Origin: a virus
Reading direction: 5' to 3' (one strand)
Virus record (IMG/VR): IMGVR_UViG_3300005529_000001
Location: 144,882 to 208,881 of that record
Length of the DNA: 64,000 bases
Below, piece by piece: positions 1-64,000 of this stretch (within the stretch, counting starts at the first letter, position 1; the number at the start of each line of letters is the position of its first letter). The notes under the pieces were generated by a model, which did no database searches, was not told the origin of the DNA, and saw only the letters and a list, made by a program, of their open reading frames with translations. The translations under genes and the position numbers were made by a program.

Positions 1-51
1 CAACTCTGATACAGGGAGCGTGTCAGACCATATTCATGATCTTAGAGGTGA

Positions 52-945
52 GTGATGAAGCGTCTTGCTTTGTGGGCCAGTGTTGTATTGCTGCCTGCTT
101 GTTGCGTCATGGCCAAGACGTCTACAACGAACCCGGCGAGCCACGATACGTTAGTCGAACAACTCGAACAGGAGACCCCAGCGATAGTCCGTTGGTACGA
201 CGAAGACAAGACTGACGATGACGATCATCCCATCCATTACGATGATCCCGAGAAGATTCCTGATGATGCCAAGACAACGTTGAGAGCCTTCTGCTCGGCG
301 GTGTGGCTGACAAACGATGTCATGTTGACCGCGGCACACTGTGTTGATGACATTGGCAAGCCCGCCAGCAGTGATGACGACGATGACATCACCGATCCGG
401 TTGGAAAGCTCCAACACTTGCTGGAGATGTTGCAACACGGGCAAAACCCAATGACCGAAACGGCTCGTTGGAGCCCAGTTGGTCAGACTGTCTATTACTC
501 TTCACATGGTGATGTCGATGTCAAACACAAGGCGTATCACTCAGGCAAGGTGAAAGCCGTTGACTGGAACAACGACATCGCTCTGATAAAGGCTGACAGC
601 CCAGGAAACCATCCCGTTGCTCGCCTCCGTGTGAGCGACGTCCATGACGGAGAAGAGCTTCACATTATCGGTCATCCCCTGGGCATGTGGTGGACATACG
701 TTCACGGGTATGTTGCAGCACAACGTCCAGAGTACCACGATGATCACGGGCACGTCTACCCCATCACCCAAGTGTCAGCCCCCGTTTACTTCGGGAACTC
801 TGGTGGCGGAGCGTTTGATGTTGATGGCAACCTCATCGGGATGGCAGACGCCATCACCAAGGCACCCGACACTGCGATCTTCATCCCGGTGACAACGATC
901 CGTGCCTTCATGGAGCACGAACAGGTCATCCCACCCAAGCGTTAG
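52..945 (+). CDS. Secreted trypsin-like (S1 chymotrypsin-family) serine protease
   Basis: N-terminal signal peptide (MMKRLALWASVVLLPACC). Catalytic triad motifs: LTAAHCV (His), DIALIK (Asp), GNSGGG (Ser). GTG start. Only plus-strand gene in the first 42 kb. Confidence 0.7.
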   Translation: MMKRLALWASVVLLPACCVMAKTSTTNPASHDTLVEQLEQETPAIVRWYDEDKTDDDDHPIHYDDPEKIPDDAKTTLRAFCSAVWLTNDVMLTAAHCVDDIGKPASSDDDDDITDPVGKLQHLLEMLQHGQNPMTETARWSPVGQTVYYSSHGDVDVKHKAYHSGKVKAVDWNNDIALIKADSPGNHPVARLRVSDVHDGEELHIIGHPLGMWWTYVHGYVAAQRPEYHDDHGHVYPITQVSAPVYFGNSGGGAFDVDGNLIGMADAITKAPDTAIFIPVTTIRAFMEHEQVIPPKR

Positions 946-1235
946 TGTCCCGGGGGCCCGTCCCAACACTTCAGCTGGCACGCTGTGAGACACTCGCTGT
1001 CGTCAGCAAGACATGCAACGTCACAGCTGTCGATACAGCACTCAAACCACGTCTTCTTCTTGATGAAGTCGTGCCAGCTCTCACCTGGAACGGGAGCGTT
1101 CAAGACCACGCAAGAATCTAACGTCATCTTGACAGCTTGCTTGCTAGGCTGAACAGAGGTCGTGAAGACCGCGCAACCAGCAACAAACACTGTCGTCACA
1201 AACCAGGGCTTCAAGCAACCCTCTGTCGGAACCAA
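942..1235 (-). CDS. Small Cys-rich putative lipoprotein
   Basis: Fills the otherwise unoccupied 945-1211 interval on the prevailing strand. N-terminal hydrophobic segment ends FVAGC (lipobox-like). 12 Cys in 97 aa. Confidence 0.3.
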   Translation of the reverse strand: MVPTEGCLKPWFVTTVFVAGCAVFTTSVQPSKQAVKMTLDSCVVLNAPVPGESWHDFIKKKTWFECCIDSCDVACLADDSECLTACQLKCWDGPPGH

Positions 1236-1642
1236 CGCCAGTAATCATTAAGGGCGTGGTCATTGGGACATTCATCACCGATGGTTCCCTGGCAGAAGAT
1301 CTCCCAAGACCTTGCACCGTACTCCCCGATGCCATGCAGCTCTCGAGCGTGAGACCACCCGCCGTCCACGAACTGGTGGGTCATCTTCATCATGTTGTCT
1401 GTCCGTCTCGTTGCAAAGCCCAGGCTTCGGCAGACGTCCGCAACTGCAAGCGGGTTAGCATCGAGGAACGCTTGCGGCGTGGGCCACAGTCTTCTGAATT
1501 CAGGCAGTACCTTCTCGACTTGTTTCCTGCTCGTCTGGTTCAGCATCATGCAAGAGATCAGGATCATCCACTCGTTGGGCCACAGGTCCTCCTGCAGCAA
1601 CCCGAACGGGCTCCTGGGCGGTGTCCACTTTGTGTTCATCAT
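1211..1642 (-). CDS. HhH-GPD superfamily DNA glycosylase-like protein (EndoIII/MagIII-like, lacks the C-terminal FeS region)
   Basis: ILISCMMLNQTSRKQVEKVLPEFRRLWPTPQAFLDANPLAVADV aligns with the EndoIII N-terminal helices. HhH motif LHGIGEYGARSW, then an Asp-containing loop PNDHALNDYW (cf. VDTHIFRV). The protein ends about 10 aa later. Overlaps 1500-2036. Confidence 0.45.
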   Translation of the reverse strand: MMNTKWTPPRSPFGLLQEDLWPNEWMILISCMMLNQTSRKQVEKVLPEFRRLWPTPQAFLDANPLAVADVCRSLGFATRRTDNMMKMTHQFVDGGWSHARELHGIGEYGARSWEIFCQGTIGDECPNDHALNDYWRWFRQRVA

Positions 1643-2036
1643 TGTTCCCTCGCATCATTGCGAGCAATTTTGCTTGCTCCGCAATGAGTTCAGCTTGCTC
1701 GGCTCTTGCATCTTTCAACGCAGTGATCGCCGTTTCTCGGAATGAAGTGTATGACTTATCAACGTAGTGTGAGCTGCTCGCGTTCGAACGTAACTGGCTT
1801 ATTTGGTTTTCAAGCTCTTTTCGTCGTTCTAACAACACCGTCAGAGCCTGCTGGGCTGGGTTGTCTTTGATCGGTGGCGTGTCAAGCTCTGCTTGCCTCA
1901 GGTCGTTCTCAGCTTGGTACCTCTCAACGCTAGCACGCGTTGAAACGGCATGCTTGCTGATGCTAGAGCCAACCAGCAACGCAATAACGATCACCAGGGT
2001 GACACAACCCACGATGATGAAAGGTAACGAAACCAT
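1500..2036 (-). CDS. N-terminally membrane-anchored coiled-coil protein
   Basis: One TM helix (LPFIIVGCVTLVIVIALLVG) followed by a long charged coiled-coil region. The 3' end overlaps the start of 1211-1642. Start ATG is preceded by GTGTTAGGGTGAcaac. Confidence 0.4.
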   Translation of the reverse strand: MVSLPFIIVGCVTLVIVIALLVGSSISKHAVSTRASVERYQAENDLRQAELDTPPIKDNPAQQALTVLLERRKELENQISQLRSNASSSHYVDKSYTSFRETAITALKDARAEQAELIAEQAKLLAMMRGNNDEHKVDTAQEPVRVAAGGPVAQRVDDPDLLHDAEPDEQETSREGTA

Positions 2037-2073
2037 GTTGTCACCCTAACACAAGAAACGGTGCTTTGACAAC

Positions 2074-3147
2074 TCAGACGTATTTGTAGCTTGCCAGCAA
2101 CTTTCCAGCAGCCTCAAAGTCTTCGGGAGTTTTGATTGGTTGGTAACGTGCCTGTCGGGGTACACAGACGTATTGCGTTGGAAACTCTTCGGTGTATTGC
2201 TGCAACAATCGTTCGTGTTGGACGACGAGTTTGTTACCCATCTGTTTTCTGGTGCGATGCCAACGCCATTCGATGTTTGATTTTAGGACGTCAACATCAA
2301 TGATCATTGTATTGGTATTGTGAAACTTTGCCTCATCAGCAAAACCAGCGGGTAACCGCCAGTCTTCAGCAACCTGCAAGCGGTTGTTGACATACGCTAA
2401 CACGCCACCTTTGTCACTTGGCAAGCGCTCGACAACCTCTACTGTTACGTTAACGCCCTGGCGCTTGTGGAAACCCAACAAGCCGCTATGTGGTGCAGCT
2501 AGCACGTTATCAACGTTACAGATGAAAGCGTACTTGACGTCGGGATACTCGTCAAGGACCCCGTTCTCAACCAGAGCAGGTCCCACATCACCGTGGCCCA
2601 ACGGATATAGATCGGGGGCACCGGGAGCGAACAGAGCAAGCCTGTTGTCCGGTGTCAACCTATAACCCTCAAACTGGGTGAAGATGCTTCCACGCGTCTT
2701 TGGTGACAACGCAAGCGTATGCATGTGACGAGCGACGCTGCTTTGCATGTCAGGCGAGGTCATGATCCAGATGGGCATGTCTCCACCCTGCATCAGTTTC
2801 CAAGCCAACAAGCTGGTTTCGACGCCCGGGATCTTGGCAAAGACCTTGGGACCACCCACCCGAGTCCCGGTCCCGCCCGCCAAAATGACAAAAGCGACCT
2901 CACCCCGACGAACCATCTCGTCTCCAACGAGTTCATCACCGTTGCTGATCTCATCAATTGAGTAAACGCTCTTTGGGTCTGGGTGATCGGGCAAGTACAT
3001 CGCGGGGTCTGCGTCCTGCCTAGTCGTCATCCGGACGAGCTCTTCGTCAGTCAACCCACCAGCTCGATGGACTCGAGCCTGGAATTCGGGCAACACCTGG
3101 GTCAGCTCTTCACGTAACGAACGTGCGAAGCCAGGTTCAGGTTTCAC
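2074..3147 (-). CDS. UDP-sugar pyrophosphorylase (UDPGP family; UAP1/UGPase-like nucleotidyltransferase)
   Basis: VAFVILAGGTGTRVGGPKVFAKIPG matches the LAGGQGTRLGxxxPKG signature of eukaryotic-type UDP-GlcNAc/UDP-glucose pyrophosphorylases. 357 aa. Confidence 0.55.
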   Translation of the reverse strand: MKPEPGFARSLREELTQVLPEFQARVHRAGGLTDEELVRMTTRQDADPAMYLPDHPDPKSVYSIDEISNGDELVGDEMVRRGEVAFVILAGGTGTRVGGPKVFAKIPGVETSLLAWKLMQGGDMPIWIMTSPDMQSSVARHMHTLALSPKTRGSIFTQFEGYRLTPDNRLALFAPGAPDLYPLGHGDVGPALVENGVLDEYPDVKYAFICNVDNVLAAPHSGLLGFHKRQGVNVTVEVVERLPSDKGGVLAYVNNRLQVAEDWRLPAGFADEAKFHNTNTMIIDVDVLKSNIEWRWHRTRKQMGNKLVVQHERLLQQYTEEFPTQYVCVPRQARYQPIKTPEDFEAAGKLLASYKYV

Positions 3148-3335
3148 TTGAACTCTTCGAACGCCTTGGTCAACATCGCATCAGATCGTTGGCAACGAGC
3201 TTGGGTTTCGTTGTCAACTGATCCCGATTTTCGATACTGAGCGTATGCCATCTTGAGGCATCGTTGTCGTTCAGCAACGGCAATACGAAGCTGCACATAC
3301 TCCCACGGGATGATGTTGTTCATTCGCACTTGCAT
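3144..3335 (-). CDS. Hypothetical small protein
   Basis: 63-aa ORF on the prevailing strand with a 4-nt overlap to the upstream gene's stop. No recognisable motif. Confidence 0.25.
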   Translation of the reverse strand: MQVRMNNIIPWEYVQLRIAVAERQRCLKMAYAQYRKSGSVDNETQARCQRSDAMLTKAFEEFK

Positions 3336-4045
3336 GAGCTTTGTGACCAGACCTTGACTACACTAAAACCGTTGATGACATCAGACCCAGCGCCACCGCA
3401 GATGTCTCCGACCTCGCCCCCGCCCTTGTCATCAAAGTACCCAGTGCTGACATCGGGGTCAGTGACGGTTTCATAGAGCTCGTGTGAAACGGTCGCGTTC
3501 AAGTTCGAGACGTTGTTGTTATAACCGATGATAGCAAATGAGTAGGGAACCGTTCCGTAGTTCGAAGTGTAATGGTAACCATTCCACTTGTTCGACTTCA
3601 TTTTCTGCGTGATTGCTCCCGGAGGGAGGAAAACGACGTATATGCTGCTGTTGTCAGGAACAGGAAGAAACCCATTCTGAAAGTCAGACTCCAATTGAGT
3701 GGTTATCTTGCCATCGTCGATCGGGTTCCCGGTCGGGAGCGGATCATTGAACTGTTTGTCATCCATGACTCCTTCCTGGATCCCGTATTCGGCCAGACGG
3801 TCGAAAACTTTGCTCGCATTCAACAACGTCAGCCATTCACCCATCTCGTTTTGAGATTCGTTGCTCGTTGACCAGTAATCGCCCAAGAACACAAACCTGA
3901 CGACAGGTTGTGGGATCAACCGCGGGGGTGATGCATGTGCAACAACGTCGTGTGCACAGCTAGTTGGTGTTGGGCTAAACGATTCAGTGGCACCGCTGCA
4001 CGCGATGAATGTCACAAAACCCAACGTGGTCAACCACTTCTTCAT
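3320..4045 (-). CDS. Putative secreted lipoprotein, unknown function
   Basis: An internal Met gives MKKWLTTLGFVTFIACSG (signal peptide plus lipobox-like FIAC). The first 12 codons of the longer ORF look like read-through. C-terminal Cys pair. Confidence 0.45.
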   Translation of the reverse strand: MKKWLTTLGFVTFIACSGATESFSPTPTSCAHDVVAHASPPRLIPQPVVRFVFLGDYWSTSNESQNEMGEWLTLLNASKVFDRLAEYGIQEGVMDDKQFNDPLPTGNPIDDGKITTQLESDFQNGFLPVPDNSSIYVVFLPPGAITQKMKSNKWNGYHYTSNYGTVPYSFAIIGYNNNVSNLNATVSHELYETVTDPDVSTGYFDDKGGGEVGDICGGAGSDVINGFSVVKVWSQSSCKCE

Positions 4046-4052
4046 GTTTGCC

Positions 4053-4256
4053 TCAGTTCGCGAAAGTTCGATGCTTGACAAAGACCATGCACTTATCGCT
4101 GCCTTTCGCAGCGATCTGTTCCAGGAACAATTCTAATTGGTTCTTGGTGAAGACCAAGACATAACCGTCCTTGACGGTGACGACAGCAACTCCTTCACGA
4201 TCGGCCATGTCTAAAATGTCACTCGGGCCCAGGTCGGACTTGACTGTCATGATCAA
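4053..4256 (-). CDS. Small protein with Phd/YefM-antitoxin-like sequence features
   Basis: 67 aa. VAVVTVKDGYVLVFTKNQLELFLEQIA resembles the Phd/YefM beta-strand/helix core. No obvious toxin partner is adjacent. Confidence 0.3.
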   Translation of the reverse strand: MIMTVKSDLGPSDILDMADREGVAVVTVKDGYVLVFTKNQLELFLEQIAAKGSDKCMVFVKHRTFAN

Positions 4257-4298
4257 AGTCTACAACCTGGGCCCGAGTTTGTTACTCAGGGTTGTTCA

Positions 4299-5366
4299 TC
4301 AGGAAGTGGGCCAGTTCTCTATCAACAACGCGATCACATCATCAAGTGACAGCAACGATCCCGTTACTGGCGCTGGATCGGGCTGAGGATCTGGACACGG
4401 ATCCGGTGGAACGGGTTGCGGGTCTGGCGGGGGAAGTGGAACCGGAATGGGAGCTGGTGCCGGAGGAGGCGCGGGCGGCGCCGGTGGAACTGGCGCGGGC
4501 GGCGGGACTGGAACGGGAGCCGGAGGGATCGGCGCTGGTGCTGGGACGGGCGCAGGAACCGGAGCGTTCCCGCCCATCACATTGAAATCATTGACCAGGT
4601 CGGTCCAAGCGACCCCGTTCGGTGCTGATGTCGCCCCCTTCGCAAGCTGGTCGCTCGTCAGCATCACGTAGAGCTCACCGCCACCTGCTGCGCTGCACAG
4701 GTGCGAAAGCGCTGCCCAAGTCAACGTTCCGATGAGACCCCAGCTGTCGATCTGGACACCCTGGGCGTTGTAACCGACGCCCATGACACAGTGGCCGTTG
4801 TTTGGATCGGGCGTGCCATCGTCCCAAACGAAACCGTTGGCTGACGGGAAAGGGTTGATCCAAGCGTCGGGCAACGCCATGCCGATGTAAAGGTTCTCAA
4901 ACAGGTACATCGCCTGCATGACCTCTGTCTTGTTGGAGGCATCGACCGCCAAGTAAGCGATGAGTTTCGTCCCATCAGCAAACTGGTTCTTGATCCACCA
5001 GTCCATCGCCGTCGGCAGGTCGGTACCATTGTCAGTCGACGGATCACCCTTGACATAGCCAGCGATCGCGCTATAGTCTGACACGATCTGGTCGTTGGTT
5101 GCAACGAAGCCGTCACCCGCGTTGCCCGTCTCGGTGCCGACAACGTGGTATCCACCAGCGATGACGCAGTCACCCAGCGTGTCATTCATAAAGACCTGTG
5201 TCAGCGACACAGCCTTGGCACTGTAATCGACAGTTGCAGGCGGCGCTGGCAGCGTCTTCAGGTAGTCTGCCAGCTTCAGGTGCTTGAGTGACGGATCAGA
5301 AGGCTTGCGGCCTCCCAGCTTGATGATGTGGCCCAGGTGTGGGGCTGTGACTTCCTTCAAGGACAT
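4299..5366 (-). CDS. Papain-like (C1-like) cysteine peptidase with long Pro-rich C-terminal linker
   Basis: GDCVIAGGY (Cys), NGHCVMGVGYN (cf. HAVAAVGYG His), IDSWG (cf. NSWG) in papain order. The C-terminus is about 70 aa of PAPVPAP-type repeats. Start has CATACTTAC at -27 and a GGAGG SD. Confidence 0.5.
   Translation of the reverse strand: MSLKEVTAPHLGHIIKLGGRKPSDPSLKHLKLADYLKTLPAPPATVDYSAKAVSLTQVFMNDTLGDCVIAGGYHVVGTETGNAGDGFVATNDQIVSDYSAIAGYVKGDPSTDNGTDLPTAMDWWIKNQFADGTKLIAYLAVDASNKTEVMQAMYLFENLYIGMALPDAWINPFPSANGFVWDDGTPDPNNGHCVMGVGYNAQGVQIDSWGLIGTLTWAALSHLCSAAGGGELYVMLTSDQLAKGATSAPNGVAWTDLVNDFNVMGGNAPVPAPVPAPAPIPPAPVPVPPPAPVPPAPPAPPPAPAPIPVPLPPPDPQPVPPDPCPDPQPDPAPVTGSLLSLDDVIALLIENWPTS
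4370..4570 (-). repeat. GC-rich imperfect coding repeat encoding (P-A/V-P)n linker
   Basis: Direct reading shows reiterated ggcgcgggcggcg / ggaacgggagccgg-type units inside the papain-like peptidase gene. Confidence 0.4.
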
Positions 5367-5381
5367 TTACGACCTCCGGCC

Positions 5382-5390
5382 GTAAGTATG
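5382..5390 (-). promoter_or_regulatory. CATACTTAC promoter-like motif upstream of 4299-5366
   Basis: Minus-sense CATACTTACggccGGAGGtcgtaaATG. Confidence 0.35.
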
Positions 5391-5411
5391 TCCCTCAAGA
5401 AAACGCGGGTG

Positions 5412-5975
5412 TTACTTTTCAGGCAATCCTAGTTTGGCCCACAGCTGTTTGTTGTAGTTACCAAAAGGCCCCGCGAACAGGACAGAGGGTTTGACCCACT
5501 TGATGACGCCCGTCTCGGGCGTGTTGATCTCACCTTCTACTTCACACGCAAAAGTGTACGTGATGTAACCGTCATCTTCCTGGTGGGTGAAGACGTGGGA
5601 GAGCTTGGTCGCGGTCAGGCCCGTCTCTTCGTAGAGCTCACGGGCCGCAGCTTGTTCGGGAGTCTCACCGGGATCGACTTTACCACCCGGTAAACCAAAC
5701 GCTGATGGGTCGTCCTTGCGGCTGACGGCCAAAGCATGACCATCGTCTGTCAGGATCAGACAACACGCCGCCAGCTTCTTGCCTTGCATCTCCTGGTTCT
5801 CCTCGTTAGCTTCGTCATCAAGAATGTTGCTGCTAGCACCAGGCCTGATGCCCGCATCGCCCGTCGAGTTTCCTGTTGGGAACAACGGGCCTGCAACGCC
5901 GTCCTTGCCATACTCCTTGTTGCCGAAGCCCGTCAGGACTTCAACAATGTATTCACGGAGCAATCGTTTGCTCAT
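5412..5975 (-). CDS. NUDIX hydrolase
   Basis: Nudix box GLPGGKVDPGETPEQAAARELYEETGL. N-terminus MSKRLLREYIVEVLTG resembles the targeting-peptide family. Confidence 0.7.
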   Translation of the reverse strand: MSKRLLREYIVEVLTGFGNKEYGKDGVAGPLFPTGNSTGDAGIRPGASSNILDDEANEENQEMQGKKLAACCLILTDDGHALAVSRKDDPSAFGLPGGKVDPGETPEQAAARELYEETGLTATKLSHVFTHQEDDGYITYTFACEVEGEINTPETGVIKWVKPSVLFAGPFGNYNKQLWAKLGLPEK

Positions 5976-6184
5976 TGGTATCGCTCCGGGTTGAACGGGC
6001 TCATTCCATGCTTACCACCGGGCGTTGGACACGAAGTGGTACTGGTGCAAATGGGCGTTTCTGTTGTGGAATGCCCGTCGTCAGAAACAACCCTGTGTTG
6101 CTGGCACTGTGAGCACAGGTTGCTGATGACAACGAGGCCAAACATGAACGCAAGCAGGAACAGGATGCCCTTGTTTACTTTCAT
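5972..6184 (-). CDS. Small secreted Cys-rich protein
   Basis: Signal-like N-terminus (MKVNKGILFLLAFMFGLVVIS) and 7 Cys. 4-nt overlap with the NUDIX gene start. Confidence 0.3.
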   Translation of the reverse strand: MKVNKGILFLLAFMFGLVVISNLCSQCQQHRVVSDDGHSTTETPICTSTTSCPTPGGKHGMSPFNPERYQ

Positions 6185-6501
6185 CAGTCTTCACCCTCAC
6201 TCAACCTCGTGTCGAGCAAGTTGTACATCGTCTGTCTCGCGGCGTGTTTGTCGCCCCGGAAACGGCTGACAAGCATGGGCCACTTCCGAGCCACATAACG
6301 GTGGACGCGCAGCTTGTGATGGTGAGACCGTTCACCCATTTCTTCTAGCCACTCATCAGCGATGTGATGTGCTTCCTTGTCGGAAGGTTCGTCAGGAGAG
6401 TCTTGAAAGCCAGTCCCGTGTAGGACAGACATCATCCTGGGATCGATGCGTAGCTCCGCCAACGTGGCGTGAATGAACTGGCGCAGCAAGCTTGACATCA
6501 C
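6184..6501 (-). CDS. Hypothetical protein
   Basis: 105-aa ORF tiling the prevailing strand. N-terminus MMSSLLRQFIHATLAEL is targeting-peptide-like. Confidence 0.35.
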   Translation of the reverse strand: MMSSLLRQFIHATLAELRIDPRMMSVLHGTGFQDSPDEPSDKEAHHIADEWLEEMGERSHHHKLRVHRYVARKWPMLVSRFRGDKHAARQTMYNLLDTRLSEGED

Positions 6502-7754
6502 GTCCTCGGTTTCAACAACATCTTAACCAACCAGGTGATGGCATCGATGAAGCTCTGGAAGCCCGACTTGGCTGGCCCATGGACGGGGACAGGAGTGACT
6601 GGCGCGGGCAGAGGGGTGGGCATTGGCCCGGGTTGCACGGGCGGTGGAGGGGGCGGCGTGGGGGCCGGCTGGTCCTGCACGAGGACGGGGATGCCGAGCT
6701 TGTCTGGGTCCCACCACTCTTGCATGGGCCTGCCAAGGGACGTCAGGACGTTCCCGGTACCCTCCGTGATCGCGTTGTTGGCGCGGCCACCTCCGCCATG
6801 GTCAGCGATGCCGTTTGCATCGACATCGCTGAGACACCACTCAACGTGGTCGTTATTGGTTCCCGGCGTGTTGTAACGCATCAGAGCGCCACGCTTTGGC
6901 ATTGTCTTTCCATCAAACTTGACAAGAGCGCCCGTGTTGATGCCGATCTGTCGGACCCATGACACCGCCATGCCCGACACGTACTTCTTGTTCAGGATCG
7001 GGTCACGGACACCCGCCTCAGCCATGATGCCCAAAGCGGACGTTGCACAGTTGGTGGAGACGGTGACGACCGCGTTTGGGTCATCGACGCCACGTGCCAC
7101 AAGCTTGCCCAGCTCATCACGCCGCGTGCTGAGGTTGCAACCGACGTGCGACTTCACCAGCCTGACGATCCGGTCAGCTGGGCTCTCGTTCGCGAGCAAC
7201 GGTTGCTGGTTGACGGGAACGTTGCTGCTCGAGGGATCAGGATGGGTTGGTGGCGCTGGTGGAGGGGGAGGATCGATGGGAGCTGGGTGAACCAACGGCT
7301 GGCCATCGGGGGTCAAGAACAGCTGACGTTCGCGGACTCGCCGGTTGTAGAGGCCCTTGTCTTGAGTCAGCTTGCCGTTGATGACAGCGTGGCACCAGAG
7401 GAGCATCGCGTCAGCTGCGCCCGCAACATCGCCAGCATTTAGCTTGGTTCGCATCGACGAACCGGCCAACGAACCTGTGCCGCAGTTGAAGGTGAACGAC
7501 ACCAGGGCATCAAACATGTTCTGGGTCAAGCCGGAGTACGTGATGTCCTTGTTGACAGCACCTTCCGCAGTGCTCACGTCACCGGCTAGGATCTGCAACG
7601 CTTGGTCATGGGTGATGCCGTTTGGGAACGACTCACCAGGCCGCACAACGTGCCCGATCCCGATCGTTGGGATCCCAGCAATGTCCTTGTAAACGTGATC
7701 GACTTCCCCTTCTTCGCGTGCGATGAAGTTAAGTCCATTCTGGGACGTTTTCAT
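6498..7754 (-). CDS. Multidomain endolysin: N-terminal GH24 (T4-lysozyme-like) muramidase, Pro-rich linkers, Cys/His-containing C-terminal domain
   Basis: GLNFIAREEGEVDHVYKDIAGIPTIGIGH resembles the T4 lysozyme [21 protein letters not shown] catalytic region. PPPPPAPP linkers. Middle domain has conserved Cys (TNCATSA) and His (DHVEWC). C-terminal amphipathic helix. Confidence 0.65.
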   Translation of the reverse strand: MKTSQNGLNFIAREEGEVDHVYKDIAGIPTIGIGHVVRPGESFPNGITHDQALQILAGDVSTAEGAVNKDITYSGLTQNMFDALVSFTFNCGTGSLAGSSMRTKLNAGDVAGAADAMLLWCHAVINGKLTQDKGLYNRRVRERQLFLTPDGQPLVHPAPIDPPPPPAPPTHPDPSSSNVPVNQQPLLANESPADRIVRLVKSHVGCNLSTRRDELGKLVARGVDDPNAVVTVSTNCATSALGIMAEAGVRDPILNKKYVSGMAVSWVRQIGINTGALVKFDGKTMPKRGALMRYNTPGTNNDHVEWCLSDVDANGIADHGGGGRANNAITEGTGNVLTSLGRPMQEWWDPDKLGIPVLVQDQPAPTPPPPPPVQPGPMPTPLPAPVTPVPVHGPAKSGFQSFIDAITWLVKMLLKPRT

Positions 7755-7769
7755 GTCCCTAAATAGGCG
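7755..7769 (-). promoter_or_regulatory. CCTATTTAGGGAC start-proximal motif upstream of the endolysin gene
   Basis: Minus-sense cgCCTATTTAGGGACATG. Confidence 0.3.
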
Positions 7770-7777
7770 TGGGACGG

Positions 7778-8080
7778 TCAGGCAGCTACGGGCTTTTTCT
7801 CGCCCTTCGGTGCTGCAGACTTGAGCTTCGCGACGCTTGCTCGGATGAGAGCGGTGACCTGGTTATGCAGGTCTGACATCTCCCTCTCGACGTCCTGGGG
7901 CGGGAACTGTGCTTTCAGCTTCTCGCCCACCGTGTTGACGAGCTGGGCGACCTGTTGCTTGACGCTGCCCTCAGCACCGCTGCCCGGTTCACCGCCTTTT
8001 GCAGCGGGATCCCTGGGGGCGTCCATGGCTTCTTTGACGAGCTTCTTGATGAGTGCGTTGGTAACAGGGGTGCGGGCCAT
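7778..8080 (-). CDS. Hypothetical protein
   Basis: 100 aa. N-terminus MARTPVTNALIKKLVKEAMD matches the LxxL[IV]xEA targeting-like motif. Confidence 0.4.
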   Translation of the reverse strand: MARTPVTNALIKKLVKEAMDAPRDPAAKGGEPGSGAEGSVKQQVAQLVNTVGEKLKAQFPPQDVEREMSDLHNQVTALIRASVAKLKSAAPKGEKKPVAA

Positions 8081-8088
8081 GCCAGTAA

Positions 8089-8604
8089 CTAGGCTTTCAC
8101 CCGTGCGACTGCTTCATCAAACCAACGGCTGACAGTCTTGGGAAAGGGCCACATGTAACCGTAAGCGCTCGAGACGAACTGCTTCAAGTACCAAGCTCGA
8201 CGCTTGTCATCATTGTAATCGATCCCGTAATCTGCAAAAGCTTGGAGAGACTCTGCATACGCTTGCTGTTCCAGCTTGGCTCGGCAATAGGACAGGCCCA
8301 CCGGGAAAAGGATGAGCAAGTAAAGAAGGGCATACACGGGGTACGTCAACGTGCGTGATTGCCGCATGTGAACGCGCTCGTGACGCAGGATCGAGCACCT
8401 ATCGTCATCGCCGAACGTCTCCCAGCCATCAGGCACGTACACCGTGTGATAGATCGTCGTCACGTAGCTAGTCATGAATTGCTGGCCCAGGACGAGTCCA
8501 ACCAGCTTCATGAACCAGCTATCGTTCTTTTTAGCGATGTTGAAAGAGGGGAACTCTGTTTTTATCTCGGCGCACAGACCTTGATAATCAGGTGTGATTG
8601 TCAT
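8089..8604 (-). CDS. Hypothetical protein
   Basis: 171-aa ORF on the prevailing strand with tight spacing to neighbours. Confidence 0.4.
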   Translation of the reverse strand: MTITPDYQGLCAEIKTEFPSFNIAKKNDSWFMKLVGLVLGQQFMTSYVTTIYHTVYVPDGWETFGDDDRCSILRHERVHMRQSRTLTYPVYALLYLLILFPVGLSYCRAKLEQQAYAESLQAFADYGIDYNDDKRRAWYLKQFVSSAYGYMWPFPKTVSRWFDEAVARVKA

Positions 8605-8608
8605 GCTG

Positions 8609-9103
8609 TTACGTATTCTTCTTGGACGGCAGCTTGAGCCGTCCTTCTGTTGCAGCCCTCTTCACCGCACCGATGACGTCCACCACTTGACCAGCTGCGC
8701 GTCGCGCGTCGATCTCAAATGGGTTGTCATAGTAGGGGTGAGCGTGCAAGCAGAACTTCAGTCCCACGTACGCTAGTCCGTAAAAGATGGGCAAGAAAAC
8801 GCCCAGCACCATGCCCTGACGTACGTGTTCCTGTTCGTGTCGCAGGGCCATGCGACCGTGGTGGGTGTCCAGGTTCCCGTTAAGAACGACGACGTTGCCG
8901 ATGGTGTGCCCCGCCCAGTGCCTCCACGAGTATCTCAACCAGCTGGGCATCAGGTCATTGTTGACAAACCAAACCAGCGCGTCATCTTTGCGACCCTCGT
9001 TGGTGTACCACCCAAGGACGGTGAATGCTGTGACGTAGATGAGGCCACACAACGTGAGCGGGAGGGCCCACAACCAGCCCAACGTCCGCCAAGGTTGCTT
9101 CAC
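8609..9103 (-). CDS. Hypothetical membrane protein
   Basis: Several hydrophobic helices (LGWLWALPLTLCGLIYVTAFTVLGW; VLGVFLPIFYGLAYVGL). Confidence 0.4.
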   Translation of the reverse strand: MKQPWRTLGWLWALPLTLCGLIYVTAFTVLGWYTNEGRKDDALVWFVNNDLMPSWLRYSWRHWAGHTIGNVVVLNGNLDTHHGRMALRHEQEHVRQGMVLGVFLPIFYGLAYVGLKFCLHAHPYYDNPFEIDARRAAGQVVDVIGAVKRAATEGRLKLPSKKNT

Positions 9104-9147
9104 ACCCCACCTCCCATACGGGTAGGTAGGCCAGTTCGTTCAATTGT

Positions 9148-9552
9148 TCACTTCGGAAGAATCACGTGTGGCACTCGTGACTTCCACTCAACGTACTCGC
9201 CAACAACCTTCTGGTGACGCTTGCGAAGCTGCTCAAACTTCTCAGTGAAGTCGACATTCAGGGCAACCCTCTCAACAAAGAGATCGTCCCAAGTAACCTT
9301 GGGCAACGCCACCTTCAGTTCCCAGAGGTTGGCACCTTCAATCGCACCAGGAGCGTCGTTGTAAAACGTGACAGTTGAGACCCCCTGGGGTGAATCGAAT
9401 TCAACGAGCGCCCCATCTATTGACAGCTTTTTGCCCTCTTGGCGAATGACGTCTTTCAAACCCTCGAGGTCGGCTGTCAGCGACCTGATGGTGCGATTGA
9501 GTTCCACTGCTTTGGCGATGGCCTGGCTCACGCGAGCGTTCTTGACCGGCAT
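9148..9552 (-). CDS. Hypothetical protein
   Basis: 134-aa ORF. GGAGG SD 5 nt upstream. Conserved 12-mer TTGTGGTAGACT upstream. Confidence 0.4.
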   Translation of the reverse strand: MPVKNARVSQAIAKAVELNRTIRSLTADLEGLKDVIRQEGKKLSIDGALVEFDSPQGVSTVTFYNDAPGAIEGANLWELKVALPKVTWDDLFVERVALNVDFTEKFEQLRKRHQKVVGEYVEWKSRVPHVILPK

Positions 9553-9594
9553 GGTGCCTCCACACCATCCAGTCTACCACAAATCATACATGAC

Positions 9595-9858
9595 TTACAC
9601 TGTCGGAACCCACTCCATTTTGGAGCGGTCGAAGCGCATGATGTGAGGCGGTTTCTTGCATATCAAGATGACATCTTTTGGAGCAACCATCGCTAGCTGG
9701 TAATCGAGCGGTAGCTCGAACGCAGGCAGGTCCTCCCATGTCTTCACTCCCTCTGGGATGGGAAACAGGTGGATGAGGTTGATGTATGCGTTTGGGTCGA
9801 TGAGAAGCAGCTGGCCTGGCGTGATCTTGACGATGGGAATCGTTGCTTTGGTGCTCAT
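9595..9858 (-). CDS. Hypothetical protein
   Basis: An internal Met start (MSTKATIP) abuts the FEN gene stop. The longer ORF would overlap FEN by 112 nt. Confidence 0.3.
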   Translation of the reverse strand: MSTKATIPIVKITPGQLLLIDPNAYINLIHLFPIPEGVKTWEDLPAFELPLDYQLAMVAPKDVILICKKPPHIMRFDRSKMEWVPTV

Positions 9859-10697
9859 TGTGGACCCCACAGAGGATCGAACGTTGCGACGAACTTGTCC
9901 CAAGTTGATTCCTTTAGCATGCTCTTGAAAGCCATCCCTTCGAACTCGGCCTTTATGAGCGTCCAATCACGTGGACAGCCCGATGACCGCATCTTCAACG
10001 CTTCTGCGTCAGACCACCTGTAGAACCTGATGAGCCTGACGTTACGGTCAGCGTGTTCAGCCAACGTGTTGTCCTTATCAAGGAAGTTCATCAGCTTGTG
10101 TGGGTCGCTCGCAAGCTCAGCGGCCCGCGTGTCTCCAACGCCCGGCAACCCCGGGATGTTGTCACTGCCGTCTCCCCTCAGAGACTTCCACACAACGTAG
10201 CTGTAACCCTCGGGAGGGCTGACATACTTTTTGGTGATCGGGTTGTAGAGCTTGACGTTGCCAAACTCCTGGAGCATCTGGATGAAATCGGTGTCAGTCG
10301 AGACCACAGTGAACTCGATCGCCGAGCTCGCTCGACAGACCAGATTATAGATCAGGTCGTCAGCCTCAAAATCGGGGTGTTGTACCACGGTGATCGGCAA
10401 CATGTGTGACAGGATGCGAACGATGATCTCGTTCTGCCGCCTGTAATCTTCCTCGCTACGCTTTCCCTCCTTGGGCTCATCACGCCCAATGCGGTTTGCC
10501 TTGTACGTGGGAAGCATGTCTAGCTGACGTTTTGGTGCGCCCTCCAACGTGAAATAGACCCGGGTCGGTTCCATCGTCTCAACCAATGACCGCAGGTTAC
10601 GGACAAAGTTGAAGACGACGTTAAAGTCACCCAACTGGAAGCCAGCGCGAGCACGGTACATGAAATTGTGCCCGTCAATGATCAGTACCTTGCTCAT
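9855..10697 (-). CDS. 5'-3' exonuclease / flap endonuclease (FEN, T4 RNase H / PolI 5'-exo family)
   Basis: MSKVLIIDGHNFMYRA (cf. LLLVDGSSLAYRA) and EADDLIYNL acidic motif. Several conserved Asp clusters. Confidence 0.75.
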   Translation of the reverse strand: MSKVLIIDGHNFMYRARAGFQLGDFNVVFNFVRNLRSLVETMEPTRVYFTLEGAPKRQLDMLPTYKANRIGRDEPKEGKRSEEDYRRQNEIIVRILSHMLPITVVQHPDFEADDLIYNLVCRASSAIEFTVVSTDTDFIQMLQEFGNVKLYNPITKKYVSPPEGYSYVVWKSLRGDGSDNIPGLPGVGDTRAAELASDPHKLMNFLDKDNTLAEHADRNVRLIRFYRWSDAEALKMRSSGCPRDWTLIKAEFEGMAFKSMLKESTWDKFVATFDPLWGPQ

Positions 10698-11032
10698 GTT
10701 CTCCCCAGCGGGTACTCCTTGTCGGGTACCATGTTTGTGTGTTCGGGTGGCCCAGAAACCACACCTTGTTCAGCGAACCTGCAACAGGGCCCATCACCTT
10801 GCGTGTTGTGGTCATATAGGACGGTCATGAAGTATCGCCCGTCAGCTTGCTTGCGAGCCCACCAGTCGATGCTGGGCATGATGTCCTTGCATGACGTTAC
10901 GTCAATGACGACTCCACGAGGCGTGACATCTACGACCCGGTGCGCCCATGTCCGGATACCAAAAGTGACAACGTCACCGACCTTGAACTTCCGTTGCGCC
11001 TTCTTGCGCTGGGCTCGGGTCAGGTTTCTCAC
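10694..11032 (-). CDS. Hypothetical protein (GTG start)
   Basis: 112 aa. The conserved 12-mer TTGTGGTAGACT lies 6 nt upstream of the GTG. Confidence 0.35.
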   Translation of the reverse strand: MRNLTRAQRKKAQRKFKVGDVVTFGIRTWAHRVVDVTPRGVVIDVTSCKDIMPSIDWWARKQADGRYFMTVLYDHNTQGDGPCCRFAEQGVVSGPPEHTNMVPDKEYPLGRT

Positions 11033-11068
11033 CAGACAAGTCTACCACAACCGGGGCGAAAATTACAC

Positions 11069-11356
11069 TTACTTGTTGCCAAGGGCGCTGGAGCGATCGA
11101 GGTCATGCAATACCTCATCAATGATTCCCATCGCCTGCCGTAAGCGGACATCGATCGTCGGTGTCGGCGGGATGCCTCTCAGAGCAGCATACCTCTTCAC
11201 GTCCTCGCGTGAAGCGAAAATCTTCTCCCATGCTGAAGCAAGTCGCGCCTGCAAGACATCGATGGGACCGTCAGGGATGTCACGTTTTCGGGCGGTGACC
11301 TCGAGCCGTGCCAGTGTGGCTTGTGAATCGTGCCGCAAAGCCTGTTCTCCGTTCAT
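11069..11356 (-). CDS. Hypothetical protein
   Basis: 95-aa ORF tiling the prevailing strand. Confidence 0.3.
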   Translation of the reverse strand: MNGEQALRHDSQATLARLEVTARKRDIPDGPIDVLQARLASAWEKIFASREDVKRYAALRGIPPTPTIDVRLRQAMGIIDEVLHDLDRSSALGNK

Positions 11357-12273
11357 GGCGTGCTCTTTTCCAACAGAGATCCGACAACACTCTGGCCCAG
11401 TTGTTCAGCGATCTGGTCAAGCGTCAGGTCACAGACCTCGTCGATCCAATCACCCACAACATAGAGGACACGACGGTCCTTCATCAAGCCAAACAAGATC
11501 GGGTCACGCTTGGCTGCTTTTTCAGCCTGCGTCTCAGCATAAGACTTGGCTTGGGGATCGTAATGAAGGACAGCATAGTTGTCAAAGATGCCCAGCTCGT
11601 TGGCGCGTTGCATCTTGGCGACGATGTTCTCTGGGATGGTTCGTCCAAAGTTGCGAACCCAATCCAATCGTAGGCCCTTCTTGGCTTGCTTGACGAACTT
11701 GACGACCGTCTCTTCGGTCAAGAACTTGGGCATGCCGAGAGCAACGAGCTGCGTCTCCATCCTGTAAGCATTGAGCCCGCCCTTCAGTTGCTCAACCAAG
11801 GCGTGTTGGCCCGCGGCCAAAGCGTTGGTGATGGCGCGGTCGTAACCCTTGGCTCGGGCTTCAACAACGCTGAGCTCCTCAGCGTTGTTTTTCAGGTGAC
11901 TGAAGAACTCCAGGATGGTAATGCCCGGGTTTTCCTCCGGGGACGGTGGGGGCGGAGGTGGCTTTCGCCAGAAGGCGAGCCTAGACCAGAAACCTGGTCC
12001 CTCTTTTTTAGAAGAGTCATATGGGACCATGCGAATGTTGAAGTCGCTGTTTAACGCGGTGCCCAAGTTGACGACTTGCGCCGGGCCCGCGGGATTTAAG
12101 ACGATACTCCCGTTCCACGGGTTCCCCATCATCACTTCGCCCTCGCTGTCCTCTAACGTGTCGTCATACTTCGACGTCTTGTCACGCTTCTTGCCCTTCT
12201 GGAACTTGGGCAACAGAGGATCAGTCACGAAGAACTCAAACACCTCGAGCTTGTTGTTGCGGATCATTGCCAC
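11353..12273 (-). CDS. Hypothetical protein
   Basis: 306 aa. 4-nt overlap with the downstream gene. Internal PPPPPP stretch. Confidence 0.4.
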   Translation of the reverse strand: MAMIRNNKLEVFEFFVTDPLLPKFQKGKKRDKTSKYDDTLEDSEGEVMMGNPWNGSIVLNPAGPAQVVNLGTALNSDFNIRMVPYDSSKKEGPGFWSRLAFWRKPPPPPPSPEENPGITILEFFSHLKNNAEELSVVEARAKGYDRAITNALAAGQHALVEQLKGGLNAYRMETQLVALGMPKFLTEETVVKFVKQAKKGLRLDWVRNFGRTIPENIVAKMQRANELGIFDNYAVLHYDPQAKSYAETQAEKAAKRDPILFGLMKDRRVLYVVGDWIDEVCDLTLDQIAEQLGQSVVGSLLEKSTP

Positions 12274-13412
12274 TCCAACGCATCGCGGTACTCGCGTGCG
12301 GTTTGCCTAATGTCCTCGTGCTGCTTTTTGTCCCACTCCCTACGCCTGCGATCGCGCTCCTCAAGGGAGAGCCGCCAGTCATCGCTATGGTAGTAGGGAC
12401 GCCGGCAACCGGGTCCCAGCTTCCACTCTTCGGCAAGGTCAGTCCACTGTTGTGCGGTGCGGTAGTTGTGCCTGTTGTGCTCGTTGGTTCGGATCTCAGC
12501 AACGAAGTCATCGCTGACCTCGCCGACGTCAGCCTCAAACTTGGGCGATGCCATGAAGATGATCGGTGGATTGCTGTAGCGATCTCCTTCTTTGCTGACG
12601 TAATAGAGATTTGGCTCTTCATTCCAGTAAAAGTTGCACCTCTCAAGCCACGTCATCTTGTCCCAGTTGCGGCAGACCTCCATGTACCGCTTCCGACCCG
12701 CTTTCCAGGTGTCAGAAGCGTATTCGAGATCATCAATGTCCTCGTCCGTCTGGTCGGCCTCTTTGTTCGAGGGCGGCATCTCAACGAAGGCAAACTGGAC
12801 CTTGGCACACCTCGGCCTCTTCACCCTGCCCAAAAAGAGGTGCAGCGTCTTGTCTTTCTTCCTGTAGATGTGGCCTACCTGTAACGTGCTCTCAGTCGGG
12901 GTCAGCCCCGCCTTTTGGGCAAGCTCGAATGCCTTCTTGTCGTTGGCACCGCGCAGCATCGACTGGTGCAGCTCGCCGTCAACAAGCACGAGGCGTACCT
13001 GGCTCCCCAACACGCCCCAGACGAAAGTGCCTGACACGATCCCCATTGGGAGGATACCCACCCGTTTCATCACCTCGAGGACCTGGTCTTCGCGGAGGTC
13101 AAACCTGCGGTTGTTGTCATCGATGACCTTGTAGGCTCGGCCACCCTCACTCCTGACGTGGAGGTCGGTGATGGTGATAGCGAAGGGCTCGTTGTCTCGG
13201 ACAATGACTTCGGGTTCGTGCTTGTCGTTGCTTCGCCAACCATAACCCCGTGCCCAACGTTTGGCTGTCTCGGGAGCTGTCTTCGACTCAGGGTTGTACG
13301 GGAAGGTGTCTCGTACCTCGATCTTCTCATCAACGATGTTGGTTGCTTTGCACTTGGGCCGCATGCAGTAAGCGACCCTATCGAGCAACCGACCGCCCTC
13401 GGGAGACTTCAT
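12264..13412 (-). CDS. Hypothetical protein
   Basis: 382 aa. Start preceded by GTGTTAGGGTGgtgac, the same 11-mer as upstream of 1500-2036. Confidence 0.4.
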   Translation of the reverse strand: MKSPEGGRLLDRVAYCMRPKCKATNIVDEKIEVRDTFPYNPESKTAPETAKRWARGYGWRSNDKHEPEVIVRDNEPFAITITDLHVRSEGGRAYKVIDDNNRRFDLREDQVLEVMKRVGILPMGIVSGTFVWGVLGSQVRLVLVDGELHQSMLRGANDKKAFELAQKAGLTPTESTLQVGHIYRKKDKTLHLFLGRVKRPRCAKVQFAFVEMPPSNKEADQTDEDIDDLEYASDTWKAGRKRYMEVCRNWDKMTWLERCNFYWNEEPNLYYVSKEGDRYSNPPIIFMASPKFEADVGEVSDDFVAEIRTNEHNRHNYRTAQQWTDLAEEWKLGPGCRRPYYHSDDWRLSLEERDRRRREWDKKQHEDIRQTAREYRDALEWQ

Positions 13413-13443
13413 GTCACCACCCTAACACGTCAGGGGGTGTTTT

Positions 13444-13860
13444 TCATACATTCATCAAAACACAACCCGCAACGATCATGATCCCGCCGAGAGCACGGAC
13501 CACGGTCATCGGTTCACCCAACAACAGCCACGCTAGCACGAAAGCGATGCCTGGGTAAACGCTGGTCAGTGACGCAACGACATTGACTGGCTTGTGTTCA
13601 AGCGCGAACATGAACGCATAGACCGCAATCAGACCAAGCACCGATGTCACTGTTGCCCAAAAGATGCCAGGACGCGTCCATGCAAACGTGTCACCACGCC
13701 ACTTCATCCACAAGAAAACGAGCGGAGCGACTGAGGAGTAAACATACAGCGTCACCAGCTGGACCAGCATCGGTGACATGTTGCGAACGGCGAGTTTTGA
13801 TGTGATGACCCACGTGCCCCAACCCAAAAGAGCGCACGCGATGTAAAACCAATCACGCAT
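13444..13860 (-). CDS. Small 4-TM membrane protein (DMT/EamA-like half-transporter fold)
   Basis: 138 aa with four predicted TM helices. N-terminus WFYIACALLGWGTWVITSKLAV. Confidence 0.4.
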   Translation of the reverse strand: MRDWFYIACALLGWGTWVITSKLAVRNMSPMLVQLVTLYVYSSVAPLVFLWMKWRGDTFAWTRPGIFWATVTSVLGLIAVYAFMFALEHKPVNVVASLTSVYPGIAFVLAWLLLGEPMTVVRALGGIMIVAGCVLMNV

Positions 13861-14186
13861 CAGATGTCCTTCAGTTTTTCACCGCCCAAGATGTGGAAAT
13901 GCAAGTGTTTCATCGTCTGGCCCGAATCTGAACCTACGTTGGTCACGATCCGGTAACCCTCCGGGAGGTTGATGTTGGCAAAGTGAGTGGCCAGCGACAG
14001 CATCCTTCCCGCGTGGACGAAATCACGTTGGCAGGTGGCATGGATGTCGGGGTCACAGTGACGGCCAATCGCCAGGTAATGCCTGGTAGCTGCTGGGTCT
14101 TTGGCACGGATGATGATCCCGACCTCGTTTGTGTCAAGGATCTCGGTTGAGATCTCTTTGTTCACGATCTTACAGAAGACGCACAT
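13860..14186 (-). CDS. HIT-family (histidine triad) nucleotide hydrolase/transferase
   Basis: CVFCKIV N-terminal motif and histidine triad HLHFHILGG. Confidence 0.7.
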   Translation of the reverse strand: MCVFCKIVNKEISTEILDTNEVGIIIRAKDPAATRHYLAIGRHCDPDIHATCQRDFVHAGRMLSLATHFANINLPEGYRIVTNVGSDSGQTMKHLHFHILGGEKLKDI

Positions 14187-14566
14187 CAGTTAACCTTCTT
14201 GGACGCCTCGGCCCGTTCTTTCTCAGTCACGCCCTCGCTCAGCTTGCCATGCCCAATGTTCCAGGTGCAACCCGCGGCTTCGCTGACAATCAAGCTCCAA
14301 AACTTGCCCTTGACCAGTTTCATCACATCACACAGCTCAGCATGGATGCCCGAAGCGTTGTACTCTTTCTTCTCTTCCTCGGACTTCGGAGCTCGATGGA
14401 TGGACAAAGCAACTACACACGCTGGGGACTCCTCGTACTCGAGGATCATGCACCGTGCTAGCGGGCCGACCGTCCACCCACGCCTGATCATCTTTGCACA
14501 CAAAGCTTCGGCAAAGTTCGTGTTTGACGTAGTAAACCAGACATACCAGATTGCTGACAAGTTCAC
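14186..14566 (-). CDS. Hypothetical protein
   Basis: 126-aa ORF. Stop/start overlap with neighbours. Confidence 0.35.
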   Translation of the reverse strand: MNLSAIWYVWFTTSNTNFAEALCAKMIRRGWTVGPLARCMILEYEESPACVVALSIHRAPKSEEEKKEYNASGIHAELCDVMKLVKGKFWSLIVSEAAGCTWNIGHGKLSEGVTEKERAEASKKVN

Positions 14567-15000
14567 CCCTGCTTCAAGTGATCAGTTGATGGCATCTCGT
14601 ATTGAGCCATTGCGACCTCACCCTGGAACGCTTTGCCGATGGCCTCGCTAATGAACATCTTGCGGTGGTAACGTTGTCGATAGTAAGCGGCATGAAAGAC
14701 CTCGGTCTCTCCCTCTTTCCTAGGAACCCTGACCAGGTGATCGATGCTCTTTCCCCAACCGCCAAAAGAAACGAAGTCATCGATGCTCAGCGTCCGGTAA
14801 CCGAGACCGCTGTAAGCCTTTTCCGTCAGTTGCCACTGGTCTAGCAACCTGTCAAAGCCGACGCACTCTCCCATGTAGATCATGGAGACAACGCTACCCA
14901 TCTCCGCGCCTGCAAGGACATACGCTTCGATGATCTCATCATCTCGGAAGACCCGGACGTCCTTGCCAAACCGGTTGCGCCACCACCGTTTGAGTCCCAT
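14563..15000 (-). CDS. Hypothetical protein
   Basis: 145-aa ORF with 4-nt overlaps on both sides. Confidence 0.35.
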   Translation of the reverse strand: MGLKRWWRNRFGKDVRVFRDDEIIEAYVLAGAEMGSVVSMIYMGECVGFDRLLDQWQLTEKAYSGLGYRTLSIDDFVSFGGWGKSIDHLVRVPRKEGETEVFHAAYYRQRYHRKMFISEAIGKAFQGEVAMAQYEMPSTDHLKQG

Positions 15001-15206
15001 CAGACTGCCTCACCGATCTCTTCATCGATCGCAGCACAAACGAGCTCACCAGCCGTGGCAGGCAAGCTGACTGCGACCTGGTCCTTGAGCCGGTACAGGC
15101 TCATGACGTGTCTCAGCTTCATCGTGTAAACTTGCCGAGCTCGCCGGCTCTCGCTCCAGATGAGCGCAAAGACCAGGAACCCGATCACCGCCACGATGAA
15201 GTGCAT
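15000..15206 (-). CDS. Small membrane protein
   Basis: 68 aa with one TM helix (HFIVAVIGFLVFALIW). TGTAGGGTTAGGC immediately upstream. Confidence 0.3.
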   Translation of the reverse strand: MHFIVAVIGFLVFALIWSESRRARQVYTMKLRHVMSLYRLKDQVAVSLPATAGELVCAAIDEEIGEAV

Positions 15207-15237
15207 GCCTAACCCTACAACGGGTTGCGCGCTTTTT

Positions 15238-15510
15238 TCAGGCGCTCTTCTTGGTGGGATGGCCCGCCATCTTCGACCAGACTTCGAATGGGACCATCTT
15301 GAGCGCTTTCAATGCCATGTCAGCAGCGTCTGCCCACGCCTCCACACCAGCTTGGTCGTTGATCTCGCCTGACTTGACCAAGTCAATGATGTGTTGCTGC
15401 ATGTGCTCGCGAACGGCTTCCTTCTTCATGTAATCAGGATGAGCAGCGATACGAGCTTCCTCTATCGCTTTCGCAAACATCTGGCGCAGCCTACCGACTG
15501 TCGTCCGCAT
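15238..15510 (-). CDS. Hypothetical protein, MKTT-family N-terminus
   Basis: MRTTVGRLRQMFAKAIEEA closely parallels MKTTVGNLKAMVAQVIAE (53690-54004). Confidence 0.4.
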   Translation of the reverse strand: MRTTVGRLRQMFAKAIEEARIAAHPDYMKKEAVREHMQQHIIDLVKSGEINDQAGVEAWADAADMALKALKMVPFEVWSKMAGHPTKKSA

Positions 15511-15525
15511 TCTCGTAAGTATCGA

Positions 15526-16068
15526 TCAGCCCTGCATGCTTTCGGGCACTTTGATGCTGTTTACCTTCACCCGTGTGCCATCGGGCATCTCAACCTCTAG
15601 CTTCTCGTTGTCAGCCTGGAGTTCAGCAGCGAGTTCAGCGAGTTCGGGGGGCGGGGCCTGAGGCCGCTTGGGTTGCTTCTTGGGCGGGGGCGGGACCCGG
15701 GTCTGCTTGATCTGTCCCGGCTCTGCGGGCTTCAGGGGCACGGGCATGTCCTCTGAATTTGTCTCCTCGAACCCAGAAGGGTACCACTCCTGTGCTTTAG
15801 CAACCGCAGCCTCTACCATCGTGTTGATCCCGCTGGTCGCTCGCTCTAAGAGAGCTCTCTGGACCTTGGCAGCGGAGTCGAAGAATTCCCCCTCGACCCT
15901 GTCAATCGCAACGGGTTCACCAGCTGACGGACCACCGCGGACCATGTAGGTGACAGCTTGGCCCTCGAGAGTCTTCCGAGACACCTCCTCGACGACCTGC
16001 ATCGGGTAGATCTTGGTCTCCTTGTGGAGGACCACATACAGGATCTGGCCGACACGGTAAGATGTCAC
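15526..16068 (-). CDS. Hypothetical protein
   Basis: 180-aa ORF with a Pro/Lys-rich C-terminus. Confidence 0.4.
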   Translation of the reverse strand: MTSYRVGQILYVVLHKETKIYPMQVVEEVSRKTLEGQAVTYMVRGGPSAGEPVAIDRVEGEFFDSAAKVQRALLERATSGINTMVEAAVAKAQEWYPSGFEETNSEDMPVPLKPAEPGQIKQTRVPPPPKKQPKRPQAPPPELAELAAELQADNEKLEVEMPDGTRVKVNSIKVPESMQG

Positions 16069-16550
16069 TTTCGCTTCCCCTTGGTCACAGCAGCCTGACG
16101 TGCGGGCTTTTTCCGTGTGGGCTTGGTGGGTTCAGGAGCACCCCCATCATCGTCATCACCAGGGTGGAAGTGAGGACCGGTCTCCGGCTCGTGAAAGAGA
16201 GCTGACGGGTCTCCGTCAGGGCCGAGCTGTTCCTCTTCACCCATGTCATCTGCGATCCTGATGACATCGAGGATGGGTGCACCCGTTGTCATGACAACAA
16301 AATCCGGCGCTTCCTTGTTGAGCGGGATGTTAGCGCTCTTACAGAGAGCTGACACCTCTGCCCATAGCTGGGTCTCAGCGATGGAACGCTGCTCGCTCGC
16401 GGCCAGTGCTTGGCTCACCGTCCGCGACCCGTCAGGAGGTAGCAAGACCGACAGCACGTCACGCAGGTGTAGCAGCTGCACCTTGGTTAGCAACAGCTCC
16501 CACGTAGGTTGGGGAGTCAGCTGGATTGGTTTGTCCTTCTTGGCCGGCAT
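16065..16550 (-). CDS. Hypothetical protein
   Basis: 161-aa ORF with a 4-nt overlap to the downstream gene. Confidence 0.35.
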   Translation of the reverse strand: MPAKKDKPIQLTPQPTWELLLTKVQLLHLRDVLSVLLPPDGSRTVSQALAASEQRSIAETQLWAEVSALCKSANIPLNKEAPDFVVMTTGAPILDVIRIADDMGEEEQLGPDGDPSALFHEPETGPHFHPGDDDDGGAPEPTKPTRKKPARQAAVTKGKRK

Positions 16551-16572
16551 GATGCGATCCTACTACACACGT

Positions 16573-16869
16573 TCACTCAGTGGGATCGGTCAGCGCCTCG
16601 ATGAACAGGTCAAAAGCGTCACGACGTTGGACTGCGTTCTGGAGCTTGATGATCCGCAGAGCGATCTGGAGCGTTTTCATGTCCAGCTTCTCTTTGTACT
16701 CTTCGATCAGCTCTTTCTTGTCCTGCTTGAGCGTCTCAATCTCGTTGTCGATGTTCTCAGCCTTGGTCATGAACTCCTTGACGAGTTCACGGAGAGCATT
16801 GAGCTCATCCGGCTGCATCTCAGCAATCGCCTTGTCAACCGTGGGTGCGTTTTTCTTTCCTCGTGCCAT
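16573..16869 (-). CDS. Hypothetical coiled-coil protein
   Basis: 98 aa with heptad-like charged repeats. AAAGTAGGGTGgcagc upstream of the ATG. Confidence 0.4.
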   Translation of the reverse strand: MARGKKNAPTVDKAIAEMQPDELNALRELVKEFMTKAENIDNEIETLKQDKKELIEEYKEKLDMKTLQIALRIIKLQNAVQRRDAFDLFIEALTDPTE

Positions 16870-16901
16870 GCTGCCACCCTACTTTGCGGAGCGCTAAAAG
16901 A

Positions 16902-17222
16902 TCACTCATTGCGGAACGGTGGGCAACACTGGCCTTCGTGGTTGTCAACGAGCCGACACAAGCCCATCTTTCCCTCAGAATCATAGACAGGCGAGTTGCA
17001 ACGTGGTGCCCGTTCCGCTTCCGGCGTCCAGTTGTCGATATGGATGTTCGGAGCTGACAAATCATTTTCTGCGCCGAACGTGATCGTTGCTCCAGTCACG
17101 TTCTGACCAGCTTTACGAAGCTGCTTGACGAACTCCGCCGCCAGACGATCAGCGTCAGTCGGGCTGCTGTTGTGGTGACACCCGATGCCCTTGATTACGA
17201 TGGACCAGTTTCCCATGGTCAC
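16902..17222 (-). CDS. Hypothetical protein
   Basis: 106-aa ORF on the prevailing strand. Confidence 0.35.
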   Translation of the reverse strand: MTMGNWSIVIKGIGCHHNSSPTDADRLAAEFVKQLRKAGQNVTGATITFGAENDLSAPNIHIDNWTPEAERAPRCNSPVYDSEGKMGLCRLVDNHEGQCCPPFRNE

Positions 17223-17234
17223 ATCTTACTTCGA

Positions 17235-18323
17235 TCACAGCGACTTGATCTTGCTGATCGTCTGCTGGTAATCTTGCGCGATCGGAGAGTTTCCAAACTT
17301 CTTCGCTTGTTGTTGCAAGCTCTTGACGTAAAAAGCCTTCATCGACTTCTTGACGCCAACTAGCAGCTGCTGTTCTGCAGCTCGACGAGCGTTTGGCTCG
17401 ATCTGGGCCAACTTCTCTGCACCCTTGATTCGCTTGCCCAGCTTTTGTTGCAAGTCTTGGACCGAGTTCGCTTTCAACACTGCTTGCGCTTGCTTGTAGA
17501 CTTGCGTTAGGGGCGTCCTGATGAGTTGCTGCGCCTGCTGTCGCATCTTACGACCCAACTGGCTGTCGTTGACAGCAGCGATCAGTTTCGGGTTGTTGAG
17601 CATCTGGTCGCCGCTGGCTTGCTGTTTATCCGCATCTTCACGGATGACGCCCTCCATGTGCCCACCAAAGCCCATGTCGCCGTAGCCGCCGAGGTCATAG
17701 CCCCCACCACCTCCCATTGCCTTGTTGAGGTTCTTGTCATCCTTGCGATGGGGACCCTCTTCACCGCCCAGCTCTTTCTTGAGACGATCGAGGTAACCGT
17801 CAATGGTTCCTCCAGTGAGCGTGCTCAGCAGGCCGATCGCTGCACCTGGCGCTTTCTTTGCAAGCGAACCGATGATGAACTTGGCGGGGTCATACATGAA
17901 TGACAAGAACAAGAAATCTTCGTCCTTGAAGGCGTCCCAGTTCGCTTGGTAAACCTCAGCGTACTCCTGACGGATCTTGTCGATGTTCTCTTTTTCTTTC
18001 TGGAAGATCTCGTTGTACGAGTCTGTCAGGACCGGGATCAGAGTCGTAGCGATGGTCTCAAAAGCGACCCTAACGAGGGTCTGCGCTTTCTGGGACAGCT
18101 CTTTGGTCTTGCCCGCCGCAGTCTGGACTACGTCAACGAAGGGCCGAACGAAGATGTTGTAGAGCTGGTCGTTGGAGCCGAACGAGACTCCCCAGGGAGA
18201 GTTCGTGGCATCCCACATGGCCAGGTCATAGTAGGTGGAATCTCCACCAAACCCACCATCGTCCTCTTGTAGGACCTCTTGGACAAACTCCTTGAGAAGG
18301 ACCTTTTCAGCTAGACGCCCCAT
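17235..18323 (-). CDS. Hypothetical Gly-rich protein (possible virion component)
   Basis: 362 aa. N-terminus MGRLAEKVLLKEFVQEVLQE is T4 capsid-targeting-sequence-like. GGGGGYDLGGYGDMGFGG stretch. CCTATTTAGGGTGG immediately upstream. Confidence 0.4.
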   Translation of the reverse strand: MGRLAEKVLLKEFVQEVLQEDDGGFGGDSTYYDLAMWDATNSPWGVSFGSNDQLYNIFVRPFVDVVQTAAGKTKELSQKAQTLVRVAFETIATTLIPVLTDSYNEIFQKEKENIDKIRQEYAEVYQANWDAFKDEDFLFLSFMYDPAKFIIGSLAKKAPGAAIGLLSTLTGGTIDGYLDRLKKELGGEEGPHRKDDKNLNKAMGGGGGYDLGGYGDMGFGGHMEGVIREDADKQQASGDQMLNNPKLIAAVNDSQLGRKMRQQAQQLIRTPLTQVYKQAQAVLKANSVQDLQQKLGKRIKGAEKLAQIEPNARRAAEQQLLVGVKKSMKAFYVKSLQQQAKKFGNSPIAQDYQQTISKIKSL

Positions 18324-18338
18324 CCACCCTAAATAGGC
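18324..18338 (-). promoter_or_regulatory. CCTATTTAGGGTGG start-proximal motif upstream of 17235-18323
   Basis: Minus-sense gagCCTATTTAGGGTGGATG. Confidence 0.3.
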
Positions 18339-18800
18339 TCACAGAGGCCTAGCGACGTTCCCGTTCTCCAAGTGCTTGAACAGGGCTTCTACGCCCGTCG
18401 CGACCAGTGGACGCTGGTAGACGTGGATCGTTGGGAGCTCCCCCACGTCGAACCACCGAGCGTCGGCAACCTCGCTGTCGGGATCATCGTGCCGCGGGTC
18501 ATCACTGCCCACCACGGTGCATAACCAGGAGACAACTGTCTTGTCTTCGTTTTGCGTCAAGCAGCCCACGTCGGGCAGCTTCATCCCAAGGACGACTTGG
18601 ACACCAGCTTCCTCACGAACTTCACGAATTGCGCACTCTTCCTGAGTCTCTCCCGGGTGCATGTGCCCCTTCGGGATTCCCCATGAGTCCTTGTGAGCAA
18701 ACTGCTTGATCAGGAGCACCTCGATCCGTCCGTCGCGCTGTCGCCAGGGCAGCCCGCCGCAGGACATTGACTTCCTACGTTCCTTGTTCTCTGTCTTCAT
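18339..18800 (-). CDS. NUDIX hydrolase
   Basis: Nudix box GIPKGHMHPGETQEECAIREVREEAGV. Sits directly downstream of the HxGH nucleotidyltransferase gene. Confidence 0.7.
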   Translation of the reverse strand: MKTENKERRKSMSCGGLPWRQRDGRIEVLLIKQFAHKDSWGIPKGHMHPGETQEECAIREVREEAGVQVVLGMKLPDVGCLTQNEDKTVVSWLCTVVGSDDPRHDDPDSEVADARWFDVGELPTIHVYQRPLVATGVEALFKHLENGNVARPL

Positions 18801-18821
18801 GCTACCACTGTAACCCAGGCT

Positions 18822-20492
18822 TCAGCTCGTTGACACACCGCCCAAGAGAAGCGCCCAAACGGCTTCACCATCAATGCTGTTGGGTAGGTTCTTGACGAAT
18901 TGAGCCTTGTCACCGTTAGCGAGCCAATGGCGCATCTGGGTACCAGACACATCTACTGTGGAAGAACGCTCAATTGCTCTTGTCTTGATCTGTCCGTTAG
19001 CAACCAAAGTACCAGCATACTTGGGCAGGGTATCAAACCTGTTGGCGTCGCTGGGGTCTGAATAGATGCTGAAGATGTCACGGCTGGAGTCGTCGTTAGC
19101 GTGACCCAGGAGCTCGAAGACCTTGCCCACTGGCGAGCCCCCGTATACGACAGCAACGTTGTCAGGTAGCGAGGGTACGATCTGCTCTTGCCAGATTCGC
19201 TCCATTGCTTTGCCGCTGATGTTGTCACGATCTGATAGCGACACAAAGACAGTGACCCTATCGTTTTCCTGTGCAGCCAGTCGGATGATAGCATCATGAC
19301 CCGCATGGTAAGGTTTGTATGCACCAGGAACGAGACCGATCTTCATGGGTGTTACCATCGATGCAGGCTGGAAGTATTTGAAGTGCGCATCGCCTTTAGA
19401 CATGTTGAGAAACTTCACTGTCTTGTCATAGTCGGCTTTTGGGATAACGAGGTATTGGGTGGGTCTATCCACGGGACGCACCAGGAAGATGTAATCAGTG
19501 AAGAAACTCTCGCTGCCCTTCATCGTGTGGCTGACATACCTGCAGAAATGGTAGATGCCTTCCGGATCTCGGATCATCTGGTCTTCGCGGTACAGGCTCG
19601 GCGTGCCGTTCCAATCAAGGTGATTAAGGATCTCAATCACGGAATAAAACTCTTGCCAGTCACCGAGGTGCATGTTGCCATACTCAAGGCTGGCATTGAC
19701 ATTGTTGAGCAACCTGACAACCCACTCAAGTTTTCGAACCTCTTGGTCAGACAGTCGCTTGCCTGCTTTCTTGATCAGATCAGGCATAATGTCGATGATC
19801 CGTTCAATTCGGCGTCGGACACGGTTGATGTTTCGCCGAGAGTGAGCTCCCCCGCGGAAGGTGTTGTCGTCAGTTGCTTTGGTTTCCGCAGTCTCTCCGC
19901 CAGGTAATGCATGGTCGCACCGGCCACCCTTGGGAGGAATTGCACCCATCAACGCATTGATCTCGTTCTCCCCAGGACCCTTGCCTCGTGCGTACTTGAC
20001 ATCAGCAGTCACGGGTGGCAGGTGCAACCAGGTATGAAACGCTGGAAACTGGAACTTGGGACCGTCTGGGAAGACGATGGGAGGCAGCGCGGGTCGGACA
20101 CGACAAGTGAACTCTTCTGGGATCTCTCCCAACTCAATGGCAAGGTCTCGTGCTAATTGCCTGTCTTCGGCGATGTACTTGGGCTCAACGGGATAACGCC
20201 GGAGGTTCCGTAGCTTGGCTGCGGTATTGCACTTAGCTTTGTCACGTTCCCACCGTTCTTTTTCAGCTGCTAGAAACTGGTCGAACGTCTCCAACTTGGA
20301 GCTGACATCAACCAGTCGATCGAACGTGGCGACACGTTGTAGCTCGATGGTGGTCGGGTCTTCCAGTTCACGGAGAGGTTGGACCCGATCGCGGATGCTC
20401 TCAAGCAGCATGCTCAACTCTACACAACATGTGAAGCTAAGTTCAGCCGCCAGCGAGTGCGTCGATATACTCGAGAGCCTTCTCGGGCTCAT
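18822..20492 (-). CDS. Two-domain protein: unknown N-terminal region plus C-terminal HxGH-motif nucleotidyltransferase (NMN/NaMN adenylyltransferase- or cytidylyltransferase-like)
   Basis: C-terminal GLVPGAYKPYHAGHDAII (HxGH) then VTVFVSLSDRD, typical of the NadD/NMNAT/CTase Rossmann family. The true start may be the internal Met at about 20411 (MLLESIRDRVQPL), which avoids overlap with 20443-21258. Confidence 0.5.
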   Translation of the reverse strand: MSPRRLSSISTHSLAAELSFTCCVELSMLLESIRDRVQPLRELEDPTTIELQRVATFDRLVDVSSKLETFDQFLAAEKERWERDKAKCNTAAKLRNLRRYPVEPKYIAEDRQLARDLAIELGEIPEEFTCRVRPALPPIVFPDGPKFQFPAFHTWLHLPPVTADVKYARGKGPGENEINALMGAIPPKGGRCDHALPGGETAETKATDDNTFRGGAHSRRNINRVRRRIERIIDIMPDLIKKAGKRLSDQEVRKLEWVVRLLNNVNASLEYGNMHLGDWQEFYSVIEILNHLDWNGTPSLYREDQMIRDPEGIYHFCRYVSHTMKGSESFFTDYIFLVRPVDRPTQYLVIPKADYDKTVKFLNMSKGDAHFKYFQPASMVTPMKIGLVPGAYKPYHAGHDAIIRLAAQENDRVTVFVSLSDRDNISGKAMERIWQEQIVPSLPDNVAVVYGGSPVGKVFELLGHANDDSSRDIFSIYSDPSDANRFDTLPKYAGTLVANGQIKTRAIERSSTVDVSGTQMRHWLANGDKAQFVKNLPNSIDGEAVWALLLGGVSTS

Positions 20493-21258
20493 CTCCCAAC
20501 AAGCGAGGTGTCTTCGTCACAAGCTCACGCATCTCACTGGCAAACGTCAGCATGATTTGTGGACCAAGCTTCTTCCAACGTGACCGGAACAGCGCGACAA
20601 CGACGCCCTCAAACGTCCGTGTGTCCTGGGCTGACGCTTTCTTGCCAAACACCTTGTGAACGATGGTGTCCGGGTCGCTGCTGACGCGGAAACGACAATT
20701 AGTTTTCCAGTCTTTCAGGACCCGCCCGTTCTTTCCCCTTTTCGTCTGCTTGACTTCAAACAGTCCCATGTCAAAGTCAATGCACCACCTGTAACGTTCA
20801 AGGGGAGAGACGCTGGGCCACTTCTCTTCTGAGGCAAAACGGGTTATGACGTTTAGCAACACGTTCCGAGCCACGTTCTTGACGTGGCTGTAATCTGGGT
20901 GCTTTGGGTCTTCTGATGTGCCTGCTCGGGCCCACCGAAGGTATGTTGGATCACCCAGCATGATGTCGACTTGATATCCAGGGTCTTCTGCACCGTAACA
21001 CACAGACACGATGTTGCCACCGACCCGACGGGTGTTATGCTTGCCGAAGTGCTGGGCGATGGCTTCATACGCTTCTTCAGGGGTTCCCTTAAACTTGCAA
21101 GCAACATCGATGTCGCCCATCAGCTGCTTCTTGCCAGTGGTACCGATTGGCTCTGGATCTGTCAAACCTGCCATCGCTAGATCACGTTGCAGCTGCGGCC
21201 ACTCCCTCTCAAACATCTCAAGGGTGATGGGTTCGATGGTGTCAAACCTGTTACACAT
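20443..21258 (-). CDS. Pol-beta-superfamily-like nucleotidyltransferase candidate
   Basis: GKKQLMGDIDVACKF fits the minimal nucleotidyltransferase G[GS]x9-13DxD pattern. The start is set at the internal ATG (MCNRFD) with a GGAG SD. The 105-aa upstream extension is R/S-rich and overlaps the neighbour. Confidence 0.35.
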   Translation of the reverse strand: MCNRFDTIEPITLEMFEREWPQLQRDLAMAGLTDPEPIGTTGKKQLMGDIDVACKFKGTPEEAYEAIAQHFGKHNTRRVGGNIVSVCYGAEDPGYQVDIMLGDPTYLRWARAGTSEDPKHPDYSHVKNVARNVLLNVITRFASEEKWPSVSPLERYRWCIDFDMGLFEVKQTKRGKNGRVLKDWKTNCRFRVSSDPDTIVHKVFGKKASAQDTRTFEGVVVALFRSRWKKLGPQIMLTFASEMRELVTKTPRLLGDEPEKALEYIDALAGG

Positions 21259-22471
21259 GCTGCATCTCCATCTTCGGGATGTCCTTGCGACCGAACTTGA
21301 ACAGCGCCATGATCTGGTGAGCGGGAGCAAAAGCTCCTGTGAACTTGTATGCTTGGCCCTTGTAGAAGAAGACGATTCCCTCCATCGCCGCGGCCAGGTT
21401 CTCGACGCTGCCCAGGCGTGACATCTCCTTCCGCAGGACTGCCATGGCTGCCTGGTGCCCGCTAGCCTGGATTGTCTCGATGGCTCGAGCGAGGTATGCC
21501 TGCAGCCTCGCAACCTCTGCGTCGGATCGGGAAATGAGTGACGATGGCAAGCCCCGCAACACTTCAATGGCAAACGCGTGGATCGTCTTCTCGATAGGTG
21601 CCAAGTACTTGGGCTTCAGCACCTCGTCGCTATGCCGGACAAAGACCTGGATCTTCTCGTGGAGTTCCTTGGGAGCGACACGCTTGATAGTGATGACAGT
21701 GGGCGCCCCGGGCCTGCCCACCACACGTTCTAACGTCATCTTGGCAACGACGCCGGGTAAGTCGAGAGCCCTGACATCAAGTTCCAGACGTTTGTTGAGA
21801 TAGTCGTAGATACTGGCGCCTTCGGTAACGCCGGCAACGACCATCGCCGCTTCAAATTGCCAGAACGCCTTGTTCACGACCGAGAAAGGTAGCGTCTTGA
21901 GCTTCAAGCCGACAGGGCCACGGACATGCCAGTCCTTGACGGTCACCGCCTGCTGCATCCTGTCCAGCTGGCTGAGCATCAGCTCCAAACCACGGTTGTC
22001 GTCAACCTGCGTGAACTCGTCACCGGTTGCCTGATAGATGGGCCAGCTATGGAAAACGACGCTGTTGGAGTCGTATGTGATGACGTTGGGGTCAGCCGCG
22101 TAGATGATCTCCATCGAGTACCAGCGGTGACCGCCCTTGAAGATCCACTGACGTTGCCTGTCGCTCAGCGAGTTCAGAGCTTGGGTCAACACCTTGAAGG
22201 CATCGTTGAACGCGGTCTCGACGTTGCCCCTGCCAAAGAACTTCTTGGCCAACGCTGCAGCGTCCATGCCCCCGCTCCTGATGTCATTGGGATTTCGGGC
22301 GACCCTGAGCACCTCACCGTCACAGGTGAAGACGAGGTTCATCCCATCAAGCTTCTCGGTGACCCCCTCGAGTTTTCCAGCTGCCGCAGAGGCAAGCACT
22401 TCCTTGATCTCGCCAAAGGTGAGACCTAGGTTCTCGTAGAGGTGTTGGAGATGGCCTGCTGCGCCACCCAT
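21251..22471 (-). CDS. ATP-dependent polynucleotide ligase-like protein (probable RNA ligase; KxDG adenylyltransferase)
   Basis: EKLDGMN matches the covalent nucleotidyltransferase motif I (KxDG[ILMV]). 406 aa. Overlaps the downstream gene by 8 nt. Confidence 0.5.
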   Translation of the reverse strand: MGGAAGHLQHLYENLGLTFGEIKEVLASAAAGKLEGVTEKLDGMNLVFTCDGEVLRVARNPNDIRSGGMDAAALAKKFFGRGNVETAFNDAFKVLTQALNSLSDRQRQWIFKGGHRWYSMEIIYAADPNVITYDSNSVVFHSWPIYQATGDEFTQVDDNRGLELMLSQLDRMQQAVTVKDWHVRGPVGLKLKTLPFSVVNKAFWQFEAAMVVAGVTEGASIYDYLNKRLELDVRALDLPGVVAKMTLERVVGRPGAPTVITIKRVAPKELHEKIQVFVRHSDEVLKPKYLAPIEKTIHAFAIEVLRGLPSSLISRSDAEVARLQAYLARAIETIQASGHQAAMAVLRKEMSRLGSVENLAAAMEGIVFFYKGQAYKFTGAFAPAHQIMALFKFGRKDIPKMEMQHV

Positions 22472-22475
22472 GGCA

Positions 22476-22769
22476 CTACCTCGAATCGGTGCTGGTTGGT
22501 GCGGGGTTGTCGACCTTGCCCGAGCGCTTCGCTGATGACAGCTCGCTCTTCAAGCGTCCGATCAGACGTGAGTAGTTAGCCCGCGCTTCGCTACCACGCT
22601 TCTGTTTGCTACGAAAGTGCATCAGTTCCTCGATGCGGCGTTCCAGGTCGCGGATGTGCTTGGTGGATCCGTGCTTCACCCGAGAGCCGTCACTGACGTC
22701 AGCTTCCCTGACTTTTCTTTCGACGACGAGTTCGACGAACTCTTTCAGGGTTTTCTTCGGGCTTGGCAT
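22476..22769 (-). CDS. Hypothetical protein
   Basis: 97 aa. N-terminus KTLKEFVELVVE resembles the T4 CTS (KTYQEFIAEA). Overlaps 22699-23022. Confidence 0.3.
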   Translation of the reverse strand: MPSPKKTLKEFVELVVERKVREADVSDGSRVKHGSTKHIRDLERRIEELMHFRSKQKRGSEARANYSRLIGRLKSELSSAKRSGKVDNPAPTSTDSR

Positions 22770-23022
22770 CCTGCTTCATCTCCCGCTCGGCCTTGTCAAC
22801 AGCGCCGTTGAGGCTACCCCATACATACATCCGAACGTGGTCGTCATCCAGGGTCTGGTCACCCGTGAGCCCATAGTGCTGGCGCAGCTTGGCGATGAAC
22901 TGGGGTGACATTTCAACCTCCAGCACGCCGCCTTGGGGCAAGGTGATGCTGCGTTTTTCAGCGACCTTGTCAGGCGGGAGTTGGGGGTGGTTGCTCATGT
23001 GGGAACAGTAACCCATTCCCAA
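22699..23022 (-). CDS. Hypothetical protein
   Basis: 107-aa ORF. The basic C-terminus overlaps 22476-22769 by 71 nt, so one of the two may be mis-called. Confidence 0.3.
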   Translation of the reverse strand: MGMGYCSHMSNHPQLPPDKVAEKRSITLPQGGVLEVEMSPQFIAKLRQHYGLTGDQTLDDDHVRMYVWGSLNGAVDKAEREMKQDAKPEENPERVRRTRRRKKSQGS

Positions 23023-23031
23023 ACAAGTGTT

Positions 23032-23811
23032 TCACTTACGTCTTTTCGGGACGATGGGTGAGGGCGGTGTGGTGTCTTCCTCGGCTCCCGCACCAGCCGG
23101 TGCAGGACCGCCAGCGGGTGCAGCGGGTTTCGGTGATGCCTTGCTGGTCTCGCCGGGCCCCTTGATGACATTGGGCTTCTTCTGGATCGTCTTGGGCTCG
23201 TTGCCCTTTTCCATGTTGACGTCAGCGGGTTGTGCGTCAGGCGAGACAGCGGCTTGGCCGGGCACCTCTCCTGTCACGATCTGGCTGATCCCCTGGAGGA
23301 ATGACATCAGGGCCACGCGCTCGGGCTTCTTCAGCTTGGCAACGTAAGTGTCGATAGCTTGTGAGACTGCGCTGTCCTTGAAGGACTTGCCGCTGCGGAT
23401 CGAGTTCAGCTTCTCGACGATGTCCTTGACACTGATGTCGCCACGCTTCAGCTTATCAGCGGTGTCATCAGCGGGCTCGACCTGGTCATCCTTGTCAGGC
23501 ATGTTGTCGGGCATCGGGCTCTCTGCATCCTCGGCGCCGCCACCCGCCATCGCATCATCCCCACCAGCGTCACCGCCCCCGCCGTCGAACAGGCTGTCAA
23601 CGTCACCGCCCAAGTCCGGTTCTGAAGCAGGCTCATCAGGCTTGCCCGCCACAGAGCTAGCTGTCTTCAGCTGCTTCTCCTTCTCAGTCAACGCTTTGTG
23701 CGCCAACGAGCTCTTGTAACCCGTCTCAAAGACGTGGCCCAGGTATGCTCGCAACGACTTTCCGCTGTCGATCTTCACCGTACGTTCGTCTGACATCACC
23801 GGCCTCCCCAT
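23032..23811 (-). CDS. Acidic low-complexity (D/G/A-rich) protein
   Basis: 259 aa. Long GGDVDSLFDGGGGDAGGDDAMAGGGAEDAE region and a Pro/Ala-rich C-terminus. Confidence 0.4.
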   Translation of the reverse strand: MGRPVMSDERTVKIDSGKSLRAYLGHVFETGYKSSLAHKALTEKEKQLKTASSVAGKPDEPASEPDLGGDVDSLFDGGGGDAGGDDAMAGGGAEDAESPMPDNMPDKDDQVEPADDTADKLKRGDISVKDIVEKLNSIRSGKSFKDSAVSQAIDTYVAKLKKPERVALMSFLQGISQIVTGEVPGQAAVSPDAQPADVNMEKGNEPKTIQKKPNVIKGPGETSKASPKPAAPAGGPAPAGAGAEEDTTPPSPIVPKRRK

Positions 23812-24176
23812 CGTGTCTTGTTCATCGGACGGTCCTGGATGCGAGCCGCGCGCCGGCGTTGCGGGTTGTCCTCGGTCTTGCGATCGATCTTCTGGCGCTG
23901 GTGTTCATCAACAACGATGCGGTCCATGAACTTGTCGAACTCCGTCACCTTGTTTTCGAATTGCCTCTCACCTGGCGGCAAGAAAGACTTTGAAAGATCG
24001 TAGTCTTCGTCCCTATCGACATGACCGCCTTCCTCTTCTGGGCAGCCCATGCCTGGGATGCACGGGCCATCGTGGCCGTCACGGCCCCCGCAACCATAGC
24101 AGATCGCTTCGTCAGGAAGCTCCATGTCGAGGTCTTCGGGACCCTCTAATCCTGTGCGTGGTGCCATACCGGGCAT
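23796..24176 (-). CDS. Hypothetical Cys-rich protein
   Basis: 126 aa. CYGCGGRDGHDGPCIPGMGC metal-binding-like cluster. Confidence 0.35.
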   Translation of the reverse strand: MPGMAPRTGLEGPEDLDMELPDEAICYGCGGRDGHDGPCIPGMGCPEEEGGHVDRDEDYDLSKSFLPPGERQFENKVTEFDKFMDRIVVDEHQRQKIDRKTEDNPQRRRAARIQDRPMNKTRWGGR

Positions 24177-24208
24177 GATCTTCTCCTGTGATAACTAGGA
24201 GGTTCGAG

Positions 24209-24631
24209 TCACCGTGCGGGGCGCTTGAGACCAAGGCCCAGGACGCACAGACCGTTCCTGACGTCCAGATGGTCCATCCGTGCCGCCTTGATCAGGAAGG
24301 GACCCGGAGCCTTGATGACACGATCGCCATAGTGCAGCTCGTAACCCTGGAAGACAAGCTGTGCCGCTGACACGACATTGAATGCGTCTTCGAGCGTTAC
24401 CTTGAACTCTAGCTCGGGTTCGACATCGAACAGGACTGACTGCAGGTGACCGACAACCGCGGTGCCCTTGCCCGAACCAAATTGGATGTTCGCCACGACG
24501 GTGACAACGGAACCCTCGAGCTGGTCAGCTGCTTGGACGATCGCCTCGTCTTCTAGCTCCGCAGGGACCTGGCCCCTGAGGACCTCGCTCATCAGGACTT
24601 TAGACGTCTCCGGTTGGATCCTCGTCTCCAT
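24209..24631 (-). CDS. Hypothetical protein
   Basis: 140-aa ORF. TAGGAGG SD upstream. Confidence 0.35.
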   Translation of the reverse strand: METRIQPETSKVLMSEVLRGQVPAELEDEAIVQAADQLEGSVVTVVANIQFGSGKGTAVVGHLQSVLFDVEPELEFKVTLEDAFNVVSAAQLVFQGYELHYGDRVIKAPGPFLIKAARMDHLDVRNGLCVLGLGLKRPAR

Positions 24632-25016
24632 CCTCGAATCCTACAACAACGTTGGGCCTGGAGACGAGGTCTTTGAAGACACAGTCAGCAAACCGAGCGT
24701 ATTCCTTGTCTAGCTCGGTCACGCGTTCAGCGGTCTTGGTCTGCACCCTGAGGCTCACTTCGCCCTCATCGATCCTGATCTGCGCGTTGTGCTGGACATC
24801 ACGCTCGTGGGCTAACAATGCGATGACAAACTGGTCACGTTGGTCGCCCTCGCGGAACGTGTAGGTCTTGTAGAGGGCGCCGTCAGCTTCGTGCCACCTG
24901 TCCATCGGGATGATGGGCGCTTGGGGCGTACGCGCTCTGATGGGCAAGCCACCGAGCTGCATCGGGCGCTGCGCTCGTTGGATGAACTGTTCGTTGAGTT
25001 GCGTTAGCTTGGTCAT
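24600..25016 (-). CDS. Hypothetical protein
   Basis: 138-aa ORF. N-terminus MTKLTQLNEQFIQRA. Confidence 0.35.
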   Translation of the reverse strand: MTKLTQLNEQFIQRAQRPMQLGGLPIRARTPQAPIIPMDRWHEADGALYKTYTFREGDQRDQFVIALLAHERDVQHNAQIRIDEGEVSLRVQTKTAERVTELDKEYARFADCVFKDLVSRPNVVVGFEDGDEDPTGDV

Positions 25017-25564
25017 CAGTTCTTTTGTGAGCCGGGCTCGTCTTCTGGGTATGTGTTATCAATTGTACCCTCTTGCCAGTGTTCTCGGACAGTCATTGAC
25101 GTGTCTGTAACGATCCACGCGCCAGGCGAGCTTGGAATGAAAACGGCGAGGATGACTTTGTCCCCTGGCTTGAAACGCGTCTTTTTGATGGGCTGGAATC
25201 CGGTGGGATCCATGTCAGCCGCGAGATCAGGGTAGCTGATCATAACGCTTGACCCGGCATCGTAGCTGTCACCAAACGCATGTTCGACTGTCGTTATTGC
25301 GGTACCCTTGATGAGGGGATCGCCGGCGGGCAAGACGATTGGGCACCCGTCAGCTTCACCAGGATCATTTTCAATCTCCTGCTTGTCAGTGATGTGCGTG
25401 CCAAGCAACGTTGCCATCTGCTGGGCGGCAGCATGGCACGCTTGTTCGTTGCCTTTGACAAACCAAGCACAAAGATCACCTTCCCAGTCAAACATGCACG
25501 TCATGAACTGGCCTTTTGCGGCTTCCGCAATCAGAGCACGAAGTTGTCTTAGAGTAGTTTTCAT
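25016..25564 (-). CDS. MKTT-family protein (candidate virion-packaged/ejected protein with CTS-like propeptide)
   Basis: N-terminus MKTTLRQLRALIAEAAKG. Paralogous N-terminus and near-identical upstream region to 25572-25961. Confidence 0.5.
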   Translation of the reverse strand: MKTTLRQLRALIAEAAKGQFMTCMFDWEGDLCAWFVKGNEQACHAAAQQMATLLGTHITDKQEIENDPGEADGCPIVLPAGDPLIKGTAITTVEHAFGDSYDAGSSVMISYPDLAADMDPTGFQPIKKTRFKPGDKVILAVFIPSSPGAWIVTDTSMTVREHWQEGTIDNTYPEDEPGSQKN

Positions 25565-25571
25565 CCCAACA

Positions 25572-25961
25572 TCACATCTCCCACTCGTCGCCCGTCCATT
25601 TCATGTCGCTGCCACCGCCAGCGAGATTCGCGACGGCTTCATCGTCATAGAAGTGAAGAACGTATCCGGGGAAATCGGACAATGCATTTTCATAGTATGG
25701 GCTATCAAAATCACCGAACGCTTGCAACGACCAACGGCACTGATCAGGTGAAAGCAACCCAGGCTCTTGTGGGTCCCAATCTCCCGTCTCTTTGGCGGCT
25801 TCTACGTTATCTTTGTAGAGTTCCAGTGCAGAAGCCCATGCTTCAGGAAAGAACTGCATGACCTGGTCAATTGACAATGGCACGGTATGCTGACCGCTAC
25901 TAATGTCTGGCTTGAGGGCTTCTTGAATCAGCTTCTTGAGCTTACCGATTGTTGTTTTCAT
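25572..25961 (-). CDS. MKTT-family protein (candidate virion-packaged/ejected protein with CTS-like propeptide)
   Basis: N-terminus MKTTIGKLKKLIQEALKPD. GGAG SD. Tandem with 25016-25564. Confidence 0.5.
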   Translation of the reverse strand: MKTTIGKLKKLIQEALKPDISSGQHTVPLSIDQVMQFFPEAWASALELYKDNVEAAKETGDWDPQEPGLLSPDQCRWSLQAFGDFDSPYYENALSDFPGYVLHFYDDEAVANLAGGGSDMKWTGDEWEM

Positions 25962-26734
25962 CCCAGCACCACAACTCCACCAACGACCGCTGCTTCCGTG
26001 AAGCTGCTGCCATGTGTCCAGATCCGACGGTCACGGTCGATGACACATGACCCACCCTTGTATGACATGTCACGTTCAGTGCCCACGCGGTTGCTGACGA
26101 CCACGTTTGCGCGTGTCTCCTCAACCAGCTCGACCCAAGCGTTGTCCGGGTAACCGTACGCAGCGCCCCAGTTCGTCAGCAGGGCGATGGTGTCAACGCT
26201 GCCCAGCTTGTAAAAACGCTGTGTTGTTGCATGGTGGATGTACGACTCACGGTAACGGTTCGATGCGTCTCTGCAGATCAGGACACCCAACCTTCCCGCG
26301 GGGGTGATGATGACCGGAGCGGGTGCCTCGCTGGGCTGTGCCCACAGGTTGTCGCTGCCATAGAGGTTGTGCTTCTGGGCGTTGCCCGCCAACCCGTTGG
26401 GTCCCACGACGGCGGCTGAGTTGTACAGCTTTCCCTCACAGAGCTCGGTGTAACCGAAGACGACGTAGCAACCAAACTTCCGGGTGATAGCTTCGAAAGC
26501 ACAGGTTTGGTAACCATCACGTGTCTGTGCGACCTCGACGGCTTCACGGGGCGAGTGCAGGTTGTAACCCCCGATACAAGTCTCGGGCAACACGACCAGC
26601 ATCGCGCCCTTGGCTGCAGCTTCGAACGTCAGCTCGAGCGCAGTCGCCAGGTTCTCTTGGACCCGCCCGAGCTTGGGCTCGTACTGGACCGCAGCGACAA
26701 CCTGTGTCTGTGGGATCGCGGTGACAAACTCCAT
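25958..26734 (-). CDS. Carbon-nitrogen hydrolase (nitrilase superfamily)
   Basis: Catalytic E-K-C motifs: LVVLPETCIGG, KHNLYG, VLICRDAS. Start set at the internal ATG (MEFVTAIP) forming TGATG with the upstream stop. Confidence 0.6.
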   Translation of the reverse strand: MEFVTAIPQTQVVAAVQYEPKLGRVQENLATALELTFEAAAKGAMLVVLPETCIGGYNLHSPREAVEVAQTRDGYQTCAFEAITRKFGCYVVFGYTELCEGKLYNSAAVVGPNGLAGNAQKHNLYGSDNLWAQPSEAPAPVIITPAGRLGVLICRDASNRYRESYIHHATTQRFYKLGSVDTIALLTNWGAAYGYPDNAWVELVEETRANVVVSNRVGTERDMSYKGGSCVIDRDRRIWTHGSSFTEAAVVGGVVVLG

Positions 26735-28230
26735 CACTTCTTGCCCTTCTTGGGAGACTCCTTGATCACGTTGGACCACTTCTCTCCGTTTGGCATCTCA
26801 ACGATGAAGATGCCCTTCTTACCGTGACGGTGGACGTTGACCTTGGTGCCCGCCCTGTACTGCGTCTTGTTTGGGTTCGTTGGCCGAGCCTCGACGCCGT
26901 CAGCGATGACGTACGGTCCCTTGTTATCAGCCATGACCATCGCGGCGGCTTCAGATAGCAACGGGCTCTTCGCTCGCTTGCTCTCGTCAAACCCGCTCCA
27001 GTCAACAGCAGCTGACTTGCCCGATGCCATCTTGACATCCTTGCTCTTGCCCGGGCGACCCACTGGCTTTGACGGCTTGCTTGGGTCAGCTGCAACGCTC
27101 TTGCCGCTGATGTTTGCAGGGTCATCCTCGTCAAGCTGTTCATCGCCCTCGCCCAACGGGTCCTCGAGATCTTCGGGCTTGGCTTTCATGTTGCGACGGA
27201 TAGTGTTGTGAAGGTACTCACGGAAACCGTCCAGCTCACGGACGATGTCTGGGTGGTCCTTCATCAGCTGGACATCAGCCGCGGTCAGCTCACCCGTCTT
27301 GTTCAGCATGCCGATGTAATCGTTCATTGCCGTCAAGACCAGGATCTCACGGTCATCTTCCGGCAGCTCATAAAGGAACTTGAACCGCAGCAACGCCTTG
27401 TCGACGGCTTGCTTGGCGCCTGACACCGACATGCCAGCTTCTTTGGCGATGTCCTCAAATGAAGCAGCGCCGACCTGGCCCAGAGCTCCGATCTCCTGGT
27501 GAGCGTGCTTCGGCTTCTTCTCAGCCTCTTCATCACCACCCTCTTCGTCTGGGAGATGGGGTTCTTCTTCAGCCGCGGGCTCCTCCTCGTACTTCTCGAC
27601 AGATGGGCCCAACGTCTTCCGCAGGTCTCCGACAGTCTTCTCGTGCCGCTTCTGGTATTCACCACCGTGAACGCCCATCGGGATCTTCTTTGCGACCACG
27701 TTGTTCGGGTTCGTGGCGGGCGACAAGTCTTTCTTCTCCTTGCCAGCTTGATCCAGGTCCGCCTCAGTCAGGCCACGTGCTTCCAGGATCGCCTTGCGGA
27801 TGCGTGCCCGCAGCATTTCTTCTACCTTGTTCGTCGTCGGCATCTTGCCCTCGTGTTGTTCCTTGTCTTTGCCGCTGTTGCCAGCGTTGTCGATCGCTTC
27901 TTGGCTACCGGCCACCATGGCTGCCTGGGTCGCAGCATCAATCTCGTCTTTTTCGCTACGCCTGTCAAGTGCAGTCTTGACCGCGGTGAACACCGCCGGC
28001 ATGTCGGTGTCAGGCAGGTTCTTGACCAGCTGCTGGATCGCCACTCCGAACTCTGTCTTGTCCTGTGGCGTGAAGTTCGGGTTGACGGGGTCAGTCACAG
28101 CGACGGACGGGTCGGTGATGGGATTGATCTTAACAGCCGGGCTCTCGCCCTCGCCTGACCATCCCGTCGAATCCAGGGCTTCGCGCACCATCTCCCGGAG
28201 CGCTTTGTCGCTGATGACGACCTTTGTCAC
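26734..28230 (-). CDS. DNA-binding protein with sigma-70 region-4-like HTH; CTS-like N-terminus
   Basis: SFEDIAKEAGMSVSGAKQAVDKALLRFK parallels sigma region 4.2 ([28 protein letters not shown]). Start set at a GTG with a perfect GGAGG SD 5 nt upstream, giving MTKVVISDKALREMVREALD. Lys-rich C-terminus. Confidence 0.45.
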   Translation of the reverse strand: MTKVVISDKALREMVREALDSTGWSGEGESPAVKINPITDPSVAVTDPVNPNFTPQDKTEFGVAIQQLVKNLPDTDMPAVFTAVKTALDRRSEKDEIDAATQAAMVAGSQEAIDNAGNSGKDKEQHEGKMPTTNKVEEMLRARIRKAILEARGLTEADLDQAGKEKKDLSPATNPNNVVAKKIPMGVHGGEYQKRHEKTVGDLRKTLGPSVEKYEEEPAAEEEPHLPDEEGGDEEAEKKPKHAHQEIGALGQVGAASFEDIAKEAGMSVSGAKQAVDKALLRFKFLYELPEDDREILVLTAMNDYIGMLNKTGELTAADVQLMKDHPDIVRELDGFREYLHNTIRRNMKAKPEDLEDPLGEGDEQLDEDDPANISGKSVAADPSKPSKPVGRPGKSKDVKMASGKSAAVDWSGFDESKRAKSPLLSEAAAMVMADNKGPYVIADGVEARPTNPNKTQYRAGTKVNVHRHGKKGIFIVEMPNGEKWSNVIKESPKKGKK

Positions 28231-28231
28231 T

Positions 28232-28588
28232 TCAGCCTCCCGACACTGGGTTCTTCGCGTTTGAATCAACCCAGTGACGTCCGAAGTACAACGTCAGGAT
28301 CGGGATGAAGTATGCACCCGCAGCCGCGGCGTCAAAGGGCCTGAAAGAGACAGGACCTACTTTGTCAACGATCGACAGGATGTATGCGATTGACGTGATG
28401 ACAAAAGCGACGGTGACGAACGTGGTGCTGACGCTCCCGTTTCCGTTGGTGTCCTTGATCCAGAACCACGATGCCTTGACCTCGGTGGGATCTGACACGG
28501 GCGTCTCACTGACCGCTTGGGCTGGCACATGTTGCACTCCAGCAGCGGGAGCCTGGGGATCGGGCGGGAGGGGCTGTGACTCGTCCAT
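28232..28588 (-). CDS. Membrane protein
   Basis: 118 aa with two C-terminal TM helices. A promoter-like CCTACTTAC plus TATAGT lies upstream. Confidence 0.4.
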   Translation of the reverse strand: MDESQPLPPDPQAPAAGVQHVPAQAVSETPVSDPTEVKASWFWIKDTNGNGSVSTTFVTVAFVITSIAYILSIVDKVGPVSFRPFDAAAAGAYFIPILTLYFGRHWVDSNAKNPVSGG

Positions 28589-28627
28589 GGTTACCTCTGA
28601 TGGGCACTATACCACAGCCCACCGCAG

Positions 28628-28636
28628 GTAAGTAGG
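28628..28636 (-). promoter_or_regulatory. CCTACTTAC motif plus TATAGT and GAGGT SD upstream of 28232-28588
   Basis: Minus-sense CCTACTTACctgcggtgggctgtggTATAGTgcccatcaGAGGTaaccATG. Confidence 0.3.
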
Positions 28637-28648
28637 ATGCCCGGGACG

Positions 28649-29197
28649 TCAGTGTGTGGCTTTCGAGAGCGCAAAAGCCGTCAGGACGGTGGTAACCACC
28701 CCGCCGACGAACCCGACACCGATCCACACCCCAGCTCCAGGCCCGCCCGTGTTCTTTTTAAGCTGGTCCTGCAAGATCTGGCTCTGCTTCTGTGCATCGG
28801 TGAGCTGGGCGTTCAGGATGTTCTTGTCAGCTGTGCACGTAGTCGCTGATGAATCTAGCGCGTATTTCTTGTCAGCTGCGTCAACCTCCTGTTGGCGCTG
28901 GACCGCGAGCTGTGCTGCCGCTGCTGCGGTGTCACGTTGCGCGATGACTGATGCCACCGCCTCGGGAGAAAACAGCACCCCCGTCAAAGGAGACGCTTGC
29001 CCCTTGTTAAGCGGGTAGATGACCGGGGGCGGCGAGGGAGCCGCAGGAGCAGTCGCAACAGGTGCTGCTGGCGCGGGAGGGCTTGCCCAAGCGGGTGAGG
29101 CAGTGACCAGCATCGTGGTGACGAGCAACGCTGAGATTCCTCTGTAGATGGGCCGAGGGGGGAGGGGCCGGGGTGACTTTTTCATGTTGGACCTCAT
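28649..29197 (-). CDS. Secreted/membrane coiled-coil protein
   Basis: Signal-like N-terminus with a Pro/Ala-rich region, a coiled coil and a C-terminal hydrophobic helix. 4-nt overlap with the upstream gene. Confidence 0.4.
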   Translation of the reverse strand: MRSNMKKSPRPLPPRPIYRGISALLVTTMLVTASPAWASPPAPAAPVATAPAAPSPPPVIYPLNKGQASPLTGVLFSPEAVASVIAQRDTAAAAAQLAVQRQQEVDAADKKYALDSSATTCTADKNILNAQLTDAQKQSQILQDQLKKNTGGPGAGVWIGVGFVGGVVTTVLTAFALSKATH

Positions 29198-29589
29198 TGC
29201 GCTGGCACCTGGACGACGAACCCGAACTTCGATGCAGCGAGGTCAGCGAGCCCTTTCGCATCGTTGCCATACTTCTTGACGATCTGGCTGGTCTCCTGTG
29301 TCTGTTGCTGCTGCAGCTGAGCCTGAGCCTGGACGTACTCCTGTTGGATCTGAGCTAACTGCGTTTGGTACTGCTGCAACTCTTGCTGGTGCTGTGCCAC
29401 CTCGTCAGCGCGAGCCTTGTTGACTGCCGCTATCTCCTGTGCATGTGCAGCATCAAGCTTGTTGACGATGTCAACCTGAGCTTTCTGTTCGTGCCTGACC
29501 CAGGCGTAACCCACAACGATGGCAACAACCAGCAAGATCGCTTGCCAGTGGGTTTTGAAGAAACTCCAGACAGACGTGAGCACGGGCAT
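29194..29589 (-). CDS. N-terminal-TM coiled-coil protein (i-spanin-like architecture)
   Basis: TM (WQAILLVVAIVVGYAWV) followed by a Q/A-rich coiled coil, as in inner-membrane spanin subunits. Confidence 0.4.
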   Translation of the reverse strand: MPVLTSVWSFFKTHWQAILLVVAIVVGYAWVRHEQKAQVDIVNKLDAAHAQEIAAVNKARADEVAQHQQELQQYQTQLAQIQQEYVQAQAQLQQQQTQETSQIVKKYGNDAKGLADLAASKFGFVVQVPAQ

Positions 29590-29622
29590 GTTTACCTCAG
29601 AGGATGGGATCAGTTCCGGGAA

Positions 29623-29979
29623 TCAATTTGGTTTCTCCCCAGCTTGTTTACGAAGCTTTGCAGCTTCGACAGCGGTGGTATCTTTGGTGTCGATGACGGG
29701 CGTCTCGATGTCGGGCATCTCCATGTTCATCGAGTTCTCATTGAGCTTCTTGAAGATGACCTGCTGCATCTGCCACATCTGCTGCATCACTCCGTGGTGG
29801 ACGCGCTGGTTGTGGGCGAGGACGGCAACTGCTTCCGCGACGTGACCCAGCTGCTCAGCACAAGCATGAAGACCTAGGGCTAACATCTTGACAGTCCGCG
29901 TTGCTTCGACGGCTTTGTCAAAGACGCGATCGATAAACGACACCGCATCCTCAGCCTCAGGCGGATAGTGAATCTTCAT
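29623..29979 (-). CDS. Hypothetical protein
   Basis: 118-aa ORF on the prevailing strand. Confidence 0.3.
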   Translation of the reverse strand: MKIHYPPEAEDAVSFIDRVFDKAVEATRTVKMLALGLHACAEQLGHVAEAVAVLAHNQRVHHGVMQQMWQMQQVIFKKLNENSMNMEMPDIETPVIDTKDTTAVEAAKLRKQAGEKPN

Positions 29980-30283
29980 CGTCGATTTCCTCCGAATCGT
30001 CGTTTATCAAATCGTACAACGTATCAGAGTCAAGTTCATTAAGCCCACGTCGTCGGGTACGAAGCCCAGGCCTCAAACCCGTACCAGCCAGAGCAGCTCG
30101 TGCCCGTTCACGTTTCATCTGCTCGACCAGGCGAACAGCTGACTTGTTGCCCTCAGCCACGCACTTGGCAAACCACTCGAACGCTTCTTGCATCGAAGCG
30201 TCCATCTCAACCAGGGTCGACTTGAACCTGGTGTGGACGGGCTTCATCAGCTTCACGTGAACGTTGGTGCTCTTGCCCTCCAC
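29957..30283 (-). CDS. Hypothetical protein
   Basis: 108-aa ORF with a short overlap to its neighbour. Confidence 0.3.
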   Translation of the reverse strand: MEGKSTNVHVKLMKPVHTRFKSTLVEMDASMQEAFEWFAKCVAEGNKSAVRLVEQMKRERARAALAGTGLRPGLRTRRRGLNELDSDTLYDLINDDSEEIDDEDSLSA

Positions 30284-30286
30284 TTG

Positions 30287-30964
30287 TCACGCCGGCGCGC
30301 CGCCGCCTCCTGGGCCCGCCTCAGCAGAGCCGCTTGCACGAGCAGCGGGCGGTGCTGGGAATTTGTCGTCATCGACTGACTGCCTATCCTGGCCGGGGAC
30401 CATGCCATGATCGTCACGCATGACGTTGTCAAACGCTTGCAGGACCTCGTCGTTGTAGTTCTTCTGCAAGAAACCACGCGCTCGGCGCATCAACGTAGCC
30501 TTGACTTCAAGCAAGCTGTCATAGTTCTCAATGAGCCTGACGACATCATCACAGAACTTGGCGACATCAACGTCTTCCATCGTCAGCTTCCCAGCGTCAT
30601 CGTCACCCATCATGTCGTCAGCACCGGGAGCAGCATCATCAGCGCCCTGGGCATCCTTGTCTCCCTGGCCCGCCTCGATCAGGACTCCCTTGACCAGGTC
30701 ACGCCAGTCCATCGCTTCCATCTGTGCGGCGCTGCCGGGACCCTGGAGCGAGTTGTCTGTCTTCTTGGAATCGGTCTCGTACTGCATCAGGTACTTGTCG
30801 ACCTGCTCATCCAGCGAGTCACCGCTAGCGCCCGTCACGTGTGCCTGGCTGTCATCGGGCGCTTCCTCAGGAGCCTCCTCGAGGACACGAAGGTAAGTGT
30901 CCATCCGACCGCGTTTTGCTTCGGACATGATCTGACGGAGATCACCCATCCTTAATCGCATCAT
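30287..30964 (-). CDS. Acidic protein with CTS-like N-terminus
   Basis: MMRLRMGDLRQIMSEAKRG. Asp-rich, 225 aa. Parallels MMRLTLGQLRNLLSEE (55226-55450). Confidence 0.45.
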   Translation of the reverse strand: MMRLRMGDLRQIMSEAKRGRMDTYLRVLEEAPEEAPDDSQAHVTGASGDSLDEQVDKYLMQYETDSKKTDNSLQGPGSAAQMEAMDWRDLVKGVLIEAGQGDKDAQGADDAAPGADDMMGDDDAGKLTMEDVDVAKFCDDVVRLIENYDSLLEVKATLMRRARGFLQKNYNDEVLQAFDNVMRDDHGMVPGQDRQSVDDDKFPAPPAARASGSAEAGPGGGGAPA

Positions 30965-31719
30965 GAGCCCCTCTTCTGTCCCTGGCCCATCACCTGTGCC
31001 AGCTCCTCAGCCTTCTTGAAACGTTCTTCGATGACATCGAAGTTAAGCTCTTTCATCATCGCAACCAGGTATGACTCCTTGTCGGTCTGGTAATCTTTGA
31101 AGTACGAGTGCTCGTGCATGTCAATGACGACCAACGGGTAGAACCCGAGCATCACGTCTTGTGAGTTGTTGCTGACCATCGTGTTGATGTAGCGTTGGAG
31201 GTACATGTGATAGCCGCAGACAGCCCATCCCTGCCCGCTGCCCATCGCGCAAGCCATGAAGTCTTTCTGCCAGTCGTTGAATGTTCCAAAGTCACGTTCT
31301 AACCTCAGGTACGTCATCGAGTCCATGTAGACTTCGCTGTGAGGATCGAAGCAGTTGGCAAAGTACAGCTCGTGAAGCCACACTGCATTGAGGTTGTATG
31401 TCTCATCCAGCTTCAGGCTACGGTAATCGCTGTGCTTGCTGTCGGCTTGCGCTCGTTCTGCGGTGTCGAGCTCGCTGCTGACGCGGTTCAGCGTCTCGAT
31501 GTGGCCCTTGTAAAGAGCCTCGTGAGCGTCCTTCGTCTTCTGTGACGCAAACTCGGTCACCTGACTGTACTGCTTGGGTTGCGCGACGTACGCCTCGTCA
31601 AGCGGTTCGGGTCCCGGGATCTGCTTCTTCAGCGACTCTTTGATGATGCCAGCGAGGTCAACACCCTCTGCAAGACCCAGCAAGCCGTCACCTGTCTTTC
31701 CGTTCGAGCTCATGGCCAT
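30961..31719 (-). CDS. Fe/Mn superoxide dismutase-like protein with ~45-aa N-terminal extension
   Basis: ERDFGTFNDWQKDF (cf. ERDFGSVDNFKAEF), VIDMHEHSYFKDYQTDKESYL (cf. [20 protein letters not shown]) and AHEALYKGHIETLN (cf. HHTKHHQTYVNN). The four metal-ligand positions are occupied: His, His, Asp, His. Confidence 0.5.
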   Translation of the reverse strand: MAMSSNGKTGDGLLGLAEGVDLAGIIKESLKKQIPGPEPLDEAYVAQPKQYSQVTEFASQKTKDAHEALYKGHIETLNRVSSELDTAERAQADSKHSDYRSLKLDETYNLNAVWLHELYFANCFDPHSEVYMDSMTYLRLERDFGTFNDWQKDFMACAMGSGQGWAVCGYHMYLQRYINTMVSNNSQDVMLGFYPLVVIDMHEHSYFKDYQTDKESYLVAMMKELNFDVIEERFKKAEELAQVMGQGQKRGS

Positions 31720-31725
31720 ACTTAT
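31716..31725 (+). promoter_or_regulatory. CCATACTTAT promoter-like motif upstream of 31747-32022
   Basis: Plus-sense ggCCATACTTATcaggtgggtcgggcgcaggacATG. Overlaps the start codon of the divergent SOD-like gene. Confidence 0.3.
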
Positions 31726-31746
31726 CAGGTGGGTCGGGCGCAGGAC

Positions 31747-32022
31747 ATGACAGAACAGCTCCTCAGGCAGTTCATCAAGGAGACTCTGGACAGTCTCGAC
31801 CTCGACCAGAGCCTGGTCAAGAAGGATGACACTGACGGCAAGCCCGTCATTCGCAAACTAGTCACCTTCAAGAAACGTGGCACACGGTTTCACAAGGGCG
31901 ACAACCTGAACACTGACATCAACATGGATGGTAACCTCGTCGTTGATGACAGTGAGATCTGGGAACCCGATATGACCAAAGAGAAGGTCAAGACGGGCCG
32001 GACCGTCCACCGAGTAGCGTAA
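31747..32022 (+). CDS. Small plus-strand protein with CTS-like N-terminus
   Basis: MTEQLLRQFIKETLDSL. CCATACTTA promoter-like motif 22 nt upstream. Minus-strand ORFs overlapping it are judged spurious or less likely. Confidence 0.4.
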   Translation: MTEQLLRQFIKETLDSLDLDQSLVKKDDTDGKPVIRKLVTFKKRGTRFHKGDNLNTDINMDGNLVVDDSEIWEPDMTKEKVKTGRTVHRVA

Positions 32023-32254
32023 ATAGCTGGCCTCGGATGACATCGTCACGGATGTCGTGAGCAAACTTGACGCATTCCGGGTCCTTGGAATGAGCCTCCT
32101 GGTCCTCGTAGGCCTCATCGCACCCACACGGAGAACCGTTGATGTCACGGGTGCCCCCGTTGCAACAGTTGTTACCACAGTCGGCGCAGATGACCATGTC
32201 ACACTCGCAACCGAAACAGTATGACAGGGTGTGACGAGACGGGCGTGCCATGGG

Positions 32255-32914
32255 TCAGACTGTAAACTGTCCAGCTTTGAATTGTTTGTCAGTCACTCTT
32301 ATCAACTTCAAGTTATTCTTGTGGAACCACTCGTCCTGTCGCCTATCGATCTGGTACTTCAACAGGATTGTACGATCGCGTGGCGTCTTGAACCTCATAA
32401 TCTCTTCCAGCGAGCGGTCAAGCCCGTGCCAGTACTCGCCGTCAAACTGCACGTAGGTATCGATGCTCTTAACGTAAAAGTCGATGGGCCACTTGTTGAC
32501 GACAACTTGACGTTCTACGTTGCCGAACTGTAACACGAGCCACTCGTAAAACGCATCTTCACTCTTGGAGTTGAAGTACGAACCGTTCCGTTTCATCGTC
32601 TCATGACGTTGTCGGCACTTTTCGGGCGTGTTAGCTAGAAAATGTACTTCAGGAAGCGAGAGAACTGATTTGACACCAAAGCGTGCTAGTACGGTCGCTT
32701 GTTGCTTAGCAACAACATCAGGTTGAACTCTTGCCTGCGTACACAGTTCTCGATGTTCAGCTTGCGAACACTTACATGAACAGAAGTGTTGTGGTTGGCT
32801 CTCATATCCCGACGAGAAGTTTGTTACGAATCTTCGACCACAGTGATCACACTGAACTTCCAGCTTTTGAAGAGGCTTACGACGACTAGGCACTGAAAAC
32901 TTACGAAGCAACAC
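32255..32914 (-). CDS. Zn-finger plus DUF559/Vsr-like (PD-(D/E)XK) endonuclease; probable homing-endonuclease-type mobile gene
   Basis: CDHCGRRF...CSCKC Zn-finger. C-terminal FYVKSIDTYVQFDGEYWHGL matches the DUF559 core (hhhDFyh...hEhDGxxWH). Local GC about 45% versus about 58% in flanks. Confidence 0.5.
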   Translation of the reverse strand: MLLRKFSVPSRRKPLQKLEVQCDHCGRRFVTNFSSGYESQPQHFCSCKCSQAEHRELCTQARVQPDVVAKQQATVLARFGVKSVLSLPEVHFLANTPEKCRQRHETMKRNGSYFNSKSEDAFYEWLVLQFGNVERQVVVNKWPIDFYVKSIDTYVQFDGEYWHGLDRSLEEIMRFKTPRDRTILLKYQIDRRQDEWFHKNNLKLIRVTDKQFKAGQFTV

Positions 32915-32954
32915 GAGATCTACATATCTCCCGCGTCTAATTCGTACTCAGTTT

Positions 32955-33236
32955 CTAGTCCAACTCATATTCTTGTTCGAGCGTAGACTTATCGACGATG
33001 AACTTCTCGTCCTCAGGCGTCCTTAGGATGACATCCCGGGGTCCAACGCTGTCGATGGTGTAACGGATCTGACTGCCCTTGTGCTTCACCTTGAGCTCGG
33101 GCGACAGCACGTCCTTCGGGTCGTGACCGACCTTCGAGTTCATGACCATGTCGATCTGCTCGGCGAGCTGGTCAACCTTCTTCTGCCACTCCTCACGCAT
33201 CACACGGAGGACGTCTGCTTCTGTTAGCGGCTTCAC
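32955..33236 (-). CDS. Hypothetical protein, MKP-LTEA N-terminal subfamily
   Basis: MKPLTEADVLRVMREEW parallels MKPQLTEAHVAEIMEHLLE (52728-53687). Confidence 0.4.
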   Translation of the reverse strand: MKPLTEADVLRVMREEWQKKVDQLAEQIDMVMNSKVGHDPKDVLSPELKVKHKGSQIRYTIDSVGPRDVILRTPEDEKFIVDKSTLEQEYELD

Positions 33237-33244
33237 GACAGTAA

Positions 33245-33805
33245 CTATCGCCGGGCCAGAGCTTGGTAGATGGCTTCCTGCAGGGTCAACACCTCGACCC
33301 CAGCGCTTTTCAGGAGATCGATCCCATCAGTGATCCGATACGGGATCTCATAGACGACTCTGGCAATCTCCGCGTTGACGATCAGCTTCGCACACTCCTT
33401 GCACGGGCTGTTCGTCACGTACATGTGCTTCGGTCTGGCAAAGTTGTAGTCGCACTTGACGAGAGCGTTGACCTCAGCGTGGACAGTGCCGCTCTTCCCG
33501 CGTTCGAGCGATTCAACGTGATTGGGACCGCCCTTCCACATCCCGTTGTACCCTACGCTGAGCATCTGCGTGTTGTTCGACGAAACGACGATCGCTCCCA
33601 CTTTCAATGCCGGGTCGATCGAGCGCAAAGCGATTGTCTTTGCGACCTGCATCCAGACTGACGGCCAGGTCGGACGTTCGGGTTCCTTGTCCTCAACGAG
33701 AACAGTCAAGCAGAACTTGCACGTCTGCCCACCGGCATCATTCTCCACCCAATGATGGAAGATGTCTTTGGTGTTTGCTAGACACGCTTCGTTTAGGTTT
33801 CCCAT
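33245..33805 (-). CDS. dCMP deaminase (zinc-dependent cytidine/deoxycytidylate deaminase family) with N-terminal extension
   Basis: HAEVNAL (Zn His/Glu) and SPCKECAKLI (PCxxC). Resembles T4 Cd. Confidence 0.75.
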   Translation of the reverse strand: MGNLNEACLANTKDIFHHWVENDAGGQTCKFCLTVLVEDKEPERPTWPSVWMQVAKTIALRSIDPALKVGAIVVSSNNTQMLSVGYNGMWKGGPNHVESLERGKSGTVHAEVNALVKCDYNFARPKHMYVTNSPCKECAKLIVNAEIARVVYEIPYRITDGIDLLKSAGVEVLTLQEAIYQALARR

Positions 33806-34980
33806 CAAGCCCCCACCATGGATTGGAACAACTCGCTCTCAAGGCGATGGATTTCCTGGCCTAGCGCTTTGCCCGAAAACCCCTGTGCCATCAGGGGCTC
33901 ACCCCTGAAAGGCTCAGAGCCCAGGTACCGCAAGAAAGCATCGAACTCTGCGTTCGAGGGCATCCCGCGAGCACGAACGTACTCAACGTACATCGTGAAG
34001 GCGTCATCTTCTGACATGCCCAGGGCTTTCTCGGCCTTGCGGAGCTTCAGAGCGGTGTCCTTCGTGATGTTACGGAGCCGGAGCAAGAACGTGACTTGCG
34101 CGACCTCGTCAACCGAGTACTTCAGGTGAAGCAGCTTTTTCCCCAACGTCTCAAGGTTCTCATCATCCAAGATGAGAGCTAGCACGACCGGGACGGTGTT
34201 GGAATCGACCCCACGCGTAGACACGAGGTTGTCCAGGTACGTTGACACTTTGAGCCCGGGCAGCACCCGATCCCACAACCCCAACGACGTCATGAGGTTC
34301 ATCAACCGTTGTGGTTTCTCAGCTGCTACGATCGACTTGACAAGCTCGTCCCGGACCCGTTCAAACGAGACGCCATCAAGGTTGTTGTCACGCTGAATGG
34401 CTGCGAACGTTTCTTTGGAGATCTCAAAGCCGAGCTTGACTGCGAACCTGATGGCTCGCAACACCCTGAGCCTGTCTTCGGCAAACCTGTCCTCGGGACG
34501 TCCAACCGTCCTGATGACCTTGTGACGAATGTCATCGAGCCCGCCGACTAGGTCAACGACCTCTTGCGCGGTGATGTCATAGAACAGAGCGTTGATCGTC
34601 AGGTCCCGACGTTGCACGTCTTCCTTGATCGTCGCGAAGCGTACCTGTGGGTGGCGACCCGCGCTCAGGTCCTCACGGAACGTTGCGATCTCGTACTCCT
34701 CGGAAGGAGACCCATCGTGGGTGTACGTCCTCGTTCGGATGACGCCGAAAGCCTTGCCGACTGCATCCGTTAGCCATCGTCCCGTGGTGTGGAGCAAGCG
34801 CTCCACTTGGTCAGGAGTGGCATCAGTTGCGAGGTCGAAATCCTTGGGCTTCTTGCCCATCACCGCGTCACGCACTGCACCACCGACCAGGTGCAGTGCG
34901 TAGCCATTCGTATGAAAGAGCATCGCCAGCGATTTGACATCGCTGTGCAAGTCAATCTTGAGAGGCTGACGGACTACCAT
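33805..34980 (-). CDS. cca: CCA-adding enzyme / poly(A) polymerase-family tRNA nucleotidyltransferase
   Basis: Class II head domain LVGGAVRDAVMGKKPKDFDLATDATP. 391 aa. Confidence 0.7.
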   Translation of the reverse strand: MVVRQPLKIDLHSDVKSLAMLFHTNGYALHLVGGAVRDAVMGKKPKDFDLATDATPDQVERLLHTTGRWLTDAVGKAFGVIRTRTYTHDGSPSEEYEIATFREDLSAGRHPQVRFATIKEDVQRRDLTINALFYDITAQEVVDLVGGLDDIRHKVIRTVGRPEDRFAEDRLRVLRAIRFAVKLGFEISKETFAAIQRDNNLDGVSFERVRDELVKSIVAAEKPQRLMNLMTSLGLWDRVLPGLKVSTYLDNLVSTRGVDSNTVPVVLALILDDENLETLGKKLLHLKYSVDEVAQVTFLLRLRNITKDTALKLRKAEKALGMSEDDAFTMYVEYVRARGMPSNAEFDAFLRYLGSEPFRGEPLMAQGFSGKALGQEIHRLESELFQSMVGA

Positions 34981-35012
34981 GCGGTCATCCTACCATCGTT
35001 GGTGGTTGGTTT

Positions 35013-35594
35013 TCACTCTTTCGCGATGTTCGCTCGTTTGTCAACGGCAAGATGGTGGCGAAAGCAACGCGGCTCATAGAGCTCCGCGCCACCGACCTGG
35101 ATCTCCTCGCCGTCTGTCTGTTTCTTGTGAGTGTAGAAAGCGTCACGCCCACATTCAGTGCAGACCGCTGCACATTTTTCGACATGCGTTGCCCAAGCCA
35201 TCAGCTTCTCGACCTCGTGGAATGGCTTGCCCAGGTATGACAGGTCCAACGTTGAGACCACGACATCGATGCCGAGCTGGTAAAGGTAGATCAGGACGTC
35301 GGCGACGCCCGGGATCATGAACGCTTCGTCAACGGCAACCACCTCGGGCATCTGTTCCGCTTCCGCAAGCGCGCCCAAGATGTCTGACCCCTCCTTGACA
35401 AGGGTAGCATCGTGTTTCCAGCCCGAGTGACTGACAACCTCAGTGTTGCTGTACCTGGCATCGATCGCGGGCTTGAAGACCTGGATTCGCTTGTGTTGGT
35501 ACTTGGCACGCTCAAGAGCGAGCAACAGTTTCGTCGTTTTTGACGAGAACATTGCGCCCGCGAAGACCGTCAGCGTTGGGTTCTGCCCGCTCAT
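35013..35594 (-). CDS. tdk: Thymidine kinase
   Basis: P-loop FAGAMFSSKTTKLL, VDEAFMIPG, C-terminal Zn ribbon CxxC...C. Confidence 0.75.
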   Translation of the reverse strand: MSGQNPTLTVFAGAMFSSKTTKLLLALERAKYQHKRIQVFKPAIDARYSNTEVVSHSGWKHDATLVKEGSDILGALAEAEQMPEVVAVDEAFMIPGVADVLIYLYQLGIDVVVSTLDLSYLGKPFHEVEKLMAWATHVEKCAAVCTECGRDAFYTHKKQTDGEEIQVGGAELYEPRCFRHHLAVDKRANIAKE

Positions 35595-36148
35595 GCGAAC
35601 CTATGTTCCAGGATGACGAAGGGAGCGCGGCACACCGAGTCATACCTTGCTGCAGCCTCAAGGGCTAACGTGATTCGTTTCTTTGGGTCCATTTGCATGT
35701 CTCTTGTCGCGTACATTGCCCCGTTGGCAACTTGCGCGCCCACACCGATGCAACAGTAATCATCCTGAGGACAACCAACATCAAAATCTTCTTCGATGGA
35801 ATAGAGCTTGCCGTTGTATCCCACCAGCAACCCAACCGAGTGAAACTCTTCTTCGTCTTCCCTCTTCAGAGATCCTTTTTCCTTGTGCAACTCTCTGACA
35901 GCATCGATGAAGTTGATGACCATGTAAGCCATGTCATCGTGCTTCTTGGGCTTGTCAGGTGCTTCGAAAGCGTACCGCAACAGCTGTCCCACACGGAAGC
36001 TTCCCGCAAAACCTATGATGAAGTCACCGTTGATGAAGACTTTTTCGTCAGCCCGGCCGAGAACAGAGGTGCCTTTCGTATCGGATGCCAACGAATCAGC
36101 ACCCATATAGATCACGCCGTTCTCGACCAAGCCAACGATACAGGTCAT
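35591..36148 (-). CDS. HslV-like N-terminal-Thr peptidase (proteasome beta-type Ntn hydrolase), copy 1
   Basis: MTCIVGLVENGVIYMGAD, ADEKVFINGDFIIGFAGS and CIGVGAQVANGAMYA align with HslV TTIVSVRRNGHVVIAGD / [20 protein letters not shown] / IAIGSGGPYAQAAARA. Thr follows the initiator Met. Confidence 0.6.
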   Translation of the reverse strand: MTCIVGLVENGVIYMGADSLASDTKGTSVLGRADEKVFINGDFIIGFAGSFRVGQLLRYAFEAPDKPKKHDDMAYMVINFIDAVRELHKEKGSLKREDEEEFHSVGLLVGYNGKLYSIEEDFDVGCPQDDYCCIGVGAQVANGAMYATRDMQMDPKKRITLALEAAARYDSVCRAPFVILEHRFA

Positions 36149-36152
36149 GGAC

Positions 36153-36722
36153 TCAGTTCCGGTTCTTCACCACCAGCGTATCGAACGGTGGAGCACAGCC
36201 TGCGTTCTTGGTAGAAGCTTCGAGTGCCATGAGAACACGCTTCTTGGCGCCGCCCCACATTTTCTTGGTCGCTTCGAACGAACCGAGCGCCAGCTTGCTG
36301 CCGCTGCCGACAGAAGCAAACTTCTCATCGCCTTCGACCAGCTGAAAGTTACCCTCGAGCGTGTAGAGATGGCCACGATAAGCGACCAACATCGCGCCTT
36401 CAAAGCAGATCTCACCGTTACCGCCGAATGGGCTGTTGTCAGGACCCGCTGCGTCGAGCTTCTTGAGGCCCTCGCGGATCGCTGGAACTAGCTCGGTCAC
36501 TAGGAACTGCCTATCATCGCCGCCTGCCTGGATGGGCAGCTCGATGCCATGTTTTAGCGCGTCCATGACCTTGGGCAGGCCGCAGACACCAAAGCCCACA
36601 TCGCCCTTTGCAAAGATCTTGGGCTCCTTGAGCAAGGTCCTATTGAGACCGCCATCCGTGGCCGCCCGATCTCCGCCGAGCCACACCTTGTTCCCATCAA
36701 CCAAACCGACTATGCAGGTCAT
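36153..36722 (-). CDS. HslV-like N-terminal-Thr peptidase, copy 2
   Basis: MTCIVGLVDGNKVWLGGD, KIFAKGDVGFGVCG, GSGSKLALGS. Paralog of 35591-36148, 4 nt upstream. Confidence 0.6.
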   Translation of the reverse strand: MTCIVGLVDGNKVWLGGDRAATDGGLNRTLLKEPKIFAKGDVGFGVCGLPKVMDALKHGIELPIQAGGDDRQFLVTELVPAIREGLKKLDAAGPDNSPFGGNGEICFEGAMLVAYRGHLYTLEGNFQLVEGDEKFASVGSGSKLALGSFEATKKMWGGAKKRVLMALEASTKNAGCAPPFDTLVVKNRN

Positions 36723-36901
36723 GACTTGTTCTCCGAGCTTGACTTCTTGGTGTCCTGTTCACCGGCAACGTACGACGACCAAGCGATCAACGTCATCGCG
36801 TTGAATGCTTCGCCAGTGTAGCCGAGTTTCTTTGCTGCCTTGATCGCTTTCGTGATCGACGAAGCGAGTGTATCACGCCAAACAGTGTTGTCTTCGCTCA
36901 T
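36719..36901 (-). CDS. Hypothetical small protein
   Basis: 60 aa. GGAAGG SD. Overlaps the stop of the upstream gene. Confidence 0.3.
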   Translation of the reverse strand: MSEDNTVWRDTLASSITKAIKAAKKLGYTGEAFNAMTLIAWSSYVAGEQDTKKSSSENKS

Positions 36902-36904
36902 TAG

Positions 36905-37672
36905 TCATCCTTCCTTTGTGTTGTACGGCGAGTCTGGGTAGAGTTCACGGTATTGTGACTTGGATACGGCGATCTCTCCCGTCTTGGTAAAATGGTCTAC
37001 CAAGTAGAAGTGTCGCTCGTAGACGTGGAGACTGCCTGCGCTCCAGTGAATGTCACCCTCAGGCAACTGGAGATCCTTGGCAAGGTTGGCAAGGACGGTA
37101 TACTGCCAGGCTCGATCGTTCTTGTAACCCAGAACCGCGTCATTGGATCGCATCTGGACCACGGCATGAAGAGCACCATCACGGACTAGGTACTGTACCG
37201 CGTTGGTGCACATGAAGTCGCTCCGGCCATCGATGTTGTACTCCTCCCACATCGAGGGACGGGTGTAGATGACAACAGCCCTCCGGCTCTCCGGGTTTTT
37301 CTTGAGCTCGGCCAGCACTTTTGTGTACTGGCCACCGTTCTCTGGGCTGTAGGTCGTCCACCCGTAGTTGCTGTTGATGGTACCGTCCTTAGAAGCGACA
37401 GCTTTCCACACCGTGGGTGCCCCGCCCGGGATGTCATTGACGTTCCGGCTCTGGCTCATGTACCACATCTCCTCGCGGTGGATGTAGTCCCAGTCAACCT
37501 TGCCGAACAGGGCGTCGTCCGAAGCGATGAAGTTAGCCCCAACGATCTCAATCGTCCTCTTGCCAACCAGAGAGGTCATCGACGCTTCCCGGTTGACGCT
37601 AGTGAATTTCTCCTCGGCAAGAAGAGAAGCGAATTGGTCCCTGATCGACTGCGTTGAATTGTAGAGCGTCAT
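36905..37672 (-). CDS. Thymidylate-synthase-family pyrimidine C5-modifying enzyme (divergent; ThyA or dNMP hydroxymethylase-like)
   Basis: FMCTNAVQYLVRDGALHAVVQMRSNDAVLGYKND aligns with ThyA [33 protein letters not shown]: catalytic Cys, RSxD and Asn retained. IHREEMWYM matches IHELLWFL. The folate/N-terminal regions diverge far more than between true ThyAs. Confidence 0.6.
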   Translation of the reverse strand: MTLYNSTQSIRDQFASLLAEEKFTSVNREASMTSLVGKRTIEIVGANFIASDDALFGKVDWDYIHREEMWYMSQSRNVNDIPGGAPTVWKAVASKDGTINSNYGWTTYSPENGGQYTKVLAELKKNPESRRAVVIYTRPSMWEEYNIDGRSDFMCTNAVQYLVRDGALHAVVQMRSNDAVLGYKNDRAWQYTVLANLAKDLQLPEGDIHWSAGSLHVYERHFYLVDHFTKTGEIAVSKSQYRELYPDSPYNTKEG

Positions 37673-38622
37673 TTGTTAAGCTTCATCTTTCCGACCCAAT
37701 CCCAGTTGTCTTCGTACCATTTGACGGTCCGATCCAGACCCTCCCAGAACCTGACCAGTGGGACATATCCTAACAACTGTTGTGCTTTTGTCACGTCGGC
37801 TTGGGTGTGCATGACATCGCCGGCGCGCCAGGGCGCGTTGCAGACCTGAGCACCTGGATAACGCTTGCCCAGCTCGATGATGATGTCACGGTTAGTCGTT
37901 CGGTCTCCACATGCTACGTTGATGCACTCAGCATTGAGCAAACCTGATACGTTTCCAGCCTTGACACACGCATCGACAACGTTGTCAACGTAACACATGT
38001 CGCGGCTCTGGCTGCCGTCGCCGTCGCTACGAAGAGGGATGCCCTTCTTGATCGCTGTCAACCAGGCTGACACCGCGGTTGAATACGGGCTGTCACCCAG
38101 CTGGTTGGGTCCAAAGACATTGAAGAAACGCAAACAAACGCTGTCAAGCTTGTAAAGATCGCGGTACAAGACCAGGTAATCTTCAATGATCGACTTCTGA
38201 AGAGCATATGGTGACTTGGGGTTCTTACGCTCGTTCTCGCTGGTGGGTAGTATGTCAGCCCCACCGTATACCGACGAGCTAGACGCGAAAACGAACCGCT
38301 TGACGTTGTCCCGACAGGCATCCATCAACGCCAACGTCCGGGACACGTTGACGTGGTTGGTTTCTAGCGGGTGCTCGACTGAGTACGACACCCTGGGAAC
38401 AGCCGCCAAGTGAAAGATGACATCGTACCTGCCCTGCTTTATCTCGTGCAATACATCAGCATGAGCAAAATCTTTCGTGATTACCGCCTGGCCATGAGGT
38501 ACAAACTCCAGGTGACCGTTGGACAGATCGTCAACAGTGTCAACATCCCACCCTTCGTCCAAGCAACGCTTGACAAGGTTCGATCCGATGAAGCCCGCGC
38601 CGCCAGTGACAAGGACGTGCAT
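37669..38622 (-). CDS. NAD-dependent nucleotide-sugar 4-epimerase (GalE/WbpP-like extended SDR)
   Basis: VLVTGGAGFIGSNLV Rossmann motif, SSSSVYG, catalytic YALQK. 4-nt overlap (translational coupling) with the TS-family gene. Confidence 0.75.
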   Translation of the reverse strand: MHVLVTGGAGFIGSNLVKRCLDEGWDVDTVDDLSNGHLEFVPHGQAVITKDFAHADVLHEIKQGRYDVIFHLAAVPRVSYSVEHPLETNHVNVSRTLALMDACRDNVKRFVFASSSSVYGGADILPTSENERKNPKSPYALQKSIIEDYLVLYRDLYKLDSVCLRFFNVFGPNQLGDSPYSTAVSAWLTAIKKGIPLRSDGDGSQSRDMCYVDNVVDACVKAGNVSGLLNAECINVACGDRTTNRDIIIELGKRYPGAQVCNAPWRAGDVMHTQADVTKAQQLLGYVPLVRFWEGLDRTVKWYEDNWDWVGKMKLNK

Positions 38623-38655
38623 GAGCGGATCATAACCCGCCCGCCGTCCAAAGTT

Positions 38656-39177
38656 TCAGTACCGCGTGGTGTCGACCCAAGCACCGTCGGCAGGAACCCA
38701 CTGCCACGGTGGCATGTCTTCCTCTTCGCTTGGTTCACCCTCGGTTGCCATCAGAGCCCAAGGAACACCATCAACAACAATCGATGGGTCATTTTCGTCG
38801 ACCGCTTCAAGGACGTAAAAGTACGTGAGATCAGCAGGAGCATCAGCAAGAGCAACAACGGCTTCAGGCACCATCTTTTCTAGCTCTTGAAGGGTGAATG
38901 CCTGCATGTGATGCAAGCCCTCAGACAACACCTTCATGGCATCGTTGACGTAATAGTCGAGGATGTCGGCTTCGACCTTGTTGGATCCTGCTTCCTGGAC
39001 TGCGCTGCTCCAGCTCGTGAAGGTAGTGTCCCACCCATCACTGTCATCTGTGAACCGGCGACCGATCTTAGCCTCGACAAGACGTCGAAACTTCCGATGA
39101 TCATCAATGATCATTTCTTCATTCAGTGCGCGTTCGATCTCCTCACGCACCAGGGCCCTTAGCGACTTCTCATCCAT
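38656..39177 (-). CDS. Acidic protein with CTS-like N-terminus
   Basis: Start set at the internal ATG (MDEKSLRALVREEIERALNE) right after the upstream stop, with CCTACTTAC 5 nt upstream. The upstream ORF extension looks non-coding. Confidence 0.4.
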   Translation of the reverse strand: MDEKSLRALVREEIERALNEEMIIDDHRKFRRLVEAKIGRRFTDDSDGWDTTFTSWSSAVQEAGSNKVEADILDYYVNDAMKVLSEGLHHMQAFTLQELEKMVPEAVVALADAPADLTYFYVLEAVDENDPSIVVDGVPWALMATEGEPSEEEDMPPWQWVPADGAWVDTTRY

Positions 39178-39178
39178 G

Positions 39179-40612
39179 TCAGGTAAGTAGGCCCATCCTG
39201 CGCATGGCGGCGGGAGTTGTTGCCTCGTAGGAGCACCGCTTCCTGATGACTTCCAACAGCTTCTGGTTGATGTTGTGACGGGCATTCTCCCGTGATGGAC
39301 ACTGAACACGCCCAATCGACCTGTCAAGCAAATCAACCAAATTGATGAGATTTACTTCACCCAGCACGTATTGGCTCACCCCAGCCTCCTCAGCCAGGCT
39401 CGAATACTCGTAGTTGTCGAGCCACAGTGGCATGCATCCCAACTCGACGCATTCTCGAGCAGCTGTCCCGCCATACGGATCCTTGTTATAGAGGCCCAGA
39501 GCGATGTGGGAGTTCCGTGCCACGTACTTGTACTCGTCACGGTTGAAAGTGTCATCCGTCAGCTTGACGTAGCCGTTGGCCCCACATTTCTCTTCGAGCT
39601 CAGCGTTAGAGAACTTGAAATTTGGATTGCCACACACTACGACGTAGTCCCGTCGCCGTTGTCGCAGCTGGGGAAGGATATCGAACATGAACTTCATACC
39701 GTTGGTATAGTCGCCGCTCGACGGAGAGATCCGATTGGGGAAGAACAGGACGCACTTTCCCTCCGTCTTGGCTTTCCATTCCGCCGCAGAAAAACGGACG
39801 TTCTTCATGTCAGGTTCCAGCAACGTCTCCGCCGAGGAGTACCCGTCGTCCCAGGGCATTGACTTGGCACGAACGTCATCAACCACGTCCTGGGTGAACC
39901 ACTTGCCCATGCTGTCAAAGAACTGCAACATCGCTGACTCGCACTGCCAGAAGTTGTAGTCGGCCCGGAGTGCGGCTTCACACTGGCCAAGCCACAGTGA
40001 ACACTCTTGCGGGAACTTGGGGACTTCAGGCACATCTACAAAGTGGGAGTGGACGTAGAACTTGGGTTGGTAACCACCGTTGATGTGAAACATCGCCTTG
40101 AAGTTACGAAGGTGCATCGGATCATTGATGTAGACCGCGTCGTACTTCAACTCTGGGTGCTTTTTGTGATTGTGGATCCCGATGCTCAGGGAGACCTTGT
40201 TGAAGTTGAGATCGTACCTGGTCGCCAGCGCGTTTGCCATTACTTCGTGCTGGATATAGTTGAGCCGGCCCCGGTCTTCTTTGGTCGGATCGACATAACC
40301 ATAGAGGCAATGCCAGTCAAGATCCGGGTTGACGATCCACGGATAATCAACGCACTGGCTAGCGTTTTCATAGTAGGTATCGAACAGCTTCGGTCCCATC
40401 ACGTCGATCTGGAGATCTGGGTTGCGGCGCAACATCTCTCGCACCCGCCCCATCACCATCTGCCACCCGCTGTCGCAAGCCAGGTCAAACTTGTTGTGTT
40501 TGTAGTTGATGTTACTCAGCTGAGTCTGGACTAGCAGGCGCATGCTTGAACCTTTCCCTGATGTCGGCGTGGTGTTCATCGCAGTGTGCACGTGCCTGCT
40601 CAAAAAGCGCAA
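39179..40612 (-). CDS. Putative glycosyltransferase (GT-B-like C-terminal domain)
   Basis: DPYGGTAARECVELGCMPLWL resembles the GT4 Ex7E motif (EGFGLxxLEAMAxGxPVI). 477 aa. The true start may be the internal Met at 40543 or 40579. Confidence 0.35.
   Translation of the reverse strand: MRFLSRHVHTAMNTTPTSGKGSSMRLLVQTQLSNINYKHNKFDLACDSGWQMVMGRVREMLRRNPDLQIDVMGPKLFDTYYENASQCVDYPWIVNPDLDWHCLYGYVDPTKEDRGRLNYIQHEVMANALATRYDLNFNKVSLSIGIHNHKKHPELKYDAVYINDPMHLRNFKAMFHINGGYQPKFYVHSHFVDVPEVPKFPQECSLWLGQCEAALRADYNFWQCESAMLQFFDSMGKWFTQDVVDDVRAKSMPWDDGYSSAETLLEPDMKNVRFSAAEWKAKTEGKCVLFFPNRISPSSGDYTNGMKFMFDILPQLRQRRRDYVVVCGNPNFKFSNAELEEKCGANGYVKLTDDTFNRDEYKYVARNSHIALGLYNKDPYGGTAARECVELGCMPLWLDNYEYSSLAEEAGVSQYVLGEVNLINLVDLLDRSIGRVQCPSRENARHNINQKLLEVIRKRCSYEATTPAAMRRMGLLT
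39183..39191 (-). promoter_or_regulatory. CCTACTTAC promoter-like motif upstream of 38656-39177
   Basis: Minus-sense gcCTACTTACctgacATG. Confidence 0.3.
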
Positions 40613-40922
40613 CTAGGATGCGACGCAGTTTCCTGTTGTCGTCGAAAGTCAGGTCTTCAATGATTTCCCTGGCGCAGTGCTCAGCCCACTTCTCCTTGTT
40701 GAACGTGACCTCACCGTACTGATCATCGATCACCCATGACCCGGGCGCTGCGGCTTTTGACCTGAACTTGGTCTTGAAGGTGATGTGACCGCTCGACCAA
40801 TCCTCGAAGCCAGGAACGCACTCCTTTCGAGCGTCGAGCATGTGGAACTCGACGCCCATGATGAAAGCGCTCTTGCTCATGTCGTGCTTCGCTTCAGGTT
40901 CTGTCTCAGCCACTCGGTACAC
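40512..40922 (-). CDS. Hypothetical protein
   Basis: 136-aa ORF. Overlaps both neighbours. Confidence 0.3.
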   Translation of the reverse strand: MYRVAETEPEAKHDMSKSAFIMGVEFHMLDARKECVPGFEDWSSGHITFKTKFRSKAAAPGSWVIDDQYGEVTFNKEKWAEHCAREIIEDLTFDDNRKLRRILVALFEQARAHCDEHHADIRERFKHAPASPDSAE

Positions 40923-41440
40923 TCCTTACCATGTGCGATGCTCTCGAGAACGTCGTCTTGGGCACGGTGCGCTTGGGCTTTCTTGAGCTGCGGCATTCCC
41001 ATCGACCGGCAGTACAGTTTCAGCACCGAGACGTCATAGCACCTGACATCGTTCTCACGGAACTCGAACCGCGTTGCTACCCTAGGCATGTGGACTTTCA
41101 TGAACTTGTAATCAAAACGGATGCTAGATCCTCCCATGACGGGTCGTTCGTCTGGGTCACCAACAAGCGGGACAACACGAAGGAGGTCTTCCTCAACGTC
41201 CCGTACCTGTTTCGCAAGCCACGACGAACAGTCAGCAAGCAGACCGTTCTTGGTGTGCATCTCCAAGACGATCGGTCTCAGATCAGATGGAATCCACGGG
41301 GCCAACGGCATCACTGCATGGTACACGGGCCTGGCGTTGAAGGGGTCGTTGAAGTCCGCGACGGACACCGCGAGCTCCAACGGCTTGTCTTTGTCAGGAT
41401 CGATGCCCGTTGACTCAAAGTCAAGCCAGAAGATCTTCAT
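40877..41440 (-). CDS. DEDD-family 3'-5' exonuclease (DnaQ/oligoribonuclease-like)
   Basis: Exo I motif IFWLDFESTGIDPDKD, with later conserved acidic/His positions (HxxxD near HRAQDDV). Confidence 0.6.
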   Translation of the reverse strand: MKIFWLDFESTGIDPDKDKPLELAVSVADFNDPFNARPVYHAVMPLAPWIPSDLRPIVLEMHTKNGLLADCSSWLAKQVRDVEEDLLRVVPLVGDPDERPVMGGSSIRFDYKFMKVHMPRVATRFEFRENDVRCYDVSVLKLYCRSMGMPQLKKAQAHRAQDDVLESIAHGKECTEWLRQNLKRSTT

Positions 41441-41721
41441 GCGTTTCTCAGCGCAGCTGTCAGCAAACCGATCAATGGTCGCAACGTTTGTCCCGTACGC
41501 GCTGCCTCTTTCCCACCGCGACTGAGCAGCGCATCTAAGGATAACGCCATTGCTCGAGCTTCATCGTGGTCGAGCTCAATGGTGACTGTCTTCGCCAACC
41601 GCTTGGGATCAGTCTTAGCGTTCTCCCAGATGCCCAAGCAAGTGGGACACCCATCGGGATACTTCGCTGTCTTCATCGGCATCCGACGTGCCTGGTACTT
41701 CGGGTGTTCTTTGCACTTCAT
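41437..41721 (-). CDS. Hypothetical Zn-ribbon-like protein
   Basis: 94 aa. CKEH...CPTC Cys pairs. Confidence 0.35.
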   Translation of the reverse strand: MKCKEHPKYQARRMPMKTAKYPDGCPTCLGIWENAKTDPKRLAKTVTIELDHDEARAMALSLDALLSRGGKEAARTGQTLRPLIGLLTAALRNA

Positions 41722-42272
41722 CAGACCACCCTGTAGATGAAATAATGAACGTCATCGAGCTCACGTTGGAGGTTCTCATCGTCAACGTTGAGCTTCAGGA
41801 GCTTGCATTTGGTCCATGACGCAAAGTCCATGTACGCATCATGGATCTGCTGGAGCGTCTCCCCCTTGACGGTTGGGTCAAGATCATCAACGATCTTTGA
41901 GTAATCTGTACGGCAAGCAAGGATGATGCGAGCGTCGAGCTTGGCCCACTCTTCGTCGAGATGCCTCAGCATCCTGTCGTCAGTCACCCGGCCGAACGTC
42001 TTGCTGTAAGCATACTCGCATGGGTAACCACGATCGAAGATGACAGACTGGCCTGTTTGTTTGAGCAGGTCCATAACCCGGGGGTCAGCATACCGCAGCT
42101 GTTCTAGGAACAGCTCACGTTTCGAGACCCGGCTTGACAAGAAAGCATCGTGCTCGCTCGACGCCTTGAAGTAAGGGATGTCGGTGACCCTGGAGAGGGC
42201 CTTGCTTATCTCTGTTTTCCCAGACATGTCGGGCCCAACGAAGAAAACGATGCGTTGCCGTCCCACGTACAT
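41721..42272 (-). CDS. P-loop nucleotide/polynucleotide kinase-like protein
   Basis: Walker A VGPDMSGKTEISKAL near the N-terminus. 183 aa, the size of dNMP/thymidylate or polynucleotide kinase domains. Confidence 0.5.
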   Translation of the reverse strand: MYVGRQRIVFFVGPDMSGKTEISKALSRVTDIPYFKASSEHDAFLSSRVSKRELFLEQLRYADPRVMDLLKQTGQSVIFDRGYPCEYAYSKTFGRVTDDRMLRHLDEEWAKLDARIILACRTDYSKIVDDLDPTVKGETLQQIHDAYMDFASWTKCKLLKLNVDDENLQRELDDVHYFIYRVV

Positions 42273-42304
42273 GGCTCTATCCTAACCTACCGCCCTGCAA
42301 ATCG

Positions 42305-42312
42305 ATACTTAG
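42305..42312 (+). promoter_or_regulatory. ATACTTAG promoter-like motif upstream of 42319-45432
   Basis: Plus-sense cgATACTTAGagagtcATG in the divergent intergenic region 42273-42318. Confidence 0.3.
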
Positions 42313-42318
42313 AGAGTC

Positions 42319-45300
42319 ATGAGGGTCAGTCTGGGCGTCCTGAGGGACTACGTCTCCAACCTGTTGGTTGAGAATCGCATCGATGATGCACGTGAAAAAT
42401 ACCCCGACATCGAAGAGGATGTCTTCCAAAACCTCGTCGCGAACCAACCCGGCGGGTCGAACAACAAGTACCTGATGTGGTCAGCCAAGCAGGTTGACGA
42501 CGAGGTAATGCCTGAAGAGGTCATCATGGCCATCAGGTTGTTTCACGACAACGTTCACCGTCTCAAGCAAAAGGACATCAACCAGTACGAGAGCGTCGAA
42601 GCCCTCGACACCGCCATTGACGAGCTCCAGAAGAACAAGAGCAAGAGCCAAGAAGCCAAGCAAGCGAAGGCTGACACCCAGGTCATCTACAACGACGACA
42701 ACTGGCTCGTTGTCCGCCCGTACACTGCTGACGCATCATGCAAGTACGGCGCAGGTTCAAAGTGGTGCATCTCGGCCACTGCATCTCGCAACTACTTCAA
42801 CTCGTACTCAGAGACCAACAACAAGTTCTACTTTGTCATCGACAAGAAATCAACTAGCAACACGCCCAACTCAAAGTTCGCTATCGCTATCGTTGCAGCG
42901 GGCTTGGCTGCCGCCGGTCGCGAGATCCAGGTCTACAACGCCTCCGATAGCTTGGTGTCTCTGAACACCGTAGCTAGCGCCGTCGGTAGCAAGTGGCCTG
43001 AAATCTGGGAAAAGATCCAAGCTCACGTCGCAGCAAACCCGAAGACCCGTGAGGTCGAAGACGCTGAGAGAGCGACTGAAGAGCATGTTGCTGCGTTGTT
43101 GAAAGGCGAGAAGCTTAGCGACCAAGCGATGAAGAAGGTCGCCAAGAGCGGCAAGCTATCAAACCAAGTCATCAAGAAGATCCTCGGACGTTACGAGAAC
43201 TACACGGGACCCACCGATTACCGTGATGAACGACAGGACATCATGAACTCGTTGTCCAGCCGCGCCAGTGAGATGGAATCTGAAGGGGCGATGGCTGTAT
43301 TGAAGTGGATCTCAGAGAACAGCGCCAACAGCTATTGGCGTACTTCCTACCTCGAACGCATGTTGGCAGCCGCTCCCTTCAAACCAGAAGACTTCCGTGA
43401 GATCGCTAAGACTAACGATGAAGAGATCCTCGCTAACATCTTTAGTAACCCAGCAACTCCTGATGACGTAAAGCGAGTGATCTCTGATGCTGCAATGCGT
43501 TTCGTGTCGGAGTCAGCTACCCGAAAAGTTTACTGGGAGCTCATCAAGTCGGGTGCCATCACCAAAGAGCAGATGGCACACGCGATGGAGATGGATAACA
43601 AGAGGGGCTCATACAGGTACCTGACAAGCCAGATCCTCAACCATCCTGAAGACGTTCGCATGGAACCCGAGTTGGTCAAGATGTTAACCATCAACAACGC
43701 AGGAGAGTTCAAAAACCTGTTGCGGATCCCGAACGTCCCACACGATTTTGCTGTCAAGATCCTCAGCAAGCTGATGAGCAGCGAGAGCCTGAAGAAATAC
43801 GACATGCTCGAGTTGCTCCGGACAACACCGTTGGGTCCGAAGCAGATCGAGAAGCTGTGGGCTGACTGGCCCCAAGCAACCGTCAGGACAGCGTTGCTAC
43901 AAAACCCTGGGATCGGTGAGGGGAACGCTAACAAGTTCGCCAAAAGCAAGAACAGCGCGTACCGTTTTTCGGTTGCACACAACACCATCACTCCAGTTGA
44001 TGCGCTCAACACACTCTCCAAAGACGAGTCAGTCTCAACCAGGTCAGCTGTCGCTGCTAACCCCAAGACATCACCCGAGACGCTGTACACGCTAGCAAAG
44101 GACCAAGCTGTTGCGGTCAGAGCGAGCGTCGCTAGCAACGCATCGTCACCGACCAACCTTGTACGTGCTCTGAAACGAGACTCAGACGACTTTGTCAGGA
44201 AAGCTGCTCGGAAGACGCTCAAAGCTTTGGACGTGACAGAAGCTTACATCGGGATGGCGATGGGCATGCGTGGTTTGCTCGTTGAAGAGCTGACCGATGA
44301 TGATGTCACGCCTGACATCATGAACCCAAGCTGGCGTGACATCATTCCTAGCACCATTGACAAGGAAGAGTTTGTCGCGGTCTTTCTGTTGCAGAACAAT
44401 GGTAGCGCAACGCGAGAAGAGATCACCAAAGCGTACAAGGATTGGATGGGCAGCGCTGGTGGAGCGGGCGAGCTCTGGAAGACAAACAAGTGGAGTGACC
44501 AGATCATCCGCGGCATCATGTCTCAGGGTAAGGGCTGGTTCTGGTCGCCTCCAGGCATCAACAAAGGTGCTCTGTTTCGTCTGACGCCAGCAGGTGCGAG
44601 CGCAGCTTTGGACATTATCAGGAAACTCGCTCACCTCACGAACCTATCTTCTCCCGTACAGATCACGTCTGCCAAGGCTCGACCAGGAAAGACGTACTTT
44701 GTCAAGGGCGCTGAAGAAGCCCTTGACGTCACGGGCATGGAGAAGGGTGACCTTGAGGTCGAAGAAGTTGCAGCAAACTACAACAACGAGCCCATCAAGA
44801 CTGATGGGAAATACACGAAGCTGTCACCAAACCGCAGCTGGCGACAGAAGCGCCGCCAACGCAGCGTGAAGATGTTCAAGTACACCTCCCCAACAGGGGA
44901 AGTGAAGTACACTCGAGAGCTTCCCAAGGTCTCCGTCCCCAACAATGCCAAGGTACAGTTCATCAAGACATTCCACGGCCAGGCGACGAATGACAGGTAT
45001 TCCACCAGCGAACCCAACCGAGCGATCGTCAAGTACAACGACAAGTACCTGCTTGTCAAGTTCCCGATGTGGGCAAAAGAGGGTGGTGCTGTTCCAGACA
45101 ACTCCGAAAAGGAGACAAACGTACCGCCGCCCGTCAGGAAGTCTCCTCCACCACGTGAGCTGACGGGCGAACCCGCCGCTGCACCAGCACGAACTGGTGG
45201 GGGTGAAGCTCCCGCAGCTCCCCGTGGACCCAAAGTCGGTTACAAGATCTACGGCCGCCACCGTGGGGCTCCCGCTCACACGCGTCTGAAGGGCCAAGCT

Positions 45301-45432
45301 TACGCTGCACCTACAGACACCCAGTTCTCACCCGGAGAGCAAGCGACCATCCAGGTCGGTGCTGATGGCAAGCTGAAGGTCAAGAAAGTGGCTGGCGATC
45401 ACGAACAGACGTGGGACCCCGTCGAGGGTTGA
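42319..45432 (+). CDS. Large (1037 aa) protein with HEAT/LRV-type repeats; possible virion/ejected protein
   Basis: Clean 3.1-kb plus-strand ORF. Repeats of type VSTRSAVAANPKTSPETLYTLAKDQAVAVRASVASNAS (leucine-rich-repeat-variant-like). N-terminus MRVSLGVLRDYVSNLLVEN is CTS-like. ATACTTAG promoter-like motif upstream. Confidence 0.55.
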   Translation: MRVSLGVLRDYVSNLLVENRIDDAREKYPDIEEDVFQNLVANQPGGSNNKYLMWSAKQVDDEVMPEEVIMAIRLFHDNVHRLKQKDINQYESVEALDTAIDELQKNKSKSQEAKQAKADTQVIYNDDNWLVVRPYTADASCKYGAGSKWCISATASRNYFNSYSETNNKFYFVIDKKSTSNTPNSKFAIAIVAAGLAAAGREIQVYNASDSLVSLNTVASAVGSKWPEIWEKIQAHVAANPKTREVEDAERATEEHVAALLKGEKLSDQAMKKVAKSGKLSNQVIKKILGRYENYTGPTDYRDERQDIMNSLSSRASEMESEGAMAVLKWISENSANSYWRTSYLERMLAAAPFKPEDFREIAKTNDEEILANIFSNPATPDDVKRVISDAAMRFVSESATRKVYWELIKSGAITKEQMAHAMEMDNKRGSYRYLTSQILNHPEDVRMEPELVKMLTINNAGEFKNLLRIPNVPHDFAVKILSKLMSSESLKKYDMLELLRTTPLGPKQIEKLWADWPQATVRTALLQNPGIGEGNANKFAKSKNSAYRFSVAHNTITPVDALNTLSKDESVSTRSAVAANPKTSPETLYTLAKDQAVAVRASVASNASSPTNLVRALKRDSDDFVRKAARKTLKALDVTEAYIGMAMGMRGLLVEELTDDDVTPDIMNPSWRDIIPSTIDKEEFVAVFLLQNNGSATREEITKAYKDWMGSAGGAGELWKTNKWSDQIIRGIMSQGKGWFWSPPGINKGALFRLTPAGASAALDIIRKLAHLTNLSSPVQITSAKARPGKTYFVKGAEEALDVTGMEKGDLEVEEVAANYNNEPIKTDGKYTKLSPNRSWRQKRRQRSVKMFKYTSPTGEVKYTRELPKVSVPNNAKVQFIKTFHGQATNDRYSTSEPNRAIVKYNDKYLLVKFPMWAKEGGAVPDNSEKETNVPPPVRKSPPPRELTGEPAAAPARTGGGEAPAAPRGPKVGYKIYGRHRGAPAHTRLKGQAYAAPTDTQFSPGEQATIQVGADGKLKVKKVAGDHEQTWDPVEG

Positions 45433-45780
45433 TCACCCGCCGTGGCCGACGACGCCGTTCACGACTGCAACGGTCGAGAACACAACATCGGGTGGTAACG
45501 AGATCGTCTGGGTGTTCTGTGACAACGTCACGATCTCCTGCTCACGAGCGTCAATCTCGCTCGCCATGCTTGATGCGATCTCAGCGAGCTGGCGAAGCTG
45601 TGCGGCGGTCAAGTGCCGACTGAGGTACATCTCAGCCTTGCCGTCGCGGTAAGTCACCTGGAAGTCTTGGGTGTGAAGAGAGATCAACCCGCTCCCGGGC
45701 CCCTGTGACAGGGTGAAGTCGGGTTCGAGCGTGTGGGGTGGGCGACTCAGCGTTAGCCTTGTGTCATACGCGATGAGCAT
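45433..45780 (-). CDS. Hypothetical protein
   Basis: 115-aa ORF. Abuts the convergent plus gene with zero spacer. Confidence 0.35.
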   Translation of the reverse strand: MLIAYDTRLTLSRPPHTLEPDFTLSQGPGSGLISLHTQDFQVTYRDGKAEMYLSRHLTAAQLRQLAEIASSMASEIDAREQEIVTLSQNTQTISLPPDVVFSTVAVVNGVVGHGG

Positions 45781-45784
45781 GTTT

Positions 45785-46153
45785 TTACTCCAAAGGTTTC
45801 ATGTCAACGAAGCCCCACTGCCGTCGTTTGGGCCCGGTGATGACGATCGACCAGTTGACCTTCTGACCGGTGATGACGTTGTGAACGAACTCCGCAGGCC
45901 TGAACAGTACACTACCCGGGCCGCGCCACTTGCGTTCAGCCTGTGTCCGTTCTAGGTAACCACCCCATAACACGATCGCAACGAAAGACCACGGGTGATC
46001 GTGACCTTGCGGGTGCCACACTGGGCACCACAGCCTGTGAACAAACACCCTGAACCAGGGCGTGACCAACAACCGGTAGCGAGTGAACTCTTCGCCGACT
46101 TCGGTCCACCCGATCTCTTCGTGTGGAAAGATGTCAAACCAGCTCTTCACCAC
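45785..46153 (-). CDS. Hypothetical His/Trp-rich protein
   Basis: 122 aa. HRLWCPVWHPQGHDHPW His cluster (possible metal site). Confidence 0.35.
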   Translation of the reverse strand: MVKSWFDIFPHEEIGWTEVGEEFTRYRLLVTPWFRVFVHRLWCPVWHPQGHDHPWSFVAIVLWGGYLERTQAERKWRGPGSVLFRPAEFVHNVITGQKVNWSIVITGPKRRQWGFVDMKPLE

Positions 46154-46365
46154 TCACCAGGCCGGCAATACGATGGGTGCTCAGGATGGCGCCGGTCCAT
46201 CCCGTGCTCGACGCAAAATAATTCATGACAAAGTTTGCACTCATCACCGTAAGTGTGATGGAGGTTATGATCGTTGGGCGTGTTTCGCAGCGGCATCTCA
46301 CATTGGGGACACTTGTACGTGGACGGACTAGATTGCGGAACGATTATCGGTGGCACCCACATCAC
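46147..46365 (-). CDS. Zn-ribbon protein
   Basis: CPQCE...CKLCHELFCVEHG. Overlaps the DnaE start by 4 nt, so probably co-translated. Confidence 0.4.
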   Translation of the reverse strand: MMWVPPIIVPQSSPSTYKCPQCEMPLRNTPNDHNLHHTYGDECKLCHELFCVEHGMDRRHPEHPSYCRPGEW

Positions 46366-49300
46366 GCGATCTCCTTCACCTTGTAAGCGCTGGTCGCAAA
46401 CCCATAATCGTCCCGGCGGACCTCAGCCGCCATCAGCTTGAAGGGCTCGTACAGGTCCTCTCGCCCCCACACCGTGAGGCGGACTGGCTTCCCGACCGGG
46501 CCCGTGACAAACGCTTGGATGTACCCCTTCCCCTTCTTGGTCTTTTTCTGGAGCCCGGCGGTGGGCTTGCCACCCTTCTTACCCGCCGCCAGCACGGTGA
46601 CGAACCAACAGAACCTGTTGTCGCCATGTTCCAGGTCTTCGATTGGGATGACTCCCATCTTGTCAAGCTTGCTGAGCATCGCCTGCTCAAACATCTGGGT
46701 CGGGTCCGAAGTGCCGAAGTAAAAGGCGTTGAACTCAACCCGTTCACGGTTCGTCCACTCGTCTCGGGCGTCGGTCTCGGCGAGGGCTCTCGCCAGCTCG
46801 TAAAAGTTCTTGCGCCCCTCGTGCGGGTCCTTCTTGGTTGACCGTCGGATCAGGGCCGCGTGTTCACGGACACGCTCGACCATGATGCCCGTGCCCTTCT
46901 TTTTCTCAACGGTGTCGGTGTACTCACCCAACAACGTTTCGTGCATGTGCTTGTACGACTTGAAGACCTTGTCCTCACCGATGCAGCCGACTGACTCGAA
47001 AGCGCCGATCTTGATGAGAGCTTCCAGCGCCTTCTTGTTGAACTTGCTGGGCCGCCAGGTTCCATCCTCGTTCCACAGCATCTCTTCTATGCTGTTGATG
47101 GGCCGCATCTGGATTATCTCCTCGACCGCTGACTCCCCCACCCCCTTCACCGACGTCATCGATGGCATCAGCTTCTTGCCTGGCAACACCGTCCAACCCA
47201 GGCCAGCATGGTTGATGTCGATCGGGACGATGGTGTAACCCAGGGCCCGTGCTTCACCAAATGCTTTGGCACGCTTGACGGGCGTCGTTGAGTACGCTTC
47301 AAGGTAAGCCGATAGCCATTGTTCCTCGTAGTATGTCATCAGCCAGGCACACCAGAATGAATCGATAGCATACGCCACCGCGTGGGCCTTGTTGAAGCCG
47401 TAACCGGCAAAGTAGAGGATCTTGTCATACAGGTTGTTGGCGACCTTGTCGGTGTAACCGTTCTTGATGCAACCTTGGACGAACCCGTCACGGGTCTCTT
47501 GTGCTGCTTTCTTTGCTGCCTCGCCGCCGGAGATCGACCGTTTCATGATGGCGCGGCGGACCTCATCGCACTTGTCCTTCGGGAAGCCAGCCACCTTCTC
47601 GGCGAGCTCCATGACCTGCTCCTGGAAGATGATGCAGGAGTTGGTCTTTTTCAGGATGTCATTGATGCGATGGTCACCCCACTCGAGCTCCTTTCCATCG
47701 TTCTTAGCCTCGAGGTACAGCTTGTCAACGTGAGCTGCCAACGGGCCCGGCCGGTAGATGCTGGTCAGGGTCGCGATGTCGATGATGCTCTTTGGCTTGG
47801 CCTTGACGAACAGGCGTTGCGCGCCTTGACTCGTCAGCTGGAAGATGCCTCCCCACTTCGCCTTCTCGTAAACTTCGTAAGGTTTGGGATCGTTGAAGTT
47901 GACCCTTGACGGATGAAGGTGTTCCTCGTACCATGCTTTGACATCGTCAAAAGCGTGGGGCTTGCCTTCCTTGATGAGGATCAGCTCGATCGTCCGCTCG
48001 ATGAGTCGCAGAGTTTCAAGACCGAGCAGGTCATACTTGATGAACTCACCGATCTTCTCAAGGTGCTTGTAGTTGACGCCCTCGACCCAGGGTGATTGCG
48101 GTTCACGCTTGCCACCATCGCCCTTCGACGTCACGAGCGGCATCTTGTTGGGAAGGTCGTCGGCGATGAGAACGCCACCAGCGTGCCGACCCAATGACCT
48201 GTTCTGCTTGAACAGGATCTTGATTGACTCAGCCACCACGGGATTTTTGTCAATGAAAGACCTGAACGACGGTGACACGGGCGTGTTACATGACTCAGTG
48301 CAACCCTGACAGACTGACTTCGACACAGCGGTCTTGGGCGCCTTGCAATGGAAACCCATTGCCTCGTCATAGGTGAGGACGAACAGGTTCTTGTCATCGC
48401 CCTCCTTCATTGTTGCCTTGCGGACCTCGTCCTCGACTGACCGGGTCGCTGCATTGGTCTCCTCGAAGGAGACACCGTAAAACTTGCCGATGTCCTTCAC
48501 CAGCGTCTTCAGCTTGAAAGTGTTGTAGTTGGAGATAGGAACAACGTTCTCCCAACCGAAGAAGCCCCGAAGCTGCTCCAGTACCTTGTCACGGTCAGCG
48601 AGGTCAGTGTCAATGTCAGGCGCGCCTTTGCGATAGACGCTAAGGAAACGGGCGAATGGCAAGTCCCAAAACAGAGGATCGAGGTCGGTGATGTAGAGGA
48701 CGTAGGCGACCAACGAACCACCGCCGGAACCACGACCGGGTCCGCAGAGGCACACCTTCCGCGCCAGCTCCATGATCTTCTGGTACGAGATGAAGTAGTC
48801 AGCGTTCTTCATCTGCTTGATGACACCGAGCTCTTCTTTGATGCGATCGATATACTCGGGTCTGTCTTGCAAGCCACGTTTCCGCATACCGTCCATGCAG
48901 AGCTTGACCAGGTGATTGAAGGACGGCGTCCCCTCGGGGATCAGGAGCTTGTTGGGAAACTTGGGTGACCGATCGGGCGGAACCTCACCGATGACCTGGT
49001 GAGCGATGTCATGGGTCCGCTCGATCGCATCGGCGATCAAGTCGTCATCATAGAAACCCGTCCCATCCTTGGAGATGCAATACTCATCCCACATCTGCTG
49101 GGCGTTCTTCGGGTACAACTCACACTTGAGCTGCTCTTTGGACTTGGGAAGAGAGTCAGCGTTGATCTCGGTGTAGTTCATCCAGCCGAGTTTCTTGTAG
49201 AGCTCACGGTCCTTCCACCGGTCAGGGTTGAAGTAGTGAGCATCACCAGTGACTATCAACTGTTGGGTCTTGTTGTTGCGACGGCAGAACTCGATGATGG

Positions 49301-50171
49301 CACGGTTCACCAGGTTCTGGGCTGGCAGCCGGTTGAACTGGAGCTCGAGGAAGTAGTTCCCCTCGCCGACGGCTTCCACCATCGAGTCATAGACGTTGGC
49401 CACAGCCTGGACGCACTTGTCCATCAAGACCTTGTCATCCAACAGCTTCTCGCTGAACTGGTCGAACTGGATCTTCTGCATTTCCTGGAAGACTGCGTAT
49501 GCCGGCATCCCACCGATGCAGGCTGAAGTGACGACCAGGTTACCGTCCTTGCCTGCCTCACGCAGGACCTTCCAGTCGACGCGGGGAAACTTGTAGAACC
49601 CGTTTAGGTATGCCTTGGACGAAGCCGCGAAGATTTGTTGGAGGCCCCTCTGGTTCTTGGGTAGGATGACGAGATGATGCCGACGATTGATCGGGTTGAA
49701 GTGCTTGGTTGACTTGGTTTCGTCCTCATTCTCAACAGTCAACGCATTGGTTGTCTCGATCTCTTCGGTCTCATCGGCCTGATCAACGACTGCGATGACC
49801 TTGGTCGGCAGCTCTTCTTCTTTGTCTTTTAGCTTTTTGGCAACTTTCTTGTCGAGCTTCGCCTTTTCAGCGGCTTCGTAATCACGTTGCCATTGCTCAA
49901 GGTCGGGATGATAGTACGCCTCGATGCCTGGGATGTACTTGAACTTCTTGTCCTTGTTGGACTTGGACCAGTCCTCGATCCAGAGCTGAGCATGCGCGTA
50001 CGAATTTAGGTTCCCGTGTTCCGTGATGGCATGGGCATCGATGCCGTTTGCCATGCAAAACTTAAAATGCTCGTCAGGATACCCCAGCCCGTCAAACGGT
50101 GAAAAACCCGTGTGATTGTGAAGACCAACAAAGCGATTCGGGACCCTGGACATGTGTGTCCATCGTACCAC
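46362..50171 (-). CDS. dnaE: DNA polymerase III alpha subunit (DnaE-type C-family replicase) with N-terminal PHP domain
   Basis: PHP motif LHNHTGFSPFDGLGYPDEHFKFCMANGIDAHAITEHGN. 1269 aa. Polymerase core region GRGSGGGSLVAYVLYITDLDPL and others. Confidence 0.9.
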   Translation of the reverse strand: MVRWTHMSRVPNRFVGLHNHTGFSPFDGLGYPDEHFKFCMANGIDAHAITEHGNLNSYAHAQLWIEDWSKSNKDKKFKYIPGIEAYYHPDLEQWQRDYEAAEKAKLDKKVAKKLKDKEEELPTKVIAVVDQADETEEIETTNALTVENEDETKSTKHFNPINRRHHLVILPKNQRGLQQIFAASSKAYLNGFYKFPRVDWKVLREAGKDGNLVVTSACIGGMPAYAVFQEMQKIQFDQFSEKLLDDKVLMDKCVQAVANVYDSMVEAVGEGNYFLELQFNRLPAQNLVNRAIIEFCRRNNKTQQLIVTGDAHYFNPDRWKDRELYKKLGWMNYTEINADSLPKSKEQLKCELYPKNAQQMWDEYCISKDGTGFYDDDLIADAIERTHDIAHQVIGEVPPDRSPKFPNKLLIPEGTPSFNHLVKLCMDGMRKRGLQDRPEYIDRIKEELGVIKQMKNADYFISYQKIMELARKVCLCGPGRGSGGGSLVAYVLYITDLDPLFWDLPFARFLSVYRKGAPDIDTDLADRDKVLEQLRGFFGWENVVPISNYNTFKLKTLVKDIGKFYGVSFEETNAATRSVEDEVRKATMKEGDDKNLFVLTYDEAMGFHCKAPKTAVSKSVCQGCTESCNTPVSPSFRSFIDKNPVVAESIKILFKQNRSLGRHAGGVLIADDLPNKMPLVTSKGDGGKREPQSPWVEGVNYKHLEKIGEFIKYDLLGLETLRLIERTIELILIKEGKPHAFDDVKAWYEEHLHPSRVNFNDPKPYEVYEKAKWGGIFQLTSQGAQRLFVKAKPKSIIDIATLTSIYRPGPLAAHVDKLYLEAKNDGKELEWGDHRINDILKKTNSCIIFQEQVMELAEKVAGFPKDKCDEVRRAIMKRSISGGEAAKKAAQETRDGFVQGCIKNGYTDKVANNLYDKILYFAGYGFNKAHAVAYAIDSFWCAWLMTYYEEQWLSAYLEAYSTTPVKRAKAFGEARALGYTIVPIDINHAGLGWTVLPGKKLMPSMTSVKGVGESAVEEIIQMRPINSIEEMLWNEDGTWRPSKFNKKALEALIKIGAFESVGCIGEDKVFKSYKHMHETLLGEYTDTVEKKKGTGIMVERVREHAALIRRSTKKDPHEGRKNFYELARALAETDARDEWTNRERVEFNAFYFGTSDPTQMFEQAMLSKLDKMGVIPIEDLEHGDNRFCWFVTVLAAGKKGGKPTAGLQKKTKKGKGYIQAFVTGPVGKPVRLTVWGREDLYEPFKLMAAEVRRDDYGFATSAYKVKEIA

Positions 50172-50202
50172 TCGTCAAGTCAGTCCTACACCTTAAACGA
50201 CA

Positions 50203-50224
50203 AACGGGTCCAATCGGACCCGTT
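50203..50224 (-). terminator. Intergenic perfect hairpin (9-bp stem AACGGGTCC / GGACCCGTT, 4-nt loop) between the small membrane gene and dnaE
   Basis: Seen directly in the sequence. Followed in minus sense by GTCGTTTAAGG, a weak T-run. Confidence 0.3.
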
Positions 50225-50248
50225 CATCATCACTTCGTGTTGGTTACT

Positions 50249-50524
50249 TCACTTCGCGGCGGGGGCCTTCTCCGCCTCAGCAAGGCCAGGCAGGAGCAGA
50301 GCGGCAGACGTGACGATCGCAGTCATCACATCGGTGCCTGTTGCAGCGCCACCAAACCAGGTGATGACCTGCGGGAGGTCAAGGACCAGGACGGGAGCAG
50401 CGACCGCGAGCCAACGTGGCATCTTCGCCCAGTAGGGCTGTGCTGCAACGAGAAGCTTTGAAGCGGCGAGAGCACCAGCTCCGACGTAAGACACGACATC
50501 GACAAAAGTGGTTCCAACGGACAT
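50249..50524 (-). CDS. Small multi-TM membrane protein (holin-like topology)
   Basis: Start set at the ATG with a GGAGG SD 8 nt upstream; the TTG-start extension is unnecessary. 2-3 hydrophobic helices. CATAGTTAC promoter-like motif upstream. Confidence 0.35.
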   Translation of the reverse strand: MSVGTTFVDVVSYVGAGALAASKLLVAAQPYWAKMPRWLAVAAPVLVLDLPQVITWFGGAATGTDVMTAIVTSAALLLPGLAEAEKAPAAK

Positions 50525-50542
50525 GATTGAATCCTCCGTCAA

Positions 50543-50551
50543 GTAACTATG
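50543..50551 (-). promoter_or_regulatory. CATAGTTAC promoter-like motif upstream of 50249-50524
   Basis: Minus-sense CATAGTTACttgacGGAGGattcaatcATG, the same architecture as upstream of 4299-5366. Confidence 0.3.
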
Positions 50552-50554
50552 GCT

Positions 50555-50812
50555 TCAACGCCTGTTTCGCCAAGCTGCCCGTTTCGCAACTTCTTCGTGC
50601 GTGGTGCCCTCTTCCTTACAGCGGGTGTCGTAGAGCACATCCAAGATCCCGATCACAAATCCGCTTGCGAGTGCACCGTGCGTGCAGCTATCCAGCACCT
50701 CAAGCACCTGGAGCGTTGATGGCGGGCAATCCCACTTTTCGATCATCAGCTTCGCCGTGTCATCCAGCTGTGAATTTGGCGCTCGCAGCAGAACCTCTAT
50801 TGCTTCTTTCAC
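50555..50812 (-). CDS. Hypothetical protein
   Basis: 85-aa ORF. 4-nt overlap with the UXS-like gene. Confidence 0.3.
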   Translation of the reverse strand: MKEAIEVLLRAPNSQLDDTAKLMIEKWDCPPSTLQVLEVLDSCTHGALASGFVIGILDVLYDTRCKEEGTTHEEVAKRAAWRNRR

Positions 50813-51807
50813 TTCGTCACTTTTTGGATGTACGCGATCGTCTTATCAAGGCCCTGATCCAATGTCACGACTGGGTTCCATCCCAACAATGTTTTTGCTC
50901 TGCTGATGTCCGGGCATCGGCGTCTCGGATCATCGATGGGCAGGTCGCGCATCTGAATGTTGTTGTTGATACCGTTTGAGTCTAGAGGAATGTTGTGTAC
51001 CTTGTTGATCACCTTGCACGCCAGATGCCAGACAGTAAACTCATCTGGGTTACCCAAGTTGACAGGACAGCGTGGGTTCTCTTTGAGAGCTCCCATTGCA
51101 ACGATGCCCCGGATCAGGTCATCAACATAACAAAACGACCGCGTCTGCCTACCCTCGCCATAGACCGTCAGCTGTTCGTTCTTGAGAGCTTGGCGGATGA
51201 AATTGCTGACGACACGCCCATCAAACGGGTCCATGTTAGGACCGTAAGTGTTGAAGATCCTGACAAGACGAGCGTCAACTCCCTCCTGATTGAGGTAATC
51301 AAAACATAGAGCTTCCGCAGCGCGCTTTCCCTCGTCATAGCACGAGCGTGGACCGTATGAGTTGACACAACCCTTGTAATCTTCCCGCTGCGGTGACACA
51401 TCTGGGTCGCCATACACCTCGCTGGTTGACGCATGAACTAGCACTGCGTCATAGTGATCAGCGAGTCGCAGCATCCGTTCAGTGCCCACAACGCAGGTCA
51501 ACATCGTGTGGATGGGCTGTTCCTGATAGCGTGGTGGCGAAGCAGGACACGCAAAGTTATAGATGAGATTGAGCCCACGGTGGTGGTACTGCCATCCGTT
51601 GACATGGCTAGCGATCGCCGGGTCGGTGATGTTGCTCTGGGCGAAGCTGAAGTTCTCGTAAGAACACAGGTCTTTCAGGTGAAGAGAGCCCTTGTCAGAC
51701 GAGCTGAAATCATCAACGCCGAGGACCCTGTCGCCCTTCTCAAGGTGGTGTTTCGCCAGGTGCGATCCCAAGAACCCCGCTGCGCCCGTCACCAGAACGT
51801 TCTTCAT
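50809..51807 (-). CDS. UDP-glucuronate decarboxylase (UDP-xylose synthase, UXS)-like SDR
   Basis: MKNVLVTGAAGFLGSHL and YGDPDVSPQREDYKGCVNSYGPRSCYDEGKRAAEALCFDY closely parallel UXS ([40 protein letters not shown]). Confidence 0.75.
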   Translation of the reverse strand: MKNVLVTGAAGFLGSHLAKHHLEKGDRVLGVDDFSSSDKGSLHLKDLCSYENFSFAQSNITDPAIASHVNGWQYHHRGLNLIYNFACPASPPRYQEQPIHTMLTCVVGTERMLRLADHYDAVLVHASTSEVYGDPDVSPQREDYKGCVNSYGPRSCYDEGKRAAEALCFDYLNQEGVDARLVRIFNTYGPNMDPFDGRVVSNFIRQALKNEQLTVYGEGRQTRSFCYVDDLIRGIVAMGALKENPRCPVNLGNPDEFTVWHLACKVINKVHNIPLDSNGINNNIQMRDLPIDDPRRRCPDISRAKTLLGWNPVVTLDQGLDKTIAYIQKVTK

Positions 51808-52147
51808 CTGCAGACACTACCCCGTGTTCTACGTCCTGTTCAGGGTACGCAGATCGGAAGATATCGAGCAACTCACGTGCCAGAGTCGCGCCCTGTTCAC
51901 CCTCAAGCTGTTGGTTAAACCAGAACATGAACGTGCTCTGGATTGTGTGATAAGCGTGTTCATACGCGTCCTGTTCGGGCATCCTGATTATGAGGCCCTC
52001 AACGAACCTTGATAGGATCGATAACGCTTCCGATTCATACTCTCTCTCCCTGTTTGGGTCGTCAGGAGAGCAGTATCCCAGCGGGTCACGTTCGAAAAGG
52101 TGTTTGGTGAACTCTTCTAGGAGTTGCGAGCGACTCTTCTTCATCAT
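51740..52147 (-). CDS. Hypothetical protein
   Basis: 135-aa ORF. The C-terminal 68 nt overlap the UXS start. Confidence 0.3.
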   Translation of the reverse strand: MMKKSRSQLLEEFTKHLFERDPLGYCSPDDPNREREYESEALSILSRFVEGLIIRMPEQDAYEHAYHTIQSTFMFWFNQQLEGEQGATLARELLDIFRSAYPEQDVEHGVVSADEERSGDGRSGVLGIAPGETPP

Positions 52148-52154
52148 GTCAAGC

Positions 52155-52682
52155 TCACGGCGTGACGGTGAGTGTTCCCTTCATCATCATGTAATGGCCG
52201 GGGAACGTGCAGATGTACGGGTACTTGCCCGCCTCGGGCGCGGTAAACGTGACCTCAGTGCTCTCGCCCGCCTTTGCCTGCGGCGTGAACGTCATCAGGT
52301 CATGGTCCCTGACATCAACGTATCCCGCTCTCTCGCCCATGTTGAGACCGTGAAGCGCAACGCTCGCTTCAGTCCCAGGCCTCACCAGTGCCCAGTTGTG
52401 CTGCATGGTGGTCATCGTCGAGTTGTTCTTGAAAACGAGGTGAACCTCGGCACCCGTTGGGACCGTCAGAGTTACCTTGTCAAACCTCATCTCGTTGCCG
52501 ACGCTAGCAACTTGCAACTCGACGTGAACAGCCGGTGGTTTGGGAGCCTCAACGACGGACGGTGTCGGGGCTGGAGCCACAACGGTGGGTGCGGGTGGAG
52601 CAACGTTCTGCTGGGGAGCGGGCTTTCCGCAAGCGAAACAAGCGACAGTCGCTAGAGCGATCAGGTGAGCTTTCATGGCCAC
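52155..52682 (-). CDS. Azurin-like type-1 copper protein (cupredoxin), lipoprotein with Pro/Ala-rich linker
   Basis: YPYICTFPGHYMMMKGTLTV matches the azurin Cys-x2-Pro-Gly-His-x4-Met copper site (YMFFCTFPGHSALMKGTLTL). GNEMRFDKVTLTV and MQHNWAL match the azurin N-terminal region including the His46-equivalent ligand. Signal plus Cys lipobox, then an APAPTPSVVEAPKPP linker. Confidence 0.75.
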   Translation of the reverse strand: MAMKAHLIALATVACFACGKPAPQQNVAPPAPTVVAPAPTPSVVEAPKPPAVHVELQVASVGNEMRFDKVTLTVPTGAEVHLVFKNNSTMTTMQHNWALVRPGTEASVALHGLNMGERAGYVDVRDHDLMTFTPQAKAGESTEVTFTAPEAGKYPYICTFPGHYMMMKGTLTVTP

Positions 52683-52713
52683 AAAGTAGGCCCCCGCACC
52701 GCTCGTGTTCAGC

Positions 52714-52722
52714 CATACTTAC
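52714..52722 (+). promoter_or_regulatory. CATACTTAC promoter-like motif upstream of 52728-53687
   Basis: Plus-sense agCCATACTTACccatcATG in the divergent intergenic region with the azurin gene. Confidence 0.35.
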
Positions 52723-52727
52723 CCATC

Positions 52728-53687
52728 ATGAAACCACAGCTGACAGAAGCTCACGTTGCCGAGATCATGGAACACTTGCTGGAGCGTTTCGGCGAGCCCA
52801 TCGGCGATGCACAGGGTGATCGCCAAGGGATCCCATCCAAGGGCGGTCGCAAGGAAAAGATGGGCAACCGGGGCTTCGGTGCGAAGCTTGAACACGTCGG
52901 GCTGCCCGGAGCGTGTGGGGGTTGTGGCGGCATGATGGGAATCGAGGGCGACACTTGCACTAACTGCGGCGAGATGCCCAACGCCCTGGAGCCCTCTCCC
53001 AGCCCGCCCAAGACTGCAGGCAACAGCGTCGCCATCGTTGTCAAGGGATCAACACCCGAGGGTGGCAGCCGCGGGGGCAAGTTCGCCCAGGGCCTGAAGG
53101 TCAAGGACATGGACGGCATCCCATCAACGGGATCAGGCCGGGGCACGCAAGCTCCGGCATCCCCTCCGAAACCGATGCCCAAGGCTCCGGCTCCCGGTCC
53201 AGCTGAGCCCACCCCCATGCCAGCAACGCTCGATCAGGCTGACCTTGCGGGTGCTGATGAGCTCGACGAAGAGTCGACAGAAGACAAGCAAGAGCGTCTG
53301 CACTATGATATCGACCGTGATGGCGAGGTTGGTGAGAGCCCGGAACACCGTGAGAAGGTTCTTGGTCACGAAGACGATGAGCTCGACGAAGATGCGATGC
53401 CAAGCGGCAGCTCTTCGCCCCCTCCTCCCCCGTCTAGCAGCTCTCCCGCTCCAGCACCAAAGCCACCGTCGCCCCCGCCATCATCAGGTGGATCATCACC
53501 CCCTCCCCCAAGCGGCGGGTCGTCATCGTCTCCGCCGCCCGCTGAGGAGATGCAGGAAGACATGGACCTCGATGAGGTCACGCCTCCCGGACGTGAGAAG
53601 CAAGTCAAAGCCCTGAAAAAGAAGGGCGACGTCAAGAACCCATGGGCAGTCGCTTGGTCTTCCTACAACAAGAGTCACAAGAAGTGA
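52728..53687 (+). CDS. Intrinsically disordered Pro/Ser/acidic-rich protein with CTS-like N-terminus
   Basis: Start set at the ATG (MKPQLTEAHVAEIMEHLLE), 5 nt downstream of CATACTTAC. The GTG extension would overlap the divergent azurin start. SSSPPPPPSSSSPAPAPKPPSPPP repeats. Confidence 0.45.
   Translation: MKPQLTEAHVAEIMEHLLERFGEPIGDAQGDRQGIPSKGGRKEKMGNRGFGAKLEHVGLPGACGGCGGMMGIEGDTCTNCGEMPNALEPSPSPPKTAGNSVAIVVKGSTPEGGSRGGKFAQGLKVKDMDGIPSTGSGRGTQAPASPPKPMPKAPAPGPAEPTPMPATLDQADLAGADELDEESTEDKQERLHYDIDRDGEVGESPEHREKVLGHEDDELDEDAMPSGSSSPPPPPSSSSPAPAPKPPSPPPSSGGSSPPPPSGGSSSSPPPAEEMQEDMDLDEVTPPGREKQVKALKKKGDVKNPWAVAWSSYNKSHKK
53395..53545 (+). repeat. Coding low-complexity repeat encoding SSSPPPPP/SGGSSPPPP units
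   Basis: Direct reading within 52728-53687. Confidence 0.35.
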
Positions 53688-53689
53688 CC

Positions 53690-54004
53690 ATGAAAACAAC
53701 AGTTGGTAATTTGAAGGCGATGGTTGCTCAAGTCATCGCTGAAACCCGTGGTCACCTCAACCCACAGGAAGTGCTGACCACATACGAAGACCTGTACATC
53801 AACTCGGTCAGGAACAACCGCGCTGGTGACCACGCTATGGGCCCGGCGGGAGTTGTCCCGCTGGAGACGCTAGCCAGCATGCTCGGTGCATCGCCCGAAC
53901 AGCTCGCTGCTGTGATGCACAAAGCGGGTCTGATTGTTGATCGTGACGGCAACGTGGTCGAGCGCGGCAACACGCCGCCCCCGATGAAAGCCGTCAAGGG
54001 CTAA
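53690..54004 (+). CDS. MKTT-family small protein
   Basis: Start set at the ATG 2 nt after the upstream TGA. N-terminus MKTTVGNLKAMVAQVIAETRG. Confidence 0.5.
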   Translation: MKTTVGNLKAMVAQVIAETRGHLNPQEVLTTYEDLYINSVRNNRAGDHAMGPAGVVPLETLASMLGASPEQLAAVMHKAGLIVDRDGNVVERGNTPPPMKAVKG

Positions 54005-54008
54005 GGGC

Positions 54009-55193
54009 TTAGTTCAGTGAGACGGTGAAGCCGACCTTTGAAAGGTCGACTGGGTGGGTCGTCCACTGGAGCCTGATGGGCTCACCTGCCGCAGCTTGCC
54101 TCTTGTTCCAGTGCTCGCAGAACATGTCGAGCGCTCGCTCGTCGATTGCACGGAAAGAACCACCGTGAGGCAACCAGCCGATGACAGGCATCGGGGTGAC
54201 CTTGGTGTTGCCCTCGCCGAGACGGTACTTGCGAATCGCCATCGGGAGCTGCCCTTCCTGGACGCGGAACAACGTCTTGGCTTGCTCGATGAACTGCTCA
54301 CCCGTCAGACGGGCCTCAACCAGCTTGCGGACCGGGTCTTCGACCTCGTTGAGCTCGGGCAGCATGCCCTCGTTCAGGGCCTCTTCCTCTGCCTGTTGCT
54401 CGAGGTAAGCAAGCGTTGACTTGAGGGCGTTCTCTCTCAGAGAGTTTCGTTCCATGGCGAGTTCTTCCTTTTCTTTGATCAGGTCTTTGACACACTTCAG
54501 AAGCTTGGTTTCGTCGATCTCAATCAATGACGTTGCCTTGATGCTGTTGCAGAATCGACGGACCGCCAACTCTTCCCAAGCGTATTCAATGTTACGTCCG
54601 TACTCGTGCATCAATCGCCAAGCTTGCTGGCGGTACCAAGTCTCGCTAAGTTCGGGACCCGGCGCGGTCTTGGCTGCGTCGCCGTAAGCTTCCGCGCCCT
54701 CAACCGGGTCATGGCCCATCGGTTCAGCCTTGGGTTGGGAGACACCTGCCTCATGGAGCTTAGCTGCCTTGCGCTTGCGATAGATGAGACGCAGTTCATC
54801 ATCATTCTTGAACTTCTTCAACATCTCGCGGACAGTCTCGAGCGGGACGCGGCTGGCGACGATGTGACGGACCTTGGGCTCAGCATCGCTCGTCAGCTTG
54901 CCAAGGAATTTCTCGGGCACCACACGTGCCGCGAACTCACGGACTGACGGGTGACGGTGATCGAGGAAACCCGTTGTCACTTGAGCGAGGAAATCAAACC
55001 GAGACGAACGTCCCGTGCGGTCAAGGACATCCATCCAGCTGTTTGCTGACTGGACAACGTCTTCGATCCGGCCTTCAATGATGACCGCTGGACCAAGGAC
55101 GCGCTTGATCTCATTCTTGAGTTCCTCAACTGCCCTCTCTTCGTCGAGGGTCCGCTTGACAGCGGCCTGTAGGTCCCTGAGGTTCAGACGCAT
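54009..55193 (-). CDS. Hypothetical protein with CTS-like N-terminus
   Basis: 394 aa. MRLNLRDLQAAVKRTLDEE. CATACTTAC promoter-like motif plus AGGAG SD upstream. Confidence 0.45.
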   Translation of the reverse strand: MRLNLRDLQAAVKRTLDEERAVEELKNEIKRVLGPAVIIEGRIEDVVQSANSWMDVLDRTGRSSRFDFLAQVTTGFLDHRHPSVREFAARVVPEKFLGKLTSDAEPKVRHIVASRVPLETVREMLKKFKNDDELRLIYRKRKAAKLHEAGVSQPKAEPMGHDPVEGAEAYGDAAKTAPGPELSETWYRQQAWRLMHEYGRNIEYAWEELAVRRFCNSIKATSLIEIDETKLLKCVKDLIKEKEELAMERNSLRENALKSTLAYLEQQAEEEALNEGMLPELNEVEDPVRKLVEARLTGEQFIEQAKTLFRVQEGQLPMAIRKYRLGEGNTKVTPMPVIGWLPHGGSFRAIDERALDMFCEHWNKRQAAAGEPIRLQWTTHPVDLSKVGFTVSLN

Positions 55194-55212
55194 GCGTGCA
55201 CGGCTCCTGGGG

Positions 55213-55221
55213 GTAAGTATG
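55213..55221 (-). promoter_or_regulatory. CATACTTAC promoter-like motif upstream of 54009-55193
   Basis: Minus-sense CCATACTTACccccAGGAGccgtgcacgcATG. Confidence 0.35.
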
Positions 55222-55225
55222 GCCC

Positions 55226-55450
55226 TCAGGGGCGTCCCCTCTTCATCGGTCGAGACAGTCCCATCTTCTCAAGGTACGAGCTGATCTGCTTCTTGACATC
55301 GTTGGGCACCATGACGCTTTCTTTCTGGTGCGCAGGATCGTCTTCGAGCAGCTCGCTATATGTCTCGTCAGGCCGGGAGCCACCCCAACAATCGGGTTCG
55401 ATCTCCTCAGATAACAGGTTCCGTAGCTGGCCCAGGGTTAAGCGCATCAA
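55226..55450 (-). CDS. Small protein with CTS-like N-terminus
   Basis: MMRLTLGQLRNLLSEEIEPD. 74 aa. Confidence 0.4.
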   Translation of the reverse strand: MMRLTLGQLRNLLSEEIEPDCWGGSRPDETYSELLEDDPAHQKESVMVPNDVKKQISSYLEKMGLSRPMKRGRP

Positions 55451-55824
55451 GCACCCTCAAGGGGGAACCAATCATCACGGTGTGGGTCCCAGGTTGCCAG
55501 CTCGACTTGCGGCATCTCAGCCATCGAGACCCGTAATTGCTGTCCGATCTTGAACCACAACGACCGGGCCTTGATGACCTGTGGATCGTCAGCAAACGGG
55601 TAATCTGGGAACATGTCAGGAACGACTTCGGCCCACGCGTCAGCAGCGCCGGGGAACATGTGCTCGACCTGGGCAGTTGACAGCTCTTGGTTCTCTTCTT
55701 CGACCTTGCCGAGCTTGAATTGCCGGCCGCCGGGCTTAGTCTTTCGCAGGCCTCCTGACGGTGTCCCGAACTCGTTCAGAGCCTCAGCAAGCAGCTGCCG
55801 GACCTTGCCCCATGTCGTTTTCAT
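55447..55824 (-). CDS. MKTT-family protein
   Basis: MKTTWGKVRQLLAEALNE. 4-nt overlap with the downstream gene. Confidence 0.45.
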   Translation of the reverse strand: MKTTWGKVRQLLAEALNEFGTPSGGLRKTKPGGRQFKLGKVEEENQELSTAQVEHMFPGAADAWAEVVPDMFPDYPFADDPQVIKARSLWFKIGQQLRVSMAEMPQVELATWDPHRDDWFPLEGA

Positions 55825-56007
55825 GGAGACTAAATACCACGATCTCCCTGTCTAGACGCCGACGAGCACGGCGGAGACCCTTCTTGCGTCCCCACCGCCA
55901 GCTCGCGTGGCGTTTCTTGTCACGGTAGCACGGGACCATGCCCGCGTGGAGACCGTCCCAACCGTGCATGCTGGGACGCTGAGCGCGGATAACGCTAGCC
56001 GCCGCGC

Positions 56008-56538
56008 TCACTCTTCCCTCGGGATGAACGTGTCCCAGTCCTCGTGCCAGCTGTCGCTACGAAGCGCGTCCCAGAAGTGCAGGGAAGTCGGGTTCACCGG
56101 CTTCTTCAGCAACTTCATGCCCGCTTCTTCGGGCGTCTGACAGTCTTTCCGCCTGTTGCACGGGCGACAAGCTGACACACAGTTCAGCCACGATGTGGGC
56201 CCACCACGGGCCTGGGGCATGACGTGGTCAATGGTGATCGACTGCCATCCTAGCTTGGTCCCGCAGTACTGGCACTTCCAACCGTCGCGGTTGAACAGCA
56301 CCTTCTTGCGAAAACGCGGTGGCTTCCACTTCTTCTTGACCCACTTGAGGACGCGGATCGTGGCCGGGACACGGATCGAGGTGGAGGGCGAGCTCCAGAC
56401 CTCGTCCCACTCAGACGGTTTGCCCGTCGCAGTGTTGACGTAGACCTCCGCGCGCCCCTTGTAGAAGAGGATGATCGCCTCCTCGTCCGACACAAAGTGC
56501 AACGGAGTAAAATCCGAATTGAGCAGCAGGGCTCTCAC
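56008..56538 (-). CDS. HNH endonuclease
   Basis: CQYCGTKLGWQSITIDHVMPQARGGPTSWLNCVSACRPCNRRK (HNH motif with Zn Cys pairs). GTG start. Confidence 0.65.
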   Translation of the reverse strand: MRALLLNSDFTPLHFVSDEEAIILFYKGRAEVYVNTATGKPSEWDEVWSSPSTSIRVPATIRVLKWVKKKWKPPRFRKKVLFNRDGWKCQYCGTKLGWQSITIDHVMPQARGGPTSWLNCVSACRPCNRRKDCQTPEEAGMKLLKKPVNPTSLHFWDALRSDSWHEDWDTFIPREE

Positions 56539-56605
56539 TGTACGTCACGTCTCCCATCTCGCCAGTTTTCACAATCCTATATCTAGGACGCACGATTGTG
56601 CACCG

Positions 56606-56992
56606 TCATTTGAAGGTAATCGAGTGACCGCAGCCACACCGTGACGCTTCACGAGGATTGTCAAACTCAAAACCCTGCTTCATCAACGTCTTTGTCCAAC
56701 TCACTGTTGAACCCGACAAGTAAATGGCTGACTTCTTGTCAACCATGAAAATCAAGCCGCCCTCTTGCCATGAAATGTCCCTGAGTCCGGGCATGTCGTA
56801 CTCGAAACCAAGGTAGTAAGTGAAACCCGAGCAACCCCCGCCCGTCAGCCCAAACCGGTAACCCACAGGACCCATTCCGGGATCCCTCTCGCCCAGCGCC
56901 AGCTGCTTCTGGAACTGCTCGAGGGCCTCAGGAGTAATCTTGACGACGGGGTCCATTGCCACACCGTACCGAGAACGCAAATTCTTGTTCAA
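56606..56992 (-). CDS. IscA/HesB/ErpA-type iron-sulfur cluster insertion protein
   Basis: GGGCSGFTYYLGF and C-terminal CGCGHSITF signature Cys residues. Confidence 0.7.
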   Translation of the reverse strand: MNKNLRSRYGVAMDPVVKITPEALEQFQKQLALGERDPGMGPVGYRFGLTGGGCSGFTYYLGFEYDMPGLRDISWQEGGLIFMVDKKSAIYLSGSTVSWTKTLMKQGFEFDNPREASRCGCGHSITFK

Positions 56993-57942
56993 GCCATCGC
57001 AAAGTCAAACGATACCATGCCGGTGTCAGCATCCATGGTGCACATCGCGCCGACGGGCACCGGGATCGTCCAGTCACCGTGAGAGAAGCTATAACCGTAC
57101 ACGCAAGGTGGTCCCTCGCTCAGGTACTGCACCAAGACGTCATCGATGCTTGGGACTTTGCCGTCACGCTTCTGGGGTACGTCGCAGAACTCCCCGACCA
57201 CGATGCCCGCGATCTTGTCAAGGACTCCGGCGAGCCTACAATGGATCAGGAGACGAGCGATCACCTCTCCGTCCTTGTGAACGTCCTCGATGAAGAGGAT
57301 CGCGCCTTCAAAATCAGGACAGAATGGCGAACCGAGCAACGTGCAAAAAGTGTCAAGGTTGCCACCGATGATGTGGCCCCGGGCTTTTCCGGGTGATACC
57401 GTCCTGGGCATGTATTGGTTGATGGTGAAGGGCTTCTGCTCCCATGGCTCGGGCGACATCATGAACTGCGTCGCAAACCGCAACGACTCTTCGTCGGTGT
57501 AACGAAAGTGTTGGCCCTCGTCAACCCGGATCGCTGGGTACTGCCCGTTGATGCTGATCAAGCCCGCTCCGGCAAGGATGCCGTTGTTTAGAGCGGTGAT
57601 GTCGCTGAGGCCGATGAGTGCACGTTGGCTCTGGCGGATCGCGCCATAATCAAGGTACGGGAGCAGCTCACCTGAACCCATGCCGCCGAGACAGGTATAG
57701 ATGCCCTCGATTCCTGGCGCGGTGAATGCCCACATCAGCTCCTCCACCCGGTCCATCAAGGGGGCCGCGTGGATGTCTAACGTGTTGAGGGTCTTGACAT
57801 TCTTGCCCAAGACGGGCTCTAAGCCACATTCCTTGATGATATCAAGGCCAGCAACGAGCTCGTCAGTCCGGATGGGCGAAGCAGGAGCAACAATGGCTAC
57901 ACGCGCACCAGGGTTGATCCTCTTGGGAGCGATGAAGGGCAT
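56989..57942 (-). CDS. Peptidase S66 family LD-carboxypeptidase (LdcA/MccF-like)
   Basis: N-terminal ARVAIVAPASP motif typical of S66. Start set at the ATG (MPFIAPK), 5 nt downstream of CCTACTTAG. Overlaps the IscA gene start by 4 nt. Confidence 0.6.
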   Translation of the reverse strand: MPFIAPKRINPGARVAIVAPASPIRTDELVAGLDIIKECGLEPVLGKNVKTLNTLDIHAAPLMDRVEELMWAFTAPGIEGIYTCLGGMGSGELLPYLDYGAIRQSQRALIGLSDITALNNGILAGAGLISINGQYPAIRVDEGQHFRYTDEESLRFATQFMMSPEPWEQKPFTINQYMPRTVSPGKARGHIIGGNLDTFCTLLGSPFCPDFEGAILFIEDVHKDGEVIARLLIHCRLAGVLDKIAGIVVGEFCDVPQKRDGKVPSIDDVLVQYLSEGPPCVYGYSFSHGDWTIPVPVGAMCTMDADTGMVSFDFAMA

Positions 57943-57947
57943 CGACC

Positions 57948-57956
57948 CTAAGTAGG
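57948..57956 (-). promoter_or_regulatory. CCTACTTAG promoter-like motif upstream of S66 peptidase gene
   Basis: Minus-sense gaCCTACTTAGggtcgATG. Confidence 0.3.
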
Positions 57957-58892
57957 TCACTTCGGGGGCATGCGGCGATGGATCTCCTGCATTGCAAGGT
58001 CGTACTTTAGGGGCTCCTGGAACCAGGTTGACAGCTCCAACAGCTGCTCACCCGTCATGTGTCGCATCGCGGGACCCAACATGGTCTGTATGACTTTGGG
58101 CGAAGTCAGGATGAACCTTCGTAGTTTGTCGAGCCTCTGGAGACGCTCGTCGTTCGGGTTGAGCTTCTGGATGTCTTCGATGTGGGAGGCTTTCCAGTCA
58201 AGCGTCTTTGATACGAGACGCATGATGTGATCCGCGACGGCGGGGGTCACGCTCTGGTAACGTTTGCGATGCAGCCATTTGAAGACGCGGTTTATCGTCC
58301 ACTTAGACTCCCACGTCACAACGTGAAGCATCCTCTCGCGTTCTAACATCTCCAGGTGCTCTGGGAAGACGAGTGAGTCTTCTGTCACCGCGACCATGCC
58401 GTTGTAGATGTCAAATCGTGATAGCTGTTCGACGATGGGCGCCACGTACTGGGTGATGACTTGGACACGCGCATCCCCATCAACTAGGTACTCAATCGCA
58501 GTGTTCGTCACTGTTGGAGTGATCTGTAACCCAGTCAACGACAACAACTTGGGAGAGTGCGTGAACGCCGTCAGGTTCTTCACGTGTGGGAACCAAACGT
58601 CAATGTCACCGCATCCAGCGTTTTGAAAAGGGCCAAGATCTGCGTCAAGTCGCTTTGGAGCACCTAGATGCATGCGAACTGCGTTCCATAACTCACCTTC
58701 ATCCGGCATGGGTTCCAACAACCCAAACTGGTTCCGTGCCAGGATGTTGGCAAAACCACCCGCGATATAACCACCGTTCTCGAATGCTGCTTCGAGCAAG
58801 GTCCTCGTCGTACGCTTCAGCGTAAAATTGTTAGCCATCATCTGAAGGAATGGCTTTGGAAGCTTGACGGTCTTGAAGTTCAGATCTTCCAT
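57957..58892 (-). CDS. Hypothetical protein with possible nucleotidyltransferase-like GGx...GDIDV motif
   Basis: GGYIAGGFANILARNQ...GCGDIDVWF fits the GG/GS...DxD minimal NTase pattern. 311 aa. Confidence 0.35.
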   Translation of the reverse strand: MEDLNFKTVKLPKPFLQMMANNFTLKRTTRTLLEAAFENGGYIAGGFANILARNQFGLLEPMPDEGELWNAVRMHLGAPKRLDADLGPFQNAGCGDIDVWFPHVKNLTAFTHSPKLLSLTGLQITPTVTNTAIEYLVDGDARVQVITQYVAPIVEQLSRFDIYNGMVAVTEDSLVFPEHLEMLERERMLHVVTWESKWTINRVFKWLHRKRYQSVTPAVADHIMRLVSKTLDWKASHIEDIQKLNPNDERLQRLDKLRRFILTSPKVIQTMLGPAMRHMTGEQLLELSTWFQEPLKYDLAMQEIHRRMPPK

Positions 58893-59680
58893 GACACGTC
58901 CACACCATCAAAACGCTTCTGCATCGTCTCGATGGCCCAGGGACTCGTGTCAGCTAACGTAAAGCTCCTGCCATGGACATGTGCAGCATCGCCCGTTGTC
59001 CCACTACCAGCGAACACGTCCATGACGTGGCCGCCCGGTGGGCTGCTGGCAAGCACCGCTCGTTCGATCAACAACCTGGGCTTTTGGGTGGGGTATCCGT
59101 TCCGTTCTTTGGCGTTGGTCCCAATGATACCGATGTCCCAAACGTCAGTGGGAACCTTGCCAAGAGCGATCCTCTCCTCAGCTTCTTCAGGTGACCTGCC
59201 CACGCGTTGCATCTCAGGTGCCTTGTAGGGTACCCGTGGGATGTCATCCCAGCTGAAGATGTGCTGGTCTTCTTCGCGCGAGTAAACGAGGATGTTGTCG
59301 TGTTTCTTGGGCCAGCATCGCTTGCCTCGGCCTCCAAAATCATAGGCCCAGATGATCTCATTCAAGAAGTTCTCAGCACCGAAAACTTCATCGCACATAA
59401 CCTTGGCCCGATGGACCCAGTGATGGTCGAGGTGGAGATACATGCTGCCAGTTGGCTTCAACACACGTCGGATGCCCTCAACGTGCATCTGCAACCAAGC
59501 AACGTAGTTCTTGTTGGGATCCTCGAACTCGACAAAGCTCATCACCTCACCCGCTTTCTTGCGAGCAAGGGTCTGCTTGTGTCCGGTACCAAACGGCGGG
59601 TCAATGTAAACGAGATCCACGCTGGCTTCGGGCGTCTGTCCAAGAACGCCCATCGCGTTGCAGTGCCAGACAGTGTTCAC
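58880..59680 (-). CDS. DNA N6-adenine/N4-cytosine methyltransferase (beta-class)
   Basis: Motif IV VDLVYIDPPFGTG near the N-terminus and motif I VFAGSGTTGDAA near the C-terminus (beta permutation). Confidence 0.7.
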   Translation of the reverse strand: MNTVWHCNAMGVLGQTPEASVDLVYIDPPFGTGHKQTLARKKAGEVMSFVEFEDPNKNYVAWLQMHVEGIRRVLKPTGSMYLHLDHHWVHRAKVMCDEVFGAENFLNEIIWAYDFGGRGKRCWPKKHDNILVYSREEDQHIFSWDDIPRVPYKAPEMQRVGRSPEEAEERIALGKVPTDVWDIGIIGTNAKERNGYPTQKPRLLIERAVLASSPPGGHVMDVFAGSGTTGDAAHVHGRSFTLADTSPWAIETMQKRFDGVDVSWKI

Positions 59681-59683
59681 TTT

Positions 59684-60109
59684 TCATCCACCAAACGGGT
59701 TCTCGTTCTCAGAGACCGTTGTCGCTGTGGCTGTCCCCGGAGACGGGGGCTGGATGAATGCAGCCGCGTTGTTCTGCAGCTTCGCAATGACTCCCTCGAG
59801 CTTCTTCGCCACTTCATCTGCTGCAGCGACGCACTGCTCGATCGTCTGGGTCGCGGTCACCAGGCGACGGACCATCGTTGCTTTCTTGGCTTGGTCCCAC
59901 TTCTTGGCCTTTTTGCGAGACATCAGCTCCTCAAGGCGCTCCTTTCGGAGGGTCGCTGCCCTGAGCGTGTGCTGGATGTAAGCAAGCTGGTACTGCAACA
60001 CCATCGGGTGGTCTTGCGGGACCTCAGCTGCTGGTTTCTGTCCCGTAACAGGCTGTGTCTTCTTGGAGACGGGCAGTGCCGTCGGTGACCTCAACGTGCT
60101 CTTGCGCAT
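59684..60109 (-). CDS. Hypothetical protein
   Basis: 141 aa with a coiled-coil-like middle. Overlaps the second methyltransferase ORF. Confidence 0.3.
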   Translation of the reverse strand: MRKSTLRSPTALPVSKKTQPVTGQKPAAEVPQDHPMVLQYQLAYIQHTLRAATLRKERLEELMSRKKAKKWDQAKKATMVRRLVTATQTIEQCVAAADEVAKKLEGVIAKLQNNAAAFIQPPSPGTATATTVSENENPFGG

Positions 60110-60913
60110 GGTTTGAAACTACCCACTGGCCATCACCAAGTTCACGTAAATGCTTCAACCTGTGAAGCATCTGTTCGAAGATCTCTTCGTCCTTTTCGAT
60201 GACAACGAATCTGCGACCGAGTTTACGAGCAGCAAGCGCTGTCGTCCCCGCACCCGCAAACGGGTCAACGACCCACTCACCCGGTTGGGTGTGGACTTCA
60301 ATGGGAACCTCGATGACACGTTGGGCTTTCTGAGCATCATGGACCTTCCCGCGCATCACCTCGGTCACGTCAGTCCAGACATTGGTTCGCCTGTAGTGCT
60401 CGCTCTTTGCTGGGTATTTCGCGTTGTACCCAGCGTAACCCCGCTTCTCCTCGAGAAGCGGGATGTTGAAGCACCTGGGTTTCTTGATGTCAAGCCCATT
60501 GATGAAGTAAGCACACTCTTCTCGGGTGAAAAGGTAGTTGTGCTTGACACCATAAGCACGTTTCTTTTTCCACGTGATCAAGTTTGCTAGACGAAGCGAT
60601 GTCTCTTCTTCGACCCTGACAAGGTAGCGGAAGAACGGACGAAACTCGGGCGTGCCGATGCCGCCCCAGACATAGAATGCAGCGTTCGGAAGCAACACCC
60701 GTTGCCATTGTGACGTCCAGTACATCATCCAATGGACGAACCTTGTGTCGGGTTCCATGTACTTGTCCCAATATGCGGGCAAGATGTTTCCATAAGGAGG
60801 ATCAGCAACGATCAGTGGCACATCACCAGTGAGCAAACGAATTTGGAGGGGAGTGTCAGCTTGTGCTGAGTCAGCACAGATCGCGTATCCCCCGTCAACT
60901 TTTTCGATCCTCA
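60024..60913 (-). CDS. DNA N6-adenine/N4-cytosine methyltransferase (beta-class), second copy
   Basis: Motif IV LIVADPPYGN and motif I VVDPFAGAGTTALAARKLGRRFVVIEKDE. Start set at a GTG with a GAGGTGG SD. The longer ORF's R-rich N-terminus overlaps the phosphoesterase gene in another frame. Coordinate uncertain by 1-2 nt. Confidence 0.6.
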
Positions 60914-61738
60914 CGCCACCTCTACCAGACCCGCCAAACCAGGATGCCCGTACTCGGCTCCACCGACCATCACCCTGAGGTTCGGCAAGATCTTTCCTTC
61001 GTACTTGCCGTGTGTGTGCCCTGCGAGCACGGTAAAAGTGACAGCCGGGTACGCTCTTGCAGCGTCCATCAGCATGTCTCCCATCATCTTGCTGGTGAAC
61101 CACGGCATCACATGGGGTTCACCTGGCCTGCCCTCATGGACGTGAGCTTGCGCAAACGGCGGGTAGTGAGTCAGGATGACCAGGTTCTTGTGGTAACGGA
61201 CCGCCTGTTTGATGCTGTTCTGTACGTAAGTCACACCTTCGTGTGCATATTTCCGTGCCAGAGACGCGATCGTGGCTTTGCTCCCGTTGACCTCAATGAA
61301 GTCATGGATAGCATGCCAATCCAGCATGTCAAACGAGCTGTTCTGCCAGTCGCCGTAGAGCGCATCGTACCAGCCATCATGGCCCAGGACCGCCGTTTGG
61401 CCCGACAGACCGGGACCGTTCAACGCGACGTACGGGACTGTCGGCAAGTACCGCAAAAACGGGCTAGCGTTGGTGAGGTCTTTCATCAACCGCCGGACTT
61501 CTTCGACTCGAGCACCATAGTAGTCATGGTTCCCCAACACGAAGTAGATCGGTCGCTTGCAGATCTGTTCAAGAGCGCCCAAGTGATATGCCAGCAGCTT
61601 TGCCACCGACAAATCACCGGTCAGGAAGACCCCCGTCGGGGCCTGTTGGACCAGTGACTCACCAAACTGGATGATGCGTTGCCTGTCGTCCCCGAGATGA
61701 TCGAGGTGAATGTCTGTTGCCCATGCGAACTTCGCCAT
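60911..61738 (-). CDS. Calcineurin-like metallophosphoesterase
   Basis: DIHLD, GDLS, GNHDYYG, ILTHYPP and GHTHG: the full metallophosphatase motif set. Confidence 0.7.
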   Translation of the reverse strand: MAKFAWATDIHLDHLGDDRQRIIQFGESLVQQAPTGVFLTGDLSVAKLLAYHLGALEQICKRPIYFVLGNHDYYGARVEEVRRLMKDLTNASPFLRYLPTVPYVALNGPGLSGQTAVLGHDGWYDALYGDWQNSSFDMLDWHAIHDFIEVNGSKATIASLARKYAHEGVTYVQNSIKQAVRYHKNLVILTHYPPFAQAHVHEGRPGEPHVMPWFTSKMMGDMLMDAARAYPAVTFTVLAGHTHGKYEGKILPNLRVMVGGAEYGHPGLAGLVEVA

Positions 61739-61770
61739 GCAATGATCTTACTGCACGGGCGTTACTCTGT

Positions 61771-62475
61771 TCAGTCACGGAGATCCGAACGATTCTCGAA
61801 TGTTGGATCGTAAACTTTTTTGATGAATGCCAACAAGTCGTCCTCGTTAGCGACGTGGAACTTCTTGCAATTCCACTTCACATTTTCGGGTTTAATGTCG
61901 ATCTTGTCGACGCTCTCTCCCAACAAGACGTTGTAGTCGGCTTGGTCGCAAATCCGTTCACGGAGGTGGGGGCGCAGCCTCACCGCGTCCATATAGACTT
62001 CACGGTAATGGATCGCATCGTGCAATGCGCACCGAGCAAAGAAATCGGGCGGGGCTTCGTCACTAAATTCAGCAAGCATCGCAACCAGCTTACTTGACGG
62101 GTGACAGTAGATTTTTTCTCCGCCATCGAGGCGGCGCTGGCGGTCCTTGAGCCACATCCACTTCCGTTGGACCAAGTCGGGATCGGCGAGCTTGCAATAG
62201 ACCCTGACGTACCAAAACTTTTCCTTGTACTGATCGACAGAGATCGTAGACGTCCACGGGTTACCCTGCCCGTTGATCGTTGGGTACGGGTGTTGGAGCC
62301 GTGCACCAATGAACTCTGCGATGGGTCCGATCAACTCGAAGTTCTCTTTGGCTTCTTTGCACTCGTTGGTTTCGTGCCCACGCTCAAAACACCGACGGCA
62401 AACGGGTACTTGGAACTCATTCATGTCAGAAATCCTGGATTGGTTGAGGGGTCCCGTTATTGGGATCGCTACCAT
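61771..62475 (-). CDS. Hypothetical protein with Zn-knuckle
   Basis: 234 aa. CRRCFERGHETNEC. Confidence 0.4.
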   Translation of the reverse strand: MVAIPITGPLNQSRISDMNEFQVPVCRRCFERGHETNECKEAKENFELIGPIAEFIGARLQHPYPTINGQGNPWTSTISVDQYKEKFWYVRVYCKLADPDLVQRKWMWLKDRQRRLDGGEKIYCHPSSKLVAMLAEFSDEAPPDFFARCALHDAIHYREVYMDAVRLRPHLRERICDQADYNVLLGESVDKIDIKPENVKWNCKKFHVANEDDLLAFIKKVYDPTFENRSDLRD

Positions 62476-63151
62476 CGCTCAGGGGCGTCGTTGACGGGCT
62501 CGCGCACTCGGCAAACTGAGGGATCTGCCATGGTTCAGCACAACCCGTTGAAAACCTGATGAGGACATCCTTGTAGAGGTAAAAGTTCGGGCACGTGATC
62601 AGCTTGTTTGGGCACGCGATCCCGGCACGCCACCGGCACGGGCACTGGGCAGTGGGAAGCTCTCCCTTGTTCCAACACCCGACGTTTCCAGACTCGACCG
62701 GTTTTGGCAACACCTGCTGCGTTCCATCGCAATTCAACACCCAGTCACCTGCAATTTTGACAACAAAAGACTTCTTGTCGATGGGCAAGTTAATGTGCGT
62801 GCCCTTCTCACAGTATGAGACTTGAGCAAACCCATCTGGGATGACTCCATCTGGGAAGTTTTTTGCCAAGCACGCTTGGACTTCGTTCGTCAGACGATCG
62901 ATTAGCTCTCCGGAGATGTTCTGTCCTGAGGGATCAAATGGGGTCCCCTCGGGAGTCACCATCGTCGGATTGACGTCATACCTGTCAAATTCATGTTGAG
63001 TGTAACCCAACCACACCTCGTTGCAAGAACCCGCATCGCTCGATGCTATGTCACCGCTGCTGCAACTGGTCACGGCTGTTCCCGTTGACCCGTAAAGAAC
63101 GGTCACGAACAACACGGAAAGACCACCGACAATCCAGTTCTTTAGCTTCAT
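62426..63151 (-). CDS. Secreted Cys-rich protein
   Basis: Signal peptide MKLKNWIVGGLSVLFVTVLYGSTGTAV. 15+ Cys. TATGATACAAT -10-like element upstream. Confidence 0.4.
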   Translation of the reverse strand: MKLKNWIVGGLSVLFVTVLYGSTGTAVTSCSSGDIASSDAGSCNEVWLGYTQHEFDRYDVNPTMVTPEGTPFDPSGQNISGELIDRLTNEVQACLAKNFPDGVIPDGFAQVSYCEKGTHINLPIDKKSFVVKIAGDWVLNCDGTQQVLPKPVESGNVGCWNKGELPTAQCPCRWRAGIACPNKLITCPNFYLYKDVLIRFSTGCAEPWQIPQFAECASPSTTPLSDGSDPNNGTPQPIQDF

Positions 63152-63951
63152 CCGAACATTGTATCATACGCGCCATCGATCAAGCGGTTCGGGACGATAG
63201 GCCTGTTGAGCCAGTGTTCCTCTTGGTCCATGATCGAGTTCGTAAATGAACTACGGACAAACTTGTAACGACCCAGGACATGGTCAGCGTCCTCCCACTT
63301 GATGTAAAGGCCCTCCATCAGTTCGCTGTGGTCGGTGTGACCCCACGCCTCAGCAGCTACGACTCCAGCTGCTTCGCATGCGTTGTTGAAGTTGAGGATA
63401 CGTTCCGTAGTGACAAAATGGCTACGATGGATGTAATCGCTGAGATCTTTCAGGTGTTCAAACTCACCCACGCCTAGAACCTTGACGGGATACGCAACGT
63501 CGCTAGCAAAACGAAGCAGCTTGTCACGGGCTGGCGTAGACAGGAACTTGTCGGTCTCGGTGTCCAGGACGTCGAACTCCATGAAGTAGTGGGGCAGCGC
63601 ATCGTAGAACATGGTGTGTTTGGCATACATCCACTCGCCATACATGATGTAACGAGTGCCCAACAGCTGGCGTAACTCGCTCTGACGAGCGTTGGCCCAC
63701 GTCTTTAGCAGGTCGAAGTGCTTTTCACGAGGTCCACCACGTAGGTAGTGCCCGCGTGACTGGATCAGTAGTTTGCCATCTTCATCGAAGCTGATGCCTG
63801 CATTGGCACCGTCCATTTTCTCTTCGAGAACGAGACGCACGCCACGAAGATCGTCCCAAGGAACAGCTTCAAGATCATGATCTCCGTGTTGGAATCGTGA
63901 TCCTCTTACATGTGCTGTCCGCGGATACTTTCGCATCTCAGGAGAGATCAC
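63148..63951 (-). CDS. ATP-dependent RNA ligase (Rnl-type, KxDG)
   Basis: N-terminal KYPRTAHV and EEKMDGAN (motif I KxDG) as in the DraRnl/NgrRnl-type RNA ligase family. 267 aa. Confidence 0.6.
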   Translation of the reverse strand: MISPEMRKYPRTAHVRGSRFQHGDHDLEAVPWDDLRGVRLVLEEKMDGANAGISFDEDGKLLIQSRGHYLRGGPREKHFDLLKTWANARQSELRQLLGTRYIMYGEWMYAKHTMFYDALPHYFMEFDVLDTETDKFLSTPARDKLLRFASDVAYPVKVLGVGEFEHLKDLSDYIHRSHFVTTERILNFNNACEAAGVVAAEAWGHTDHSELMEGLYIKWEDADHVLGRYKFVRSSFTNSIMDQEEHWLNRPIVPNRLIDGAYDTMFG

Positions 63952-64000
63952 TTTTCCTCTCCTCCAAGATCTGGTCGATCGTCTTCTTCTGATCGCGCCA

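Follow-up and report, generated by a model that had tools for sequence, protein, structure and literature searches.

A shared N-terminal peptide resembling the T4 capsid targeting sequence on otherwise unrelated genes of a large uncultured phage

Why would so many unrelated proteins of one phage begin with the same short peptide? The window, i.e. the whole stretch of 64,000 nucleotides that we analysed, is part of a ~370-kb uncultured phage genome, and such a peptide stands at the N-terminus of ~21 of its otherwise unrelated genes (curated set, listed below). All 17 ORFs for which an earlier note had reported the peptide were found in place with the peptides it described. Our analysis adds 6184-6498 and, more weakly, 51740-52147 and 16573-16869, and the 1037-aa LRV-repeat protein, previously named as a possible member, does carry the peptide.

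The shared peptide and the genes that carry it

5412..5975 (-), NUDIX hydrolase: start MSKRLLREYIVEVL, linker of ~50 aa, NUDIX domain from residue 67 (Pfam NUDIX 8e-23)
6184..6498 (-), 104-aa protein: start MSSLLRQFIHATLAEL; directly follows the lysozyme gene; peptide kept in 2/2 orthologs
7778..8080 (-), 100-aa protein: start MARTPVTNALIKKLVKEAM; kept in 5/5 orthologs
15238..15510 (-), 90-aa protein: start MRTTVGRLRQMFAKAIEEA; kept in 13/17 orthologs
16573..16869 (-), 98-aa protein, borderline member: ...MQPDELNALRELVKEF; class-A box, not class B
17235..18323 (-), 362-aa all-alpha protein: start MGRLAEKVLLKEFVQEVLQE-DDGG, then a Gly-rich linker
22476..22769 (-), 97-aa protein: start MPSPKKTLKEFVELVVE; kept in 10/11 orthologs
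25016..25564 (-), 182-aa protein: start MKTTLRQLRALIAEA; in an operon led by the class-B box at 28634
25572..25961 (-), 129-aa protein: start MKTTIGKLKKLIQEA; in the same operon (class-B box at 28634)
26734..28230 (-), 498-aa acidic protein: GTG start, (M)TKVVISDKALREMVREALDS; kept in 8/12 orthologs
30287..30964 (-), 225-aa acidic protein: start MMRLRMGDLRQIMSEA
31747..32022 (+), 91-aa protein: start MTEQLLRQFIKETL
32955..33236 (-), 93-aa protein: start (GTG)KPLTEADVLRVMREE
38656..39177 (-), 173-aa protein: start MDEKSLRALVREEIE
42319..45432 (+), 1037-aa LRV-repeat protein: start MRVSLGVLRDYVSNLLVEN; Pfam LRV 6e-06
51740..52147 (-), 135-aa protein, weak candidate: start MMKKSRSQLLEEFTKHLFE; class-B box absent nearby
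52728..53687 (+), 319-aa protein: start MKPQLTEAHVAEIMEHLLE; degenerate core, yet a class-B box upstream
53690..54004 (+), 104-aa protein: start MKTTVGNLKAMVAQVIAE; immediately downstream of 52728-53687
54009..55193 (-), 394-aa protein: start MRLNLRDLQAAVKRTLDEE
55226..55447 (-), 73-aa protein: start MRLTLGQLRNLLSEE; downstream of 55447-55824
55447..55824 (-), 125-aa protein: start MKTTWGKVRQLLAEA

The leaders follow the consensus M-x(2-12)-[LVI]-[RK]-x-[LFIYM]-[VIL]-x-E-[AV]-[LI], often with an acidic or Gly-rich linker next. The cargo behind them is mutually unrelated, as had been claimed: an all-vs-all BLAST of the proteins trimmed of their first 25 residues gave one weak match only. The NUDIX assignment is borne out by Pfam. 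The term 'sigma-like' for 26734-28230 is unsupported since this protein has no recognisable family in Pfam or PHROGs; its length of 498 aa is also that of the public gene call. The gene first placed at 55226-55450 bears the peptide, while its start is most likely the ATG at 55447 (MRLTLGQL...). Overall, the starts chosen here agree with independent public gene calls in 7 of the 8 motif genes that those calls cover. In 16573..16869 the distance to the motif is 25 residues if counted from the first ATG and 9 if counted from Met17; distant relatives, too, have this gene beside that of the 362-aa protein. The leaders of the degenerate members 52728-53687, 51740-52147, 16573-16869 and 54009-55193 may be non-functional.

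That the window carries one N-terminal peptide on many unrelated genes is confirmed by counting. The loose T4-derived pattern h-x-x-h-h-x-E occurs within the first 25 residues of 17/97 window proteins against 2.4 expected (Poisson p=1.2e-10), and across 1000 shuffles of the N-termini the mean was 3.5 and the highest count 12. For the strict core [LIV][RK]x[LIMFY][LIVMF]x[EQ] we counted 12/97 proteins with a match within the first 21 residues, compared with 5 matches over ~18,700 internal positions, a 22-fold excess. Using an automated pipeline without curated starts, we still obtained 8/90 (strict) and 13/90 (loose). When run on a DnaE-encoding Streptomyces phage as an unrelated control, this pipeline gave 0/122 strict matches, and its 8/122 loose ones (6.6%) equal its own internal expectation, i.e. 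no N-terminal excess.

These counts bear on the idea that the peptide reflects chance, composition or translation, either as a generic amphipathic helix or as a start requirement of leaderless mRNAs acting on nucleotides. Short amphipathic patterns are indeed common, as the loose matches of the control phage illustrate, and many window genes appear leaderless. However, N-termini carry the motif 7 to 22 times as often as internal positions and more often than in any of the 1000 shuffles, and the control phage has neither an N-terminal excess nor a strict match. The ~17 leaderless class-A genes lack it, except for the borderline 16573-16869, whereas it is present on those motif genes that lie within operons and have Shine-Dalgarno sites. 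It is also conserved as amino acids: among orthologs with as little as ~26% identity, L/I/V replace one another and so do R/K. We consider this explanation highly improbable; enrichment, ortholog conservation and the control phage have effectively refuted it.

The peptide is retained in orthologs of all eight cargo families sampled (5/6, 2/2, 5/5, 13/17, 20/24, 10/11, 8/12 and 5/5; the 5/6 are those of the NUDIX gene), and ~75 of 643 genes across 24 related loci have it. The counterpart of 22476..22769 in two relatives (L012, L013) is fused to a downstream 406-aa protein and the peptide is still N-terminal. Orthologs of 15238-15510 start with MRISVGRLRQLFAEA, MKLSLSRLRSLIREA, MVNILKEFILEAIK or MSAKVLKSFIREAIK, so that MKTT-type and KEF-type leaders interchange within one ortholog family, and we therefore regard them as one signal and not, together with MMRL, as the separate subfamilies proposed earlier. 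The 362-aa protein has 152 homologs, and its leader LLREYVRxVLxEDDGG, with L10 and E20 invariant, is kept in more than 100 of them. Its gene adjoins the portal gene in distant relatives and is syntenic with the head module in two loci (L025 and L027). Its AF2 model has a pLDDT of 73.6. No structural match marks it as a head protein, which counts against the capsid reading.

The motif genes of the window are set among metabolic and replication genes and outside any structural module, which counts against a capsid role. The T4 ip and alt genes are likewise scattered.

A promoter-like box upstream of the motif genes

The class-B box TAyTTA accompanies many of these genes. TA[CTG]TTA is scarce in the window (19 occurrences, 52 +/- 6.5 expected) and 16 of the 19 are placed as promoters. 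It lies within 40 nt upstream of 10/21 motif genes versus 5/76 other genes (OR 12.9, p=4.5e-5); among the remaining boxes are the one that leads the lysozyme operon and one before a putative LD-carboxypeptidase gene (ORF 56989-57942, assigned by eye).

5383..5388 (-), box CATACTTAC with GGAGG Shine-Dalgarno: upstream of 4299-5366 (355 aa, motif absent)
7760..7765 (-), box CCTATTTAGGG: 11 nt upstream of lysozyme gene 6498-7754
8086..8091 (-), box CCTAGTTAC: 11 nt upstream of 7778-8080
15516..15521 (-), box GATACTTAC: 11 nt upstream of 15238-15510
18330..18335 (-), box CCTATTTAGGG: 12 nt upstream of 17235-18323
24192..24197 (-), box CCTAGTTAT with Shine-Dalgarno: upstream of 23796-24176; heads the operon with 22476-22769
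28629..28634 (-), box CCTACTTACC: 46 nt upstream of 28232-28588
31719..31724 (+), box CATACTTAT: 28 nt upstream of 31747-32022
33242..33247 (-), box GATAGTTAC: 11 nt upstream of 32955-33236
39184..39189 (-), box CCTACTTACC: 12 nt upstream of 38656-39177
42306..42311 (+), box GATACTTAG: 13 nt upstream of the LRV protein gene 42319-45432
50544..50549 (-), box CATAGTTAC with Shine-Dalgarno: upstream of small membrane protein 50249-50524
52716..52721 (+), box CATACTTACC: 12 nt upstream of 52728-53687
55214..55219 (-), box CATACTTACC: 26 nt upstream of 54009-55193, then Shine-Dalgarno
55831..55836 (-), box GGTATTTAG: 12 nt upstream of 55447-55824
57949..57954 (-), box CCTACTTAGGG: 12 nt upstream of ATG 57942 (ORF 56989-57942)

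The box at 7760..7765 heads an operon in the order lysozyme (class-B), 6184-6498, a small membrane protein and NUDIX, and the operon headed by 28629..28634 includes 26734-28230, 25572-25961 and 25016-25564. Relatives have this box in front of their capsid, scaffold, 300-aa, gp13 and 362-aa family genes. The box is probably part of a lineage-specific structural promoter, and the genes that share it suggest late timing.

Likeness to T4 leaders and the head module of relatives

In the T4 capsid targeting sequence (CTS) MKTYQEFIAE (PMC8442874), targeting is driven by residues 4 and 7 and processing by residues 8 and 10 (PMC9026906). In the window motif, the hydrophobic residues and the Glu are spaced like these genetically mapped positions of IPIII (4, 7, 8 and 10): in the clade logo, position 0 is L/V/I, +3 is L/F/I/Y/M, +4 is V/I/L and +6 is E. 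The N-termini of T4 gp24 (MAKINELLRE), gp22 (MLKEQLIAEA) and gp67 (..ARKLFAEAM) also resemble the window leaders. In 90% of instances V/I/L stands two residues ahead of the Glu, which is the T4 preference, whereas phiKZ and SPN3US use A/S/G (PMC5694885).

The prohead protease and major capsid gene that the earlier note suggested looking for were found, as Peptidase_S77 and Gp23, in two contigs collinear with the window. These syntenic relatives (309 and 340 kb) have a T4-type head module including the gp21-family protease. Loci L078 and L011 both lie on the 309-kb contig: L078 encodes Peptidase_S77 (6e-25) together with Gp23, Portal_T4 and a terminase of T4 type, and L011 is collinear with the window (19/29 genes, 49.5% identity). 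L184 and L014 both lie on the 340-kb contig. The protease evidence comes from relatives at ~50% protein identity to the window, and we infer that the source contig itself encodes the enzyme. The relatives' scaffold is acidic, gp22-like and 670-770 aa long, and small CTS-bearing proteins flanking protease and scaffold start with MKLNRSELKSIIKECLLELAQEG, MKTSRVQLKAIIKEIMVEILSEG or MKLTSKLLKKIIEEEV. Their capsid proteins have VLKE|SN, LIQE|SN or LLKE|SN aligned with FLTE|AEIGG of T4 gp23, thus keeping (L/I)-x-E where gp23 is cleaved.

The earlier view of a T4-like CTS with an (L/I/M)-x-E site on a set of packaged proteins is indirectly supported by the spacing, the promoter, the protease, the small proteins beside it and the capsid site; its framing as a signal outside T4-like phages is not. 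Portal, protease, capsid protein, terminase and gp13 neck protein are all T4-type in this lineage, and calling the genome 'not T4-like' was wrong because its head is T4-type; the DnaE replicase alone is non-T4. Near the head modules of many environmental T4-superfamily contigs, CTS-like N-termini are frequent, and variable internal proteins with CTS-like leaders were already known in T-even relatives (PMC9026906).

The peptide could instead be an uncleaved helix docking proteins on the core of the prohead or some other late assembly, with the Glu serving binding. Late co-expression and head-module association fit this equally, targeting and processing are genetically separable in T4 (PMC9026906), and the 362-aa family is conserved past the first Glu through VLxEDDGG, which exceeds the needs of a bare cleavage site. 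We nevertheless find it unlikely: the Glu sits exactly at the T4 processing position with V/I/L two residues before, syntenic relatives have the gp21-family protease and the (L/I)-x-E at the capsid cleavage position, and the motif is followed by flexible Gly-rich or acidic linkers, as would suit a leader that is cut off.

Family searches including Pfam and PHROGs gave no recognised virion function for any motif cargo, which would fit a tag unrelated to capsids, such as a degron or client signal (for phage proteasome-like Ntn hydrolases or GroEL) or a cytoplasmic or membrane docking helix for late proteins. An adjacent proteasome-beta/HslV-like pair (35591-36148 and 36153-36722; Pfam Proteasome 3.6e-4, below cutoff) and a GroEL gene adjoining the head module in relatives point the same way. 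Against this, the proteasome-like genes belong to an operon for nucleotide metabolism that lacks a class-B box, the motif agrees with the T4 CTS at every functional residue and also stands on small proteins between protease, scaffold and capsid genes, and the motif peptides of the window genes lack the hydrophobic stretch that secretion or membrane signals typically have. Such a tag appears quite unlikely to us.

A proposed route into the head

We think it likely that the shared peptide serves both as a capsid targeting sequence of T4 type and as a propeptide, and the reading as a capsid-targeting, protease-processed leader appears well supported by indirect evidence. The tagged genes would be co-transcribed with head and lysis genes from the TAyTTA-containing, lineage-specific structural (probably late) promoter. 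The amphipathic leader would then dock the proteins on the scaffolding core of the assembling prohead, i.e. the acidic gp22-like scaffold of 670-770 aa and small core proteins. After closure of the Gp23-type shell, the gp21-family serine protease (Peptidase_S77) would cut after the Glu of h-x-E, freeing the cargo inside the head, and the cargo would enter the next host cell together with the DNA. Core docking, cleavage at the motif Glu, packaging and ejection are inferred for each cargo protein. To our knowledge, tag-based packaging of a 1037-aa protein and enzymes would go well beyond anything documented in T4, which counts against the capsid reading.

The mechanism itself is already known from T4, and the novelty would lie in the unusually large cargo set under one tag. 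Such a tag could allow injected proteins to be predicted from sequence alone.

The N-terminal leader and its cargo in the window

The window has a GC content of ~55% and is densely packed with genes, mostly on the minus strand, and our curated set contains about 21 genes, including a few weak ones, whose proteins begin with a common short peptide (the leader; we call these genes tagged and the protein parts behind the leader the cargo). All 17 of the open reading frames (ORFs) that the earlier note had cited for this pattern exist, with the N-termini as quoted. The peptide, 10-20 residues in length, occurs strictly at the N-terminus, and its core begins 3-12 residues past the Met in all strong members. 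Using the 97 window proteins as the gene set, we found the strict core [LIV][RK]x[LIMFY][LIVMF]x[EQ] within the first 21 residues of 12 proteins, compared with 5 internal matches over ~18,700 positions, a 22-fold excess. The looser pattern h..hh.E, which was derived from T4 genetics and is independent of the list in the earlier note, occurs at 17 of the 97 N-termini versus 2.4 expected (Poisson 1.2e-10), and 1000 shuffles of each N-terminus gave a mean of 3.5 and a maximum of 12 such matches. An automated pipeline without curated starts recovered 8/90 strict and 13/90 loose matches. The identical pipeline gave 0/122 strict and 8/122 loose matches on 100 kb of an unrelated DnaE-encoding Streptomyces phage, the latter number being what the phage's own internal frequency predicts. 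The objection that the motif could be a generic helix is answered by these counts, as the leader is 7- to 22-fold over internal positions and the unrelated phage has no excess. Public gene calls, made independently, agree with the start for 7 of the 8 tagged genes that they cover. The cargo proteins are mutually unrelated as had been claimed, with one weak match only in a BLAST comparison that left out the first 25 residues. The exact ORF starts, the enrichment, the control, the gene calls and the unrelated cargo together confirm the observation.

Searches of the cargo proteins against Pfam and PHROGs gave NUDIX and weak LRV matches only. The 498-aa protein (26734-28230) had been called sigma-like, a label that is unsupported since neither database gives a match. 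We searched this protein and the 362-aa protein (17235-18323) against GenBank phages by tblastn and found nothing, so there is no cultured phage with virion proteomics for either family. AlphaFold models the 362-aa protein as all-alpha, the leader being disordered, and viral structures searched with this model by Foldseek gave no match at E < 0.78.

The window comes from the ENA metagenome contig ERZ27279688:k141_1055159 of 369,506 bp. Both ends of this contig map inside the window with a junction at ~13,363, indicating that the assembly is circular or terminally redundant. No near-identical DNA was found in GenBank phages and the closest DnaE match has ~30% identity, hence there is no close GenBank phage. 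No tRNA genes were found in the window. Its products include a CCA-adding enzyme and two NUDIX proteins besides the following.

Window features referred to in the text
6498-7754, phage lysozyme
30961-31719, minus strand, Fe/Mn superoxide dismutase (SOD)-like protein, phage-encoded, with an SOD C-terminal domain (7.5e-19)
35591-36148 and 36153-36722, minus strand, two adjacent paralogous proteasome-beta/HslV-like Ntn hydrolases
46362-50171, DnaE-type replicase

The N-terminal ~130 residues of the SOD-like protein have no family match, and its gene lies directly upstream of the tagged gene 30287-30964.

Promoter boxes

Hexamers of two kinds are found 11-13 nt before start codons without a Shine-Dalgarno sequence. 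The first one (class A, TAnnnT) precedes ~17 metabolic and replication genes; it starts exactly 12 nt upstream of the ATG and is often extended with TGn. This arrangement suggests leaderless mRNAs transcribed from -10-type promoters, distinct from the TAyTTA class.

Genes with a class-A box upstream (examples)
12264-13412
16065-16550
18339-18800
33805-34980
37669-38622
41721-42272
50809-51807
60911-61738

The second one (class B) reads (C)CTAyTTA or CATACTTA. We found 19 TA[CTG]TTA sites on both strands of the window versus 52 +/- 6.5 in shuffled sequences, and 16 of the 19 have a promoter-like placement. This depletion, with nearly all copies at promoters, suggests selection against stray copies. 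Ten of the promoter-placed boxes lie directly before tagged genes and three head operons of tagged genes, i.e. the lysozyme operon, the operon from 28634 and the operon from 24197; the remaining ones precede a putative LD-carboxypeptidase, a small membrane protein and a 355-aa protein. Overall, a box is present within 40 nt upstream for 10 of the 21 tagged genes versus 5 of the 76 others (odds ratio 12.9, p=4.5e-5). The late promoter of T4 is TATAAATA, unlike the TAyTTA box used here.

The leader could in principle be due to chance, or to a translation effect on leaderless mRNAs. The controls on shuffled sequences, internal positions and the unrelated phage largely rule out this reading, and we reject a nucleotide-level or leaderless-translation explanation because the class-A leaderless genes do not have the motif while genes internal to operons do. 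We regard it as very improbable.

The two NUDIX genes differ in both features. The gene at 5412-5975 has the leader and belongs to the lysozyme (class-B) operon, and the one at 18339-18800 has no leader and follows a class-A box; the pair may represent a packaged and an intracellular form of one activity. The 355-aa protein (4299-5366, minus strand) has a class-B box plus a GGAGG Shine-Dalgarno sequence but no leader, and judging from its box it appears to be co-regulated with the tagged genes. It has no Pfam match and contains ...NDTLGDCVIAGG..., a stretch that recalls the active site of cysteine peptidases.

Related loci and the T4-type head module

The leader is conserved across the related IMG/VR loci. 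The core is N-terminal in ~75 of the 643 genes in 24 such loci, and its internal rate is 3.3e-4 per position. The leader is kept in the orthologs of eight cargo families (5/6, 2/2, 5/5, 13/17, 20/24, 10/11, 8/12 and 5/5). We collected 152 homologs of the 362-aa protein from public metagenomes, over 100 of which open with LLREY(V/I)RxVLxEDDGG; behind it come a Gly-rich linker, which is variable, and the conserved domain. Neither L10 nor E20 varies in this family, the result for E20 being independent of the search pattern. In a logo of 84 distinct instances across the clade, position 0 is L61/V15/I11, +3 is L53/F/I/Y/M and +4 is V48/I26/L16, with R/K at +1, A at +7 and L at +8, while the Glu at +6 was required by the search pattern. 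Two residues before the Glu, ~97% of the instances have V/I/L/F/M.

The orthologs of the 90-aa protein 15238-15510 start with MRISVGRLRQLFAEA, MKLSLSRLRSLIREA, MVNILKEFILEAIK or MSAKVLKSFIREAIK. The earlier note had kept MKTT and KEF leaders as separate subfamilies; single ortholog families switch between the two, so they represent one signal. The leader also stays N-terminal in a gene fusion. The tagged gene 22476-22769 (minus strand) and the downstream gene 21251-22471 (406 aa) are separate in the window and fused into one 721-aa ORF, with the leader still N-terminal, in a related locus (L012, 4443-6608); in another one (L013, 3815-5023) the same type of tagged protein heads a longer ORF of 402 aa.

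The head genes were found in relatives. The earlier note had proposed a search for a prohead protease and a major capsid gene elsewhere in this genome; the flanks of the source contig that we examined beside the window carry repair and metabolic genes only, and a Peptidase_S77 and a Gp23 capsid gene are present on the contigs of two collinear relatives. One of these, IMGVR_UViG_3300037010_002844 (309 kb), bears a locus (L011) with 19 of its 29 genes matching the window in order, from 28588 down to 8609, at a mean identity of 49.5%. Its head locus (L078, 54.8% GC) encodes Portal_T4 (1.5e-61), Gp23 (1e-74), Terminase_6N, a gp21-family Peptidase_S77 (6e-25) and a 667-aa acidic scaffold-like protein, and small proteins among these head genes start with MSNKITLPRLRKIIAEEL, ..MSRQQLKAIVKECLVEILQEG and MKLTSKLLKKIIEEEV. 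The other, IMGVR_UViG_3300036772_000425 (340 kb), bears the related locus L014 and a head locus (L184) with two genes having both a class-B box and the leader just past the capsid gene. A gp21-family protease is hence encoded on both collinear genomes. In two homolog searches with proteases of the clade, none of the best 120 matches of either came from a contig of 369,506 bp.

In the two most distant relatives of the 362-aa family (L025 and L027), the 362-aa gene adjoins a T4-type head module in the order Portal_T4, a 300-aa protein, Peptidase_S77 (1.3e-23), a ~155-aa protein starting with MKLTKSEFKEMLKECIVELLTEG, a 160-aa protein, an acidic scaffold-like protein of 717-769 aa and Gp23, with gp13 further along past the capsid protein. 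Using proteins of these two loci we collected 26 and then 80 + 80 head-module loci from IMG/VR. The T4-type head module is present in L025, L027, L031, L036, L050, L184, L194 and L196 as well. The closest deposited proteases are those of Microcystis phage Mel-JY01 (47%) and of Flavobacterium phages and cyanomyophages (~40%). The statement that this genome is not T4-like thus has to be revised, as the head modules on its relatives' contigs show that the lineage has a T4-superfamily head.

The TAyTTA box precedes the genes for the major capsid protein, scaffold, gp13 neck protein and the 300-aa and 362-aa families in these relatives, which makes class B the structural promoter of the lineage. 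It is presumably a late promoter. As the box is common to the lysozyme operon and the relatives' head genes, the tagged genes are predicted to be co-expressed with the head genes.

We also made several observations on the head loci themselves. The protease N-termini in L025, L027, L031 and L078 are leader-like, LL(K/Q)E(F/Y)..F(E/D)Y. The T4-type portal protein of L078 (4619-9130) is 1503 aa long because of an intein with an HNH endonuclease inside. A peptide deformylase gene lies between the protease and the scaffold in L078 (11047-11544), L194 (11060-11554) and L196 (11069-11560). In more distant relatives, a gene for a full-length chaperonin of the GroEL type lies a few genes from the portal and head module.

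GroEL-type chaperonin genes in more distant relatives
L024, 5176-6864
L027, 959-2626
L031, 2592-4343
L036, 1873-3567
L050, 2606-4342

Proposed function and known systems

The closest known system is the capsid targeting sequence (CTS) of T4, MKTYQEFIAE (PMC8442874). Suppressor genetics of the T4 internal protein IPIII assigned residues 4 and 7 to targeting, and 8 and 10 to processing (PMC9026906). The clade leader has the same spacing, with hydrophobic residues at IPIII positions 4, 7 and 8 and Glu at 10, and the T4 head proteins start alike (gp24 MAKINELLRE, gp22 MLKEQLIAEA, gp67 ..ARKLFAEAM and gp21 MNEPQLLIE). As in T4, a short leader of 10-20 residues precedes unrelated cargo, a bulky aliphatic residue stands two before the Glu, the lineage has a gp21-family (Peptidase_S77) protease and a gp20/gp22-like/gp23 head module, and the cargo genes are scattered outside that module. 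The clade leader differs in being usually longer, in its near-obligatory Arg/Lys at +1 and in being often preceded by MK(T/L)T-x-G; the system here is known from sequence alone.

We consider it likely that the leader is a capsid targeting propeptide of the T4 type. The tagged proteins would be made together with the head proteins, the leader would dock them on the scaffolding core, the gp21-family protease would cut it after the Glu, and the freed cargo would be kept in the head for injection. The leader could instead be a docking helix that stays uncleaved, which we think unlikely. On the clade capsid protein VLKE/SN, LIQE/SN, LLKE/SN and MLNE/SL align with the gp23 cleavage site of T4, FLTE/AEIGG (the slash marking the T4 cut), and this (L/I)-x-E site lies ~30 residues before a conserved VRR; the protease specificity for (L/I)-x-E thus appears to be retained there. 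The leader could also be a tag for some other late process, e.g. one involving the phage proteasome-like proteins or GroEL. However, the two Ntn hydrolases have no class-B box and are located in a nucleotide-metabolism operon, for which reason we set them aside as the processing enzyme, and we regard this alternative as quite improbable. Both hydrolases start with MTCIVGL, with Thr right after the Met; one of them matches Pfam Proteasome at 3.6e-4, below the cutoff, and their operon adjoins an ORF read by eye as a putative thymidine kinase.

The targeting propeptide of the T4 type can be set against other known systems. T2, T6 and other T-even relatives have CTS-like leaders on variable internal proteins (PMC9026906); there, too, the CTS loads differing proteins into the capsid, and cargo turns over while the leader is kept. 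Their cargo consists of small basic proteins in close kin of T4, whereas the cargo here is large, often acidic and partly enzymatic, and the clade lineage has only head genes in common with T4. Jumbo genomes are also found in phiKZ, 201phi2-1 and SPN3US, where a gp21-related protease (gp175 or gp245) cuts many head and ejection proteins after Glu at A/S/G-x-E (PMC5694885) and the propeptides are believed to direct proteins to the prohead interior. Those propeptides are mostly >100 residues with no common leader; we reject this type since the leader here is short and common, with V/I/L/F/M rather than A/S/G two before the Glu. In P1, an N-terminal segment of at most 30 residues of DarB, an injected anti-restriction protein, suffices to load a protein or reporter into the capsid (PMC9024508), whereas the Dar proteins have no common consensus and P1 has no T4-type head or gp21-type cleavage logic. 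A Sec/Tat signal peptide, for which we required a basic n-region followed by 10-15 residues of hydrophobic h-region (plus, in the case of Tat, a twin-Arg), was rejected by inspection, as the leaders (e.g. LRALIAEA, LKEFVQEVLQE) are charged and amphipathic and have no unbroken run of hydrophobic residues.

The mechanism is already known from T4, as is the swapping of cargo behind CTS-like leaders in T-even phages (PMC9026906), and in an automated count CTS-like N-termini occur in 12-17% of the genes around head modules on many environmental T4-superfamily contigs. What is new is the density, with no fewer than 17-21 genes tagged within 64 kb outside the head module versus four cargo proteins in the whole of T4; the cargo types, unlike those of T4, which include a NUDIX enzyme whose class-A paralog in the window is untagged, an LRV-repeat protein of 1037 aa (42319-45432) and large acidic proteins; the setting, genomes of 300-370 kb (~370 kb here) with a DnaE replicase, again unlike T4; and the TAyTTA promoter box linked to the leader. 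We tentatively speculate, while thinking it somewhat doubtful, that this lineage with its T4-type head and DnaE has turned the CTS into a general loading system by which dozens of proteins are packed and injected.

If so, the density in the window could mean at least 50 injected proteins per genome, including a NUDIX hydrolase and the 1037-aa repeat protein, and the leader plus TAyTTA would be a sequence tag by which the effectors that a phage injects can be listed from nothing but metagenomic data. Provided that the tag acts as in T4, the proteins bearing it reach the host before any phage gene is expressed; proteins of this class counter restriction and reprogram the host cell in T4 and P1. 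Finding injected proteins is difficult unless virions have been purified, and here they could be listed from sequence for uncultured very large phages. The list would give candidate anti-defence and takeover factors, e.g. a packaged NUDIX hydrolase with an unpackaged paralog. The leaders would also form a natural set for loading large or acidic proteins, of interest for protein delivery by phage heads. These viruses also show that a T4-type head and a large set of cargo can occur together with a replicase of the bacterial type in a jumbo phage.

Follow-up and report, generated by a model that had tools for sequence, protein, structure and literature searches.

Five genes in a 64,000-nucleotide stretch (the window) of a ~370-kb jumbo-phage (bacteriophage) genome raise the question of whether they form a single RNA-repair system or belong to several. 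An earlier note had read them as one dispersed tRNA-repair kit, with a P-loop 5'-kinase, a Pnkp-like phosphoesterase, two ligases directed against different anticodon nucleases, and a CCA-adding enzyme. All five open reading frames were recovered on the minus strand, with exactly the coordinates first reported:

21251-22471, minus strand: LIG-like protein, 406 aa, first gene of block B (KxDG motif, AlphaFold model)
33805-34980, minus strand: class II tRNA nucleotidyltransferase/poly(A) polymerase family enzyme, 391 aa (Pfam, PHROG, NCBIfam)
41721-42272, minus strand: P-loop kinase, AAA_28 type, 183 aa (Pfam on homologues, PHROG, PDB)
60911-61738, minus strand: calcineurin-like metallophosphoesterase, 275 aa (Pfam, PHROG)
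63148-63951, minus strand: stand-alone RNA ligase, 267 aa, PF09414 (Rnl2-type) nucleotidyltransferase family (Pfam, PHROG)

The reading we prefer, to which we give about an even chance, is that the window includes portions of two distinct gene sets for repairing nucleic-acid breaks, set A (heal and seal) and set B (trim, fill and seal), plus a lone tRNA 3'-end enzyme, the P-loop kinase being part of neither. It is based on folds, conserved catalytic residues, gene order and fusions, from which we infer every activity, substrate and order of steps. The original observation was partly confirmed and its interpretation partly supported.

The RNA ligase and its neighbours across the window edge

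The 267-aa protein matched RNA_ligase in Pfam (PF09414, E 8.5e-33) and RNA ligase in PHROG (E 1e-17), in agreement with its description as an Rnl-type enzyme, and the peptides KYPRTAH and EEKMDGAN were confirmed in it. Residues K45/D47/G48, G105/E106, E213/G214 and R228/K230 were invariant in an eight-sequence alignment, and the HNH-fused RNA ligase of HGTV-1 aligned with 94% of the ligase length. The start codon is GTG, preceded by the ribosome-binding site GGAGGAGAGG. Genes past the window edge were called on contig ena:ERZ27279688:k141_1055159 (locus L002), and their coordinates are given as window equivalents:

63938-64000, minus strand: 3' end of a 283-aa ORF without family match, overlapping the RNA ligase start by 14 nt
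Window-equivalent 65737-66726, same strand as the ligase: T4-type Pnkp (kinase + HAD phosphatase; Pfam)
Window-equivalent 67721-68782, same strand as the ligase: RlaP nucleotidyltransferase (Pfam)
Window-equivalent 68819-69508, same strand as the ligase: second metallophosphoesterase (Pfam)

From the RNA ligase, the last three genes are 1.7-5.5 kb away on its upstream side, Pnkp and RlaP being 1.7-4.8 kb past the right edge of the window. The Pnkp homologue matched AAA_33 (E 4.5e-18) and HAD_PNKP (E 4.5e-40) and contains the T4 Pnk-like motifs GSGKS..NRDDLR and DSDLDGT, while the other two matched RlaP (E 3.9e-19) and Metallophos (E 1.1e-11). The gene order of cluster A is metallophosphoesterase, RlaP, FA_hydroxylase-like, p140, Pnkp, small ORFs, RNA ligase, (Zn-knuckle ORF), metallophosphoesterase. 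The order RlaP, Pnkp, ligase, metallophosphoesterase was conserved in six of eight IMG/VR relatives, and a seventh, partial locus (L042) showed Pnkp, ligase and metallophosphoesterase; the set A partners were missing from L046, with 50% ligase identity. This synteny may reflect shared descent, the relatives being fairly close (62-77% ligase identity).

For its part, the metallophosphoesterase inside the window matched Metallophos (E 4.9e-8) and PHROG 1649, metallo-phosphoesterase (E 2.9e-16), with a weak match to TIGR03729. In 7/8 IMG/VR relatives its gene follows that of the RNA ligase at a distance of 0-2 genes on the downstream side, directly adjoining it in L045 and L047, so that its inclusion in the repair set is plausible and it is a possible end-processing member of cluster A. 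Its motifs are DIHLDH, GDLS, GNHD and GHTHG, and neither GDxxDR nor GNHE was found when the sequence was read by eye. Since GDxxDR is a feature of the lambda-phosphatase/CthPnkp class, the proposed fold was upheld, together with the synteny with the ligase, but not a Pnkp-type 2',3'-phosphatase.

By homology, the 267-aa ligase would be the sealing enzyme of cluster A. The kinase domain of Pnkp would phosphorylate 5'-OH ends, as judged from T4 Pnkp, and its HAD domain would remove 2',3'-cyclic or 3'-phosphates. RlaP, an enzyme that extends damaged RNA 3' ends by 1-2 NMP (PMC12776372), could restore one or two lost nucleotides, and the ligase would then seal the 3'-OH/5'-PO4 break via a Lys45-AMP intermediate. 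The 275-aa enzyme may act as an additional end-cleaning phosphoesterase. Set A resembles the heal-and-seal repair of T4 by Pnkp plus an Rnl-type ligase, and such RNA-repair kits are common among jumbo phages (PMC7824862). The claim that T4-like repair is encoded here held, the edge ligase belonging to it together with Pnkp and RlaP outside the window.

The P-loop kinase and the CCA-type enzyme

Of 26 homologues of the 183-aa kinase, all matched AAA_28 (best E 6.6e-8) but just one matched AAA_33, the Pnk type (E 0.041). The protein itself matched 'thymidylate kinase' in PHROG (E 7.4e-9), and deoxyguanosine kinase was its sole multi-motif PDB match (E 0.04). Its operon includes a 94-aa ORF and an RNase_T/DEDD exonuclease, adjoined by DNA pol III alpha and nucleotide-metabolism genes. 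On this family and context, a polynucleotide 5'-kinase was rejected; with a bona fide Pnkp beside the RNA ligase, no extra kinase is needed. The protein is P-loop kinase-like, as had been noted, but it is judged a small-molecule (nucleoside or nucleotide) kinase rather than the 5'-kinase of a repair set.

The CCA-type nucleotidyltransferase was also recognized correctly. It matched PolyA_pol in its head (E 5e-33) and PolyA_pol_RNAbd (E 6.8e-10) in Pfam, and 'tRNA nucleotidyltransferase' in PHROG (E 6.4e-56), and contains the motifs GGAVRD, DFD, RRD and EDRLR. NCBIfam CCA models matched it to E 1e-54, under their equivalog cut-offs, with pcnB scoring near them (E 5.6e-51). Most likely, to judge from these matches, the enzyme is CCA-adding. 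Its gene stands alone between thymidine kinase and dCMP deaminase, and it would restore tRNA 3' ends independently. The family matches of this enzyme, of the RNA ligase and of the metallophosphoesterase are all well past what chance would give.

The LIG-like protein and its partners

HMM classification, proposed earlier for both ligases, placed the 267-aa enzyme in PF09414 and left the 406-aa LIG-like protein with no match in Pfam, PHROG, NCBIfam or PDB sequences. The peptide EKLDGMN was confirmed in it. Its AlphaFold model has a ligase-superfamily nucleotidyltransferase fold, with RNA ligases as the nearest folds; the OB domain is missing, and an insertion that consists of helices only (~residues 196-353) separates motif IIIa from motif IV. 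The residues of motifs I, III, IV and V were invariant among 143 representatives. According to the model, then, the protein belongs to the covalent nucleotidyltransferases of the ligase superfamily, and a second KxDG ligase-like gene is indeed present. A canonical ATP-dependent DNA ligase was rejected because the model is closest to RNA ligases and lacks the OB domain; nor was there any DNA-ligase HMM match. The family is mainly viral (~2,000 clusters), and in one relative the same contig carries both ligase systems (L008 and L047).

The LIG-like gene is followed on the same strand by a PolX-like gene, a two-domain 529-aa protein and a NUDIX gene, with an 8-nt overlap, a 31-nt gap and a 54-nt gap, respectively:

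20443-21258, minus strand: PolX-like (family-X-polymerase-like) nucleotidyltransferase, 271 aa, its start overlapping the LIG-like stop
19377-20411, minus strand: module X, N-terminal ~345 aa of the 529-aa protein, putative PD-(D/E)XK-type nuclease
18822-19376, minus strand: HIGH-superfamily (NMNAT/PPAT-like) adenylyltransferase domain, C-terminal ~185 aa of the 529-aa protein (motifs, profile against PDB)
18339-18767, minus strand: NUDIX hydrolase, 142 aa, next co-directional gene after block B (NUDIX E 3.9e-20)

The best structural matches of the PolX-like protein were gap-filling DNA polymerases rather than RNA-specific nucleotidyltransferases, and it is unrelated to RlaP. It was missing within 4 kb in 22/33 IMG/VR LIG-like loci, and is thus not an obligatory partner. 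Module X had no match in PDB or Pfam; it is called a putative PD-(D/E)XK-like nuclease from a motif, its invariant residues being G145, G147, E148 ... D166 ... E176-x-K178. It is encoded ~1 kb or less downstream of LIG(-PolX) in 12 loci (10 distinct); in L015 the strand is the opposite one. The HIGH domain contains GAYKPYHAGH (HxGH) and VSGTQMR (SxTxxR), and its profile matched archaeal NMNAT (E 5.8e-8), PPAT (E 6.8e-7), NadR (E 1.8e-6) and NadD (E 1.4e-5). The NUDIX gene, which L004 and L005 have in the corresponding place, is a possible accessory of block B.

Among 145 representatives, the LIG-like domain was fused to a PolX-like domain in 16, to a HIGH-type domain in ~45 (E down to 4.5e-38) and to module X in at least 13. 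An iterative HMM search placed module X C-terminally in L008, L014 and 13 representative proteins; the adenylyltransferase domain was N-terminal in Mel-JY01 and L035, and P0349 and P0384 joined PolX-like, LIG and HIGH in one chain. These fusions support a functional link between the modules of block B. In P0337, an M23 peptidase precedes the LIG-like domain.

A single five-gene tRNA system has in its favour that the RNA ligase, the CCA-type enzyme and the metallophosphoesterase are all real, that the last is syntenic with the ligase, that the LIG-like fold is nearest to RNA ligases, and that non-redundancy has been proposed for the multiple RNA ligases of jumbo phages (PMC7824862). It is opposed by the AAA_28 type of the kinase, whose operon is one of replication and nucleotide metabolism, by the Pnkp adjoining the ligase, by the missing GDxxDR motif, and by the polymerase-, nuclease- and adenylyltransferase-like partners of the LIG-like protein, for which no link to tRNA was seen. 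Neither tRNA genes nor Rfam elements turned up in the ~72 kb examined. We regard this single system as improbable: the RNA ligase and the CCA-type enzyme fit it, the kinase and the second ligase, in a block of its own, do not, and a second ligase aimed at a second anticodon nuclease was not borne out.

The role of set B

The partner set of the LIG-like protein points instead to a separate pathway that would mend broken duplex nucleic acid by trimming, filling and sealing. Module X would process the damaged end, the PolX-like enzyme would extend the 3'-OH over the gap, and the LIG-like enzyme would seal the nick via Lys40-NMP. The favoured and most likely substrate would be phage DNA or ribonucleotide-patched DNA; an RNA substrate is equally defensible, given that the nearest folds are RNA ligases and the OB domain is absent. 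It is guesswork that the adenylyltransferase domain would supply or recycle the nucleotide cofactor of the ligase, e.g., NAD+ from NMN + ATP. As a repair pathway, set B can be likened to LigD and to ASFV PolX plus ligase. It has precedents in PgVPolX, in which a polymerase and an NAD+-dependent ligase form a single protein (PMC5537341), and in the ribo-patch repair of DraRnl, for which PolX is a candidate partner (PMC5397189).

Block B could alternatively be a second RNA-repair pathway, in which the PolX-like enzyme re-adds nucleotides that a cleaved RNA has lost and the LIG-like enzyme seals the nick in structured or duplex RNA (e.g., a tRNA anticodon stem-loop), as in RlaP + Rnl or kinetoplastid RET2 + REL1; end preparation would fall to module X and NUDIX. 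However, a set of Rnl, Pnkp and RlaP is already present in the phage, the PolX-like protein looks towards DNA gap filling, and no healing kinase or phosphatase domain was fused or adjacent in the LIG-like architectures inspected. PD-(D/E)XK-like modules, moreover, are more typical of DNA processing. This pathway is unlikely, if less so than the five-gene system.

With three nucleotidyltransferase folds, block B might also serve a nucleotide or cofactor pathway rather than repair. Its product might be an NAD-like or AppN-type adduct, synthesized or attached as a 5'-end cap or in the adenylylation of a protein or nucleic acid. Or the block might counter defences that deplete NAD+ by salvaging it, AMP or NMP being carried by the KxDG protein. 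The commonest LIG-like fusion partner is the NMNAT/PPAT-like adenylyltransferase, not the polymerase, which many family members lack nearby; the NUDIX gene next in line echoes NadM (NMNAT-Nudix); and the M23 peptidase of P0337 is odd for a repair enzyme. Yet the full ligase motif set is invariant, the fold is nearest to polynucleotide ligases and not to other AMP-transferring enzymes, the PolX-like and PD-(D/E)XK-like partners suggest polynucleotide substrates, and the nearest PDB sequences of the NUDIX protein are DIPP, Ap4A hydrolase and Dcp2-type enzymes, not the ADP-ribose pyrophosphatase class of NadM. We consider a cofactor pathway improbable.

That jumbo phages combine several RNA ligases with Pnk, phosphoesterases, RlaP and a CCA enzyme is an idea already published (PMC7824862). 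Under the two-set reading, set A is an ordinary T4-style RNA-repair cluster, of which the ligase end alone falls within the window, and set B is an undescribed module.

Setting of the window and its RNA repair cluster

All five open reading frames from which the earlier note had proposed a dispersed tRNA-repair system were confirmed on the minus strand (63148-63951, 60911-61738, 41721-42272, 33805-34980 and 21251-22471), together with the peptides KYPRTAH, EEKMDGAN and EKLDGMN. The window has a G+C content of 52-60% and is transcribed almost wholly from the minus strand. No close DNA relatives were obtained when 24 kb of it were compared by megablast with 50,697 phage records; the 406-aa protein encoded at 21251-22471 was found 100% identical on a 369,506-bp metagenomic contig (ena:ERZ27279688:k141_1055159). 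The window was assigned to a jumbo phage on account of its gene content (phage lysozyme, DNA polymerase III alpha, 5'-3' exonuclease, thymidylate synthase, thymidine kinase, dCMP deaminase and DNA methyltransferases) and because relatives were found on viral contigs of IMG/VR, the largest of 309 kb. The ENA contig stops at window-equivalent position ~13223, and the first 13 kb therefore represent another assembly record or the opposite end of a circular or permuted contig; positions 1-13223 encode a trypsin-like peptidase (plus strand), UDPGP, NUDIX, lysozyme and 5'-3' exonuclease proteins. No tRNA genes or Rfam elements were detected in the ~72 kb scanned, comprising the window and three flanking loci.

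The 267-aa protein encoded at 63148-63951 matched the RNA ligase profile PF09414 with 114.3 bits (cut-off, 27; E 8.5e-33; profile positions 3-160 of 171). Its motifs I, III, IV and V (K45-M-D47-G48, G105-E106, E213-G214-LYIK and R228-Y-K230) were invariant among eight homologues with identities down to 30%. Because the protein ends about 45 residues after its nucleotidyltransferase domain (Pfam envelope, 40-222 of 267), it was filed as a PF09414 family member and not as an Rnl2 orthologue. It is a minimal enzyme and, unlike the T4 ligases, has neither the C-terminal helical domain of Rnl2 (~100 aa), which is needed for nick sealing, nor the tRNA-binding domain of Rnl1.

The partners of this ligase were found mainly past the right edge of the window, at locus L002 of the ENA contig, as follows (positions in kb are window equivalents).

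63148-63951 (-): RNA ligase, 267 aa
60911-61738 (-): calcineurin-like metallophosphoesterase, 275 aa
L002:5013-6002 (-), ~65.7-66.7 kb: Pnkp, 329 aa (AAA_33, E 4.5e-18; HAD_PNKP, E 4.5e-40)
~67.7-68.8 kb (-): RlaP nucleotidyltransferase, 353 aa (E 3.9e-19)
~68.8-69.5 kb (-): second metallophosphoesterase, 229 aa
L002:1-450: true PF02223 thymidylate kinase, beyond the Pnkp/RlaP stretch

Pnkp, RlaP and the 229-aa metallophosphoesterase together occupy L002:2231-6002 (window equivalent, ~65737-69508, minus strand), upstream of the RNA ligase gene. The Pnkp gene, which lies 1.8 kb upstream of the ligase gene and was kept in seven of eight relatives, encodes motifs like those of T4 Pnk (GSGKS and NRDDLR in the kinase, DSDLDGT in the HAD phosphatase). 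The order RlaP, FA_hydroxylase-like, p140, Pnkp, (variable ORFs), Rnl, (Zn-knuckle ORF), 275-aa metallophosphoesterase, methyltransferase was shared by six of the eight IMG/VR relatives, and a seventh locus (L042) has a sequence that ends upstream of Pnkp. This synteny is that of fairly close relatives (ligase identity, 62-77%); in the most distant relative of the ligase (L046) the partners were absent. The ORFs downstream of the ligase in that locus (L046:4747-8094) resemble, by eye, a ThiF/E1-type Rossmann protein, an HD-domain protein and a DHH-type phosphoesterase, and may form an alternative end-healing set.

On the basis of homology, the cluster around the 267-aa ligase, hereafter set A, is very probably an RNA repair kit of the T4 type. 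Like the tRNA repair system of phage T4 (Pnkp plus Rnl1/Rnl2), it has a bifunctional Pnkp (P-loop kinase with NRDDxR plus DxDGT HAD phosphatase), and a CCA-adding-type enzyme is also encoded by this phage genome. In contrast to T4-type repair, two calcineurin-like phosphoesterases flank set A, and no tRNA genes are nearby. Pnk-HAD/RlaP/RNA-ligase repair operons have reportedly been described by Burroughs and Aravind, and set A resembles them in that Pnkp, RlaP and an ATP-type RNA ligase are encoded on a single strand over a span of ~6 kb. The arrangement is known and has been surveyed in jumbo phages (Iyer et al. 2021, PMC7824862), and RlaP has been shown to extend damaged 3' ends of RNA by one or two NMPs (PMC12776372). 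The idea of a tRNA repair toolkit is thus already established for jumbo phages, and set A is a routine case, one further jumbo phage with a T4-like RNA repair kit. As to the kit previously proposed for this phage, a heal-and-seal RNA repair set does exist, with only its ligase and one phosphoesterase inside the window; the kinase and phosphatase had been misplaced, since the true ones sit just past the window edge.

A Cys-rich protein of 241 aa, whose N terminus resembles a signal or lipoprotein peptide, is encoded at 62426-63151 (minus strand), between the RNA ligase gene and the Zn-knuckle ORF; no homologue of it was found in any of the eight related loci (phmmer, E <= 1e-5). Neither it nor the 234-aa ORF of the ligase-phosphoesterase interval was retained as a candidate for the missing kinase, the former being a Cys-rich secreted protein and the latter a Zn-knuckle protein.

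Kinase, phosphoesterase and CCA-type candidates

Three further proteins had been assigned to tRNA repair. The genes surrounding two of them are listed below.

33245-38622 (-): nucleotide-metabolism run (NAD-dependent epimerase, thymidylate synthase, thymidine kinase, CCA-type enzyme, dCMP deaminase)
40877-42272 (-): operon of the 183-aa P-loop kinase, a 94-aa ORF and an RNase_T/DEDD exonuclease, with overlapping stop and start codons
42319-45432 (+): 1037-aa protein with faint LRV-repeat matches, between polymerase III alpha and the kinase operon
46362-50153: DNA polymerase III alpha

The 183-aa P-loop protein, previously read as a polynucleotide kinase for end healing, did not bear out that role. 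AAA_28 was matched by all 26 homologues (best E, 6.6e-8), and the Pnk-type family AAA_33 by only 1 of the 26 (E 0.041). Its PHROG label is thymidylate kinase, and the JGI labels of its homologues are thymidylate or deoxynucleoside kinases. In a profile search of the PDB the sole match extending beyond the P-loop was a deoxyguanosine kinase (E 0.04); a single-sequence search gave P-loop-only matches, and no homologues were found in phages by tblastn. The operon adjoins DNA polymerase III alpha and the nucleotide-metabolism run, a context of replication and nucleotide metabolism. Judged from its sequence, the protein is a small-molecule kinase and not the repair enzyme, with dNMP, nucleosides and nicotinamide riboside as candidate substrates; AAA_28 is also the Pfam family to which the nicotinamide-riboside kinase domain of NadR belongs. 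Because the operon adjoins polymerase III alpha, the RNase_T/DEDD exonuclease may be a proofreading subunit, and the nucleotide-metabolism run plus the extra kinase hints at nucleotide-pool remodelling or modified bases. The gene for the 1037-aa protein is one of the few on the plus strand of the window.

The 275-aa phosphoesterase carries the motifs DIHLDH, GDLS, GNHD and GHTHG (read by eye), and its profile matches were restricted to generic Metallophos and a weak match to TIGR03729. The class of lambda phosphatase and Clostridium thermocellum Pnkp (CthPnkp) is marked by DxH, GNH[ED] and GDxxDR with its arginine. By eye, GDLS is not followed by DR, which argues against the proposal that the protein is a Pnkp-type healing enzyme. 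Its gene directly follows the RNA ligase gene in two of the IMG/VR loci. A link of this protein to set A is suggestive and not proven, because the synteny holds among fairly close relatives and the partners are absent from L046. The minus-strand stretch downstream of it (56989-60914) encodes N6/N4 DNA methyltransferases (60024-60914 and 58880-59680), a weak Gad2-like protein (57957-58892) and an LD-carboxypeptidase (56989-57960); the first methyltransferase gene overlaps the phosphoesterase stop codon and is syntenic in all seven relatives that have the phosphoesterase.

The 391-aa protein (33805-34980), whose gene lies between those for thymidine kinase and dCMP deaminase, contains a PolyA_pol head domain (E 5e-33), an RNA-binding domain (E 6.8e-10) and the motifs of class II enzymes (GGAVRD, DFD, RRDLTINA and EDRLR). 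The PHROG assignment favoured a tRNA nucleotidyltransferase. The best NCBIfam CCA model gave 186 bits (equivalog cut-off, 290) and pcnB 174 bits. Since the CCA models remained under their equivalog cut-offs, with pcnB close behind, its sequence makes a CCA-adding enzyme likely, not proven.

The 406-aa ligase-like protein and its family

The second KxDG protein (21251-22471), here called LIG-like, has a nucleotidyltransferase fold that carries, besides the motif I lysine, motifs III, IV and V, as in the covalent nucleotidyltransferase (ligase/capping enzyme) superfamily. Its model scored highest against RNA ligases (NgrRnl, 8.9; REL1, 8.5; Rnl2, 8.4/8.0; Trl1, 8.0; Rnl1, 7.8; Rnl3, 7.7; among others), with values of at most 6.8 for DNA ligases and 5.8 for capping enzymes, and Foldseek agreed with this RNA-ligase-first ranking. 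The aligned stretch of ~180 residues corresponds to the nucleotidyltransferase core. The stretch from motif IIIa to motif IV holds an inserted all-helical domain of ~160 residues. The protein lacks an OB domain and matched no DNA-ligase HMM; its architecture is not that of an ATP-dependent DNA ligase, an assignment that would have counted against the earlier note.

Among 143 family representatives (<= 50% mutual identity), K40, D42 and G43 were present in 142, and G68, E121, H141, E364 and K376 in all. An N-terminal GGxxGHLxHL peptide was also conserved (H7 in 134 and H10 in 139 of the 143). The window protein matched neither PF09414 nor PF09511, and its domain architecture differs from those of Rnl1-Rnl5. 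An hhalign comparison with the phage's own PF09414 ligase gave a probability of 17% over 47 columns, around motif I only. Unlike the nick-sealing RNA ligases (Rnl5, T4 Rnl2 and trypanosome REL1), the LIG-like protein has the inserted helical domain and the GGxxGHLxHL peptide; it differs further from Rnl5 (Naegleria NgrRnl and Deinococcus DraRnl) by lacking the N-terminal OB module, and from T4 Rnl2 by lacking the C-terminal domain. As modelled, the protein is RNA-ligase-like in fold and fits no named RNA ligase family. The profile classification of the two ligases that had been proposed earlier placed the 267-aa protein in PF09414 and left the 406-aa protein in no named family.

At E <= 1e-3 the family comprised 2,071 cluster representatives, and at E <= 1e-30 it comprised 1,021. 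It is absent from Pfam, PHROGs and NCBIfam, and no member of known structure could be related to it by sequence. The family was present at 33 IMG/VR loci and had one match in cells, a Bdellovibrionota MAG, among 185,579 species scanned; the patterns used in these scans detect close relatives only. The family appears to be mainly viral.

Partners of the ligase-like protein and a proposed repair module

The LIG-like gene heads a tight, co-directional block (18339-22471, minus strand), hereafter set B.

21251-22471 (-): LIG-like protein, 406 aa
20443-21258 (-): PolX-like protein, 271 aa, starting 8 nt before the LIG-like stop
18822-20411 (-): 529-aa protein, composed of a PD-(D/E)XK-like module (module X) and an NMNAT/PPAT-like adenylyltransferase domain (HIGH domain)
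next gene of the block (-): NUDIX hydrolase of the Ap4A-hydrolase/DIPP/Dcp2 type

Fused LIG-PolX homologues of 690-710 aa share 49% identity with the PolX-like protein over their C-terminal ~290 residues. The model of the PolX-like protein (pLDDT 92.6) was closest to family X polymerases, with CD-NTases and TUTases scoring at most 8.0; it shows a Pol-beta-type palm and thumb/fingers fold with three catalytic carboxylates, as in family X, and has no N-terminal 8-kDa domain. A GS-type motif and three aspartates were all invariant. By sequence, neither Pfam nor a search of the family profile against PDB sequences gave a match that would place it in family X. An identity as RlaP (PF10127) was rejected, there being no Pfam match and an hhalign probability of 1% against the phage's own RlaP.

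The HIGH domain (C-terminal ~185 residues of the 529-aa protein) contains HxGH and SxTxxR motifs, in which H23, H26 and R148 are invariant and S143 nearly so. Its profile matched the PDB structures of MJ0541 NMNAT (E 5.8e-8), PPAT (E 6.8e-7), NadR (E 1.8e-6) and NadD (E 1.4e-5). Module X (N-terminal ~345 residues) has an invariant GxGPGE ... D ... ExK, whose E148, D166, E176 and K178 conform, as a motif only, to the classical PD-(D/E)XK pattern. A PDB profile search with module X was unmatched, and a Pfam scan of 14 members yielded only noise; from this motif, the module is a putative PD-(D/E)XK-type nuclease. In a promoter and terminator scan of the block, site counts equalled the shuffled expectation.

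The same domains recur as fusions among the top 145 LIG-like representatives, in which they were delimited with purpose-built HMMs. The LIG-like domain stood alone in 45 of the 145, was fused to the PolX-like domain in 16, to module X in at least 13, and was followed directly by the HIGH domain, which starts with G[GA]FKPPHxGH, in ~45 (phmmer E down to 4.5e-38). Two representatives (P0349 and P0384) carry PolX-like, LIG and HIGH domains in a single chain, and in the cyanophage Mel-JY01 and in L035/L036 a HIGH-like domain is N-terminal to LIG-like. In 12 loci, 10 of which are distinct, module X is unfused and its gene lies within ~1 kb downstream of that for LIG-like or LIG-PolX; in L015 it is on the opposite strand. 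Only a single LIG-like subclade has the PolX-like partner, which was absent within 4 kb in 22 of 33 IMG/VR loci. A Pfam search for extra domains in nine long fused proteins gave only weak CTP_transf_like matches and one Peptidase_M23. The latter belongs to P0337 (1288 aa), in which Peptidase_M23 (N-terminal; E 6.9e-21) is followed by ~470 unassigned residues and the LIG-like and HIGH domains; this protein may be a virion-delivered enzyme.

Both ligase systems coexist in a relative, one contig of which carries a LIG-like-module X fusion (L008) and the Rnl cluster (L047). The complete 190-kb genome of Microcystis phage Mel-JY01 encodes a HIGH-LIG-like fusion, annotated as 'cytidylyltransferase like protein', 2.6 kb upstream of the large terminase gene, and a separate cluster of AAA-protein, RNA-ligase and tRNA-Leu genes (stretches L050:11243-13162 and L051:16200-18632). 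No CDS of this genome, ~80% of which is 'hypothetical', is annotated as a DNA ligase. No DNA ligase was detected in Mel-JY01, the window or L002 by phmmer with one archaeal-virus DNA ligase as the query, a search of low sensitivity that did not cover NAD+-dependent ligases. The suggestion that the second ligase is aimed at a second anticodon nuclease found little support, the LIG-like gene heading its own block with PolX-like, module X and HIGH partners.

Further nuclease and hydrolase genes lie elsewhere in the window.

5412-5975 (-): second NUDIX hydrolase (E 8.1e-23)
9855-10697 (-): stand-alone 5'-3' exonuclease of the FEN/Pol I N-terminal type (E 3.2e-22), ~10 kb from the LIG-like/PolX-like block
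13860-14186 (-): HIT/DcpS_C-type hydrolase (E 6.8e-12)

The exonuclease and polymerase III alpha would complete an enzyme set for Okazaki maturation or patch repair. Among HIT enzymes, those of the aprataxin type clear 5'-AMP from the products of abortive ligation.

We read set B as a distinct trim, fill and seal module, each of its activities being predicted. As to the substrate, the ligase core resembles RNA ligases most closely and has no OB domain, in agreement with an RNA-repair pathway; we nevertheless regard such a pathway as rather unlikely and lean towards DNA or ribonucleotide-patched DNA. This leaning is due to the best folds of the PolX-like partner being gap-filling family X polymerases, to the attached PD-(D/E)XK-like module, to the full RNA kit, with its own nucleotidyltransferase, that the phage already has, and to the existence of precedents. 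The giant virus Phaeocystis globosa virus encodes PgVPolX, in which a functional PolX and an NAD+-dependent ligase are fused (PMC5537341), and in the ribo-patch model of Shuman the RNA ligase Rnl5 seals nicks that a repair polymerase, for example PolX, has left in DNA (PMC5397189). Set B, read from its genes alone, may be likened to PgVPolX, to the PolX, ligase and AP endonuclease of ASFV and to bacterial LigD (POL-PE-LIG), and in general kind it resembles polymerase-nuclease-ligase repair modules. No description of a LIG/PolX-like/HIGH module was found in full-text searches of the literature, the coverage of which did not extend to Burroughs and Aravind 2016, and an earlier description is possible.

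The adenylyltransferase is the least explained part of set B. The HIGH domain resembles NadM and NadR in its HxGH and SxTxxR motifs and in its profile matches to NMNAT, NadR and NadD structures. As with NadM, an NMNAT-Nudix fusion, a NUDIX gene lies immediately downstream, and as with NadR, a kinase of AAA_28, the family of the NadR kinase domain, is encoded elsewhere in the window. In contrast to NadM and NadR, the HIGH domain is fused to LIG-like or module X and not to a Nudix or kinase domain; PPAT scores about equal to NMNAT, and the NUDIX protein resembles Ap4A-hydrolase/DIPP types and not ADP-ribose pyrophosphatases. The NMN adenylyltransferases NadM and NadR belong to phage NAD+ salvage (PMC9503650, PMC7824862), and the ~72 kb inspected showed no NadV/NAMPT gene. 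That set B serves a nucleotide or cofactor pathway other than repair is, in our estimate, decidedly improbable. Within the repair module, and purely as speculation, the HIGH domain might recycle NMN to NAD+, with ATP, for an NAD+-using ligase.

In its fullest form, the proposal is that the LIG-like protein founds a large, essentially phage-restricted and unannotated clade which, with its PolX-like, nuclease-like and NMNAT-like partners, would be a self-contained trim/fill/seal machine whose cofactor is possibly self-regenerated; we put this forward tentatively, as a possible but doubtful reading. If true, it would allow the phage to keep repairing nicked or restricted nucleic acid while abortive-infection defences destroy NAD+ or ATP pools. 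Set B is the part worth following, with ~2,000 sequence clusters and repeated fusions to polymerase-, nuclease- and adenylyltransferase-like domains, from which testable predictions follow for four recombinant activities. If its proteins act together, they would represent a new type of viral break-repair system, with the LIG-like protein as a structurally new class of polynucleotide ligase whose practical interest would be as a reagent, and would possibly link ligase cofactor supply to the NAD+-depletion arms race between phages and bacteria.
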